Of a DNA stretch of 64,000 nucleotides, positions 1 to 64,000 are shown piece by piece. Under the pieces are notes generated by a model. The model saw only the letters and a program-made list of their open reading frames with translations. It had not been told where the DNA came from and did not search any database. Source of the DNA: Mytilus trossulus (taxonomy: Eukaryota). The stretch is taken from the NCBI RefSeq assembly GCF_036588685.1, contig NC_086384.1, forward strand, positions 8,680,001 through 8,744,000. The letters run 5' to 3'. The position numbers and the translations under genes were made by a program. Position 1 is the stretch's first letter. Every line of letters begins with the position of its first letter.

Positions 1-1180
1 AAATCATTAGAGAAACAGATTCCACAATCAATTCTCGTGTAATATGATATTTATATATCTTTATATGATATTTATCCATTCTCGACAATTAGATTTAAAA
101 TATTAAAAACATGCGACAAGCCTCACATTTTAAATTTGAAAATTAAATTGTCTCGAGTTGATAAAAATCGTATCACACTCGATGCAGTGGTAGAATCTTT
201 ATACAGGATATATATTTGTATACATTTCTAACAACGGTCTATCGTTACAGTCAAATACATTTCATTCCAATCTTTGTTCTTGTGATTATTTATCTTGTAT
301 TTAAAACAAGTGATAAATATCCAAAGCAGGTAACTGAATTAGAAAAAAAGATTTATGAAGAACTTGGAAAATAAAAATCCTGTTGCTCGTTACGCTCTTC
401 ACATCATTGTTTATCGTCCTGAACATTCATGAAAAATTTGCCACTAAACGTTAAGCAACCAACTATCAATCAACTTGTAATCCTTCGGTAACTGCTAATC
501 AATGGCTTAGAAATACATGTATTAACTTTATGAGCTCCTGATCAACGCATATCAAGGAAAACGCTCTGGACGCATTAAATTTAGAATGTGTTATTTTTAA
601 TTTCTATTACCAATTCTGGTTTTGTCTGGTTTTTGAGATTGAGAGTCGCTTTTGAAACAGTGAAGAACTAACTTGAGAGTATAAAGCCCCATTGACAAAT
701 TAAAACATTCCAAGTTTAAGTTTATTTGTCTGTTTTTAAATTAGGTGCTGATAAAACACTCGTGTACATCTTCATAGATGTCACTCATTTGCTGACCTCT
801 AAAGTGTCTTTTCTAAGTGTATATTTTAGAATGTTATCATATTGCGTCGTCTTTAAGATATCATAGGGTAATACGAAACCAAACGTAGCAATTCAATATT
901 TTTTCATTTAATGTGATGTATTATCATAAAGTAAGCAGTACATTTAACATATATTTTATCTATACCTTATCAAAACACGTATGCACGTATTGCTTTGTAT
1001 TTTTCTCTTTAAAAGACAATACATATTGTAAGATACTTTTTTGCCATATTTAACCGTTTATAATCAATGAATTGATAACATGTGTTTTCTTCTTAATTAT
1101 CTTAGTGTAACAAGGTGACAACCATTTGTTATTAACATGATTTATTCTTTTAACATTTATAAAGTCACTTGTAGTATCCT

Positions 1181-1828
1181 AAAATTGAGAATGGAAATGG
1201 GGAATGTGTCAAAGAGATAATAACCCAACCATATAGTAGACAAAAGCAGAAGGTCACTCACAGGTCTCCAATGCAGCGAGAAATTCCCGCACCGGAGGCG
1301 TCCTTCAGCTGGCCCCTAAACAAATATATTGATAATGAACGCCATACTAAACTCCAAACTGTACACAAGAAACTAAAAGTTAAAATAGTATAAGACTAAC
1401 AAAGACCAGAGGGTCCAGACTTGGGACAGGGGCGAAAATGCGGCGGGGTTAAACATGTTTGTGATATCTCAACCCTCCCCCTATACCTCTAGCCAGTGCA
1501 GAAAAGTAAACGCATAACAATACGCACATTAAATTCAGTTCAACAGAAGTCCGAGTCTGATGGCAGAAGATGTAATAAAAGAAAACAAACAAAATGACAA
1601 TAATACATAAATAACTTCAGACTACTAGCAGTTAACTGACATGCCAGCTCCAGACTTCCATTAAACTGATTGAAGAATTATGTCTTCATCATAAGAATAT
1701 TAGGCACAATCCGTCCCGTAAGGGGTGTAGTATCATACCATCATAACATATATGAGAAGAACATAACCCGTGTCATGCCAACAACTGGTTTTTAAATAAA
1801 TGTGTTTAGTTCCGATGCATAGACCCTA
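1181..1828 (+). repeat. Dispersed repeat family A (AAAATTGAGAATGGAAATGGGGAATGTGTC...)
   Basis: Near-identical copies at 7596-8130, 11858-11980, 27035-27284 (reverse) and ~62680 (decayed). Confidence 0.9.
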
Positions 1829-2557
1829 TGCGCATTCTTTGCAACCATGTATCATAAAGTTCTCTCACAACATACTTTTGCCAAATCTAGCATAACCACG
1901 AAGAATCATCCTAAAGCTGTTTTCAAGTGTTTAATTATTGTATTCAAACTGTCATTAATGACAACAACAACTGCTCCTGCATCGTATGAAATTGCAACAT
2001 GTTATTTTGTATTTTTGATACAATATATGTATATAAGTATATTTTCTTTTTTGTTTTACATCTTAGACTTTAAGTTTCTGAGATTTTAATGTATATATTA
2101 TGTGGTTGGGTCTTGTTATATCAAAAGTATAGTTTCGGGATCTGTTAAAAATACAATATATGGTGAACTTGGCAAAATAGATAAACATAACGGGGACATT
2201 AAAACAAATGCATCTATCTATTATTCTAGAGCTCGTGACCTGCTGAGGCCCAATGGACTTCTATGATCAAGATATATCAATTAGATTGAATGTAATGAAT
2301 AAGTACAACGCTATGTGAGTTTAACTGTTTTTAATTAATGAATACAACAATTGGCTTGTGTGGAATGTGCTTCTAGTTTTTTACGTCTGATTTGCGGTTA
2401 ATTGAGCTGTAACGAAATTCCTATTACGTGGGAGTTTGTCTGGTTAAAACCAGTTAAACTCATTACTTTCATGTACCATGTAAGTAGTTGCATTGGCGGC
2501 AAATTCTAAAATGTTACACATGAAGATAATTCCCTTAAATTAATTTTTATATAAATA

Positions 2558-2738
2558 AGGCCGTTAGTTTTCTCGTTTGAATTGTTTTACATTGTCATAT
2601 CGGGACCTTGTATAGCCGACTATGCGGTATGGGCTTTGTTGAAGGCCGTTCGGTGACCTATAGTTGGTAATGTATGTGTAATTTTGGTCTCTTATGGACA
2701 GTTGTCTCATTGGCAATCATACCACATCTTCTTTTTTA
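2558..2738 (+). repeat. Dispersed repeat family B (...GTTGTCTCATTGGCAATCATACCACATCTTC)
   Basis: Related pieces at ~16520, 40670-40727, 49805, 53871, 54190-54270 and 63530. Confidence 0.75.
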
Positions 2739-3347
2739 TGAACATTTTTCTATTTTTGAATTTGCCATAAAGTCAGACTTTGAAATACTTTGTTATGGAT
2801 ATTGTAAGGGCTATTCAATGTACAAATTAACAAAAATACACACTATTAAAATACATATAATTGAGATTTCTATTTTCATTTCATTTCCTGTCCAATTGAA
2901 CTATATTTTTGATATTCATGTATAACTTCGTCCATTAGCTAAAACTTAAACACTTCCGTCTTTCATGTTCTCATTAATCAAAGAACATATGACATATACG
3001 CTAAAGAAAAGATAAAAACCACAAACAAAACAATATCGAGTAGAATATGTAACACCATATAAAATCAAAAAGACAAAAGACAAACAAAAGTACATAGACC
3101 AATGCACAGAAAACTTATTCAAACTATGTCATAAAATACATGTGCCAACTTTCTTCTGGCACACTTCTTGGTTGAGTGAAGCCGAAATATTTAAACAGTT
3201 ATTCATTTTCCTCTGAAAAAATATAGCAAAAACATAGATACACGAACTGAAAAACGGAACTTAGTTAAATATACTGTTTTATATTATGATAACTCCTGCT
3301 AGAAAATCATTGCTGTATTTTTTTCTTTTTACATATTTTCATTGCAG

Positions 3348-3433
3348 GTCAAATAATGAAGATCATATTTCCATACGTATTGTTTGAATCTTTCTTGACT
3401 TGTATTTAAGAAATATATCATTGACAGCTCAGG
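3348..3433 (+). other. Possible non-coding 5' UTR exon of the protease gene
   Basis: Long polypyrimidine tract + ttgcag acceptor and AGG|gtaggc donor; contains only a short uORF. Confidence 0.25.
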
Positions 3434-4107
3434 GTAGGCGATTTTTTATACTTTCTTTTATGTTTGCATCGTACAAAAAATAAAGAAGTGTCAGTATCAA
3501 CGTAGATTGAACATGTTCATGCATATATTTGTTATTTTTTGTGATAGATTTATGAAATTATTGATTGAATAAATTATAGTTTAGATAGACTTAAATGATT
3601 TCTTGGGACACATTTATTCTAGAGAGTGTTCAACAGTGAGATTATCAAAAATACACCGTTTAATTTTTTTTTCTTTAACTGTGTATTGGACATCTTACAA
3701 CAAAAGCAAAGGTATGATTTAAATCTGTAGAAGAGAGAATGCTTGTATTGTAACAATACTTTTGATATGGTAAAACTTATAAATTAAATGTCTACAAATC
3801 TTAGAATTTTTCTAAACAGTACGAATTTTCCACTTCAGGAAAATAATACTTTAAATGCATTTGACAAATTATTTCGGAACTTTATGTTTGTAATGCACCT
3901 CAAATCGATTCGTTTTTTGATTATTTTGTTATTAACATTTTTTCTGATTTGATCGTCACTGGTGCGTCTTCAGTAGACAAAAAAAAACAGTTTTTCGTCT
4001 AAAAAACCCGTCATCTTTAATACTTTTCAAATTTTTGAAAGTATATATTTGCTTGATAAAGGAATTTGGTAATAAAAATATATGCTAAGCGGTGGTCAAG
4101 ATACTTC

Positions 4108-7100
4108 AAGTCCAGTCGATTTGTGCAGATTTTGGACAAAATTGCTCAGATTGTGGTAAAAGCATGAAATTTGGAATAGTGGTAGTATATGTCATGGACA
4201 ACATTTTAAGCTATGGATAAGTTGTTAAAATCTGAATCATTGTCTCTAATGTTTAAAAGTAATCAACATAGTCAAAACGCGACCACGAAGAAGATCATAA
4301 AATGAACTATTACTCTAAAAGCAATATTCGTGCCACCGCTTGTTATCAACATAGAATAACAGGAGAATTTTATTTTACAAGTATTATAGATAAAGCAAAA
4401 ACAGATTTGTATACCTGTCATTTATAATAGTTGGCTGATTACAGGATCATTCGTTTTGTTGATATTGTTCATTTGAAACAACTTTCAAAAACCTTGATTG
4501 CAGACATAATGAATTTCATGTCATACAAGTAATTAATGTTATAGGTACATCAACTGCTCAAATGTTCTCAATTTGACGTAACCAATATAATAAGTACAAC
4601 TTAATACTGCCATTACACATTTGCATTTCCTTAGAAACCGTGTTCACTTTGGCTTAAGTTGAGCGCTTGATGCAGGAAGTTATTATATAGTCAGATGGTA
4701 TATTCATCACAGATGACAAAGACTGTCATCTGAGGACTTCATATGTATTGATTTTTGGTAGCCATTTTTAATGATGACCATTTTGAAAACATGAAATTCC
4801 AATATAAAATTATTCGCTAATCTTATTAATTCACTGTTTGCATTCACACTTTTTTTACTAATTTTTATCGGATATTTATGAAATGGTCAGATAAGGCTTG
4901 CACATGTTTACAAAATAAAGATATCAATGTAAGAATTTCTGACTGTTACTTAAACGTTTGCCTAAGTAACTTTATAAAACAGAAATTACGTATATATGAT
5001 ATAATTTATGACCGAAAGTTGTTGTTGGAAAAGATCAAAACTGAAGATTTCTAAAACACTGGAGCTAGATATCAGTAGAACATAATGGGCGTTTAGACTG
5101 GAAGGAATGTATAAAACGTCAAGAGAGGACATGTGAGAGTTTGCATGCAATGCCAAGCAAATACAAACAGAACGGACATAGTCATTTGAGCTGGCAATCA
5201 CTCTTTTTGATGCAGGCATACGACGATGTTGGGTCTTGAATTGGTTTTCCTTTCGCTCAATATGAAACAGTTGAATGAGGGTTATGGAACTGCAAAAGCA
5301 CTCCAGACGGCACAAATCCTGTCAAACAAATGTTCAGACCTCAAAATATTTCATCAGTAAAAGAGAAAACATACTTCTGATGTTGAGGATAGATTGCTAG
5401 TTGAAAAAAACCAATAAGTAACTTGACACTGTAAAGCGATACTGAATCAACACAAAGAATCACTGCAATGTATTTTTTTCTGTGGTTATGTATCTGAAGA
5501 TCTCCATGATACATCGAAATTCAAAAATCGACAAAAATGGGACATGACTGTGCACTTGTACTACAAGACATATTTCCTTAGCCAAAATAAGAGCTGGAGA
5601 TGTCAAATCACTAGTATCCTGCTTGATGATTGATAAAACTTGACAACATAGCAAATAGGCAGAATAAAAGACACAGAAAGAAACCCAAGAATATTTTATC
5701 CTTGGAGTTGTGCTTTCCAAAATAATAAAATAGATTGACGGCACACGGCAGATATATTGTACCAATCTCAAGCTTGCAGATCACGCTACATTGTACAATA
5801 AACGCCTGGAACAACTTGTAGTTATCATGGAAGGAAGAACTGATATAACGCATCTAACAAAATAGGAATGTAGCTAAGGATATCTGCAAGCATACAAGCA
5901 AGATAAATTAGTTCTCTTGATTTTCAACAAAGGTATACTTGAAGCTCTGAAACAGACCTCATAATTAAAGGGTATCACCGTAGCCCTAGCAGGCAAAATA
6001 TATATTCTTGATACTTAGAAAAGCTTTACAGGGACACTCAATAACTGCTGTTAAGACGAATCAGTTCACCAGACATAAGTTTCCTTATAATGAATGATAC
6101 AGGATGGCCAAACATTGAGACACAATCCAGTAATATCGATGAGTGGAACACAACACTCACCATTTCTCAGCTATAATAGTTCAATTGTGTAACTCGTCGT
6201 CGAAAGGATACAACTGCAACTTATCAGTCCTCCGATAGAGAGTAAGATGTCTCAAAGATTATGGAACGGATTCATTTTGAAAGCCTACAATGAATGTCCC
6301 TGTAAACATTTCTATAGTAGGAAGCCTAACTCTTCAAACTTTTCTAATTACTTTGACTATGAAGAGGCCTTCCCAATCTCGACTAAAACATTTTGTAAAA
6401 GACATGACATGTTTCAGAACTTTCCCAACATATTTATTGAAAATCCAGAGAGAGACGGAACTTTTTATGTGTGCTTGCATATCATCCATGGCAACTCATA
6501 TTTATTAAGAACGTTTGCTGTACCATTTTTCCATATCATCAATTTCAAATATTAAAACAATATCTGTTCAAGACTGTGAGCCGTTATTGTTTTCAATAAT
6601 TTTGGCAAGCCCAATTTCAATGGATAACAGATTCTTGACTTTCTTTCTGTGTGTCTCTTATTCTGTCTAATTGCCTTGTTGAGCAGTTTTAACATTTAGC
6701 ATGAGATCGGCTCCTGAAACATTAATCTTCAGCACTGAGTCTGGCTAAAAGAACAATGGTTAGTAGTTCAAGTGACAGTCACATGGCTTTATTGTCAATC
6801 ACAATTGTTGGTGCTTTATGATGATAGTCAGATACCTCATCACAAAGAAAGAAAGAAATCACTGCAATCATTGTTCTTGTTGATTCATCACAACTGTGGT
6901 TGGTTATTCTTCTGGTATTTTCAATCCGTGACTCATTTTGTTTTTCCTGACTAAATATATTAAGATTTGCTTTGATATGATTAGTACCTTTTGCCTTGTG
7001 ATTCTCCCATTACAGGGCCTTTATAAACGTGGAACAGGTTTATGCTTACAAAAAATAACTGATTATCAGCTCAAATGTCTATGTCTGCTCTTTTTGTATT

Positions 7101-8357
7101 TGCTTGGTATTGTAAATCATCACTAGTCCTCAGTTCCCGTTACGGAATTCTTTCCAATCTATTTATTTATTAGATTTTTTTCAGCTCCAGCGATTTTGAT
7201 ACCTACGTATTTTTCCTTTTCAACATACAGTGCTCAAATTATACGTACGCATTTTTTGTTATGGTAAAAAAATAACTAAGCCCTACATGCTAAACTGCAA
7301 TTAAAAGAATTTACGGATTTCTTTAAATACCTTTATTTGTTAACGTATGCATATCTTATTTGAGCATTTGGTGAATATATCTTATATGAAAAGCAACATT
7401 CATAAATAAATGATTAGCAAAACTAGTTGTAAATGCGAATAAAATTAAACTTACTATTAATTCAAAAAAAAATTTAGAATAGCGAATAATAATATATTGA
7501 AAATTTACGTTTCCAAAATGGCCACCATTCAAGATGACCACTAAATACTTCAATGGTCCTCAGTTTATATTCTTTGTCATAAAAAATATAAAATAAAATT
7601 GAGAATGGAAATGGGGAATGTGTCAAAGAGACAACAACCCGACCAAAATAAAAAAACAACAGCAGAAGGTTACCAACAAGTCTTCAATGTAGCGAGAAAT
7701 TCCCGCACCCGGAGGCGTCCTTCAGCTGGCCCCTAAAAAAATATATACTAGTTCAGTGATAATGAACGCCATACTAATTTCCAAATTGTACACAAGAAAC
7801 TAATATAAAAATAATACAAGACTAACAAAGGCCAGAGGCTCCTGACTTGGGACAGGCGCAAAAATGCGGCGGGGTTAAACATGTTTGTGAGATCTCAACC
7901 CTCCCCCTATACCTCTAACTAATGTAGAAAAATAAACGCATAACAATACGCACATTAAAATTCAGTTCAAGAGAAGTCCGAGTCTGATGTCAGAAGATGT
8001 AACCAAAGAAAATAAACAAAATGACAATAATACATAAATAACAACAGACTACTAGCAGTTAACTGACATGCCAGCTCCATCCTTCAATTAAACTGACTGA
8101 AAGATTATGATTTCATCATATGAACCTCAGTTGAAAGTTTATCAAAATTAGTTAAGTAACATATTTTTCATATTTTTTCTAATAATTTTTATTAACTTTT
8201 TGGACATGATTTCAAAATGGCCGCCCAGAGCCGCCATTTTGATTTTCTGAATTGGGTCCATAGCTATAAATGTTAGTTATGACCTCAACTAACACTCTTG
8301 CAAAGTTTGATGCTTTTACCACAATCTGAGCAATTGTTTCACATTTCAACTGGACTA
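4108..8357 (-). mobile_element. Decayed TIR DNA transposon, Academ-like
   Basis: Inverted termini (aagtccagt / actggacta; aattgctcagattgtggtaaaagcat at ~4140 vs atgcttttaccacaatctgagcaatt at ~8310); - strand remnants KCKCV..LSCT (Cys-rich) near 4600 and RRTDK..TIE near 6200. Confidence 0.5.
7596..8130 (+). repeat. Family A copy nested in the Academ-like fossil
   Basis: Aligns with 1181-1700. Confidence 0.9.
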
Positions 8358-8766
8358 AAAATGAAACATGACAAAAAACATTGGTAACAAAATATTTACT
8401 AAATATGTTTTCAAATAATTGAATGGATATCATTTTAATCATGCAATAATGATTTTTGGAATTAATGGTATTCAATTCTGAATGACTAGTTTTATATATT
8501 TTATATTTTTCTACATGCTTTGCATTATGTATTTATGGTTCAATTGAATTTATGAAACTACTTTTAACAACTATATTGTCTATCTTAAAATATAAAGACA
8601 AGTATTATTCCTGTCAATAAAATTATTTATACTTTTTTATTGTAGCTCAACTTTCAAAATTAGGACAGACATATTAATCACGTTGAACAATTCTTTAAAG
8701 GCAACTTAAAAAAGTTTAATTCTACAGTTTTATGGTTCATCATTTCTATTAAGTGCAACAAACACC

Positions 8767-8865
8767 ATGGCAAAAAGATACCAGATAACATTGTTTATGT
8801 TGACAATAGTGATGACAATCCGTTGTTGTTCGATGTCCATATCTGCAGAGGACTTACTCGATTAT
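8767..8865 (+). CDS. Exon 1: signal peptide MAKRYQITLFMLTIVMTIRCCSMSISAEDLLDY
   Basis: ACCATGG Kozak context, basic n-region plus hydrophobic h-region, donor TAT|gtaagt (phase 0); upstream acceptor ctacag at 8727 implies a 5' UTR intron. Confidence 0.7.
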
Positions 8866-11800
8866 GTAAGTTGATACATGTTTATTTTATCGTAACGTTA
8901 ATTGATTTAACTTCTTTTAAAACCAACAATAAAAAAAAAAGATCAGCACAACCACAAATGTAAACAAAATAAAAACAAAAAAAACCCAACAACACCCGAA
9001 TGGTTTTTTAGATTAACTGATTATTTACCATGTTCTCCTGACCACATATTTGATTTTATGTATAAATGAAAAGTTGAGTATGTACTGTATACTTACAAAT
9101 TTGGACACTGTTAAATGTATATTTTCACTAGATCAAAAAATTATATAAACTGTACAATACAGTAAGTAATTTTATCATATACTTGTATAAAATATTACTA
9201 AAATTTTACAATTCAATAACATTTGAAAATATCAAAAGGCTATGAAAGGATTACTAGGTTTATTGACCAGATTCTTAAGAATTTCCATTGCGGGCTGATA
9301 AAGGTACCTTTATTGACTGCTTCCGGAATGTTATCACATGCCTTTTCGTTAATTTCCGTGACGTTTATCACATGCAACTTCGTGCGTTTACGGAAATTTG
9401 ATTGAAAACGACAACAGAACGCGGAAAACGTCAATTTATAAGACTTTTCCCAAAAAAGTTAAGAAGCAAAACTGAATTAAGTTAAACTTGTTTTGGAAGA
9501 CATAAATGAGGTGACAATGTTATTCAAGAACATGAACAAAACAACTAAAATGTTTCTTATATCAATAAAACAATTAAAGTAAAGAATTTGTTTTGGTTGT
9601 CTGTAAATATTTTCTGAAAGTAAAAAGACAAACAAAATTCAATTTTAATAGTTCTTGTCTGTATATCTTCTGCTGAAGAATATGATAAAACGATAATAAC
9701 ATGTAATTTTTCATATTAGACCCTTTATCGGCCCTCGTTCATGATATCAGCCCTCGAGCCTGCGGCTCTTGGGTTGATATCACAACCTTGGGCCGATAAA
9801 GGGTTTGATATGAAAAATGCCATGTAATAATCTATACATATCAACTAATCAAAATGACTTGAAACATTTAATACCAAAACAAATAAAGCATACATACTTA
9901 AGAATGTTATAATGTAATACAGTTGTTGAAGTTATAGCAAGATTTTACCGACCAATTAAAGTATATTGGCCTCGGAAGCAAGCACTACAACACTTCATGG
10001 TTTATCGACCCGATTAAGTATATTGGGTGATGACGAGGTTAAAGTTGTTTTTATTATAATATCTTAATATTCAAGAAAAAAAGGCTCTGAACAATGATCA
10101 TTCACATTACTTACAATCTTTTTAATTCTAAATTACTGTTTTGTCTAAAATGGACTTATCTCCCTTTAAAACCTTTTGTTCTACATTTTTATTTTTCATT
10201 TAAAATAATCGTGTTATAATGAAACGCATAACGGTTTTACTAATACAAAACAATTCATATGATATTGTGCTCTTCTGTGGGTGGAATTGTCAGTTGAATT
10301 GAGTTGTCATTCCATCATTTTGGTATGAAATTCATATTTAATAACTCATTGCTTTAATATCGTATTTAATTATATGCATTTTGTTATTGTAAACTTTATT
10401 TCAAAACTGAATCGAAAAGTTTTTGATAATACAATCCCGTGTTGTGAGTTGACAAGTCTAACTTCTGAAGACAAAGAGTTTTTTCATCTGTTTACACTAA
10501 GATTAATAGAAAGATAAATTGATTTAACAATTATCTGATACATTTATAATTGTGGTTTTAACCACATCCTTGCATCTATCTTGTGTTAGACACTCATCAT
10601 AAGCATATGTTTTCACTTGCATTTGATATAGTCATGCAACTGATAACCGTGACCTTTTGATATTATAATATTAATTTAGTAAAAGTAATTTGAAATAGTA
10701 TCTCCTTTAGAAATTACAAATAAGCTTTGATATTTATCTTTAATAGAGAGAAGACATTCGAAAAAAATAAGGTCTTAGGTTATCAGTTGCAGGGAGATTA
10801 CTCTAAATTCCTCTTAAAATTGTTGTATTACAGAAAAGAGTAATATTACAGATTTATGTTGTATTACATTAAAATGTTATATTAAAGTTTTCAGTAATTG
10901 CCTAGACTGTATATGTTGTGTGTAAATTAGTTTCTTGGTAGGTATATTTAGACATGATGCTTTAATAGGATTGAATCGACAGGAAGACAGTCTGTCGTGA
11001 CAGGGAGTTGTCTTCGTTTTCCAATCAATTCTGAATTTTTAAAACAATGTAAAATGGACAATTTTATATATAACTATTTGTAAAGCAAATATTCTAGCAT
11101 ACAATGTTTAAAGTTTCTTTTTTGATTATCAGAATAAAGGGGACAAAGAGGATATGTACCGACCTATTGCTGTAGTTATAGGAAAGATGAGCCACAGTTA
11201 CGAAAACTTTAAGAAGATGAGTGAAATGCGTGTATGTTTAATCACTTGTATCATTATTAAGAGAATAGTTCATATACATTAATGGTAACCCTTGTCTTGT
11301 TATATCTATATTTAATATTATATTTACATTTGTTATAAGAAGGCGTTTTTGAACCTGGTTAGTAAAAACGGGGGATCGACTAATCAAAACACAAACAAGA
11401 CAGATTAATCGAGAGGTCACTGTAAAATGAAACAAGTGTCCTTAAAACGAAACAGGTGTCCGAAAAACCAACAAAAAAGTTTTTTCACAAGCTTACAGTA
11501 AATGGGCTTTGTCACAGATTTTTATACATCTTTGGGTCGTTAACTGTATCTAAAAATCGCAAAAAAACTGTACGTTGTTGATACAAAAAAAAATGATGTA
11601 AATTATTTATAAGCTCACCGTTTTTACAGGATACATTAAGTAAAGTGGTATACTTGATTAAAAAACAAACACGTCGAAATAATCGCAACATTATCTCGCT
11701 GTAGAACCTTAAACGTAAATTTTAACGTTTTAAACTGCAGACAAGGTAATGGAATTGTTATATCACAAACAATGTCGTCGGTGATCATATCATTATTTTA

Positions 11801-14800
11801 TATCATTAAAACGGAAATTTATGTATCACCAACAAATATTTTTTTCTTCAAGAAAATAAAATTGAGAATGGAAATGGGGAATGTGTCAAAGAGACAACAA
11901 CCCTACCAAATAAAAAAAACAACAGCAGAAGGTCACCAACAGGTCTTCAATGTAGCGAGAAATTTCCGCACCCGGAGGCGTAAAAACCTGTGGGGTTAAT
12001 TTATGAACGGTTTTCGTCGATTTCATGTGCTTTTTATACAAATATTCACCTATTTAGAAAAAATTCAATCAGTAATATTTCTGAAGATAAACGAGATAAA
12101 TGTACTATGTTTACGATTTTCAGATATAATTCAACAAGCACAACTGATATGTAAAATTTTACCAACCTATTTGACATAGCCTATTTATACGGGGCGCCGA
12201 ATGGAACTCTTGTGGTTTTGTACTCAACATTCAATTTTGTACGGACAAAAGTGACTTTTGTTCAACAAAAATTAGTTCAGTTTAACAAAATTTGTATCAT
12301 ACTACAAATTTAAATTTTGTCATACAAAATTATCTATCAGCGGACAAAAGTCACTTTTGTCATGACAAAATTCATTTTTGTTACACAGACTTGACTTTTG
12401 TTACCTAATTTGAAAATTGGGCGACAAAAGTCAATTTTGTATTGAAATTAGTTTAGTTTGGTTTCTGTGAACTCCTTTGCATACAAAATCGACTTTTGTT
12501 ACACAAAATTGACTTTTGTTACACAAAATTGACTTTTGTTACATAAAATTGACTTTTGTTACACAAAATTGACTTTTGTTACACAAAATTGACTTTTGTT
12601 ACACAAAATTGACAAAATTGACAAAATTGACTTTTGACTCAACAAAATTGACAAAATTGACAAAATTGACTTTTGTGAGACAAAATTGACCAATGTGAGA
12701 CAAAATTGACTTTAGTCTCAACAAAATTGACAAAATTGACTTTTGGCTCAACAAAATTGACAAAATTGACTTTTGTCTCAACAAAATTGACAAAATTGAA
12801 TTTTGTCTCAACAAAATTGATTTTTGTCTCACGAAAGTCAATTTTGTCTCACCAAAGTCAATTTTGTCGTCACAAAAATGAATTTTGTGGTCACAAAATT
12901 GACTTTTGTCTCAACAAAATTGACAAAATTGACTTTTGTCTCAACAAAATTGACAAAATTGACTTTTTTCTCAACAAAATTAACAAAATTGACTTTTGTC
13001 TCAACAAAATTGACAAAATTGATTTTTGTCTCAACAAAATTGACTAAATTGATTTTTGTCTCAACAAAATTGACAAAATTGACTTTTGTCTCGACAAAAT
13101 TAACAAAATTGATTTTTGTCTCAACAAAATTGACAAAATTGACTTTTGTCTCAACAAAATTAACAAAATTGACTTTTGTCTCAACAAAATTGACAAAATT
13201 GACTTTTGTCTCACAAAAGTCAATTTTGTCTCACAAAAGTCAATTTTGTCTCATAAAAGTTAATTTTGTCTCACAAAAGTTAATTTTGTCTCACAAAAGT
13301 CAATTTTGTCTGACAAAACTGAATCTTACCTCACACAATTGACTTTTGTGATTTAATTTCCAAATCAGGTAACAAAAGTCAATTTTGTATGCAAATATGT
13401 TTATATTTGCATACCTTTTAGACAAAATTGACTTTTGTCATGACAAATATGAATTTTGTCTAAAAAAATTAATTTTGCCATGACAAAAATGAATTTTGTC
13501 TACACAAATAAATTTTGTCATCACAAAATTGAAGTTCTCACAAAACAAGTCTGCAGCACATAGTTTTGTAAGACAAAAATGATTTTGTTATGACAGAATT
13601 GAATTTTGTACAAAACCACAAGAGTCCCATTCGGCGCCCCGTAATTTACTGTTCTATGACATAAATTTATCTATTTTAATCTATTTTATTATTTATACAC
13701 AATATACAATTGAGTACATATGGTATTATTACAATTGAGGCAATAGAAAGCGAGAAACTGAATGACGTAGATAAAGGCAATGAAAACTCACCATACGGCC
13801 TTTACCAATGAGCTAAGCCAAATTACAGTAATGTTGGTGTTAAAAAAGTAAACAATTCAAACGAGACTTTCGAATATTTAGTTTATTTTAAATTTAAAAC
13901 AAATATGAACTATCGAAGGCAAAAGAAAAGTACCCGTTTCTTGCTCTGGACGGAAACAAAGGATATTATGATGAGTTTAAACATGTTTTTTGAGTGCTCA
14001 ACCCTTTCCTTAACCATGGACAGCACAATATAAACAAGTTAATTCAGTTGTAATCTGATCTGCACGAAAATAACACGTAACACAATACCTTATGGACTCT
14101 CCAACATAAGTTTTGCATGATAATTTCGCCCCTGATAAATAAAGAAACTATTAAAAAAAATCTGGTGTCAACTACCTCAAGCAAAGTTTACTTGGATAAA
14201 ATGGTGTTTTTGTTAGTAAGATACAAATACATACTATTGTCTCGAAGTTTTACATTGCTTTCCTAATATTTATATAGTGATGATTTGTAAAATAATGAAC
14301 AAAATATTTAATAATTCACATAATTTTCTGATTGAAGGAAGAGAAATTAGAGGAAATGAAATCAGGGTTTACGGAGCAAACAATTGAGGAGGAAGAAATT
14401 GAGTTAGAGGATGTAGAGTATCGAGAGAAAATAGCAGAAAAGAGAGGACAAGATCCGGATAAAATATGGAAATCAGAGAAACTTAAAAAGTTCATAGTAG
14501 GTGTTAAACAAGCATTAAAACTGAACTAACGGCCTTATTTATGTAAAAAAATGAACGAAAAACAAATATGTAACACATAAACAAACGACAACCACTGAAT
14601 TTACAGGCTCCTGACTTGGGACAGACACACACATAAATAATGTGGCGGGGTTAAACATGTTAGCGGGATCCCAACCCTCCCCTAACCTGGGACAGTGGTA
14701 TAACAGTACAACTTAAGAACGAACTATACAAATTAGTTGAAAAAGGCCTAACTCATCAGATGGAAATAATATAGTTCTTTTTATGGGCGTATAAAACTTA

Positions 14801-17800
14801 CAAATTATGCAGGCTACGTGTGACCAAAAAGCTTCTCTCTTTTTTTATTGCACTTCGCTTGGACCTAGAAAGTTACAAGTTCTCATAACTTTGCACTTTG
14901 GAATAGTTTATTCTATAAAGTCCAAAATATTAAAGGATTAATTCTAGACAAGTTCAAAAAGACATTATATCGATATAAACATGTAACGCTCAGAAGAATG
15001 GACATGCCTGTACAAAAATAAAACATCAATTATACAGCAAAAACACAGTCTAACCAAACATATAAATTAACTAAGAAAAACACGAAAATTATCAGAGTTG
15101 AAATCAATAATATAATATGAGGATTACCAAGACTGTTTTTTTAGGAAAAATATCCAAATGTGCATGCGTCCGGTAAGAAAAATAAAGAAGACGAAAAGAA
15201 AAATAAAGAAAATGAGAAGAAGAAGAAACGAAAAGAGAAAAAGAAAATTAAAATAAATGAAAAGATTGATAAGGAAGGTGAAAAGAATAACAAGGGAGAT
15301 AAAATAAATAATGAAGGACAAGTTATACATATTGAAGGAGATGAAATTAATATAGAACGAAATAAAATGAATAAAGAAGAACATAAAATGAATAATGAAG
15401 AACATGAAATGAATAATGAAGAACATGAAATGAATAATGAAGAACATGAAATGAGTAATGAAGAACATGAAATGAATAATAAACAAGGAGAAGACAATAA
15501 TCATATGGGAGGTGCGAAGAAAAGGCGAAAACGATTGGCTATTGCAAATGTGGAACGTTACTGGCCAAAGGCAATCATACCTTATGTGTGGACTCAATAC
15601 TACGAGGGTATGTATGAACGGACTGTTATACAGGTGTGGTCACGGTTCTATAACATTAAATAATTAGATAGTGTTTTTTTATAATATATTTTTGATTATA
15701 TGTGTGTGCATTGTCATTCACACTAATGTTTCTTCATTAGATAATTACATGTAGTTTATTCGACACATTTAATGACATCACACCTATGATTTTTATGATA
15801 ATATATGACAATAAGGAGAGTTTGTGTAACAACTCATAACCATGTCCAAAGGACATGTATGGTGACAACAATATATCACCGTACGATCATGGCCATTGAC
15901 CAAACTCATACCGTACAGTAAGGTATAAAAGACCCCTACATGAAAAAAAAAATCAATGACCTAATTTTTTCAAAATTTTAAATGACAAATAAATATGGCA
16001 GAGAGTTAACAACGAAATTTCTTAAATATAGCAACTTTGAATAGAAATATTTGTAAGTGTATTTTCCTCTCATGCATTAACTTTACTCATACAAAAGAAA
16101 AGAAAAAGAAACAGGTCTACATCATTTAAATTATGTTTACTCTGAATGGAAACACATTGTGTAAGCATGTAATTCTTTACTTCTGATTAAAATACAAATA
16201 TTGCAGATTGCTTTTGTTACTAAATCTTCAGATTCTATAATTATTACTTCTTAAAACTAATTTTATAACCTCTAGGAGATAATGCAATCAGAAAAAGAGG
16301 CGTTTACAGAGCTTTCCGTCATATTGAATACTGGACTTGTGTACGTTTTGTTGAGTGGACAAACAGTACCCGTGCTGACTATGGACTGAACCATGACAGT
16401 AGATTAAAGTTTATAAGAACAGGAGGGTTTGTAATAATTGACATTGTTTTTTTCTTTCGTTTCTTTGTCACTGTATTTCATTTTATTTGTGGTCTCTGAT
16501 TTGATTTTCAAAAGTAAGGATATGTGATATGATTGATAATGAGACAACTATTCAACAGAGATAAAACGAGATGTTTCTAGACAATTAAAGTTCACGAAGC
16601 AGCCATCAACAATGAACAAACCTCATACCGTACAGTCAGCCAAAAAAGTCAGTACACATCCAACATCTAATGTATTTAGTGTAAAGACGTCATAAGCACT
16701 GAGAGGAAAACATTCAGCAATGCCAAGATACAGATATCGACATATTATAGATCCATGAAATGTGTATATGTATATTAATATTAGTTTGCTTTTGATGTAA
16801 TATGCCAATTAAAATATTTAATAGGTGCAATAGCCTAATCGGAAGATCACCAGTTGCTCTAAATGGTCAGAAAATCAACTGCTGTGACGATGTGAGTTTT
16901 AGTTATTGTTTATATGTCGATTGACACTCAATGTACTGTAATACTAGTAAATATACAATATTTAAAATTTTTTATCAATATCAAATTCGTATAAATCTGA
17001 AGCATCAATATAATCTCGGGAGCTCTGCCTGAGAAAACATATTAATAAGGGCTTGATGCAGTATGTGATATTAAAAAACGAGTTAGTATGGTATGTGACA
17101 TGATAAACAAAACAATATTAATATATATGTATATAGATATAGATTCTACCACTGCATCGAGTGTAATACGATATTTATCCACTCGAGACAGTTAGATTTT
17201 AAAATTGAAAACGCGAGGCTTGCCCGAGCGTTTTTAATATACAAAATTTAACTGTCGAGAGTGGATACATATCGTATGACATGAGGTTTGGTGGTGGAAT
17301 CTGTTTCTCTAATGATTTTCTAACATAATGCAGGCAAATTTATTCCTTTCGAATGATCTGCAAAAAGATGTGCTCTTATGTGACGTCATCAGACATGGTC
17401 GTCTTTATTCATGCCGTCACAATAGGAAATTCAGAGGAAAGCAAAAAAAAAATCGACGTCATAATCGGATTTAAACCAATGAAATACTGATATCAAAATA
17501 ACCACACGTTGAATTTTTTTATATATTGGGTGCTGAAAGGGATAAATTTACGAAGAATTAGAGAAACTTTATTATGCATCTTACGTGTAACTTGATGTAA
17601 CTGTCTTTTAAAATACACATTTGAAATGATTATCTATAGACGTTATACAAATATACACATATGTGTAGCCCTTTTATGATGTCGATATGATAAGAGAAAC
17701 ATATTGACTAAGGAAAAAGTTTGAGGTCGATATGTCTTATATAATATCGTCTTGACCGCAACCAAAGGCTACAAATGTTATATTATTTATAAACAACTTT

Positions 17801-20800
17801 TGCATGAACATTGGGGGATTTTTAGAATGTAGTTTTAAAATCTGCGTATACCCTATACAAAATGCTGTTTTAGACCAACGAAAAGCTTTTCAAAGAAATA
17901 ATATGCCGTGCAAACTAAGTAAATACAGATGTACATGCGATCAAGTTTTAAGGAATCACACATCCTTGAAAATATATGATTTACTTTTAATCAATTATGG
18001 ATATTTGACGTGGTCAATACGTCATACATTGACCGATAACGAATGGTTATAATTAAATAGTTGTTCTTATTAATTACTGATACTATTTATAACTGAAAAA
18101 TTGTATTAAAAGAGTGGCGAAATATACCAGAAGGACATTCAAACTCATAAGTCTAAAATAAACCGACAACGTATAACCACTACTTAACAAAACATAAATA
18201 CAAATAGACAAACAAAAGTAAATAATGTCTGATTCAATGGATGTTTTAATCATAGTATAATTCTATTTCTATTTAAAAACTGATATTCATCATCTTACCG
18301 TCTCATTAATTATCAAATAATAATATTTTAATTGACACATTGTATTTATTTTTCAGAGAACATGTGTTCATGAATTAGGTCATTCAATTGGACTATTCCA
18401 TGAACAAAGAAGTCCCTTTGGCAGAGATTATGTACGGGTTTCTTACGACAATATTAATACTGAAGGTTTGGACTTTCTTTCTAATGATTTGATTTGATTT
18501 TTTATGTGTTAACACCACTTTTAAGCACCGCATTAAGGCTATTTCATGGCGGCCAGTTTTTTTTTATTGGCGGAGGAAGCCGGAGTGCCCCGAGAAAACC
18601 GCCGATCTTTAATATAGCAAAGTTGACAATCCTAGTCAATTAAGTTTGGAGTCGAGGTAAACACCCATGAGAGGAGTTTGAACTCACACCCACAGTGTTG
18701 ACTGGTTAGTGATTACAGTAGAAACTACTTAGGCTACTCGGCCAACGAGGTCCCCTATTTTTTTTTATTTTTTTTTTAAATGCTATGTATCAATAACGGC
18801 GACAGTAATACACCGCTGTTCGAAAGTCATGAATCGATTAAGAGAAAACGAAACCGGGTTATAAACCAAAACCGGAGGAAACTTATCAACTATTAGAGGA
18901 AAACAACAGAAAAATTTAAGTCCCATCAAAACACCAAACAACAATGTAACAAAAACAAAAACGAACTATAAGACTAAATTTCTAATCATATATTAGACGT
19001 AAATTAATCTGGTTAGGTTTAAATCTGCAACAATAACACACACATACACTCACATTTATATTTTACTTTTCAACCTTTTCTTTGTTTAACAAATTATTGT
19101 TTTGGTCAATTACGTATTCAACGGATAATCATTTATATTTTGTTGAATATTTTCTATTGCTTGACAAGTCTCAATCTTATCTTTTGCATAATGAAAAAAC
19201 CTTAGTCAAGATTGCTTAGAAGTTTTTCCAGTGGTGATTTTTGTAAAAAACTATTTAAGCGTAAAAGCCACACGACAATTTGACAAAAATATAACTTCTG
19301 ATTTGTATATTTTCCTTATCTCCATTAAATCATATACACAACACTCGCACTATGTTAATTCTATTCGATATTCAAGCATAATTTTTTTATAATGTTCTCT
19401 ATATACCAAGTCATGAATATGACAGTTGTTATCAAATAGTCATTTTCTATGTATGCTAGAGTTTGTTTTTTGTTGCACCTACATGTTTCTGATGTTCCGT
19501 TGTTTTTCTATTAAATTGTTGATTTGTTTCCCTCGGTGTTAGTTTGTATCCCAGAGTTGTTTTATGACTTATGAACAGCGGTATACAACTGTTGCCTTTA
19601 TTTATTATAAAAAAAACAATTGTGTGTTCTTGTGAGCAACAGTAGAATGTTTGCCATAATAAACAATAATAATATGGGGTTTGCGAATATCTATTGTGGA
19701 CACAAATAAACAAATTGTTGACGTTTCGTCCCCGAGGATATCACCAGCCCAGTCGTCAGCACTTTGTTGTTGACACGAATATCAATAATGTGGTCATTTA
19801 GATTTTTTTTCGAAAAACTAAGGATTTTCTTATTTCAGGAATAGATAAAACCTAAGCCGTATTTGCACAACTTTTTGGAATTTAAGATCCTCAATGCTCT
19901 TCAATTTTGTACTTTATAACTATTTTGATATGAGCGTCACTGATGACTCTTATGTAAACGAAACGCGCGTCTGGCGTACTGAATTATAATCCTGGTATCT
20001 TTGATAACTTTCTGAAGAATTGCCAAATGATCATGCAGAAATGTCTTAACTGTAGTACGCTTTACACAAGTATATTTAAGTGTATAACATAAGCCTGTCT
20101 TATGTATATATATTGTTTTATCAGATTTATTTCGTTAATTTTAATATCAATTATATGGTCATTTTTATAAATTTTCTGTTTACAAAACTTTGATTTTTCA
20201 ACAACTAAGGGTTTTCTTACGCCCAGGAGTAGATTACCTTAGCCGTATTTGGCACAACTTTTTGGAATTTTGGGTCTTCAATGCTCTTCAACTTTGTATT
20301 TGTTTGGCTTTTTAACTTTTTTGATCTGAGCGTCACTGATGAGTCTTATGTGGACGAAACGCGCGTCTGGCGTATTAAATTATAATCCTGGTACCTTTGA
20401 TAACTGTTTACACCACCGGGTCGATGCCACTGCTGGTGGACGTTTCGTCCCCGAGGGTATCACCAGCCCAGTAGTCAGCACTTCGGTGTTGACATGAATA
20501 TCAATTATATGGTCATTTTTATAAATTTTCTGTTTACAAAACTTTGATTTTTCAAAAACTAAGGGTTTTCTTACGCCCAGGAGTAGATTACCTTAGCCGT
20601 ATTTGGCACAACTTTTTGGAATTTTGGGTCTTCAATGCTCTTCAACTTTGTATTTGTTTGGCTTTTTAACTTTTTTGATCTGAGCGTCACTGATGAGTCT
20701 TATGTGGACGAAACGCGCGTCTGGCGTATTAAATTATAATCCTGGTACCTTTGATAACTGTTTTCATTAATATCAGGATAAATGCACTTACATAATTTTT

Positions 20801-23800
20801 GTTTTATATATCTGTCCTTATTACACGTCAAGAAGCGCTATAATCCTACACGACCAAAGCAAAGTTTTTTTTAAAACAAATCTCAGGGAATGACTAAGCT
20901 TGAATAGTAAAAAACGTACTCAGTAAAAGAATTAATTTTACAAAGTTTAACGTAACCATCGTTATAAAATTTCATTTTATTTTGTGAAGATAGATATTTG
21001 AATATATAGTATACCCGTGTAAAGAAATGTTATGAGTTTAGCGGCTCAGAAGGTCACTCTTTCCTGAAGTTGATCTATTTGTCTAGAATTAAGCACTAAG
21101 GGTGCACATGTGAATAAGGAACGGCCAGACCTCTCTTAGATCATTCCCGGGTTTGATGGGGTTCATGTTGCGCAGACATAAGTTTTCTATGTTGGTTTTT
21201 TTATTGTACCATTTGTTTTCCTTGAATAACTTAGTATGTCTTTTTGGTATCTTTCGACTCTTTTAACAAACATCATTTAATATATGTTAAGTATATACAA
21301 TGTTTTTCAACGCTTAATTTTTCAATAACTTATGTATGATTGTAGCTACCAATGTACAGAACTTTAACAAAATAGCCTCAAATATAATCCGATTCTATGG
21401 AAGATACGATTTGTCCTCATTGATGCATTATGGAGCATTTGTAAGTAGGACATAGTCATTAGTTATAGTTTTTTGTTTGTTTATAGGATGAAGCAAAAGG
21501 TTTCAGACTATAAGTATCCATGAAGAACAAACAGTTGTACTGATAGAATAGATCTAGACAAACATCAAATTATTGTTTTTCTTTGGGATGATTTGTTTTG
21601 TCAAAATCAACTATGTTTTAATAAGACTTTATGAAACGATTGAAGTGCAGTTTTGTTATAATATCACCACCATCCCCAAAAACATAATGATGCAACACTT
21701 TTGTCTATTACTTTTGATAATTTATCAACAGAGGAACATAACACTATGTGATCAAGCTTTGCCGAATACAAAACACTATTCAAGAATATTTGAATTTTAA
21801 TCGAACATGCCAATTTTCAGATATATGGTGTTTTCCTAGATTTTGAATGTTATATAAAGAAACAATAGTATAATCAACAAATCAAGAATATCAACATACA
21901 ACAAACATGAAAATGCTACATTTGCAATATAAAATCTTCACAATTGATAATTTATTTACCTCACTTCTAGATGTGTACGACACGCTGACGTGAGTGACGT
22001 ACACAAGGTCAGGTAAAATTTATTTAAACCATTATATGTGCTTCTTCTAATAACAAATTTACTGAGAAATTTTTTATCCAATCGACAAACACATGATTTA
22101 TGAAGTTGTAGTATAGCATACTGAATATTTGTTTCATTGCATGTGATACACTCAGCATGGACACATTGACTACCAAGATACTCTGAAAGTACTAGATTCT
22201 GACCACGAGTTAATTTTACTGAATGGCGACCCCACTGACTATTATATGTTTGAAGTTATCAACGACATAAATAATTGTAAAGGTAATATCTACTGGAAAT
22301 CATTTAATATTGCATAGATATGTGACGTTTTAGTTTGCAAATTAATGATTTTGAATATATAAAAGTCTGTTAAATCATTTAGGCATTTTAATATTCTAAT
22401 TTCATTTAGTTTCTTCGACCATAGTGAATGAATCATATGATGTTTTACTAAGCAATATAACGAATAAGACTTATAATATTATATGAACAGTGAAAAAAAA
22501 ATATGTGACTAGTAAAACAGGAAAGTCTTACTCGTCTGGTGCATCTGAGTTCAGACACCCTCAGAAGTGGGTTATGTTTGTCTCGATTTTAGTTGTCTAT
22601 GTATTGTGGCTGTCTTCACACAGTCATCTTTTCATGTCATGGTATAATCAGTTTCTTTTCGACTCATTCTTTATTTTAAATTGATACTTTCATTGACGAT
22701 TTGCATTATCCTGAATTCTTAATAATGTTCACTGGATTTCAGTCGCCAACAAGATGCGTATCTTATGCTATTTAGATGTTGTTTCAATTCAGCATGCACC
22801 TTTATTTAAATAAATTATACATTATAGTGAGAAAACCCTAATTCATTTTTTATTCAACTCCAATTTCTTACATACACTGAAAACTTGAGATATCAAACAC
22901 CACTTGTACCATAAGAACAAGGGTGATAAAAAGTAATGAAGAAAACATGTTTGATAACAACTTCATTTGAGAGTAACACACCACCAGAAGTTTAGCAAGC
23001 ATCACCATACAGGTAGAAGCACCAATTATTGATATAAATGTAGATGTTTTTAACCGTTGTAGCTTTACATTGTGGGGACTTTCCTTTACAATGTGATAAT
23101 TGGGGATACCAAACAGTAATACGAGATCGATGCCAGTGTCGGTGTATAGAAGGTTTAGATCCGCACTCGGGATGTACTTCATTATACTATTCAGGTGACT
23201 TGTATATTCAATTTAGTTATGTATCATGACGATTTTAGAAATGTTTTCTACGCACATGAATAACATTCTTTTAAAACCAAATGTCTACAGTTATGATTTA
23301 AATTTTATAAATGTACATGCATAACGTTAACCGCCTTACTAGGACGTTGTCGTTTAAGATTTTTGTCTGTTTCAATCTGTTATGCTTATAATATGCATTT
23401 TCAACCACAGCAGACATATGCCAATCTTAAGATATAAAGGAAAACATACTTTCATAATGGTATTTGTTATTTATCTTTTCGATTTGTTTTCGCGGGAAAC
23501 CTGAGATAGTCTGTAGCTGTGCGACAAGGATCTCAAAGGTACTGACATCGACAATGACAATACTAGCAGTAAGAACAGATAAAATAAAGACAGTAGTGTA
23601 CTTGTCCTAAAGTCACTTTAGGATAGCGGTTAACAAAATGCAAATATCATAAATAAAAAGGGAACAAATCAAACCGTATAACAGCCAGTCATAAACTATT
23701 CAAACTAAAATACAGCTGTAAACCTCTTAACAACATGACTTGTCTAAACAAAGAAAGATCTAAAATAACGACTGAAAAGTAACAGCTATTGACTGACAGA

Positions 23801-26800
23801 TAAGTAATACTTTCAATATTTTATATGTTCATGTATTAAATGATACTCATTTTTGGCTTGTAGATTTAACAGCTGTAGAAAATTGGCCCTCGGAAGGCTT
23901 CTCTCTTCTTAAACCCAAGACAGGTTGTCCTATTGGATTTATCGAGGGAAATATAAAATATACAACACTTCGAAACAGCCAATCGATTAATCATGGGGCA
24001 TTTATAACAATGGATGGCCAAACTTTGACACAGTCTTTTTGTACCAGGAAATCATCAGTTGGTGGTGAAAGTGTCCGATGGGGACCTGGAAAATACTGTA
24101 TATATCAACATGGTAATTCATGTCCGTCAGGTAAGATATATACACTGTTATCACAATTAATTGTTAAATAAATAAAAAATTAAAATGTAAATGGTATCTA
24201 TGATGAGTTTATTTAAAACAGTTTGAATTCGTATATCCAATACAATTGTTACAGCAAACTTTTTAAATAAATTCAAATAAAAAAAATCTCGATGCTAAAA
24301 TATCTTAAATTAGTATAACAATTATTTTTTTTTCTACTTTTTGTCTTGATCAATACAATTTAGTTTCAAAAACAATTTGAACACTATATTATCTTTATAA
24401 ATAGCGATGTTATTATCTTGAATGTTATGACAGCATTGTGAAGAGATACATTTTTCTCCAAATAATAGGTGAAATATTAAATGTTAAAAAGCTTGTTGTT
24501 TCCTATTCCTTTATGATTACTGGAATAATTAATTGAACGCAATTAATTATGTTGCATGATAAACATGTCTACCTCTAGTTGCTTGTTTTATAAACCAAAC
24601 ACAGAAACGTTTGTTAAGCAATATAAATTTAACTACCGATCATTTATAATGACAGGATTTACCATTGGAGCTGCAAGGATAGATACAATAGATATCCCAG
24701 TTACAGATGGGTTTCAACCTGACGGAGAGTACGATAAAGATGTTCTATGGCAGTTTTGTTGTCGGTCAGATGATAGACTAACTAAACCTCTCTATTTACC
24801 AAACAAGGAACCGTTTATACTTTTCCAGAAAACTTTCTATGGATGTCAAGCCGTACATGGTAGGTCAACTTATATTTGCTTTTTATATAACTAATCCGTA
24901 TTTTGCACAACTTTTTGGAATTTATGGTTCTCATTGCTCTTAAACTTGGTACTCGCTTTGTCTTTTTAACTATTTTGATCTGAACGTCACTGATGTGTCT
25001 TATGTAGACCAAACGCGCGTCTGACGTATCAAACTATAATTGGGTACATTTGATAACTATTTACACATTAGTTAGATTTCACAGCTGGTTGACGTTTCGT
25101 CCCCGAGGATATCATTAGCCCAATAGAAAACACTTTGTTGTTGGCACGAACATAAACTATATGGTCATTTTTATGAATTTAACTGTTTGCAATAGTATGA
25201 TTTATAAAAAAAAATATGGGCTTTCGAATCCCAGGCTAAGATTTCCTAAGACGAAATTTAGCACAATGTTTTGGAATGTTAGACCTCAACGCTCTTCAAC
25301 TTTTAATCTTGTTTTGGCTTTATAACATTATTGATCAGGGCGAAACTGATAAGTCACACGTAGACGGAACGCGCGTCTAGAGTATCAAATAATAAGCCTG
25401 GTACCTTTGATAGCTATTCGATCAGCTTCCAATATATTTATAAAAAATATAAGTGATTATTAGATAAAACAAAAACATTATTCAATTATTTATCACATTA
25501 TAATGAGTTTTGTTATACTGTTGGTCGTCTTATTTGGCGGTGACTTTGCCAGTTTAACTTCGACTTATGTACTTGGAAGAACCTTTGGTATCTTTAGCCT
25601 CTCTCCTATGTGTGTGACAGTAAACGATACTTTTCCTGTTTTGCTAATATCTAGTATTCAATTTGTCAACTAGGTATTCATATAATCATGAACATATTTA
25701 TCAAATTAAATGTCTTATTGTCATTTCGGATATAGCAGTACTTTTTAAATAGTTAAATAAGCTTTAAAGCTTCTATATTTCTAGGATGGCCATACAAATT
25801 GGCGTTCACATTTGCATCTAGTTATTTATCGGTAAAAAGACACCTTTTTGTAGTACTATAAAAAAAGTAAAATCACAAAAATACTAGGAAAATTCAAAAC
25901 GATAAGTCCTGAATCAAATGGCAAAACCAAAAGCTAAAACACATCAAACGAATGATTAATAACAAACTTTTTAAAAAGTCAAATCACAAAAATACTATAG
26001 AGGAAAAAATCGATTCGGAAAGTCCATAATCACATGGCAAAATCAAATAACAAAACGCATCAAAAACGAATAGACAAGAACTATCATATTCCTGACTAGG
26101 TACAGGCATTTTTAAATGTAGAAAATGGTGGATTAAACCTTGTTTTATAGCAGTAACCCGCTAACTTTGATGGCAGTCTCATCTAATTCCGTTATATTTA
26201 CATTGATGCGTTAACTAAACAGACACAATAAATGAAATAGTCAAAATATGGGTACATCAGTCATCGTAGTATAACAATTTTAAAAGAAACAATTTAGCAG
26301 AACACAAAAACATCTACTCTCTACAAACACATCCATTGATTTGTGTGTCTGACGTCAGAAAATTTTATACGTCACATCGATTTGTCGTTCAATGTACAAA
26401 CAAACTATTATGACTAAAAGACTATTATGTATTGATAGTATACAAACAAAGAAACTGAAAAAAGAAGAACATATTGAGGGTCTGTGTGCTTGTTTTCGAG
26501 AAATAAGCCCTTGAAAATTTGGCGGGAAATAATTATCTCTAGATTTTTCATCTATTTAACATTGACATCTAATTTGTTTCAAATACAATGAAAAAGTAAC
26601 AAGAATCTTATAAAATTTTGAAATATGTCTTTTTAAATTTTATGTTATATAATTATGAAAAGAAAAGTAGGGGTTTGTGGGCAATTTTTTACAATACGTT
26701 ACGTTAACAACTAGTAAGTGTTTCTGTATTGCGGTTAATTCGTAACACACTTGTACAACAGCCGCATTATACCCAACTACATCGACACCTATGTGTGAAC

Positions 26801-29800
26801 AAAGCAATCAGACATAATGGGTAAAATGGCAAAATTAGGGGTACATCAGTCAACATTGAGTTATAATCGTAATTCCAACGAAAACAAACATGTATTTAAC
26901 AAATAAGCATTATTATAGGTATATCCTTGAAGGATGTTAATTAGAAGTTTACTTTGTCCATGTTGCCTTCTTGTCGCTTGTCTATATGCTTATTTTGTTT
27001 TTCTTAGCCAGGTCATTATGTATCAAATAGGCATCAGGAGCCTCTGGCCTTTGTTAGTCTTGTATTTTTTTAATTTTAGTTTCTTGTGTACAATTTGGGA
27101 ATTAGTATGGCGTTCATTATCAATGAACTAGTATATATTTGTTTAGGGGCCTGCTGAATGATGCCTCCGGGTGCGGGAATTTCTCGCTACATTGAAGACC
27201 TGTTGGTGACCTTCTGATGTTGGTTTTTTTATTTGGTCGGGTTGTTGTCTCTTTGACACATTCCCCATTTCCATTCTCAATTTTATATTGACAAAGCATA
27301 GCATATATTAAAGACAAGAATACAAAAACTATGATAGAACAATAACACAAAGACGGAATGTGTTAGTACAGAGCCACGTCAAATGTAACAAAGAAACACC
27401 AAAAAATCACACGAACAAAGCATATAAGCAAACACGAAAAAAAATTTAAACAGCACAATGACGGGATGTATATGTCACCAAAAAAACAAAACAAACTGTA
27501 AAGGTAATATTATTAAAGAAAAATAAAAGAATACTATAACACGTTACTAAGATGATCAACAACGTCAGTACGCCGAATATATACTACATGACCATTGCGT
27601 ATTATTTGTGAAGTTAATACTGAAAATTTATCATCAAAGTCTTTGTACCGTCCGATGAATTGTTTTTAGGAAAAGGACGAGACGTTCTAAATCGAGGTAT
27701 AAGTCTAATTGATACGGACGAAGTCATGTCTGGAAATTATACCAACATAACATTATCACAATCTAAACTTATCAACGATTTGTTATAAATATGCTACTTG
27801 TATGTTTTTTTTTTATATTTTTAGGTATGAAATCTACAGTACAGTATTTCAAAGTGAAAAATCTTGACATGAAAGTCGCCTACAGGGGTGGCTATCATCC
27901 GCGTATCAAGGCGGCCTTTCGTCACTTTAAATTTTTCTACTGTTATTATACACCAGAAAACTTCGGTAAGTATATATTTTGATGTAGAATATTATCAATA
28001 AGATGCAACTCTAATATACGTACTCTTTAATTTAAGTTTTGAAACGATATATTAAAAGTAAATTAAAAAAAATAATCTTAGATCTAGCAAACATTTCACT
28101 GTGTTGATAGCAACTAGTCTTACATTGTTGCCTATCATTGATAAACATGTTTACGTTTAACCTGCACATCAATCTGCATTTGATATCCTAAGCCTTGGTG
28201 AATTTTCCCTAAATACGAAGCGCATTATCCACATTGATCAAAGTGAATTGTTTTTCTTCTATATGGCTATGATAATAAAAAATATTTAAAGAAATGATTT
28301 TTTTATTGATTTTTTCACAGAAAGTCAAGTGTTTTATAATCGTTGGCCTGTCGAATCGTTTTCAATGCTGAAATCTCAAGACGGGTGTCCAGAGGGATTT
28401 TCTGAAAGTTCTCTTCAGCAGTTTACAGAACCATTGCCTATTATGTCTGACACGATGTATTCAGCTGTGACGGTGGGATCAAACAACATTACGTATAAGT
28501 TTTGCTCAAAACCTAAAAGTGAGCCTTTAGGACCAACAAGCTACTGGCAGAAAGGATCGTATTGCATTCTTAGCTATACAGGAATATGTCCTACAGGTAA
28601 AGAAGGCTATTGATATGATTTTTTGCATAACATAAATAATATGAATGATTTCATCAAATGGGAAATCCTCTTAATTTTTTTTCTTACGCTTATGTATAAG
28701 TTAACAAACATAGGAAAAAACAATTAGGAAAATATGATATCCGAAATAGGGGACAGTTAATAAAAAGGTCTTATAAATAGTTATCAAAGGTACCAGGATT
28801 ATATATAAGTACGCCAGACGCGCGTTTCGTCTACATGAGACTCATCAGTGACGCTAATATCAAAATATTTATAAAGCCAAAGAAGTACAAAGTTGAAGAG
28901 CATTGAGGATCCAAAATTCCAAAAAGTTGTGCCGAATACAACTTATGTAATCTATGCCTGGGATAAGAAAATCCTTAGTTTTTCGAAAAATAAACGTTTT
29001 GTAAACAGGAAATTTATAAAAATGACCACATTATTGATATTCATGTCAACACCGAAGTATTGACTACTGGGCTGGTGATACCCTCGGGGACGAAACGTCC
29101 ACCAGCAGTGGCATCGACCCAGTGGTGTAAATAGTTATCAAAGGTACATTTGTTATTCAAATGCTATACAAAAAGTAAAATCACAAAAATACTAAACTTA
29201 GAAGAAAATCAATTCGGAAAGTCCATAATCACATGGCAAAATCAAAAAACAAAACACATCAAAAACGAATGGACAAGAACTGTCATATTCCTGACTTGGT
29301 ACAGGCATTTTCAAATGTAGAAAATGGTAGATTAAACCTTGTTTTATGGCGTTAACCCTCTCACTTAGATGACAGTATCATTAAATTCCGTTATATTTAC
29401 AATGATGCGTTAACTAAACAGACACAATAAATAAAATAGTCAAAATATGTAATATACCTCGTTCACAAAAAAAAACCAATTTAGACATCAAACGCGTTAA
29501 AATTTTCGTATGGACATAGACAATATTAATGAACTATGCTGTTTTGTCATTTTCTTGTTGCGTGAATCTGTAATTGTCTGTCATATTCATATACGGAATA
29601 AGCTATTTAAAAAAATAGTATAAACTGTTAATTTGGCGTTTGAGAGAAACATAATTGAATGATATACATTTTGTAATTATATCCGAGGTAATTGTGTCAA
29701 TGTTTAAATATATGTCAATGCTTTATTAATAGGATTTGAAGACGGATACATCAAGTTTGATGACATACAACCACCCAAAAAGTTTGAAGACCAGTATTTA

Positions 29801-32800
29801 CCTAATGGAGATTTTAGTTCAGATGTTAAAATCCATTTTTGTTGTCGGGATGACGGTACTTGGTCAGATCCTATTACACTTCCGACACATGATTCTTTTG
29901 TTTTGTTTCGTCATAGCAAATTCCCTTGCCAGAAGGTTGTAGGTAAATATGTTACAAAATAAATGATATTTTCTTCTTATTTTCTCAATTTATAATTTAA
30001 AATAAAATAAAGTCAAGGAAAATGTTGACGGTTATCTGTGGCAGATAAATACTAAGTAGCTGAAAGCATTCTTGAAGACTTGCACGGCAATATGATGTTT
30101 TGATATTGATCTGATTAAAGAAAATGAAAAGATCCCTTTGAAAATTTCTTACGTCATGGACGCTGTTCTGGACTTATCTTAATAAGAAAAGCTCAGATCA
30201 ATACATTTAAAAGCTAAGAATGTATTGCATGGCTTTAAATAGTAAGCACTGATGTGGAATATGAAAGAGGGACGAAAGATACCAAAGGGACCGTAAAACT
30301 CACAAATCTAAAACAAACTGACAACGCCATGGCTTAAAATGAAAAAGACAAACAGAAAAACAATAGTACACATGACACAACATAGAAAACTAAAGAATAA
30401 ACAACAAGAACCCCGCTAAAAACAAGAGGTGATCTCAGGTGCTCCGGAAGGGTAAGCAGATCCTGTTCGACATGTGGCACCCGTCGTGTTCCTTGTTTAT
30501 CACCTCACCTAAAATAGTTGTTAGTGTAAACTACATCGAGACAACATTCACAAAAATCACACAAAGCATAAACCGCAATTTAAATCATCATTCTGTCAAA
30601 ATCTTTAACTTTGTAGTTGTTTTGGCTTTCGAACTTTTTTCATCAGAGCGAGCCTGGTTAATCTTGTGTGGACGAAACGCGTGTCTGGCGTATTATATTT
30701 TGAAACTGGTACCTTTTGTTAGCTATTGTTCGTGTGTTTCTCTGTCCTATTTGTTCTCCCATTTATTTGTATTGTTGTCCTGCCATGTAATGTTGTCATT
30801 TTAATGTTATATTTAACATTGTCATAAATGAAGGAGGTTTTTCAACCCTTTTCGTTTTATCAAAATGTCCTGTACCAAGTCAGGAAACTGGCCATAGCTA
30901 TATTAAAGTTCGTTTCTGTATGTTACATTTTAATGTTGTGTTTCTGTTGTGTCGTAGTTCTCTTCTTATATTTGATCTGTTACCCTCAGTTTTAGTTTGT
31001 TCCCCGGATTTGTTTTTTTTTCTCAATCTATTGATGAATTTCAACAGCAATTAACTACTGTTGTCTTTATAAGAGGAGACAAACAATAAATATCAAGATA
31101 ATCGGCTTCTGTCTTTGTTCTAAAAAAAAAAATAAAACCATACAAAAAAACATGTCGCTGGTGAGTTGGACACGGATAGATCATGTTCATCGTAAGAAAA
31201 ATAATAAACACGATAATAAACATACAACCTATGCAATTTTTCATTTAACTGTTGTGCAGCAGTTTTTGTATCAGAGTCATCCATCTGTTATTGAAGTCAA
31301 TAAAGTGTTAGATACACATGCGTAAAAGTAGAAGCAACTGTAATGAAATCCAGAAGTTCAATAATCCGGAACATTTATACTATTACATTGTAACAAATCT
31401 AGTAAACATAACTTTATGCTCATTATAAAGTATGAATGAAATGCTTTTTTTTCTACAGATATGATAGACAAAGAGGAATATTTAACGATTAGAAACGATG
31501 TATCCAATACCCAGGCCTTGTATGGGTTTGTTCCTAAAGTGAGTGGAATTGGGAGAGTTTACCAAGTTCACTTTTGCCACTACCACCATGCTGTTACAAG
31601 TGAGTATACTTCAAATAAATTATTGTAACTTTGTATTTAAACATGGTGTATGTCCATTATCAATTTTTTATCAATCTAGTTGTATTCAACTGCGACACCA
31701 ACTATCTAAATATAAAAACAAAACAAAAGGATGATTATTGAATTTTTCAGACGACGTCAAAATCAAAAGACTAATTTTACATTTGAAATTATGTTATTAA
31801 ACTATCAAATTTAGTAAATCTTCTAATCACAGAACATTGTCTCTAGACAAAAAAAAACTATCTCTAATAAATGAACCAAGAATATCATGTCGTGATCTAT
31901 CCTATCAATGGAACAGAGCTATCAAATTTAGATTTAGAGAAAGAACAAAAGAGTTATCTTTACTACTATATGTAGAATTTCACAAATGGTCACCCGAAGC
32001 GTCACTTATATTTGTGTGTACTGTCATATGTTTAATTTCTTCTTTAAACGATATGCTGTTACGTTCGATAAATAACATATACAAGTTGACTTTTCCAAAA
32101 ATGTAATTATTCGTTCCTCAATAAAGAACTCCACCATAGGTGTCAACTACAAACAAACAGATACATAAATAATATGTATGCTTTAAATGATGTTTGAGTT
32201 GTTTTATTGAAATTTATAGAATAATATATATTTGTGGGATTCACATTGAAAGGTGAGCATATGACAATTTGAGTTGGTTGACCGTTATGGAATAACCCTT
32301 TCACATATGATATCGGATATGTTCCTTACGTCTTAACTACAATCCCCTTCCCTCTCATGAATGTGACCTACCGAATTCGACTATTTAACTTATTTGTAAT
32401 CACATAAGCAACACGACGGGGTCCACATGTGGAGCAGGATCTGCTTACCCTTCCGGAGCACCTGAGATCACCCCTAGTCTTAGGTGGGGTTCGTATTGTT
32501 TAGTCTTTAGTTTTCCATGTTGTGTCATGTGTACTATTGTCTTTTTTCATTTTTAGCCATGGCGTTGTCAGTTTGTTTTAGATTTATGAGTTTTACGGTC
32601 CCTTTGGTAAATTTCGTCCCTTCAAGTCACCTGAGATCGACCCAAGTTTTGCTGGGGTTCGTGTTGCTCAGTCTTTAGTTTTTTCTATGTTGTGTGTTTT
32701 GTATACTATTGTTTGTCTGTTTGTCTGTTTGTCTTTTTCTTTTTGAGCTAGTTTATTTACGACTTCAGAGTTTGAATGTCCCTCTTGTATGTTTCGCATC

Positions 32801-35800
32801 ACTTTTACAATTCTCCCTTTCAATCAAATTCTATTCAAGTTTTATCAAACCATTTCTTATATTCTATCAGGAAATCTCAATTTGATAATATAATTTGCTT
32901 CCTGTTTTGTCACTCCAGATTGTGGTGGTGTTTATCAACTGAATTCGTCAAATCCAGTAGTGCACATAGCGACTCCTAACTTCCCGGGACCATATGTTGC
33001 AAGACAAAGATGTAATTTTATATTCAAGGTAAGCTAGTTTTATGGGTTTTTTTTTCAATGTTATACTTGCGTAGAGTGGTGTTGAAAGTATGTGTTTGAA
33101 CGAAAACTTTTGTTTTAATTTCTACAAATATTCAAAATTGAAAAGAACAAAATATGAACAGAAATGTCTGAATACCAAAACATGGTTTTTATTACAATAT
33201 TCGATTTTAATCAAAATGCTGTCTAACAAAATAACATATTTTCTTTTATTCTTCCTGAACACATACGATTTTACATTTGACAATGTACATGCATGAAACT
33301 TAAGGTAAACAAACGAGTAATATTTAGGAGCTAGTACTATCATATCACACTATTTCTGATTTTAACAGGGTCCTGAAGATTCCAAACTGATTATGAATTT
33401 CCATACATTTAACGTTGAAGTCGGTGATAGTGGAGAATGTGTTTCTACAGTTGGAATCAGAAGTGCTCTACCAGGTCAACCGGATATCAAGTAATGTATT
33501 AATATTTAGAGTTGGCTTGGAATAAGGTTGATTCCTAAGAAGTTCATGTTCAAGTAAGACTGGAAGTTGAAATTATGTAACGTTCATCCGAAAAAGGTCA
33601 ACACAAAATATTTAAAAAAAAACAAAAGAATTATTTCAATAAAATTATATTTAATTTCAAATTTATGTCAAACCAATATTTTTAAGCGCTCTTTGTGAAA
33701 ATGCTTTTGTCAATTCACACATTTGAATCACGAATTACCTGAATTACAAAAACCTTTTACTTTTATTACATATTCATGAATTTGATGAAGCACATAAACG
33801 AAAAAAGTAAATCCGTATCACAGGAATCACTCAAAAAAGTAACAGAAAAACAAACCACAAATACCTAGCAACTACCAAAAAGACACACATATAAAGGCAA
33901 ACGACACGTGGCTCCGATAAACAAAGGTACATGTTAGGATCTGGTCAATTAAGGTTTAACTGCGCATGTAACTTAGCATTTCCCTATCTATGCTGAAGAA
34001 ATTAAACACACAATAAAAAGAACCTGCAGAGTACCGCTAACAAAAGGATAATCACAAATATAACCAAGAAATAAACTAAACAAAAACATCATGTAATATT
34101 TTGTTATTTAATGAATTCTGCATCGAGAATCATCAAAGATTGTGTCAATAAAGTTAATATTATAATTATCTAAGTGAGAGGAAAGGTTTAATTATACTAA
34201 ATATATTTATTACACTTCAGACAAACGAAAAAAATTCCGAACACCAAAAAAGAAATTCAAAACGGAAAGTCCTATTGCAAGAGTCAAAATCAGAGTCTAA
34301 AACACATGAAACAAATGGTATTTAGTGTTCTCTATGGCTTTCTATATCATTGTTTTTAATTCATAAAATAAATCATATCTTTAATCAATGTTACAGTAGT
34401 AACCCTATTTTATAATTATAGATACTGTGGCGATGGCTTCAAGAGATCTGTGGTGACAGATATGAATTTCCTAGGAGTAACATTTACAAGTGGAAACAAC
34501 AATCAGCTACTGTCAGGGTTTAATGCTACAATATCACTGATAAGAGGTTTGTACGAAAATGTTTTGTAAGCATAACTTATTATTCCTGAAAGTTGGTTAC
34601 CATGTTAATATTCATCTGACAACTCGTTGACACAAAAATGACAGACGACAAACAGACTAAAAGACTGAAAGGCATATAAGATTGCACCAGCTATGTAAAT
34701 AACAATTTAAAGTAGAACATATATGGTACTCATTCTGACGCGTACCATCGTCTAGATTATATTTCTAGTAAACTGTTTAACTTTTGGTTTGATCAGCCTT
34801 TCAACGTTTGTTTTTTATTATAAATAGTTTGGCCTCGAACATCATTGAAGAGGAACTAATTGTCGAAATGCTCATCTTGGTCAGTTAATTGGTAGCGTTT
34901 CTTCTCTAATACAGAAACGAACTTGTGTGGAAGTTTTAATTTGAGAAATTTATGGGTGAATGTTTTTTAACCTCAGTTGTTGAATTTATCACAAACGTTT
35001 ACTTTCAACCAAATTTGATTCATATTCACAAGTATTGCAAATGTGTGTAGTTTAGTTGTATTTTCAAGGTTCAGATTGAAAATGAATGAATAGATGAAAA
35101 GCAGCGCTATGAATAAAGGCAACAGTAGTATACCGTTGTTCAAAATTCATAAATTGATAGAAAAAAAACAAATCCGGGCAACGAACTAAAACTGAGGGAA
35201 ACGTATCAAATATAAACGAACCACGACACAACAGAGACACAACACTGAAATGTAACACACACAGAAACGAACTACAATGTAACAATGGCCATTTACTTAT
35301 ATATCCCGTCAATGTTTTTTATTGTCTTTCATTTTTTGGTGGTGTGTTTTATATAAGCGACTTTTTGTTTTTCTTTGGTTCTTATACCGTGACCAAGTAC
35401 TTCAAAAGATCCCGTCAGTATGATAGTGTTCTATTTTATGTCATTATGGTATATTTCTATTATGAATTACAAAATACGTTGAACCTCAAACGTCAAAATC
35501 ATTCAATCGCGTAGTGGAATTAACTATTTGGACTATTTAAAATCTAGGTCTTTTTATGAAATTTATTCTTTTATACTTTTGATATTTTAACCCTCTATGC
35601 TAACATTGCCTATGTGAAATTTAAAAATTGTTTGTATGTACATTGAACGACAAATGTGACGTATAAAATTTTCTGACGTCTGACACGCAAATCAATGAAT
35701 GTGTTTGTAGATAGATGTTTTTGTGTTCTGTTAAATTGTTCCTTTTAAAATTGTTACACGATGATGACTGCTGTACAAATATTTTGACTATTTTATTTAT

Positions 35801-38800
35801 TGTGTCTGTTTAGTAAACGCATCATTGTAGATGTAACGGAATTTGAAAACCAGGTTTAATCCAATATTTTCTACATTTGAAAATGCCTGTACCAAGTCAG
35901 GAATATGACATTTCTTGTTCATTCGTTTTTTATGCGTTTTGTTATTTGATTTTGCCATGTGTTAATGGACTTTCCGAATTGATTTTCTTCTAAGTTCAGT
36001 ATTTTTTAGATTTTACTTTTTACCTGACTTGGTACAGGGCATTTTATGAAAATATTTTGGGATCAGCCTGGTTTTGTACCATGCTAAACCTCCCGCTTTA
36101 ATGACAGTGTTAATTATAACATTAAAATGACAACATTACTGAAACAGTTAATCAACTTCAAATCATGCCGACTATACCATTTATTGTTGCTAGAGATGTT
36201 ATGCATTTTTATCTTCCAAAGAAAAATCTTTGAAATGTTTTAAAATTCAAATTATCTTAACAGACCGAGATATGTGTTATAACGGAAATGGAACTACTTA
36301 CAATGGAAACGTCAACGTTACAAAAAAGTTCCAGACATGTCTACATTGGAGTAAAATTACACATTGTGTGAATAATCTATATGAAAGAAGGTATTATGAA
36401 ACATCCATTAAAATATGTATTTTATGTTCGTTAATATGTAAGATGAAAATTAAAGGGGTACTTTAAAAGAATTGAGATACAATTACACAACAGATAAGAT
36501 AGTGTGATATCCAAACACATGTGCAAGTCAATTTCGAAAATGATACTAAGATAAGGAGATACAAAAGGGGTAAAATTAAGAATCATATTTGAAAATCCAG
36601 CAACATAATTGCCAACAGATGAAAGTATAAAAGATAAACATAAGTTAAAATTCAGGTACATACTTGAATAATACTAGCACTTACTCACATAAAAAGAATG
36701 GTGAACTAAACTGCTCCACACGGTTACGCCTTTCATTTTCAAAAAGTCGAATGGTCATATTACTCAAAACAGACTCTAAATAAGGAGTGTGTACTTAAAC
36801 TATTACACGATGTTCGTTCGACAGTCCTTCCATTACATGTATATTATACACTGGAAGGTTTATATTTCTAGCGCATTGTATGAAAGTAAATTAAAAAAAT
36901 AAATGTCGTGTGGCCTGTGTTTAACGAATCTGTATTATTCTTAGCATCATTTATATTATGTTTTGTCATCATTGTAGTGAATCTGCATCATTTTTAAAAG
37001 AAAACTTCTGTAGGCGTGCAGGCGATGGTTTAGCACCATGGTGTTATACTGATGTAGACCAGTGTTCACGTGACTATTGTGATGTTTGTAATCTTGGTAG
37101 GTATATGTTTAATTAATACCAAACCCATTGACCTGTGCATGTTTATTCCAAATTGTATTTTACCCACATATTTGTTTACAAGTTACCCAACAGAGTACAG
37201 AAAAATGTATATTCTACTATACCGTCACTGCTTTGACATAATGTAAAAACACCTTTCTAGGTAAGAACAATGTAAAGATACACAGACTAAGTAATATATC
37301 CCTCGTGCAAAGCTGGTAATAGATAGTATTGCGTGTATTGTTAATTCGAATTTTCATTGTGCCCTGATCACTCATATAAAATAATTTGAATAAAGTATTT
37401 TCAGAATATGCCTTTTTACGATAAAAACAATGAAATTTTTTAGGACACATTGATACATACCATTAGACCATAACCAGTTTAAAAAATGAAAACTCCGTTT
37501 CGCAGGTTTCATAAATTAAATAATAACTCGTTAATTAACTTAAAAGTTTAAATTTCAAACTAGATAGAATATGGCAGTCTTTCATTGAAATGTTATTGTT
37601 AAAATTAAAATTAAAAATAACATATATCAAAAATTAAAATATTAAAAATTAAAAAATTTAATTTAAAATGAATATGTTTCATCATATTATATTTGTTTTC
37701 TAAGTTTATATTTTTTGGTGTAGTGTCACAAATTATTTATTTTTTCTGTTGCAGAGGAATGTTATGACATCTTCGATGACTGTAATGATCTAATGACAGA
37801 AGATAAGGAGTTTTGTTCTGTGGATATAGAGGCATCACGTGGTTGTAGAAAAAGTTGTAAATTATGTAATCTTGAGAAGCCTTTACCAGGTACTGTTTGT
37901 GAGAATAATTGTATTAAAGAGGTTCGCTACTCAGTTTAAAAAAAACAAGCTTTTCAAAACACTAGTTTATATTGATAGGGGGTTATTAATGGAACCGAAG
38001 GAGTAAAAAAAAATATAGGTCAATGTGCTTGTTTTCGAGATAATAGCCATTCAAAATTTGGCTGGAAAATGTTCTCTCTTGGTTTTTCATAGCTTTATCA
38101 TTGACAAGTTTAAGTGCTTAAATACTATTAAAAATATAACAAGGATTTTATAAGACTTTTACAGATGGCTTGTAATTATACATATAAATAATCTATAAAA
38201 AGAAAAATGGGGGTCAATCGGCAATTTTTATTAGGGCATTCAAATGGATAAAACCAGAGGTTTCTGACTAACAAAAACTCCAAAACATGACAAGAGGACA
38301 TTTAATGATAAAATATGTTTAAAAAAATTTGATTTCCCATACAGAAAATAAAAAACATAACAAATATATAATTGTTGTAGATATAAATACAATTGTAGTG
38401 ATGAAAATTATATTGTAGTGAAACGGGTATCTTGTTCAAGCCCACTAATACCCTTTGACGGGATTCCAAAAATACCCGTGAAAACAAGCTATGCAGTTGG
38501 AGAAACTGTTTTATTCATGTGTATAAACGGTGTGGAAACAGATAGCCATGTATGTTTGGCTGATGGTACATGGTCAGGAGGGAACTTTGTCTGTGGAAGT
38601 ACGTATTAATCTATTGTTAAGAGGATGCAAATTATAATTTTAACATTATAGTGAACAATGTAATTGCTTATACGCTTTGGTTGTAGCAGCATATATTTCC
38701 CGTCGTTGTTATCACATAGTGATATAGATGTTGAATTTTCGTTTCTCTTCTATTCTCATACTATTTTTTTTTATTTTTTCAATGACTTCTGCTTAATTTG

Positions 38801-41800
38801 TTGAGTTTACTAGAACATCAACTTTCATAAAATTTTATGCAAAAAGATAGCATAAACTAAAAAAAAAAAACATTGAAGAAAAGCTTTCTTATAGTTACCA
38901 GTAGCACAAAATGATAGAAAGATAAGACAAATACATGTATCAATAACTTTGTGCGATACATTATGTACATAGTGAATTTCCTCCCGCTTTATACAACGAA
39001 CGAGTCAGATGCAATTTTGGCCTTCTTTAAAACAATTATCCTAGTGGTAAGACCAATCTTCATAAAGACTTTTGTCATAATTAAATTATTTGAAGGATGT
39101 TTTTAAGATCTTAAACTATATACTCATTTGGCATAATAACTGTGCAGTTGCTAAGATCCATACATATTTTGTTCATTTTCATTCATAAACCATGTTTAAT
39201 CCTTAACACACACAGTAGCATAAGCTACACAATATTAAAGCGACTCTGGCATTTTTCCATTTTACAATATTTGCATTGTCTTTCCCACATTTACATCACA
39301 GGGGTTAAGGCTTTCAAAATCTTTTCTTTTTGTTTCAACTTGTAGGAGCTGTAGGTAAGTGTATCTTTTGCAAAATGAAAATATTTAAAAACAATTTGAA
39401 CTTGAAACTCGTGAGTGTACGAGATAATGAGTTTGCAGTCATTGCCTGAAATGGTTCGTTTTGTCTGGCTTTTTGTTTTTCTATGAAATGCCACAAAGAG
39501 TCACACATTTACACATTTTACAATTATTTCTGCAAATATGCGAATGTTATCAATTAATAATATAAGCGAATCAGATAAAAAGTTTATTAACAAAAACAAA
39601 ATGTAAATCGAGATTTTGATATCTTTAATTTAGCATTCAAAGATGTTCTCAAAGGTGTAGATATAAACGTTTGATAACACGATTTCAATTCTGCCTAGTA
39701 TACTATCTAAAAGGAAATATGACAGTTTGTGACATTGCGAGTATGAATATTAATAATAAAACAGTACGAAACAAACTAAGACAATCATACAATATCTTCT
39801 TATCTTTATGATATACAATCTTTGGCAACACCACTAAAGTAATGAAAATACAATAGTTTTTCCATTGATAAATTGATAAACCCGAAAAACAGTGAACCCA
39901 CAATTTTATTTTTGTATTTTGTAGAATGCCCGCCAGGCTGGATAACTTTTTCTGAAAGATGTTACAAATGGTTCGATGTTTATATGACAGTGTATGAAGG
40001 GAGAGAATTATGTGCCAACATGAGCGCCTCTATGTCGTCTGCTAAGGATCCAAAGGAAAACGATTTTTTGTTGACGTTAAGGTAAATTTCATCAAGCAAC
40101 TGAATGATTAAAATGAGTTGCTAAGAATTTGTTTTTTAAGCTAACCTGCTCAGCAAAGCCCATATCAGTTACAAATAGTTTTGATTAAAACTACTGTTTT
40201 ATTGTGAAAATTAGGCCCCAAAACTCTCAACCAATAAGATATGACAGGGCAACATTTTATACAATTTAAATGTCAATATATTAGTAAAATGTTCTTAGTT
40301 GCACACATGTTAGATACTAGTATTTTATTTTTAATCTCGTTAAAACTTAAGTGATAGTATGCAGTGTTAATTTTTTAAAAGTCTTTTGTTAATGTTGGTT
40401 CAATTGGTCATTTACAATACAGGGAAGAATCTTAGTGCCGTTGTTGTAAAATTAAAGAGCATTGTTAACAACTATAAAGTAAAAAAAGTATCAGAAGTTG
40501 GGAAAACAGTTAATGGTGGTTTAAATCTGAACTCAGTGCATGAACATTATTTGATGTAGTACAACGCAACTTTCTCCAGAAATTGTCTCTCGCAAACTAT
40601 GATATATACCATATGGTATTAAACTATTCATAAATGTGAATCATTCATCATACTTTTTTTTTTATAAATTGTTATTTGGATGGAGAGTTGTCACATTGGC
40701 ACTCACACCACATCTTCCTATATCTATCATAGTTTTACCAAAGACGATGGACTTGGTGCACCTGTAGCTGAATTAATCTTTACTAGGAACACGTACAAAA
40801 TAAAAGACAAACTTAAAAAGTTACTAAATACATTTTGGAGCTAATTTATCACATTATCACATGTAATTGGATACGAAACATCTAATGTTTATTTTCCATG
40901 AGAAAGCTTGAACATTTACGTTAGGCGTATTTTGAACAACTTCCATTATGTTCGCTAATTCATGCTCTTAAAGTTCGATTTCTTTAATTTGACTTTGTAA
41001 TTGTTGATATGAGCTGATGGGTTTTACAAAGACGAAATGCATATATGCTTAATTGTAAGTCGGGTATATTTTATGAGATATTTTTTAAGAAAACATCATT
41101 GTCTGATGTTTTACGTAAATTCCCGTAGCTGTATATACTGCAATCGACCCTTGTTCAATTTAAGCTACTTTTGGATTCTTACATGTCGTTACAACGGCCC
41201 ATTGAGACGAAGACACGTCCATTTTATAAGTTACAATTGTATAAGATGCTTTAATAAATAATGTTGATATTGAAAGAAAATTTTGGCAAATCATTTTATG
41301 TTCGTTTAGAAAACAATGAAAATGAGAAGAACCATCAACACAAAAAAAAATTAGAATATCATTATTCTAAACTAACTACTTATCTGAGATGTAAATGTAG
41401 GACAATCCATATGCATTTCTTTGACTATTTGCAAGACAACTAGTAAGAAGACAGATTAAATTATTTATTTAGGTTTTTTGGGTACTATTTTGAATATAAA
41501 TATTTCCCATTTATTTTCTTTAACAGCGACAACAGTCGTTCCTTCTGGCTTGGTATAGAAAAAGATGAAAATGATGAGTATATATGGAAAGAAGATGGTT
41601 CAATTGTTACGTGGACAAATTGGGGACGAGGTAAAATTCATTATTACATGTCAGTTGTGTTTATGCTTTAATATGATGTGGAATTCTTTCGTAATTATTT
41701 CTTTGCAACATATTACATGTCGAACTAGATTTAATGCATATTATATTCCGTTCATTTGTATATTCTCGTATTAAAATATAAACTGCTTAGCAGTAAAACG

Positions 41801-44800
41801 AACAGTTATTGAAATATTTTCCAGATTGAACGAAAAAACCTTCGATTAATTTGTTTTCGTCTGCTAGATAAATAGATAAACATAGTGTAGAATCAAAATC
41901 TTACGAAAGCCTATTAGGGTCGCACACAAAAAAATAAATTATCTCGTAAATACAAGATATGTATATCGTAATTACAAGAAAACTATCTTCTTGTAATTTG
42001 ATTATCTTGTAATTACGAGATCAAAAAAATCTGATCTCGTAATTACGCGATAGTTTGGTCTTAATTACGCGATGATTATTTCTTAATTACGAGATTAAAA
42101 TCTTAACTCGTAATTACGAGATAGTTTTCCCGTAATTACGCGACAATCATCTCGTAATTACGCGATAGTTGTCTCGTTATTTATTACGAGATATATTTAT
42201 CTCGTAATTACGAGATCAATAAAAAAAATTGTGACAATAATAGGCTTTTGTAAAATCTAAGTATAATTAGGCCGCAAAATAAGCAAATGATACATACAGT
42301 TTTAGGCAAGAGTATGTTTTTAACAAAAATGATTTTTGTTGGTAAATTATCAAAGTTTTAACCTTTTGTTTTGTAGGAAATGATACATCAAATGCATGTG
42401 CAAATGTAAACGATGAGGGAAAGTGGAATCGTTGGGGTTGTGATTGGGATTATTTATCTATTATCTGTAAATTAACTCCATCTAGTAAGTAATGTACTTG
42501 TTCGTTTCAATTTTGAGAGAGACTGTAAGCTAAGTCCAATAAAAAAAGGGACGAAAGATACCAGATGGACATTCATCTCATCGATCGATAATAAAACTGT
42601 CAAAGCTATTTCTAAAAAGGAAAGAGATAAGCAATCAATCACAAATATACAAGACACAACATATTGAACTAAAAACTAAGCAACACGAATTCAACCAAAA
42701 CTGGAAATGATAAAAGGTACTTCTGAGAGTACGCAGATTATCTTCAACATGTGGCATCCGTTCGCGTTGTTCACGGTAAAAGGGTTCCTTTGTTAGGGCA
42801 CATTGACTTCAAAAACTAAACATAGTACACAAATCCATCCATAACGTCATGTAGATGCTTACAAGTTATTGTTTATTTGAACAATCCTTTTTTTAGATTT
42901 AAAATGTTTGTCTTGCATATTTCATTAAGGGCTTCAAAATGTACGTGTTTAATATCATAAAAACTGCAAAACTCATCTCTTCGATGTTGAGATATTAACC
43001 AACAGCACTACTCCAAAGTATTTATTGTGCTATCTAACTTGTACAAAATTTTAATATATATAACTCATTCAGCAATAGATTGGATTGTCTCACTTTGTCA
43101 ACAATTTGAGATCTAATCTAAATTATTAGTAATTAAGGTTTTCATCAGTCATTACAAAGTATGACAATGTTTAGTATATTGGAAATTCAATAGTCTTTTA
43201 ATCATATTCAATTTCTCAAAAAGTGAATGACAAGAAGCCGAATTATGTGATATTTTGCAACTTTTAAATATGTTGATTGTCTGTAATACATGATGCATTC
43301 ATTCCAGAGAAAAGCGCGTTTGGCTAGTTTGCTTATTGATTTTATTTTGAAGGTTCCTATCACTAACGCAATTTGATGAGAATGTAAACACAGTAAGAGG
43401 TTTAGCGCTATAAAACCAGGTTTGATCCACCATTTTCTACATTTGAAAATGCCTGAACCAAGTCAGGAATTAATATGACAGTTCTTGTCCATTTGTTTTT
43501 TATGTGTTTTTTTATTTGATTTTGCCATGTGATTATGGACTTTCCGATTAGATTTTCCTCTGAGTTCAGTATTTTTGTTATTTTACTTTTTACTAAAAAA
43601 TGATAGCCTCAAATAGTTAACCTAACCTAATTTAAGTTGTATTTGTATCATGTAGTACATAAAATCTCAGGATATAGCGAGATGCAACTTGTAACATTAA
43701 CACACCAATATTTTTTTAGCTGAGAAAGTGATTTCGGATTTTTTTTTAATCATATAAACATCCATAAGTCCATTGAAGGATAAAGCAAGCACTATTCCAA
43801 ATATGTCTTTTATGTGAAATAAATGGATCTCAAACAAAACCTCTAGTTTTACCTTAACAAAAAAAGAGGGGGAAAATCAATCATCAAAACCAAAATTAAT
43901 ATATATTTGATACAAACAAAATGTAATATGTACAAATCATGAAAAACAAATTCTCAGGCTGCAAGAACTGATATAAAAGAGCCAATACACATATATGATA
44001 AATAGAAGTAAATCTTACAACATGGTCTTTAACGAAGCACTTGGGACATGCAATCACGAATATTCCCACCAATTGTGTTTATACATCCTTACATATAACC
44101 GTACATATATGTTCTTTGATGTGAAATGCACAATGTAAATTACCTTTTCTCGTGGATTCAATCTAGTGCCAATGTTGTAAATTTTCTAGGAACAAACCCG
44201 AGAGTTTAAAACATTGCACTGTTATTAAAATAGTATTTACAATATGTAAAATGAAGATAATTTGCGCATGTACATAAAATGAAACCAATCATGTTTCATG
44301 TATTGTCACTGATTGGGACGACAAAGAAAAGCATAATCAGAACGCTTTTTGTTTGCCTAACATTGGCCACGTTTTTCATGAATTGCAAAAGACTTAACAG
44401 ACGATCTGACATGTACCAATGGTGCTGCAATAACTTTAGTTCGAATCCCCTTCACGAAACGGTAAACACACAATTATAATAATGAAATATAGTTTAAAAC
44501 AAAATCAATTGATAAAATGTATCATTTCTTTCTGCTGATGTTGTCGTTTTGTTTTTATTTCTTATCATATTACATATCTTCCTATTTCGTCATTGCGTAG
44601 GTTAATTAATGACTTTCAAACTTTTTTTAAATCTTGACTTTTTACATAAAATTTCAGTTTCAAATATATATAAATAGACAGATTGATAGAATTTTAATAA
44701 ATGTCAGATGTTAACAGTCCTTTTATTAGCTTGCCTAGACTAGCAAGTCGTCACCCTTTTATTGCAAAAAAAACAACAAAACTCGTATTAAGTACAGCAC

Positions 44801-47800
44801 TAAATTTTATATTAACAATTTTACAACACAATTGTGATGTTTTCTTTCTGATTTATTCTGACAATATTGGTTCATAGAGGTAAAGTGAATTTAACTCTAA
44901 ATGAATAGTAGAAGCAGGAACACGTACGTCAGACACTAACACATAAAAGATATCAATATATTAGAAAATATTTGTTGCTTATGGAATTTAACGAGGCCGA
45001 GCATCAGTTGTTGTCATTTAAGAACAAAAAAGAAAACAAATATCCGTCATATACATGTGCATCAGACAAAAATAAGTTTTGATGATACTAGATATTTTAG
45101 AAATTACAGGGACAGTAAAAAAGGACGAGAGAAAACTTTAAAAGTGGTTGTGTTTTCTTTCCAACATTTTTTTAAAGTGTCTAAATAGTAAGCTAAAACA
45201 TCTTTGGTGTTTTATTGAATTGCAAGTCAATCATTCAACCCATTTGATGACCTATTGAACCATAAACAAACTTACGAATAGTCTTTTCAAAGATGCAAGG
45301 CAAGAATTGGTTTGGTTTCACACGAACATAGAGTATTTATTGTTGCCTTTAATTGCGTTTAATTTTTTTTTATCTATTTGGGTAAAGACCTTTTGATAAT
45401 GGTCCGATTTTAATGAAACTCGACATTTTTAACCAGAACTTGGATGTTATCTTCCTTTATTGAATACGTTTTCTCTTCAAGCTTCCCTCTAGAAAGCGTG
45501 AAAGCAATATTTAAAAAAATTAAATTATAAAAAACACAAAATTTTGACTTTATTGTCAAAGTGTGATGTTTGAAGACCAACAATTATTTGTTGAACAATT
45601 GTTTTCTATCAATCTCTATGAATTATTGTAGTATTTTTAAACGCTTTTAATTCTTAGATAAAAAGAAAATATCCACCGTTTAATCAAGTTGTCTCATTGG
45701 CAACCAAACTCAGAATCAATATTGATACACATATGTGCCATCTTTAATGGCCTGACAACAGTATCGTAACTACATTCCTTCTAAATAAGTTTGTTTAAAG
45801 GTTTGATTAGCCTTTAAAGTGAATGCTTACATTTTTGTGTCCCTGTAGAATTCCCCCCCCCCCTCTTTTGTGTTTTGTAAAGAATATTACCATGCCAGTT
45901 TTATATAATAACTTTTCGAAGAATCCAAATGTAGAAATTATAATTAACGAGTAATTGAAGAGCACATTAATTCATAATGAGTGAATTCGCAGGAGTTAGT
46001 AATACATTTAACTTGGTAACATTTTAATGTTTAAATGGTATGTGTGTAGTTATAAACGTTTGTATAGATGACGTACCCATATTGCTTATAATCAATACTT
46101 TCTGTTCTAGATCGTGTTGAATGTCTCGACTACAGACTTGATTGCTTAGATCTGTTAAAAGACGATCCTGGGATGTGTATAGATTTTGAAGAGTTTTCTA
46201 GGGACAATTGTCCATGGACATGTGGCTTCTGTGGAACTGGTAAGATGATTATGAATGATATTCGAAATTAAACTACAAAACTGTAAATCGTTGGAGCCCA
46301 AAATAGATATCATTTTTATATGCATAAAGGATTTCTTTATTAAGTTTTTAAAAAATCAGTAAATCTTGCGCAGTTCCTTTTCAGTAATCAATTTTAAGCG
46401 CTTTGTTTAGAGTTATCGTATTTTCAATATATACTATCATTTTGTCGTTTATCATCTTGCAACATTCAGGAATGTGAAGTGATCAAGTAAAAGAACTGTT
46501 TGGTTTTGGTATTCTCCCCCTCTCTCTCTCTCTCTCTCTCTCTCTCAGAGTTATTACAGGTGATATAGATAGATTAAGAAAATAAATTGTCTTGTTCACT
46601 AAACGAATTGCAAACTTGATGTGGTCTTCGGATTATGTTTTTCCTATATTCGGCAGTAAAACTCTTGCTCAACTGATGTGTTAAGGGGTGTTTATTCAGT
46701 TGTACATGTGCGGGATGTATAATATATAGTCACATCCAGTTTGGTTTTCTATGCGCTTAAGGACCCTGTTGACAAGTTTTCAATGGATTTTCCCCAAGAC
46801 ACTCTCCTTTTCTAATTGCTTTCCACGCAATTGACAAAGGACGTAAATGTAGATAATTTAGCAATATAAAATTGCTTTTATACCTATTAAATGTTTATAT
46901 TTTAGCAACCATTTGTGCAATTCCAACACTGCAACCAAAAACCATTATTAAAGCAGGAAGTGCTTTACGAACTCGTGTGGGAGGAATATTTTCATATATT
47001 TGTGCTGACGGCTATGAGCTAGATAGTGGTAATGATAAAAGAGCTTGTCTCAGAGATGGAAGTTTAACGGGCGATCCACCAGTATGCATAGGTAATTCAT
47101 GTATCTGCCTTTCCTACCAACTGGAAAGATCGCTCATATCAAAAACCAAATATGTAGGCATTTGACAACAATAAACATATAATAAAGGGAGCATGTTCAT
47201 GACTTCAAAGATTTGACATTAGTATAATCAATTGCTGAAATTTTATTTACGTTTATTTAGATCTGTCAATTATCTGGAACACTCACATTTTACTGTTATG
47301 CCAATCAAATGTTTTGCATTTGCAAATCATATTTTTATGCCCACCTACGATAGTAGAGGGGCATTATGTTTTCTGGTATGTGGGTTCGTTCCTCCGTCTG
47401 TTCGTTCGTCCCGCTACAGGTTAAAGTTTTTGGTTTAGGTAGTTTTTAATGAAGTTAAAATCCAATCAACTTGAAACTTAGTACACATGTTCCCCATGAT
47501 ATGATCTTTCTAATTTCAATTCCAAATTAAAGTTTTGACCCCCAATTTCACGGTCCATTGAACATGGAAAATGATAGTGTGAGTGGGGCATCCGTGTACT
47601 ATGGACACATTCTTGTTTTCAAATATTTTTTTCAAATTTTATTTGTGACATGCTGTCCCGCATTTGCCTTTATTTGTCTTATTAAGATCTGTTCAAAGAA
47701 TAAAAGTTAATTATTTATTAATAACTTTGTTTTTGAAATATGGATTTATTGGATATCTGTTTCAAAAGGATGCATTAAAAATATATATATAGCCCTGCAA

Positions 47801-48825
47801 TAGGAGAATGTATGTGTTTAGAATGGTTTTGTGTTTGTTACTTTTTCATTGACATGTTACATCATCTTTACTTCATATCTTAATTATTTTTCAGAGAGCC
47901 ACTTAGTGCAATCAAGAAACAATGATGTGTCTCTTCGCTCACGACGCATGCTCGCCAATGAAAGAAAAATGTATATAGGAAACAACACATTAATGCGTAT
48001 TCATAAATCCGGGAGAGTTGTTGCCTGGACTTTCTATTCAATGGTTGACTGTGAGGTTACCTTCAGTATTTGGAGACCTGTAGATAAAGGACGGTGTGTA
48101 TAGTTAATGATATACTTCTTTAATGTCAGAGTAACGTATCGTGTTATATTGCATGGCATAATATGGGTAATATCACTTAGCGCTCAAGAAAAAAACATAC
48201 CAAAAGAATACTGCTTTTTCGTAGAAACGGTGAGGTCACTTTCTTGGAGAAAACCTTACGGTCTTATTATCACATCAGAATGACTACGGGAAACCATTAT
48301 AAGATATGAACGTAATTAACTGCTAGATATCTATCCCTTAACATTAGGTTTATATGTAAACTAAAAAAAAAGTTATCCAGGAAATTCCGAACTGCAAGTT
48401 AAATTCAATAATTGAAAAGACCATATAGTCTGACACTATCAACGCGTGAATATTTCTAACAATTTGGTATTATCAATTTATTATATTAATCCTTCCAATA
48501 TTCCTTCCTCAGGTTTACTCTAATTGGACGGAATACAATCGACAAAAGTCGACACGATAGGAAGCGAAAAGTTTACATTCCTTTTGCTGAACAAATAAGT
48601 GCACTTAAAGGTGATATAATGGGTGTATTTTTTGCCTACGGAAAAGGATCTTGCATTCCATACGATCTTTGTAATCTTAATATGGACAAATACGGGAATC
48701 AGATGGAATCAATGAACATGAAAGGAAAGGCTGTGGTCTGGAATATAAAAGAGACTTATCAGTTCAAAACTCTAACAGACAGTTCGCGGTGTAAAATTTG
48801 GTCATTCTCAGCTGTTGTTCAATAA
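8767..48825 (+). CDS. Multi-exon (30 coding exons, ~1617 aa) secreted astacin (M12A) metalloprotease with EGF, 2x ApeC, CUB, kringle, 2x ShKT, 2x Sushi, C-type lectin and an unassigned C-terminal domain
   Basis: Manually chained GT-AG exons with matching phases, total 4854 nt (divisible by 3), ending SAVVQ-TAA at 48825; diagnostic motifs of each domain are listed per exon. Exons 1-3 are less certain. Confidence 0.88.
11133..11231 (+). CDS. Exon 2: propeptide NKGDKEDMYRPIAVVIGKMSHSYENFKKMSEMR
   Basis: Pyrimidine tract + tcag acceptor, open 99 nt, donor gtatgt, phase 0-0. Confidence 0.55.
12190..13641. mobile_element. Foldback/MITE-like element with internal ACAAAATTG/ACTTTTGT satellite
   Basis: ~33-bp TIRs CGGGGCGCCGAATGG(A/G)ACTCTTGTGGTTTTGTAC, TA on both flanks; 20-30 bp tandem units in both orientations. 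Confidence 0.9.
14338..14496 (+). CDS. Exon 3: acidic propeptide EEKLEEMKSGFTEQTIEEEEIELEDVEYREKIAEKRGQDPDKIWKSEKLKKFI
   Basis: Within ORF 14332..14529; aag acceptor, donor ATA|gtaggt, phase 0-0 fits the flanking exons; protein-like composition. Confidence 0.55.
15145..15607 (+). CDS. Exon 4: K/E/N-rich propeptide with MNNEEHE repeats, furin site RRKR and start of mature astacin (LAIANVERYWPKAIIPYVW)
   Basis: ttttttag acceptor; RRKR at 15523-15534 followed by the astacin N-terminal W-P-x-x-x-I-P-Y; donor G|gtatgt. Confidence 0.85.
15367..15480 (+). repeat. Coding 21-bp minisatellite (MNNEEHE)x~5.4
   Basis: ATGAATAATGAAGAACATGAA tandem units inside exon 4. Confidence 0.95.
16276..16426 (+). 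CDS. Exon 5: astacin domain (AFRHIEYWTCVRFVEW...LKFIRTGG)
   Basis: TCVRF motif; ctag acceptor, gtttgt donor, phase 1-2. Confidence 0.92.
16825..16891 (+). CDS. Exon 6: astacin domain (GCNSLIGRSPVALNGQKINCCDD)
   Basis: GCxSxIGR...GQ motif; phase 2-0; gtgagt donor. Confidence 0.92.
17139..17567. repeat. Dispersed element with a long internal imperfect palindrome; reverse copy at 1-198
   Basis: gatatttatccactcgagacagtta...taactgtcgagagtggatacatatc hairpin; 1-198 is its reverse complement. Confidence 0.75.
18357..18465 (+). CDS. Exon 7: astacin zinc-binding site RTCVHELGHSIGLFHEQRSPFGRDYVRVSYDNI
   Basis: HExxHxxGxxHE metzincin/astacin signature at 18369-18404; phase 0-1. Confidence 0.96.
18487..18755 (-). 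mobile_element. tRNA-derived SINE
   Basis: Revcomp shows A-box TGGCCGAGTAG, B-box GAGTTCAAAC, conserved GGTTTTCTCGGGGCACTCCGGCTTCCTCC central domain and (AAATC)n tail. Confidence 0.8.
20330..20373 (+). ncRNA. Type I hammerhead ribozyme
   Basis: GCGUCA-CUGAUGA-GUCU(UAUGU)GGAC-GAAA-CGCGC-GUC^UGGCGU. Confidence 0.9.
20684..20727 (+). ncRNA. Type I hammerhead ribozyme
   Basis: Identical to the 20330 copy. Confidence 0.9.
21346..21440 (+). CDS. Exon 8: astacin Met-turn (NFNK...YDLSSLMHYGAF)
   Basis: YDxxSxMHY motif; phase 1-0; gtaagt donor. Confidence 0.96.
22156..22282 (+). CDS. Exon 9: astacin C-terminal part (...FEVINDINNCK)
   Basis: Open frame ending in an INxxxxC equivalent; phase 0-1. 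Confidence 0.8.
23063..23194 (+). CDS. Exon 10: EGF-like domain (CGDFPLQCDNWGYQTVIRDRCQCRCIEGLDPHSGC)
   Basis: 6 Cys with CxNxG...CxCxC..G pattern typical of the post-astacin EGF; phase 1-1. Confidence 0.88.
23864..24130 (+). CDS. Exon 11: ApeC domain 1, part a
   Basis: WPSEGFSLLKPKTGCPIGF...FC...WGPGKYCI...CPSG, the apextrin C-terminal pattern; phase 1-1. Confidence 0.92.
24656..24859 (+). CDS. Exon 12: ApeC domain 1, part b
   Basis: PDGEYD...FCCRSD...LPNKEPFILF...CQAVHG; phase 1-1. Confidence 0.93.
24895..25417 (+). mobile_element. Degenerate retrozyme array (~1.5 units), intron 12
   Basis: Same unit; cores mutated (CUGAUGU/CAAA at 24984-25027; CUGAUAA/GGAA near 25346). Confidence 0.8.
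25975..26405 (+). repeat. Dispersed repeat family C (AAAATCACAAAAATACT...GGAAAGTCCATAATCACATGG)
   Basis: Copies at 29172-29450, 35620-36020 (reverse) and 43395-43590 (reverse). Confidence 0.85.
27035..27284 (-). repeat. Family A copy (reverse)
   Basis: Reverse complement of the start of the 7596 copy. Confidence 0.88.
27825..27965 (+). CDS. Exon 13: ApeC domain 1, part c
   Basis: GM...GGYHP...FFYCYY terminal ApeC motif; phase 1-1. Confidence 0.92.
28321..28596 (+). CDS. Exon 14: ApeC domain 2, part a
   Basis: WPVESFSMLKSQDGCPEGF...FCSK...WQKGSYCI...CPTG; phase 1-1. Confidence 0.92.
28774..29147 (-). mobile_element. Retrozyme monomer (354-bp period) in reverse orientation, intron 14
   Basis: Intact hammerhead on the - strand at 28811-28854; terminal redundancy taaatagttatcaaaggtac at 28774 and 29128. 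Confidence 0.88.
28811..28854 (-). ncRNA. Type I hammerhead ribozyme
   Basis: Reverse complement reads GCGUCA-CUGAUGA-GUCU(CAUGU)AGAC-GAAA-CGCGC-GUC-UGGCGU. Confidence 0.88.
29733..29942 (+). CDS. Exon 15: ApeC domain 2, part b
   Basis: GFEDGYIKFDD...LPNGDF...FCCRDDG...LPTHDSFVLF...CQKV (not the frame shown in the ORF track); phase 1-1. Confidence 0.93.
   Translation, partial: DLKTDTSSLMTYNHPKSLKTSIYLMEILVQMLKSIFVVGMTVLGQILLHFRHMILLFCFVIANSLARRL
30264..30495 (+). repeat. Dispersed repeat family D (AAAGAGGGACGAAAGATACC...)
   Basis: Copies at 32270-32800 (reverse, two), 42545-42770, 53010-53360 (reverse) and 61477-61680. Confidence 0.8.
30600..30727 (+). repeat. Decayed retrozyme fragment (similar relics near 3830-3980, 60700-60745, 63360-63465)
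   Basis: gacgaaacgcgtgtctggcgta...ggtacctttt retained, CUGAUGA lost. Confidence 0.6.
31459..31599 (+). CDS. Exon 16: ApeC domain 2, part c
   Basis: MIDKEEYLTI...GFVP...VHFCHY; 141 nt, same length as exon 13; phase 1-1. Confidence 0.9.
32919..33028 (+). CDS. Exon 17: CUB domain a (CGG...TPNFPGPY...CNFIFK)
   Basis: CUB consensus CGG / (S,T)PNFP-xx-Y / C; phase 1-0. Confidence 0.93.
33369..33490 (+). CDS. Exon 18: CUB domain b (GPEDSKLIMNFHTFNVE...C)
   Basis: LxFxxFxVE...C CUB pattern; phase 0-2. Confidence 0.9.
34422..34546 (+). CDS. Exon 19: CUB domain c (YCG...VTFTS...SGFNAT)
   Basis: YCG / VxFxS / GFxA motifs; phase 2-1. Confidence 0.93.
36264..36390 (+). CDS. Exon 20: kringle domain a (CYNGNGTTYNGNVNVT...CLHW)
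   Basis: CYxGNGxxYxG...TxxxxxCxxW; phase 1-2. Confidence 0.94.
36978..37096 (+). CDS. Exon 21: kringle domain b (ENFCR...PWCYT...DYCDVC)
   Basis: NFCR and PWCYT kringle motifs; phase 2-1. Confidence 0.94.
37755..37889 (+). CDS. Exon 22: ShKT domain 1
   Basis: CYDIFDDC...FC...CRKSCKLC; phase 1-1. Confidence 0.92.
38419..38598 (+). CDS. Exon 23: Sushi/CCP domain 1
   Basis: CSSP...YAVGETVLFMC...CLADGTWSG...C; phase 1-1. Confidence 0.92.
39925..40081 (+). CDS. Exon 24: C-type lectin-like domain a
   Basis: CPPGW...CY...C...ENDFL; phase 1-2. Confidence 0.93.
41527..41630 (+). CDS. Exon 25: C-type lectin-like domain b
   Basis: FWLGI...YIWKEDGS..TWTNW; phase 2-1. Confidence 0.93.
41904..42250. 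mobile_element. MITE with internal palindromic (TCTCGTAATTACGAGA) repeats
   Basis: TIR CGAAAGCCTATTA / TAATAGGCTTTTG, TA flanks. Confidence 0.8.
42377..42484 (+). CDS. Exon 26: C-type lectin-like domain c
   Basis: CA...GKWNRWGC...IICK; phase 1-1. Confidence 0.92.
46111..46239 (+). CDS. Exon 27: ShKT domain 2
   Basis: CLDYRLDC...MC...CPWTCGFC; phase 1-1. Confidence 0.92.
46521..46546. repeat. (TC)13 microsatellite
   Basis: Direct reading. Confidence 0.95.
46906..47091 (+). CDS. Exon 28: Sushi/CCP domain 2
   Basis: CAIP...VGGIFSYICADGYEL...RACLRDGSLTGDPPVC; phase 1-1. Confidence 0.92.
47332..47619 (+). mobile_element. Helentron-associated non-autonomous element (HINE/DINE-like)
   Basis: T-run start, ATGCCC/GGGCAT subterminal inverted repeats, GTTC/GTCC-like microsatellite, 3' hairpin GTGTAC..GGACAC, T-run end. 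Confidence 0.7.
47895..48093 (+). CDS. Exon 29: RSRR site and first half of the unassigned C-terminal domain
   Basis: Open frame ...SLRSRRML...GRVVAWTFY...FSIWRPV; tcag acceptor; phase 1-2. Confidence 0.85.
48513..48825 (+). CDS. Exon 30 (terminal): C-terminal domain, FTLIGRN...EQISALKGDIMGV...WSFSAVVQ*
   Basis: Strong polypyrimidine acceptor; the phase 2 join keeps frame into ORF 48619..48825. Confidence 0.87.
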
Positions 48826-49187
48826 ATATGCTTTGGGATGACATGTGTGAATAGAGTCAATATGGGGAATATTTCAATTGAACAGTAAAAAAAACAATGG
48901 GAATTCATGTTAAGGTCTACAATTGCATGTTTACAGTGTTAAAAAAATTGTTGCTGTTTCCAATTTTTATACTCTAGAGTATAAAGTAGTTGTAAATTTA
49001 CAAGTCCTGCAAAAACCAACCATTTTTTAGTCAATTCTCTACAGAACAAGAGAGACACTTAATCATAACGAACGATAATCAGCAAAAGGTTCCTGATAAG
49101 GGTTCTTACACAATATTTTACTTTCTAATATTCGTTTCTGGCGGTTCCTGAAAAAGGTAAATCCAGATAAACCCATATAACGCATGA

Positions 49188-49197
49188 AATAAATAAA
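49188..49197 (+). promoter_or_regulatory. Candidate polyadenylation signal (overlapping AATAAA x2)
   Basis: AATAAATAAA ~365 nt after the stop, followed by GT/T-rich sequence; AATAAA is frequent in AT-rich DNA. Confidence 0.35.
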
Positions 49198-49444
49198 GTG
49201 TTATCTTCAATATTTTTGAAAAAGTCTATTTGAAAAAAACTTATTTGACTTAGTTTTTGTATTTTAAAATTTTGGTTGCTTGATTTAAAAAAAACATGCT
49301 ACAACAGCTACATAGAAAAACAGACAATTAATGATTTGTCTCTTTTATGCAATGGTCTACACTCTTTAGTGCATCAATATCACGATGGTTACATCTACTA
49401 TTTGATACTAAGACTAATAAATATTGGGTGAAGGTTTATAATAC

Positions 49445-49757
49445 CCGAGGGTATCACCAGCCCAGTAGTCAGCACTTCGGTGTTGACATGAATATCAATT
49501 ATATGGTCATTTTTATAAATTTTCTGTTTACAAAACTTTGAATTTTTCGAAAATCTAAGGATTTTCTTACGCCCAGGAGTAGATTACCTTAGCCGTATTT
49601 GGCACAACTTTTTTGAATTTTGGGTCCTCAATGCTCTTCAACTTTGTATTTGTTTGGCTTTTTAATTGTTTTGATATGAGTGTCACTGATGAGTCTTGTG
49701 TAGACGAAACGCGCGTCTGGCGTATTAAATTATAATTCTGGTACTTTTGATAACTAT
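49445..49757 (+). mobile_element. Partial retrozyme monomer with intact hammerhead (49680-49723)
   Basis: GUGUCA-CUGAUGA-GUCU(UGUGU)AGAC-GAAA-CGCGC-GUC-UGGCGU. Confidence 0.87.
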
Positions 49758-50206
49758 TATAATACAGCGATCAAAACAATAAAAGACATGTTTAATATAA
49801 AAAAAAGAAGATGTGGTCTGATTTCCAATTAGACAACTCTCCACAAGAGAACAAATGGCCTAGAAATTACTATACAGCTTCAATAAAACGAAAAGCCCAT
49901 AAAGCATAGAAAGCCAATTTATATCTTTAAAAATGTCTGTGCAAAAAAGATACAGAGGTGTAAATTGCACCGAGTCCGGAAAAATGAAAAGATTTATCAT
50001 AAAATATCAAAGATACCCTGAATGAAAACAAACATATTATATATAACGTGTGGTACACACCGATGAGGATTACGACTTCGCACGTGCTCGAATGAACTGA
50101 TATATGAGTCAAATTAATTTTCTTTACGGTTGAACCCGCTACCTTTAATCTCAATGTTTTGGAATAAGAAAAACGTACAGTATGTTTATACGAGCAAACT
50201 TCGTTG

Positions 50207-50404
50207 CGGGAGGATAGAAGGGGTCCTGGTCCCAAAATCAAGAGCTTAAAAACACGAAATCCCGAAATCCCCGGCTTAAACAAAAGAGAATCCTGGGGTT
50301 CCGAAATTCGAACAAAGAAATTCCCGGATCCCGAAAGGGTCAATCCCGAAATCCCGAGCTTGAAAACACCCGATCCCGGAATCCCGATAAAGGTCCAATC
50401 TCCC
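50207..50404. repeat. Short GC-rich element with ATCCCG sub-repeats; second decayed copy ~60140-60290
   Basis: Repeated atcccgaaatcccg / gagcttaaaaaca; imperfect inverted ends. Confidence 0.7.
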
Positions 50405-51462
50405 ATCTTCGTTATACCGGGTAGAGTAAAGTTATACTTTTTTTTTCACTTTTTATTGACCATGACACATTATAAAAAGATTATGTCACCTTCAGTACTT
50501 GACTGGTGTATATATGTGTCAGTGGTTAGGAACATCACCAATGCGAAATTAAAGATTTAATTCACACCTAGAATTCGTGCGATATTCAGTGCAATTCTCA
50601 TTACAATCAAACTACTTTTGTTTGCCTTATACTAGTTTTGATGGAGATTTTCACGTATATAAATGGGATTATTTAGTTTTAAACAAAATACTCCAAAATG
50701 ATCAAATATAGGACAACATTAAAAAAATCATGTTTATATGGGATTACCATTTTATACTGCATATTTATTTCTTAAAATTTTAAAATATATTCTAATCTCT
50801 TAATAAGATCATGTAAGGGAAGTTAACCATTTGCAACATTTACTACATGTATTTCCAATATTAACACCTTCTTACGTTTCTTTTACGACCTAGATATTGA
50901 ATACTTCAAATTTGCAAGATTTATGTCTATCAATAAAAAAAAAACACTCGCATCACAGAAGTTCAGAAATTGGCATCAAAATAGTTAAATCTGAACACAA
51001 AAATGCTTCTTCTTGAAAAAAAACTATATTGTATGAATTATTCATCCCAAACAAAAAAACATGTAGAAGCATTACAGCTGTTTTTTCGTCATCTTGACTT
51101 AATTTCCTTTAAATTAGAAATAAAATACATCTGTTAAAGTAAAATAACAAAAATATCAGACTCCGAGGAAAGTAAAAATGAAACGTCATTATCAAATTTC
51201 AAAATCAAATCTCAAAAACAACAAACGAATGGAAAATAACTATTATATGCTTGACATAGTACAGGCATTTCCTTATGCAGGACATTGTTGATTGAACCTG
51301 ATTGGATAAATAGATAGAACTCGCACTAGACAACAATAAGAGAGCAACACAAACAGACATAATTGTTAAAAATTTCAGAATTTAAGGTATGTCAATCCAT
51401 GTTTGGATTGTTGATGGAAAGACCATCATTAATATTTCTGAATATGAAATTAAGTGAAAGAT

Positions 51463-52000
51463 AAATGTAACAGTAGTATACCGCTGTTCAATCTCATAAA
51501 TCCATTGACAAAAAACAACATCGGTGTTACCGACTAAAACCGAGGGAAACGCAATAAATATAAGAGGAGAACAACGACACAACACTAAGATGTAACACAC
51601 ACAGAAACAGATCAAGCATCAGACAAAATCCCACAACAATAACAAATATAACATCAAAACCAAATACATGAATTTGGAAAAGACAAGTACCGTGACACGT
51701 CTTATCGCAATGTGAATTTACACTAAAAATAAGAGAAAACAAACGACGCATCGTTAAAATGTAACACACACAGAAACGAACAATAATATAACAATGGTCA
51801 TATTCCTGACTTGGAACAGGACAATTTTAAAAGGAAAAAATGGTGGGTTGAACCTGGTTTTGTGGCATGCCAAACCGCGCACGTTAATGGCAATGTTAAA
51901 TATAACATCGAAATGACAACATAATATTACAGGACTACAATACAAATAAATAGGAGAACGTAACATTGAAATGACAACATTATATTACAGGACTACAATA
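51463..52000 (+). repeat. Dispersed repeat family E (CAGTAGTATACCGCTGTTC...)
   Basis: Related pieces at 35110-35295, 30730-31066 (reverse), 18793-18970 and 19400-19600 (reverse). Confidence 0.75.
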
Positions 52001-52327
52001 TGGTTTCCTTAATCTTTTATGTTTGACTAGTGTTTCCAGGAATTGAGACTCATACCAAAACAAAAGATCTACCTCCAAATTCAACAAATATGTCATTAAT
52101 AAGAAATTTCAGCGTACTGATCAATAGTTCCTCTTTGAAGCATGTACATGTTTTGTTCACTTTTATCAAAGTTTGTCTTACGGTATCAGAAAGTAATAAA
52201 CTTATATCGTGTACTACCATTTCTATATTGAAAAGCATTGTGGACTGGATTTTTTTCAGACGATTTTTCAATTTCACAAGAGTAATGGTTGGATATAGGG
52301 TTGAAAAGTCAAAAGTTTGATGCAACA

Positions 52328-52914
52328 AAGGAGTAGGTCCGGTAAGGACCAGTTTTGGCCTCAAATTTCAGGTTCATCTGAGGATAGATTTTGACCACTT
52401 TTTAAACAATTAAGTTTCTATTTTATTAGAATCAATTAGTTTATGTGAAAAATTTTAACTGATTTAGTCATCAAAAACGATCCGATTCAAGCATAAATAT
52501 GAAAATTCTACCAAACATCCCGAAAAATGTCACTTTTCAGATGGTTTTTGTCAAAAATGAAAGTGGCCGCATCCGTGTTCATCCGCAACCTTTATATAGG
52601 TTATATATTTTCATAAAATACAACTTCCATTTTAATATTAAGGATGAACACGAATGCGACCACTTTTTTTTTGCACGAAAACCGTCTAAAATTTAACTCA
52701 AATGCTGGAATTGTGAATATTTCAGTAATTTAGCCTGACTTGATTGTGCTAGTACCCGATATATGGGCATTGTATTGTCAAAAACGGCCTATATTTATGT
52801 AGCAGAAGCATTCTACTGTCCTATAAATAACTACTAGTAAAAGTTTATATTTTAGAAATTTGTAAAACTGCTATATTTTGAGGCCAAAAAGGGGTCTTAC
52901 TGGACCTACTCCTT
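52328..52914. mobile_element. MITE with ~40-bp TIRs (AAGGAGTAGGTCC...), possibly Kolobok-type
   Basis: aaggagtaggtccggtaaggaccagttttggcctcaaa vs tttgaggccaaaaaggggtcttactggacctactcctt. Confidence 0.8.
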
Positions 52915-54580
52915 TTAGGCAATGATCTGAAATTAACTAGAAGTTGTTTACAGTATTTTAGAATCCACATAACAATGTTACACTTTTCTTAATATCAGTT
53001 TCACATACGATAACGGATATATTCCTGTTGTCGTTATTGCAATCCCGTACCCTTTTTATGAATATGACCTACCAAATTATACTTATTATCGGGTTTGTAA
53101 TAACATTAGAAACAAGACGGTGTCACGTGTGGAGCAGGATTTGCTCCCCTTTCGATCAGGAGCAACTGCAATCAACAGGTGTTTGGTGGGATGCAACTCA
53201 GTCATTTTTTTCTATGTTGTGCTTTGTGTACGGTTGCTTGTATGTTTATCTCTATCTTTCTTATTATTATTAGCCTAACGTTTTCCTTATCAGCCATGAC
53301 GTTGTGATAAATTTGCAACATATGAGTTTGAATATCCCTCGTGTGTCTTTTGCCGCTCTTTTATTGACTTATATCAATTTGAATTTTTTTCAGATGATTT
53401 AATTTCACCTACCTTAATCCTGAAACTATATTCCGTTGACTCTTTTAAAATAGAAAAATTTAATTTTAATAGGTCTGACATATGATAAAAATAGATGTAC
53501 ATAGTTGAATAACCACATCAATATCCAATATCATTTGAAATTAGCCGTCATTTATAAAAGATGGGCAGATTTTAATACATTTTTAAATTGTGTGTTAAGC
53601 ACAAACAACTAATATAGCACTGCTGTTTAATTTCAATCTGGTCGTAGGCAATATTAATAAAAAGGAAAAATGGGATGTTAGTCAATTTGAAAGCAAAAAA
53701 ATTAACAAACATTACCTTAAGACATTTAGAATGCAAGATTTTATCTTCCAAAAAATATGTAAATATCGAAACCATAAAATCTGTAAATCATGTATCGAAA
53801 AAATCGAAATTCTCAAAATTGTCAGTTAACATATGACATACGACGTAATTCAGCAATATATAAATCAGTTAATGTGGTATGATTGCCATTGAGACAACTA
53901 ACCATCAAAATTTCAAATGAATTGGATGTAAGCATTTATAGGTAACCGTACGGAATTCATCAATGAGGAAAAAAACAAAATATATGGTTGGCTATAAAAA
54001 GTACCGTAAAATATGAAACAAGTGAATTGACAAAACTAACCAAATTTTTACCAAAAACATTAACGGAAAACAAGCATGACCGACATAAATTGCCCTCAAC
54101 AGCAGAGCTAGCGTGGTGGAGGATACACGTTTTTCAATCCTCCTCTTACATGAGACAGTGGTGCAACGGTACAACATTATAACAACTATAAAAAGTCTGT
54201 TAATGTCTGTGTCACTTTGGTCTTTTGTGGATAGTTGTCTCATTGGCAATCATAACACATCTTCTTTTTATATCAATTAATCAGAAGAATTCAAGTAGAA
54301 ATGCCTTCAACAAAAAAGAGAGCGGTTGCTAACATTTGACTGAACTTTTTTTTTATCCCTATATGTTTTATATCCGATTTTGTTTTCATTTGTAAATATC
54401 CTCTCATGTATCAGTGAGAAGGATAGGTGGAAGTCTCGACAATGAAGTATCCTGGCATATGTTTCAGTACAAAGTCCGATACTGAAAAAGCAATTGCTTT
54501 AACGTTTGAAGCACCTAATTTCACTACGGGTTTAGTGAGAACCTTGATTCTTGCTACACATCACATGCTATATGCTATAT

Positions 54581-55794
54581 TGTAACGCCGCCTCCCTGGT
54601 GTTAGAGTCGGCCACCAGAGAACACAGGGTCACAAAGAAAAAGGGATTTAAAGGATCTATAAAGTGAAAGGTTCGACGTCCACTTTTAACCGTCGGACCA
54701 AACACGTTACAGAATGGGAAAACGTATACTTGTATTTATATATAGTTATGAAATAAAATATCTTAATAAATAAAGTTTCATATTTTATTAGTACGAAAAT
54801 AAATAATCTGCGTTGAAACCTGGGTCTTGCAGGCTCTGTCACTGGTCTGGTCGAGTTCCCGGTCTTACTTCGACATACAACACTAGTATATTTCTCAACA
54901 GTCAAGTCTCAAAGTTGTCACTTATTTGGACTATTTGTATAATCTCTCTATATAAAGTTTTTACTACCAAATTTCACCTTATACCACACCAACTTAATAT
55001 AATAAAAACATCGAAAATATTAATTAAGTACCGAGATTAACAATTCTAGCACCGTCAGCCACCACTTTAGTACCGTCACGGCAACCCTACTTAGCACTAG
55101 CACCGACAACCTTAGCACCGTCACCTGCAACCCGACTTGGAACCAGCACCGGCAACCTTAGCACCGTCACCGACAACCTGATTAAGCACCAGCAGCCACA
55201 ACCTTAGCACCGTCACCGGCACCCTTAATTAGCACCAGCACCGAGAACCTTAAATTAAAACAAAGGCAACGTTCAATAAGCTACATATTCCAGCTTTTAT
55301 TAAAGTTTGTTACTACCCATTCTTTGTCAACCCAACACTCCGTCGTTTCTGTTGTTGTTTTGGTATTTATACTTTCGACTGACCAATGACAGAGCTTGTT
55401 ACATATTGTTTACCAATCGGCAACCATGGATCATATTAGGGAAACTCCCGTAATGTTGATGCTGTTTGTAAACAATGATTGATCTTCATCAATAAAGATG
55501 GGTTTCGACTTTAAATTCATTAGTAGATCATTAGAACAGTTTGATTTGAGTTTATAGTATAATAAGGTAACTACCGCGAAAATACGGAATCAGTACGTGA
55601 ACTAAAACTTCTTAACAAACTAACATACACAAATCTGTCGTATCATGAAAACAACAGCCAAAATAACAAATGACAAGTCTTACACTAATTGTAACATTAG
55701 ACATTTCACTAACATCTATCGTTTATTCTCAATAATTTCAAGAAACTACACAGACATAGATTTACTATCAAATGCGGGGAATGTCGGCATTACA
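54581..55794 (-). repeat. 3' LTR (1214 bp)
   Basis: TGTAACGCCG...CGGCATTACA; adjacent purine tract (revcomp AAAGGTTGGGGCAA) at 55795-55808. Confidence 0.92.
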
Positions 55795-56384
55795 TTGCCC
55801 CAACCTTTAAGGAGAAGATTTAATTAAAGTACAACCAATTCATTATCATTATTTTTCTTAAGCTGACGAACATACAAAAAGAATTACACGAATAAAGTCA
55901 TTCATGTCAACAACCTACACTAAAAGAACTTTTGTACTTTGATTTCTGTCCACTTGTTTCAGGTTTAATTTTATTTCCTTCTGATATTTTGGCTTGCAAA
56001 CATTATAAAATCTTTCACTAGCAACCCTATTTAATCATTCTTTGCTCCATAAACACTGACCAGAAGTTAGGTCACTCATGTACCTATCTCTATTGAACAA
56101 ATCTGTCGTTTCTATCTATTTCCTAAATAATTATTACTTTCTTTTTCTCTTAGTTTCCTATACAGCCCTATTTTGTATTACATATATCTATTTCACTTTA
56201 TATTATACATTCTGGCTTGCAAATATTGTAAAGATATTTAAGCAAACTCGCTTTTACTGATCTTTACTCCAAAAACATCGACCAATAATCTGGTCACTCG
56301 TGTTTATCTCTATTGAGCAAATTTCTCTTTCTATCAATTTATTATTCTTTACTATTTATTCTTCCAGTTTTGACAACATTATTA

Positions 56385-57336
56385 AAATTTCCTGTTAGAA
56401 AAACTTTGAATTTTTCGAAAAACTAAGGATTTTCTTATCCCAGGCATAGATTACCTTAGCCGTATTTGGCACAACTTTTTGGAATTTTGGATCCTCAATG
56501 CTCTTCAACTTTATACTTGTTTGGCTTTATTAATATTTTGATTTGAGCGTCACTGATGAGTCTTATGTAGACGAAACGCGCGTCTGGCTTACTAAATTAT
56601 AATCCTGGTACCATTGATAACTATTTACACCACTGGGTCGATGCCACTGCTGGTGGACGTTTCGTCCCCGAGGGTATCATCAGTCTAGTAGTCAACACTT
56701 CGGTGTTGACAAGAAAATCTATAATGTGGTCATTTTTATAAATTTCCTGTTAGTAAAACTTTGAATTTTTCGAAAAACTAAGGATTTTCTTATCCCAGGC
56801 ATAGATAACCTTAGCCGTATTTGGCACAAATTTTTGGAATTTTGGATCCTCAATGCTCTTCAACTTTATACTTGTTTGGCTTTATTGATATTTTGATTTG
56901 AGCGTCACTGATGAGTCTTATGTAGACGAAACGCGCGTCTGGCGTACTAAATTATAATCCTGGTACCATTGATAACTATTTACACCACTGGGTCGATGCC
57001 ACTGCTGGTGGACGTTTCGTCCCCGAGGGTATCACCAGCCCAGTAGTCAACACTTCGGTGTTGACAAGAATATCAGTAATGTGGTCATTTTTATAAATTT
57101 CCTGTTAGTAAAACTTTGAATTTTTCGAAAAAACTAAGGATTTTCTTATCCCAGGCATAGATTACCTTAGCCGTATTTGGCACAACTTTTTGGAATTTTG
57201 GATCCTCAATGCTCTTCAACTTTATACTTGTTTGGCTTTATTAATATTTTGATTTGAGCGTCACTGATGAGTCTTATGTAGACGAAACGCGCGTCTGGCG
57301 TACTAAATTATAATCCTGGTACCTTTGATAACTATT
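56385..57336 (+). mobile_element. Retrozyme array (~2.7 units, 355-356 bp) nested in the LTR element
   Basis: Hammerheads at 56547-56590, 56902-56945 and 57258-57301. Confidence 0.92.
56902..56945 (+). ncRNA. Type I hammerhead ribozyme (representative; also 56547 and 57258)
   Basis: GCGUCA-CUGAUGA-GUCU(UAUGU)AGAC-GAAA-CGCGC-GUC^UGGCGU. Confidence 0.9.
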
Positions 57337-57767
57337 TGACATTGACTAGACTATTTCTCTCTTTTATACATGTACTAATATTCGGGGTTGCAAACATTGT
57401 AAAAATGCTTCTCTAGCAAGCCCGTTCTTGTCAAGCTTTGCTCCATAGACACTGACCAGAAATTAGGTCGAACCTGTGTCTATCTCTTTTGAGCAATCAA
57501 TTACACCTTTACTATCTGATCTGGGAAATATGACATGTACACGCAGCCTTTCTTTCGTAAGGTGCCTCGTTGTGTACCTCTCGTTATCTTCTGATCAAAT
57601 GTCTACTACATTCTTACTGCTCAAGTCTCAAGAATCATACCTTCAAGATATACATTTGACTGACCAAGCCAAAATATCTGCATATCAGTATTTAACTGAG
57701 ACATTCTTGTCGTGTATTGAGCTTTTATCATCTAGCTCAACTCTACATACTCTTCTATTATTATTTT

Positions 57768-58304
57768 TCACATTTTACTCATAATCCGAGTTTTGAGTCC
57801 AGATAAACTACTGGCCAAAAGTAAGGCCTTAGTTTTAGGGTCCCAATCATTTAGTTCAGCCAATAAATTAAATTGGGTCAAATACTCCTCCAAATCATCC
57901 GAGCCGTCATATATTTGTGGTTTTATTTTGCAAGAAATATCAGATTTTGACCGTCGGATATTTGGAATGTGACTGTTATTTTCATCAGTTCTGTCTTGCC
58001 GGGTTATGTGTTCCAGGCTACTTGCTGGAGTTTCTACTCCCCTTCCTAAAATTAGAGTGGACCTACTTTCCATAGCTTGCCCTTCAAATTTTGCAAACAA
58101 CTGATTCATTTCATTTGAAAAATCGGACAAACATTTGTCCATCCGAAGTTTCATTTCTGAACGTGCCTCTGCCAGCATTCTCTCTGTTGTTCTATGAATT
58201 TCAGAACTTTGTTTCTCTTATAAATTGTCATGCATAGTTGCATCAGCTTCATCACCAATCTCATGGAGATGTGGGCCAAAAGTAACGACGTTTGAATCAT
58301 CCAT
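57768..58304 (-). pseudogene. gag: Truncated gag (capsid N-terminal part)
   Basis: KPQIYDGSDDLEEYLTQFNLLAELNDWDPKTKALLLASSLSG gypsy-gag pattern; ATG at 58304 with an in-frame TAA after 28 codons; truncated afterwards. Confidence 0.8.
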
Positions 58305-58356
58305 TTTATATAATTAATTGGCTTAAAGTACAAACACTAACAGACTCTATAAATCA

Positions 58357-58374
58357 ATCCCATCGCTGTCACCA
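58357..58374 (-). promoter_or_regulatory. Primer binding site, tRNA-Leu-like (TGGTGACAGCGATGGGAT)
   Basis: 18 nt starting TGG, 3 nt from the LTR; resembles the complement of a tRNA-Leu 3' end. Confidence 0.8.
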
Positions 58375-58377
58375 AAT

Positions 58378-59645
58378 TGTAATGCCGCCTCCCTGGTGTT
58401 AGAGTCGGCCACCAGAGAACACAGGGTCACAAAGAAAAAGGGATTCAAAGGATCTATAAAGTGAAAGGTTCGACGTCCACTTTTAACCGTCGGACCAAAC
58501 ACGTTACAGAATGGGAAAACGTATACTTGTATTTATATATAGTTATGAAATAAAATATCTAAATAAATAAAGTTTCATATTTTATTAGTACGAAAATAAA
58601 TAATCTCCGTTGAGAGACTGGGTCTTGCAGGCTCTGTCACTGGTCTGGTCGAGTTCCCGGTAATGATTGGTCTTACTTCGGCATACAACACTAGTATATT
58701 TCTCAACAGTCAAGTCTCAAAGTTGTCACTTATTTGGACTATTTGTATAATCTCTCTATATAAAGATTTTACTACCATATTTCACCTTATACCACACCAA
58801 CTTGGTATAATAAAAACATCGAAAATATTAATTAAGTACCGAGACCAACAATTTTAGCACCGTCAGCCACCACTTTAGTACCGTCACGTCAACCCTACTT
58901 AGCACTAACACCGATAACCTTAGCACCGTCACCTGCAACCCGACTTGAAACCAGCACCGGCAACCTTAGCACCGTAACCGACAACCTGATTAAGCATCAG
59001 CACCCACAACCTTAGCACCGTCACCGGCACCCGTAGCACCAGCACCCACAACCTTAGCACCGTCACCGGCACCCTTAGCACCAGCACCGAGAACCTTAAA
59101 TTAAAACAAAGGCAACGTTCAATAAGCTACATATTCCAGCTTTTATTGAAGTTTGTCACTACCCATTCTTTGACAACCCAACACTCCGTCGTTTCTGTTG
59201 TTGTTTTGGTATTTATACTTTCGACTGACCAATGACAGAGCTTGTTACATATTGTTTACCAATCGGCAACCATGGATCATATTGGGGAAACTCCCGTAAT
59301 TTTGATACTGTTTGTAAACAATGATTGATCTTCATCAATAAAGATGGGTTTCGACTTTAAATTCATTAGTAGATCATTTGAACAGTTTGATTTGAGTTTA
59401 TAGTATAATAAGGTAACTACCGCGAAAATACGGAATCAGTACGTGAACTAAAACTTCTTAACAAACTAACATACACAAATCTGTCGTATCATGAAAACAA
59501 CAGCCAAAATAACAAATGACAAGTCTTACACTAATTGTAACATTAGACATTTCACTATCATCTATCGTTTATTCTCAATAATTTCAAGAAATTACACAGA
59601 CATAGATTAACTATAAAATGGGGGGGGGGGAATGTCGGCATTACA
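58378..59645 (-). repeat. 5' LTR (1268 bp)
   Basis: TGTAATGCCG...CGGCATTACA perfect 10-bp terminal inverted repeat. Confidence 0.92.
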
Positions 59646-62600
59646 TTATCTTAGGGAATATGTTTACTGTTGTCATCTTTGTATGTTTTGTTTTGCAGTT
59701 GTTTTTCTGTTCGACCAGAGAATAGAAAACTCACTATGGCCACCAAACGGGTCTGCAACACAACAAGAAAATCCCCTCACGGAGGCAGAGTTCAGCAGGT
59801 CGTTATAAAAAAAAAAGTGCAATAATTAAGATTTTTAATACACAGATAACAAAGGTCGTGATTCCTGAATAGGTGTAATTAGTGCAGTAATTTACGAGTT
59901 ACTTCTCTTTGTTGTCCTTTCAAACTCATATGTACTATTTTCATTTGTGAAACATGTGAACATATTTGAAATTAGTAATTACCTGCTAACTGAACATAAT
60001 TGATTGATTTTTACTACTGATATATGTTAAAATGTAAAAAAAAAATCATCTCTTCATTACCAAAAGCAGTTTTAAAAAAAGATGTTAGATATTTGTCGAT
60101 AAGGATGAATGATTAAAATATGGATAAAAGGAATACAGAGGGTGGGTCGGAGGTGATTAAAATAAATGCAAATGTCGGAATCCCTAAATTCGTTGAAAAG
60201 AATACCGGATCTCGAAAGGATTAATTCCAAAATTTCGAGCTTAAAAACAGCCAATCCCGGAATACAGATAAAGGCCCACTCACCCCCCCCCCCCTTTTCC
60301 CCCTTCAAAATACATAATGCAAACAAAAAAAAAGATATCAATATGAATTACATCTTATTCAAATTGAAGATTAGAACACATGTTAGAATACATGTGATTA
60401 AGTAGTTATATAAGTAATTAAAACTGTCAAGGACAAAATTGATATGCATTTTCGGAAGAAGTGGACAAGGATTTATCAGACATAGGCTTTTAAAAATAAT
60501 AAGTTACGGAGTGTGAAAAAATAACATATGAATTTGGTTGATTATCAGAGTAAGCGTTATATAAGGACCAAGTCGTTCAAACGAACGATATCAAGACTGA
60601 AAAATAGAAAAAATCATCTCAAAGTGTGTTTGTACAAGCCGATTAAAAAGCAAATCAAGGTTGCATTTGATCTATAATAACTCTTCGTTTTATCTATGCA
60701 TCATTTATGTGTCTTTTGTAGACAAAACACTTGTCTGACGTACTACATTATACACCTATTTTCTTTGAAAAGTTGTTTTTAGAACTACTTCTATATCGAA
60801 ATACTGAGGATTCATGTAATTCAATAGATACTAATCTTTGAAGATTGGAGACGAATTATTATTTGAGAATATTTGATTTCGTTTCCATCTATAATCAAAT
60901 ACAAGCCTATAAAAATTTGCATTTTATTCAAAATTTCAATTCGTAATTAACTTACATTCACGAATAATAATGGTAACACCGTTTTCAAAGATGAAATGGC
61001 AAATTCCAGCGCTTATTCTTATTACAGAACAACAGATAGAGTAACGAAGGAGCTAAACACAGTTTTGTTACCATAATTATTTTTCCTTTAAGGGCTTGAC
61101 TTTGTTAGTTTTATATCTGCGCTCAATACATGTTAAAAGACACAAAAAGTCACATATTTTTTTTATTGATGCTCTTTTGACTTCATATTAAAGAATTCAT
61201 TTTCAAATTTAGTTACAAAGTTTAGTACATCAAATTTGTATTGTTATACAAATAAGGAGTTTTTGAACGATTCTAACGATTGTAAATGAGACAAATGAAC
61301 TATTTCAAGATTTCTTCCGTTTTATATAAGCCTTGTTCCATAGAGGATTGATTTATCTACGTCAACATTTTTATTTTCTATTCATTCTATATGACACCAC
61401 TTTAAATGTGGTCCAATAAAAAAGACATTTCCCATTTATGGAAAAACACAGTTTTTTGTGTGTCTTTTAAGATTAAAGAGAGGCAAAAAATACAAGGGAC
61501 TCATTATTTGAAAATTAACAAACAACGCAATGGCTAAAAAAGAAAAGACAAACAAAAGTACACTAAACACAACATAGGAAACTAGAGACTATGACACCGA
61601 ACCCAAGCAAAAAATTAGGGTGATCTCATGTGCTCCAGAAGGGAAATCGGATCCTATTCCACGTATTGAAACCGTGTTATTACATTGTACGATTGTGCTA
61701 GATGAATAGATAAACAAATACACTACTTTGGCATGCAGAAATACCACTAAAGCAATCAGTTTCTTTTCATTGGTAGCATTGAGATGAGTGTTGTCCTATT
61801 GAGATTTTGTGATGTTTAGTTGCTGTCTCGTCAACGTATTATTCATATAGTATAACCATCTTCTTTAAACAAATACTAATGAGTAAACTCTTTTACACTA
61901 AAAGGTGTCGAAGTGGAAGTAAGCTTGCCGCCGGGGAAATGCATAGGAGGGAAAAGAGTAAATATGTTCAGTGTAATGATTCAGGATTTTTGTTGACTTT
62001 TAAAAAGATCATAAAAAAATCATCTGCAAAAACAAACTTCCATTTCATGATTTTACTTCTTTTAAGCATGTCTAGAGAAAATTTGAATAAAATATAATTT
62101 TCACAACCTCCATATTTTATGTTTTGCCTCCTTGGATATTCATAGCGCAGACAGCAACCAAATGTCTACCCCAGTATGAGGAATAGTACATCTCTGTTCT
62201 GGCATCTTTGTCTCGCTGACTATTGTCTCACATCACTTTGATATACGTATGATTTTCAAATTTTAACCGAAATAAAACATAAAGACTTATCACAAACAGT
62301 CTGAAGGTTTTGTTTTAATCATTTGAAATTCTTACAGTTTTTAAACATCTGGCCGTTTTTACACCACAAAATCTACCTTGAGTACAGACACACTTGTGCA
62401 CATAGAAAAGTTTGAAAGTTTGGCAGGACCTAGATATATAAAAATTATATATAATTTATATTTCAGCAAATCAAAAACGTACCTGATATTTGATGTGCTT
62501 TTTTCTAGTTTGTTAAAGATAGCAAAATAACAAATACATGAGTTTCATTTGAAACGGTTCACTCAGTTACACAGTTTTAATCATCACTGCAGATGTCTGT

Positions 62601-64000
62601 TGTCTATCTATTGTCCATTTAAATCAATACTACTCACAACATTATTTAAAGGGTAGCTTCTCAAAATTTCCCCCAACTTAAAATTGAGAAAGGAAATGAA
62701 AAATGTGTCAAAGCGACAACAACCCGACCATAAAGCAGACCACAGCCTTAGTTTATTTTGAACCTGATGCAGGAATAAAAAAAGGGAATAGCTAATTCCC
62801 GAAAAGATTATCAATTTCTGTAACATTGAAATGCATTTAAAATTTAATTATATAGGTCCTGTCATTTCTTAAAACTTCTCCAGATGCACAGGTTTGTCGG
62901 TATTCAGAGTTGAATTGGTGCTGTAAATACGTCCGTATAAACAATGGTTATGATGAACCTTAACTATTTTCCAGTAAGGATTCGTTAGTATACATATGAA
63001 GACGCTTTATAATAACTTTTGTGGGTTTTTTCATGTTTATACTTGTGTGAGTCTGAATAAACATGAATAAGAAGATATGACATAATGACCAATGGAAAAT
63101 ACCAATTCAGTTATTAATCAAAGAACAAAGAACAAAGATAACTTTTCAGCCTTTATCAAAATATTTGACTATAGACCTCACCGAACCATATACCTGATTA
63201 CTCAGAACATGCAGAAACAGATGCATAAAACATAAAGAAATAAACACGTATGGCACAGTTCCGATTGTCTCGATCTGACATCAATATATATCATTATCAT
63301 CTGCTTTATTGTTGATTCCTTTGTCGTAGAGTTTTGTGCAAAACTAGACTCGCATGTTGAAATTATGAAGAAACTAAGGTTTCAGCACCCTCAGACAAAG
63401 TTGACCTTAGATAAATTTGGCTTTTTGTTTTATGTATTTTTGTCATATAGCTCTTCAACTGTTTCTGTTCTTATACATTTTTAAAAAGCGATAAATTTTG
63501 ATAACTTACCATTTTCAGAAACCTGACCTGTTGTCTCATTGGCACTCACACCACATCTTCCTATATCTATCTACTGACCATGGCGAGGAATATTCATTTT
63601 TTTAAAAATTAATTTTTACCGTTCAATCAACACAAAAAACAGCAATGGCGTCATTAATTATATTAGATGTTTATCATTCATGCGAATTTTCGCGGACTTA
63701 AAACTTTTTATTAGACCACAAAAATTCCCGCAAAAGTTATTTTGCGAATAATTTGTAACGTCGGACACGCATATTTTTGACGTTTTGGTAATATTTGTAT
63801 CATTATTTGAAACTATTATGAAAAGTAAAAGAATATTTTTAATATTTTTGGAAACAGTAATACCTGCCTAATATATGGATATAAATTTCATAAAGCTGAA
63901 CTAATTATTTTTCATAGAAGTGCTATTTATCAAATTGCTTTGTCGCATTTCACGGCACTGACGCAATAACGTGCTTAACGTCCCAAGCTTTGTTCCATAG

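Follow-up and report, generated by a model that had tools for sequence, protein, structure and literature searches.

An intact multi-module astacin gene of Mytilus trossulus as a further member of a mollusc-wide family

The stretch of DNA analysed here, called the window throughout, comprises 64,000 nucleotides of Mytilus trossulus. An original prediction saw in it an astacin protease fused to a long series of recognition modules. This raises the question of whether the locus is a single gene, whether its architecture is new and which role its product might have.

A gene of 29 exons

The window gene occupies about 40 kb of the + strand, at 8767-48825, on contig C12 of a 1.30-Gb assembly. Stop-free stretches with the expected content are present on this strand at the predicted positions. 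They were rebuilt into 29 GT-AG exons (4752 nt; 1584 codons, no internal stops), which open with the ATG at 8767, close with the stop codon at 48823-48825 and are phase-compatible at all junctions. The predicted phase-consistent chain was thus recovered, with 29 exons instead of 30; a further exon may lie inside the 5.5-kb first intron. From the N-terminus, the encoded parts are a signal peptide, an acidic/basic low-complexity pro-segment, an astacin (M12A) zinc protease, a 6-Cys module, two ApeC domains, a CUB, a kringle, an ShK-like module, a first Sushi, a C-type-lectin-like domain, an ShK, a second Sushi and the C-terminal domain. The exons are listed with their evidence in brackets.

Exon 1, 8767..8865, +, initiating ATG, the first in the open stretch, and N-terminus MAKRYQITLFMLTIVMTI resembling a signal peptide (GTAAGT donor, phase 0; assigned by eye, with a weak positional match to the signal peptide of a scallop homologue)
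Exon 2, 14338..14496, +, acidic pro-segment (weak splice scores; homology to the pro-region of Mytilus P0045/P0021, E 1.4e-5 in a small database, motif Y.E.RK.A.EKG.DPD)
Exon 3, 15145..15607, +, K/E/N-rich pro-segment, furin-type site KKRRKR and mature astacin N-terminus LAIANVERYWPKAIIPY (7-aa EEHEMNN repeats, a 21/42/63-nt coding tandem repeat at 15271-15484)
Exon 4, 16276..16426, +, astacin catalytic domain (Pfam Astacin profile positions 19-46; tblastn 40-58% identity to homologues)
Exon 5, 16825..16891, +, astacin catalytic domain, GCNSLIGR...INCCDD (phase-compatible sites; consensus fit by eye)
Exon 6, 18357..18465, +, astacin zinc site HELGHSIGLFHE (Pfam Astacin 3.1e-7, 30.7 bits; HExxHxxGxxHE read directly)
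Exon 7, 21346..21440, +, astacin Met-turn SLMHY (Pfam Astacin; donor 21440 confirmed by a spliced contig, acceptor 21346 placed from phase and homologue spacing)
Exon 8, 22156..22282, +, astacin C-terminal part (both ends from the spliced contig, GT..AG)
Exon 9, 23063..23194, +, conserved 6-Cys module, resembling EGF solely in its number of cysteines (both ends from the spliced contig; 43-47% identity to homologues)
Exon 10, 23864..24130, +, ApeC1 part a (acceptor from the spliced contig; Pfam ApeC 8.8e-12, profile positions 1-92)
Exon 11, 24656..24859, +, ApeC1 part b (Pfam ApeC 4.6e-11, profile positions 113-169; phase 1-1)
Exon 12, 27825..27965, +, ApeC1 part c, ..FKFFYCYY (141 nt, phase 1-1, best splice scores of the intron; oyster homologues match; Pfam ApeC weak, stretch 27827-27964, profile positions 168-208)
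Exon 13, 28321..28596, +, ApeC2 part a (Pfam ApeC 2.4e-8; phase 1-1)
Exon 14, 29733..29942, +, ApeC2 part b (Pfam ApeC 7.1e-17, 62.4 bits)
Exon 15, 31459..31599, +, ApeC2 part c, ..VYQVHFCHY (141 nt, length and phases equal to exon 12; no Pfam match when scanned alone)
Exon 16, 32919..33028, +, CUB part a (Pfam CUB weak, 0.056, profile positions 1-33, stretch 32894-33034; strong splice sites)
Exon 17, 33369..33490, +, CUB part b (phase-compatible sites; tblastn to oyster CUB)
Exon 18, 34422..34546, +, CUB part c (phase-compatible sites; tblastn to P0045 residues 673-716)
Exon 19, 36264..36390, +, kringle first half (Pfam Kringle 1.5e-5, profile positions 1-37, stretch 36194-36463)
Exon 20, 36978..37096, +, kringle second half (Pfam Kringle 1.1e-6, profile positions 40-76, stretch 36925-37113)
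Exon 21, 37755..37889, +, ShK-like six-cysteine module 1 (49-54% identity to homologues)
Exon 22, 38419..38598, +, Sushi 1 (Pfam Sushi 2.4e-5, stretch 38361-38606; poor acceptor score, homologue alignments begin at 38418)
Exon 23, 39925..40081, +, C-type-lectin-like part a (Pfam Lectin_C 0.087 and UL45, stretch 39846-40082; tblastn 35-48% identity)
Exon 24, 41527..41630, +, C-type-lectin-like part b (Pfam Lectin_C weak, 0.16, stretch 41447-41668; strong acceptor)
Exon 25, 42377..42484, +, C-type-lectin-like part c (strong acceptor; tblastn to P0014)
Exon 26, 46111..46239, +, ShK 2 (Pfam ShK 1.2e-4, 23 bits against a cut-off of 20.9, stretch 46092-46268)
Exon 27, 46906..47091, +, Sushi 2 (Pfam Sushi 4.5e-6, stretch 46857-47162)
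Exon 28, 47895..48093, +, linker with RSRR and first third of the C-terminal domain (tblastn to all homologues, in three copies in Haliotis; RSRR missing from the homologues examined)
Exon 29, 48513..48825, +, rest of the family-specific C-terminal beta-sandwich and stop codon (homologues end at the same residue)

Pfam Astacin (cut-off 22.5 bits) is matched by the stretches 16269-16496, 18336-18494 (30.7 bits) and 21318-21452, and Pfam ApeC (cut-off 26.5) with 34-62 bits at 23797-24168, 24547-24891, 28290-28610 and 29708-29959. Most of the predicted domains were found in this exon-by-exon comparison; the matches of the CUB and the C-type-lectin-like domain are weak and two modules are unmatched. 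The module predicted as EGF exists as a conserved 6-Cys exon, but it has no Pfam match, EGF included, here or in most homologues. Likewise, the presumed first ShKT is without a Pfam match and is ShK-like solely in that its six cysteines align with those of ShK2. Module boundaries are of phase 1 almost throughout, as is expected of shuffled modules. The catalytic motifs and the furin-type activation site are intact, and the basic site ahead of W...IPY is kept in mussel, oyster, abalone, Dreissena and Littorina homologues.

A spliced contig of 352 nt from a public run matches the window without mismatch and joins 21404-21440 / 22156-22282 / 23063-23194 / 23864-23919 in frame. The exons linked in this way are those of the Met-turn, the astacin C-terminus, the 6-Cys module and ApeC1, so that three junctions are confirmed; transcript support at the locus spans exons 7-10 only, at a low depth of 3.2. 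The RNA nature of this run is a guess, made plausible by the GT..AG joints.

With such partial coverage, it might be supposed that two or more neighbouring genes have been merged, perhaps one for astacin and ApeC with another for kringle, Sushi and lectin, and fragmentary database models, such as a 585-aa M. coruscus protein beginning at the kringle, would be in line with this. Nevertheless, this is the least probable of the explanations considered. Besides the phase compatibility of all junctions, no internal signal-peptide exon was seen in the chain, and the entire order recurs in about 20 independent gene models from 15 species. The oyster-like family member P0046 (1538 aa) lies on a 4790-nt contig, which is too short for introns and therefore represents one mRNA, and another homologue was taken from a de novo transcriptome and is backed by peptides. 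Since the proteins predicted independently for about 20 mollusc genes are collinear with it, the exon order is far beyond chance. The window gene is real and intact, and encodes a protein of about 1584 aa: a single secreted multi-module astacin in the predicted domain order.

A family shared by molluscs

Homologues at 35-41% identity are collinear with the window across 15.5-48.8 kb. Members combining Astacin, ApeC, CUB, Kringle, Sushi and Lectin_C are present in Mytilus, Saccostrea, Ostrea, Crassostrea, Mizuhopecten, Sinanodonta, Potamilus, Dreissena, Haliotis, Patella, Babylonia and Plakobranchus, and their database names are all "uncharacterized" or "Metalloendopeptidase". The window gene belongs to a mollusc-wide family of the same architecture, and its tandem-ApeC type also occurs in oysters. 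As annotations of this architecture already exist for many molluscs, and as it has been reported from limpet foot mucus, it is not new in itself, and the window gene is a further member of a known family. The supposed novelty was therefore contradicted by the bivalve and gastropod proteomes; what holds of it is that no family member has been functionally characterised.

The same order, two ApeC domains included, is found in the oysters Crassostrea virginica (LOC111127870), Ostrea edulis (LOC125652111/LOC125652118) and Saccostrea echinata (LOC133178176/LOC133201786), in which tandem ApeC is the standard form. These proteins also have the C-terminal domain of the window protein, with the same final residue, and are 1478-1538 aa long as compared to 1584 aa. 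Their identity to it is about 40%, and in the pro-segment, only a short motif and the cleavage site can be aligned. In a tree of the ApeC part a exons, the window ApeC2 groups with oyster copy 2 (87/86).

The same genome contains a single-ApeC paralogue at C1:100435613-100470287. Its orthologues are P0045, a "Metalloendopeptidase" of Mytilus edulis, and P0021, the product of LOC127738897 in M. californianus. Both share the family, order and C-terminal domain of the window gene, but have a single ApeC and about 40% identity to it. A search for the MHY Met-turn pattern in these two models did not find it.

The C-terminal domain and the possible role

Exon 29 has no Pfam match. Among 1.84 billion representatives, it gave 20 matches: three family members (full-length or partial), six low-complexity or unrelated sequences, with P0019 classed as such from its short match alone, and 11 short ones, 10 of which align with exon 29, while P0013, without a Pfam match, was left out. 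No orthologue of the last exon above 64% identity is found there, despite four other Mytilus proteomes contributing the paralogue. Together with the low depth of the single spliced contig, this could point to a decaying or dispensable copy, functionless and open by chance, maybe belonging to the presence/absence genes that are frequent in Mytilus. Such a status is very improbable, given that all 1584 codons are open, that catalytic and cysteine patterns are intact, that spliced RNA exists and that the tandem-ApeC type is conserved in oysters.

An AlphaFold2 model of the oyster homologue fragment P0015 (pLDDT 90) is a beta-sandwich. In structural comparison, it comes closest to lectin-like/CBM jelly rolls with Z 8-9, a level which the structure-search tool describes as common among models that have no true relative; PF18560 Lectin_like, the Atlas lead, indicates the same Cwp84 domain. 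As modelled, the C-terminal domain is a family-specific, lectin/CBM-like beta-sandwich.

On balance, we favour an intact multi-module secreted astacin zymogen that would be activated by a furin-type enzyme, tethered to glycans, microbes or substrates, and active at mucus or epithelia. A furin-type convertase would cut after KKRRKR and free the mature N-terminus LAIANVERYWPKAIIPY, as required for astacin activity. The non-catalytic tail may then tether the protease to glycan or microbial ligands, with the ApeC domains (known to bind peptidoglycan in other proteins), the C-type-lectin-like domain and the C-terminal domain as candidate binders, and to protein substrates through CUB, kringle and Sushi. 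The C-type-lectin-like domain, read directly, has no EPN/QPD and contains WNR in place of WND, which counts against this explanation. The enzyme would act in secreted mucus or on epithelial surfaces, in defence or mucus upkeep, as proposed for the limpet member; its most likely role is that of a glycan- or microbe-targeted protease of mucosal surfaces.

The same protein could instead process extracellular matrix or secreted material (mucus gel, byssus/adhesive, shell matrix) in a BMP1/tolloid-like manner, with CUB, kringle and Sushi choosing protein substrates and the lectin-like modules anchoring the enzyme in a glycoprotein matrix. We regard this as possible, yet clearly less likely. The combination of astacin and CUB follows the substrate-recognition logic of BMP1/tolloid, tolloid and cubilin are among the distant matches, the limpet member came from adhesive mucus (PMC7333891), and astacin and ApeC families are expanded and induced at oyster larval attachment (PMC10225672). 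However, there is a single CUB and no Ca-binding EGF by Pfam, the ApeC ligands tested are, in the accessible parts of the literature, microbial cell-wall components only, and the choice of substrates is conjectural. A digestive enzyme secreted into the gut, with modules binding food particles or microbes, seems improbable. The archetypal astacin, that of the crayfish, is digestive according to the accessible part of a review (PMC9848320), and lectin-like modules could bind algal or bacterial glycans; digestive astacins, however, are short and consist of no more than a signal peptide, a pro-segment and the catalytic domain, and the only protein-level detection in the family is in pedal mucus.

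Comparison with known systems

In the pedal mucus of Patella vulgata, MS/MS revealed P-vulgata_14, which probably corresponds to the gene LOC126814967 (P0062) and for which an antibacterial role was proposed by Kang et al. 2020 (PMC7333891). It is secreted and has the architecture of the window protein; its ShK is without the toxin Lys-Tyr dyad, as are both window ShK modules, read directly. It differs in being a gastropod protein with a single ApeC (P0062 has about 30% identity to the oyster form) and in having been detected as a protein, whereas the window gene is known from DNA and one transcript piece.

ApeC domains of amphioxus and of short mollusc ApeC proteins bind peptidoglycan, as far as the accessible parts of PMC8361754 and PMC9585378 describe them. 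The short forms (amphioxus ACP1/2, oyster CgACP1, snail BgACP1) share with the window protein the ApeC domain, which is above the Pfam cut-off in the latter, but are small and lectin-only, without enzyme; mollusc ApeC groups 8 and 9, which have more than 10 domains, are called "highly complex" in PMC9585378. Astacin partner domains in the accessible part of the review PMC9848320 include CLEC, KRING, SUSHI, ShKT and CUB, whereas ApeC is absent from its domain list. BMP1/tolloid and the ShKT-astacins (Hydra HMP1/HMP2/HAS7, nematode NAS) consist, like the window protein, of an astacin zymogen followed by CUB, EGF-like or ShKT modules; they have no ApeC, and the order and number of their modules are different.

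MASP/C1r (CUB-EGF-CUB-Sushi-Sushi) and horseshoe crab factor C (EGF, Sushi, LCCL, C-type lectin) are serine proteases. Their catalytic part is not homologous to the window astacin, for which evidence of a cascade is absent; they resemble it only in their logic, a single chain that carries both recognition modules and a protease zymogen.

Exon structure and transcript support

The locus at 8767-48825 encodes a multi-module astacin, as the original prediction had proposed. Exon-wise Pfam matches, an open chain of 29 exons, a spliced contig and collinear homologues all bear this out. The window is eukaryotic in composition and AT-rich (GC about 0.31, zero N), and extracellular modules are recognisable in stop-free stretches of its + strand from 8.7 to 48.9 kb. 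Pfam scans were applied to stop-free pieces or exons taken singly, and homology searches were started from single exons or from database proteins. Junctions were chosen by a simple donor/acceptor score and by the frame already known for the pieces, and by this procedure every intron has a phase-compatible junction. The final model consists of 29 GT-AG exons, with 4752 nt, 1584 codons, zero internal stops and a stop codon at 48823-48825; the predicted long, phase-consistent chain is thus retained, with 29 instead of 30 exons. One more small exon inside the 5.5-kb first intron is possible. Phase 1 is found at nearly all module boundaries, as is typical of extracellular modules that have been shuffled.

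Transcript evidence was drawn from one public run (X1, its kind guessed to be RNA), for which the stretch 21300-24900 was examined, thereby avoiding the intronic tandem repeats. A 352-nt contig matches 21404-21440, 22156-22282, 23063-23194 and 23864-23919 with zero mismatches, and all three parts that it skips start with GT and end with AG. In one frame, it links the two final astacin exons, the first of which has the Met-turn, to the exon with six cysteines (6-Cys) and the first ApeC exon. Three predicted splice sites were borne out and one donor was corrected to 21440, so that the transcript check called for originally has confirmed the three junctions within exons 7-10, the span of transcript support for this gene. 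Therefore, the fusion of the protease to ApeC, the core of the original prediction, is real at this locus.

Several introns carry repeats, including matches to the type I hammerhead ribozyme:

12483-13533, long minisatellite in intron 1, with 20/30-nt units, ACAAAATTGACTTTTGTCTC-like
19934-19977, + strand, type I hammerhead ribozyme match in intron 6
20330-20373, + strand, type I hammerhead ribozyme match in intron 6
20684-20727, + strand, type I hammerhead ribozyme match in intron 6
28811-28854, - strand, type I hammerhead ribozyme match in intron 13 (34.1 bits)

On the sense strand, two copies lie 354 nt from each other and reach 33.9 bits, the gathering threshold being 34; the third is weaker, at 21.4 bits. 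These intronic copies are retrozyme-like repeats, and similar translated repeat pieces also occur near 24.9-25.4 kb and 49.3-49.8 kb. The minisatellite yields spurious long open frames (KIDKIDFCLN...).

Protease domain, activation and appended modules

The astacin domain is matched by Pfam on three pieces, the one with the HExxH motif (exon 6) alone reaching 30.7 bits at a cut-off of 22.5. The zinc motif HExxHxxGxxHE (Astacin, MEROPS M12A) is intact in exon 6, where it reads HELGHSIGLFHE, and so is the Met-turn SxMHY with its zinc-ligand tyrosine, read as SLMHY in exon 7, which is included in the spliced contig. In a pattern search, the zinc motif is kept by all family members and MHY by most of them. 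The gene models of two single-ApeC paralogues, P0045 of Mytilus edulis and P0021 of M. californianus, show the zinc motif and no MHY Met-turn in the same search, owing either to model error or to a degenerate Met-turn of the paralogue.

A putative N-terminal signal peptide was assigned by eye, and IEGD is a tentative candidate for the aspartate-switch motif. Exon 2 is backed by a conserved motif of the pro-region. The pro-segment is of low complexity and contains a coding tandem repeat (15271-15484, exon 3; 21-nt unit, EEHEMNN, about 5 copies); between species it can be aligned only at a short motif and at the cleavage site. It ends in exon 3 with KKRRKR, immediately upstream of the mature N-terminus LAIANVERYWPKAIIPY, and a basic site ahead of W...IPY is kept from abalone to oysters. 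A furin-type convertase would cut the zymogen at KKRRKR and free the mature astacin N-terminus, a mode of activation that we infer from established knowledge of astacin zymogens. A second furin-type processing site was considered at RSRR, before the C-terminal domain; this motif is absent from the homologues and therefore was not counted.

Four large exon pieces pass the ApeC cut-off of 26.5 bits (PF16977; 34.5-62.4 bits), and a fifth gives a weak match. Each copy comprises three exons, with lengths of 267, 204 and 141 nt in the first and of 276, 210 and 141 nt in the second. Further Pfam matches were obtained for the two halves of the kringle, for Sushi twice and for ShK once. The single-exon matches to CUB and Lectin_C are weak because each of these domains is split over three exons. 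In single-exon scans, Pfam matched neither the 6-Cys exon nor ShK1, nor did it match parts b and c of the CUB or part c of the CTLD and of ApeC2. What had been called an EGF module is a conserved exon with six cysteines, and its identity as EGF was not upheld by a Pfam EGF match. All six cysteines of ShK1 align with the six of ShK2, and the Lys-Tyr dyad of the toxins is absent from both modules on direct reading. Assignment to the CTLD fold family is weakly supported in the window gene and strongly in its homologues. The sugar/calcium motifs EPN/QPD and WND are absent from the CTLD, exons 24-25 reading ...WTNWGRG|GND... and WNR.

The chain closes with a C-terminal domain of about 135-150 aa, split over two exons, neither of which has a Pfam match. 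A structure model built from an oyster fragment (P0015) and the family alignment is a beta-sandwich (pLDDT 90.2, pTM 0.83), for which a Foldseek comparison with the PDB gave nothing under E 0.2. In a wide VIA-align search, the best matches were two phage proteins, one of the capsid and one of the tail tip, and the Cwp84 lectin-like domain (Z 9.2, 8.8 and 8.2 over 115-127 residues), followed by CBM, PHR and F-lectin jelly rolls; Z values up to 9.2 are common for models lacking a true relative, and these matches are generic jelly rolls. The Cwp84 domain (PF18560, Lectin_like) was also listed independently, with a low score, by a protein-language look-up. Going by the model, we call this domain a family-specific, lectin/CBM-like beta-sandwich that would lie outside every named family.

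Relatives in molluscs and the tandem ApeC copies

The last exon (48514-48819) was chosen as query because it has no Pfam match. Among 1.84 billion representative proteins it gave 20 matches, none above 64% identity. Those at 64% are exon-sized open reading frames from unassigned contigs (the P0001 cluster). The informative ones, all annotated as 'uncharacterized', come from Babylonia areolata (1636 aa), Haliotis asinina (1650 aa) and Mytilus californianus/coruscus. Four further matches (P0002, P0006, P0012 and P0017) were rejected after a Pfam scan as low-complexity or repeat proteins, and the 6688-aa P0019 was set aside, as only a short stretch of it aligned. The Babylonia, Haliotis and Mytilus relatives have the order Astacin-ApeC-CUB-Kringle-Sushi-Lectin_C-(ShK)-Sushi, then the same C-terminal domain. 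Word searches with Mytilus and Saccostrea seeds added the M. edulis 'Metalloendopeptidase', Saccostrea echinata and S. cucullata; members from Ostrea edulis, Crassostrea virginica, Mizuhopecten, Sinanodonta, Potamilus and Dreissena; and, among gastropods, Patella, Littorina and Plakobranchus.

When 16 family proteins were compared with the window by tblastn, their matches were in order, had 35-41% identity and extended over 15.5-48.8 kb. Match ends coincide with exon ends, and the termini of the homologues fall on the window stop codon, the residue at which they end being the same. The last exon matches the C-termini of the homologues P0004 and P0021/P0014 and an internal repeat of the Haliotis member P0020, and by tblastn also the C-termini of P0045, P0047 and P0048. 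P0020 has three matches to the first part of this C-terminal domain (residues about 1088-1141, 1320-1373 and 1490-1545), which suggests that abalone members (P0020, P0049 and P0050) carry it in repeated form. Taken together, tblastn and Pfam show the window gene and its homologues to be collinear in domain order, starting at the astacin and continuing through the second Sushi. All oyster members, with 1478-1538 aa, have two ApeC before the CUB and thus the exact window architecture.

It could be argued that the window gene is a merge of two genes. In the window gene itself, joining is observed on one spliced contig for exons 7-10; for the family, joining on one mRNA is provided by a limpet transcriptome contig and by the oyster-like member P0046 (1538 aa), which is encoded on a 4790-nt contig and therefore has its whole chain on one intron-free mRNA. 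Such a merge is unlikely. The product described originally stands, but its domain order can no longer be regarded as unrecognised, since the same architecture is already annotated in many bivalves and gastropods, with tandem ApeC in all oyster members. The window gene adds a further member to a known mollusc family and does not represent a new kind of protein.

The assembly (1.30 Gb, 541 contigs), in which the window is C12:8680001-8744000, also holds a single-ApeC paralogue at C1:100435613-100470287 (+). This is the orthologue of M. edulis P0045, mostly at 75-97% identity per exon (61-97% over all matches), which places the genome among the mytilids. A separate multi-kringle gene at C10:24120058-24126837 (-) has four adjoining matches to the P0045 kringle at 43-47% identity. 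In a tree of ApeC exon a, all tandem-type copies form one clade (87/87) and the window ApeC2 groups with the second oyster copy (87/86). The tree of exon b gave no resolution. The duplication of ApeC is therefore probably older than the split of mussels and oysters, the support, which comes from exon a only, being moderate. The single-ApeC paralogue is represented from four other Mytilus proteomes. Given the 64% ceiling for the last exon, the tandem-ApeC gene seems to be unannotated in, or absent from, the other Mytilus proteomes, and within the genus it may be subject to presence/absence variation.

Proposed role and comparison with known systems

Most likely, the window protein would be a secreted, convertase-activated astacin acting at mucosal surfaces, whose tail modules would hold it on glycan or microbial ligands and on protein substrates. 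Kang et al. detected the limpet member, P-vulgata_14, by MS/MS when they analysed bulk adhesive mucus from three animals, and they propose it as a putative antibacterial or defensive agent protecting the mucus (PMC7333891). The main rival is that the protein processes matrix or mucus. As for ligands of the tail, binding to peptidoglycan or microbes is known for short-form ApeC proteins only. A mollusc ApeC survey describes two 'highly complex' groups with more than 10 domains, which are left unnamed in its text, one of the groups being common to bivalves and gastropods (PMC9585378). An astacin review gives CLEC, KRING, SUSHI, ShKT and CUB as partner domains, ApeC not being listed there (PMC9848320). 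Our literature search, which included LOC and accession identifiers of family members, found no paper on any bivalve member, and the papers retrieved for astacin with ApeC leave the fusion undescribed.

This work supplies a mussel gene with a checked exon model; at least for its last exon, this gene is seemingly missing from the searched mussel proteomes. The tandem-ApeC form is shown to be common to mussels and oysters, and a family-specific C-terminal lectin-like domain without a Pfam model is defined. Being kept across bivalves and gastropods and seen as a protein in limpet mucus, the family is a reasonable candidate for studies of molluscan mucosal defence or bio-adhesive upkeep.

BMP1/tolloid is a distant match only, via astacin and CUB, and differs in having repeated CUB and an array of calcium-binding EGF, whereas the window gene has a single CUB and no Pfam EGF. 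It could also be imagined that the members of this mollusc family serve in pattern recognition as metalloproteases, in which the astacin would be localised or switched on in mucus or haemolymph once peptidoglycan or glycans are bound by the CTLD, the two ApeC and the C-terminal lectin-like domain, with the tandem-ApeC form present in some mussels and absent from others; taken as a whole, we consider this improbable. Under this pattern-recognition reading, the family would be the metalloprotease counterpart of MASP and factor C.
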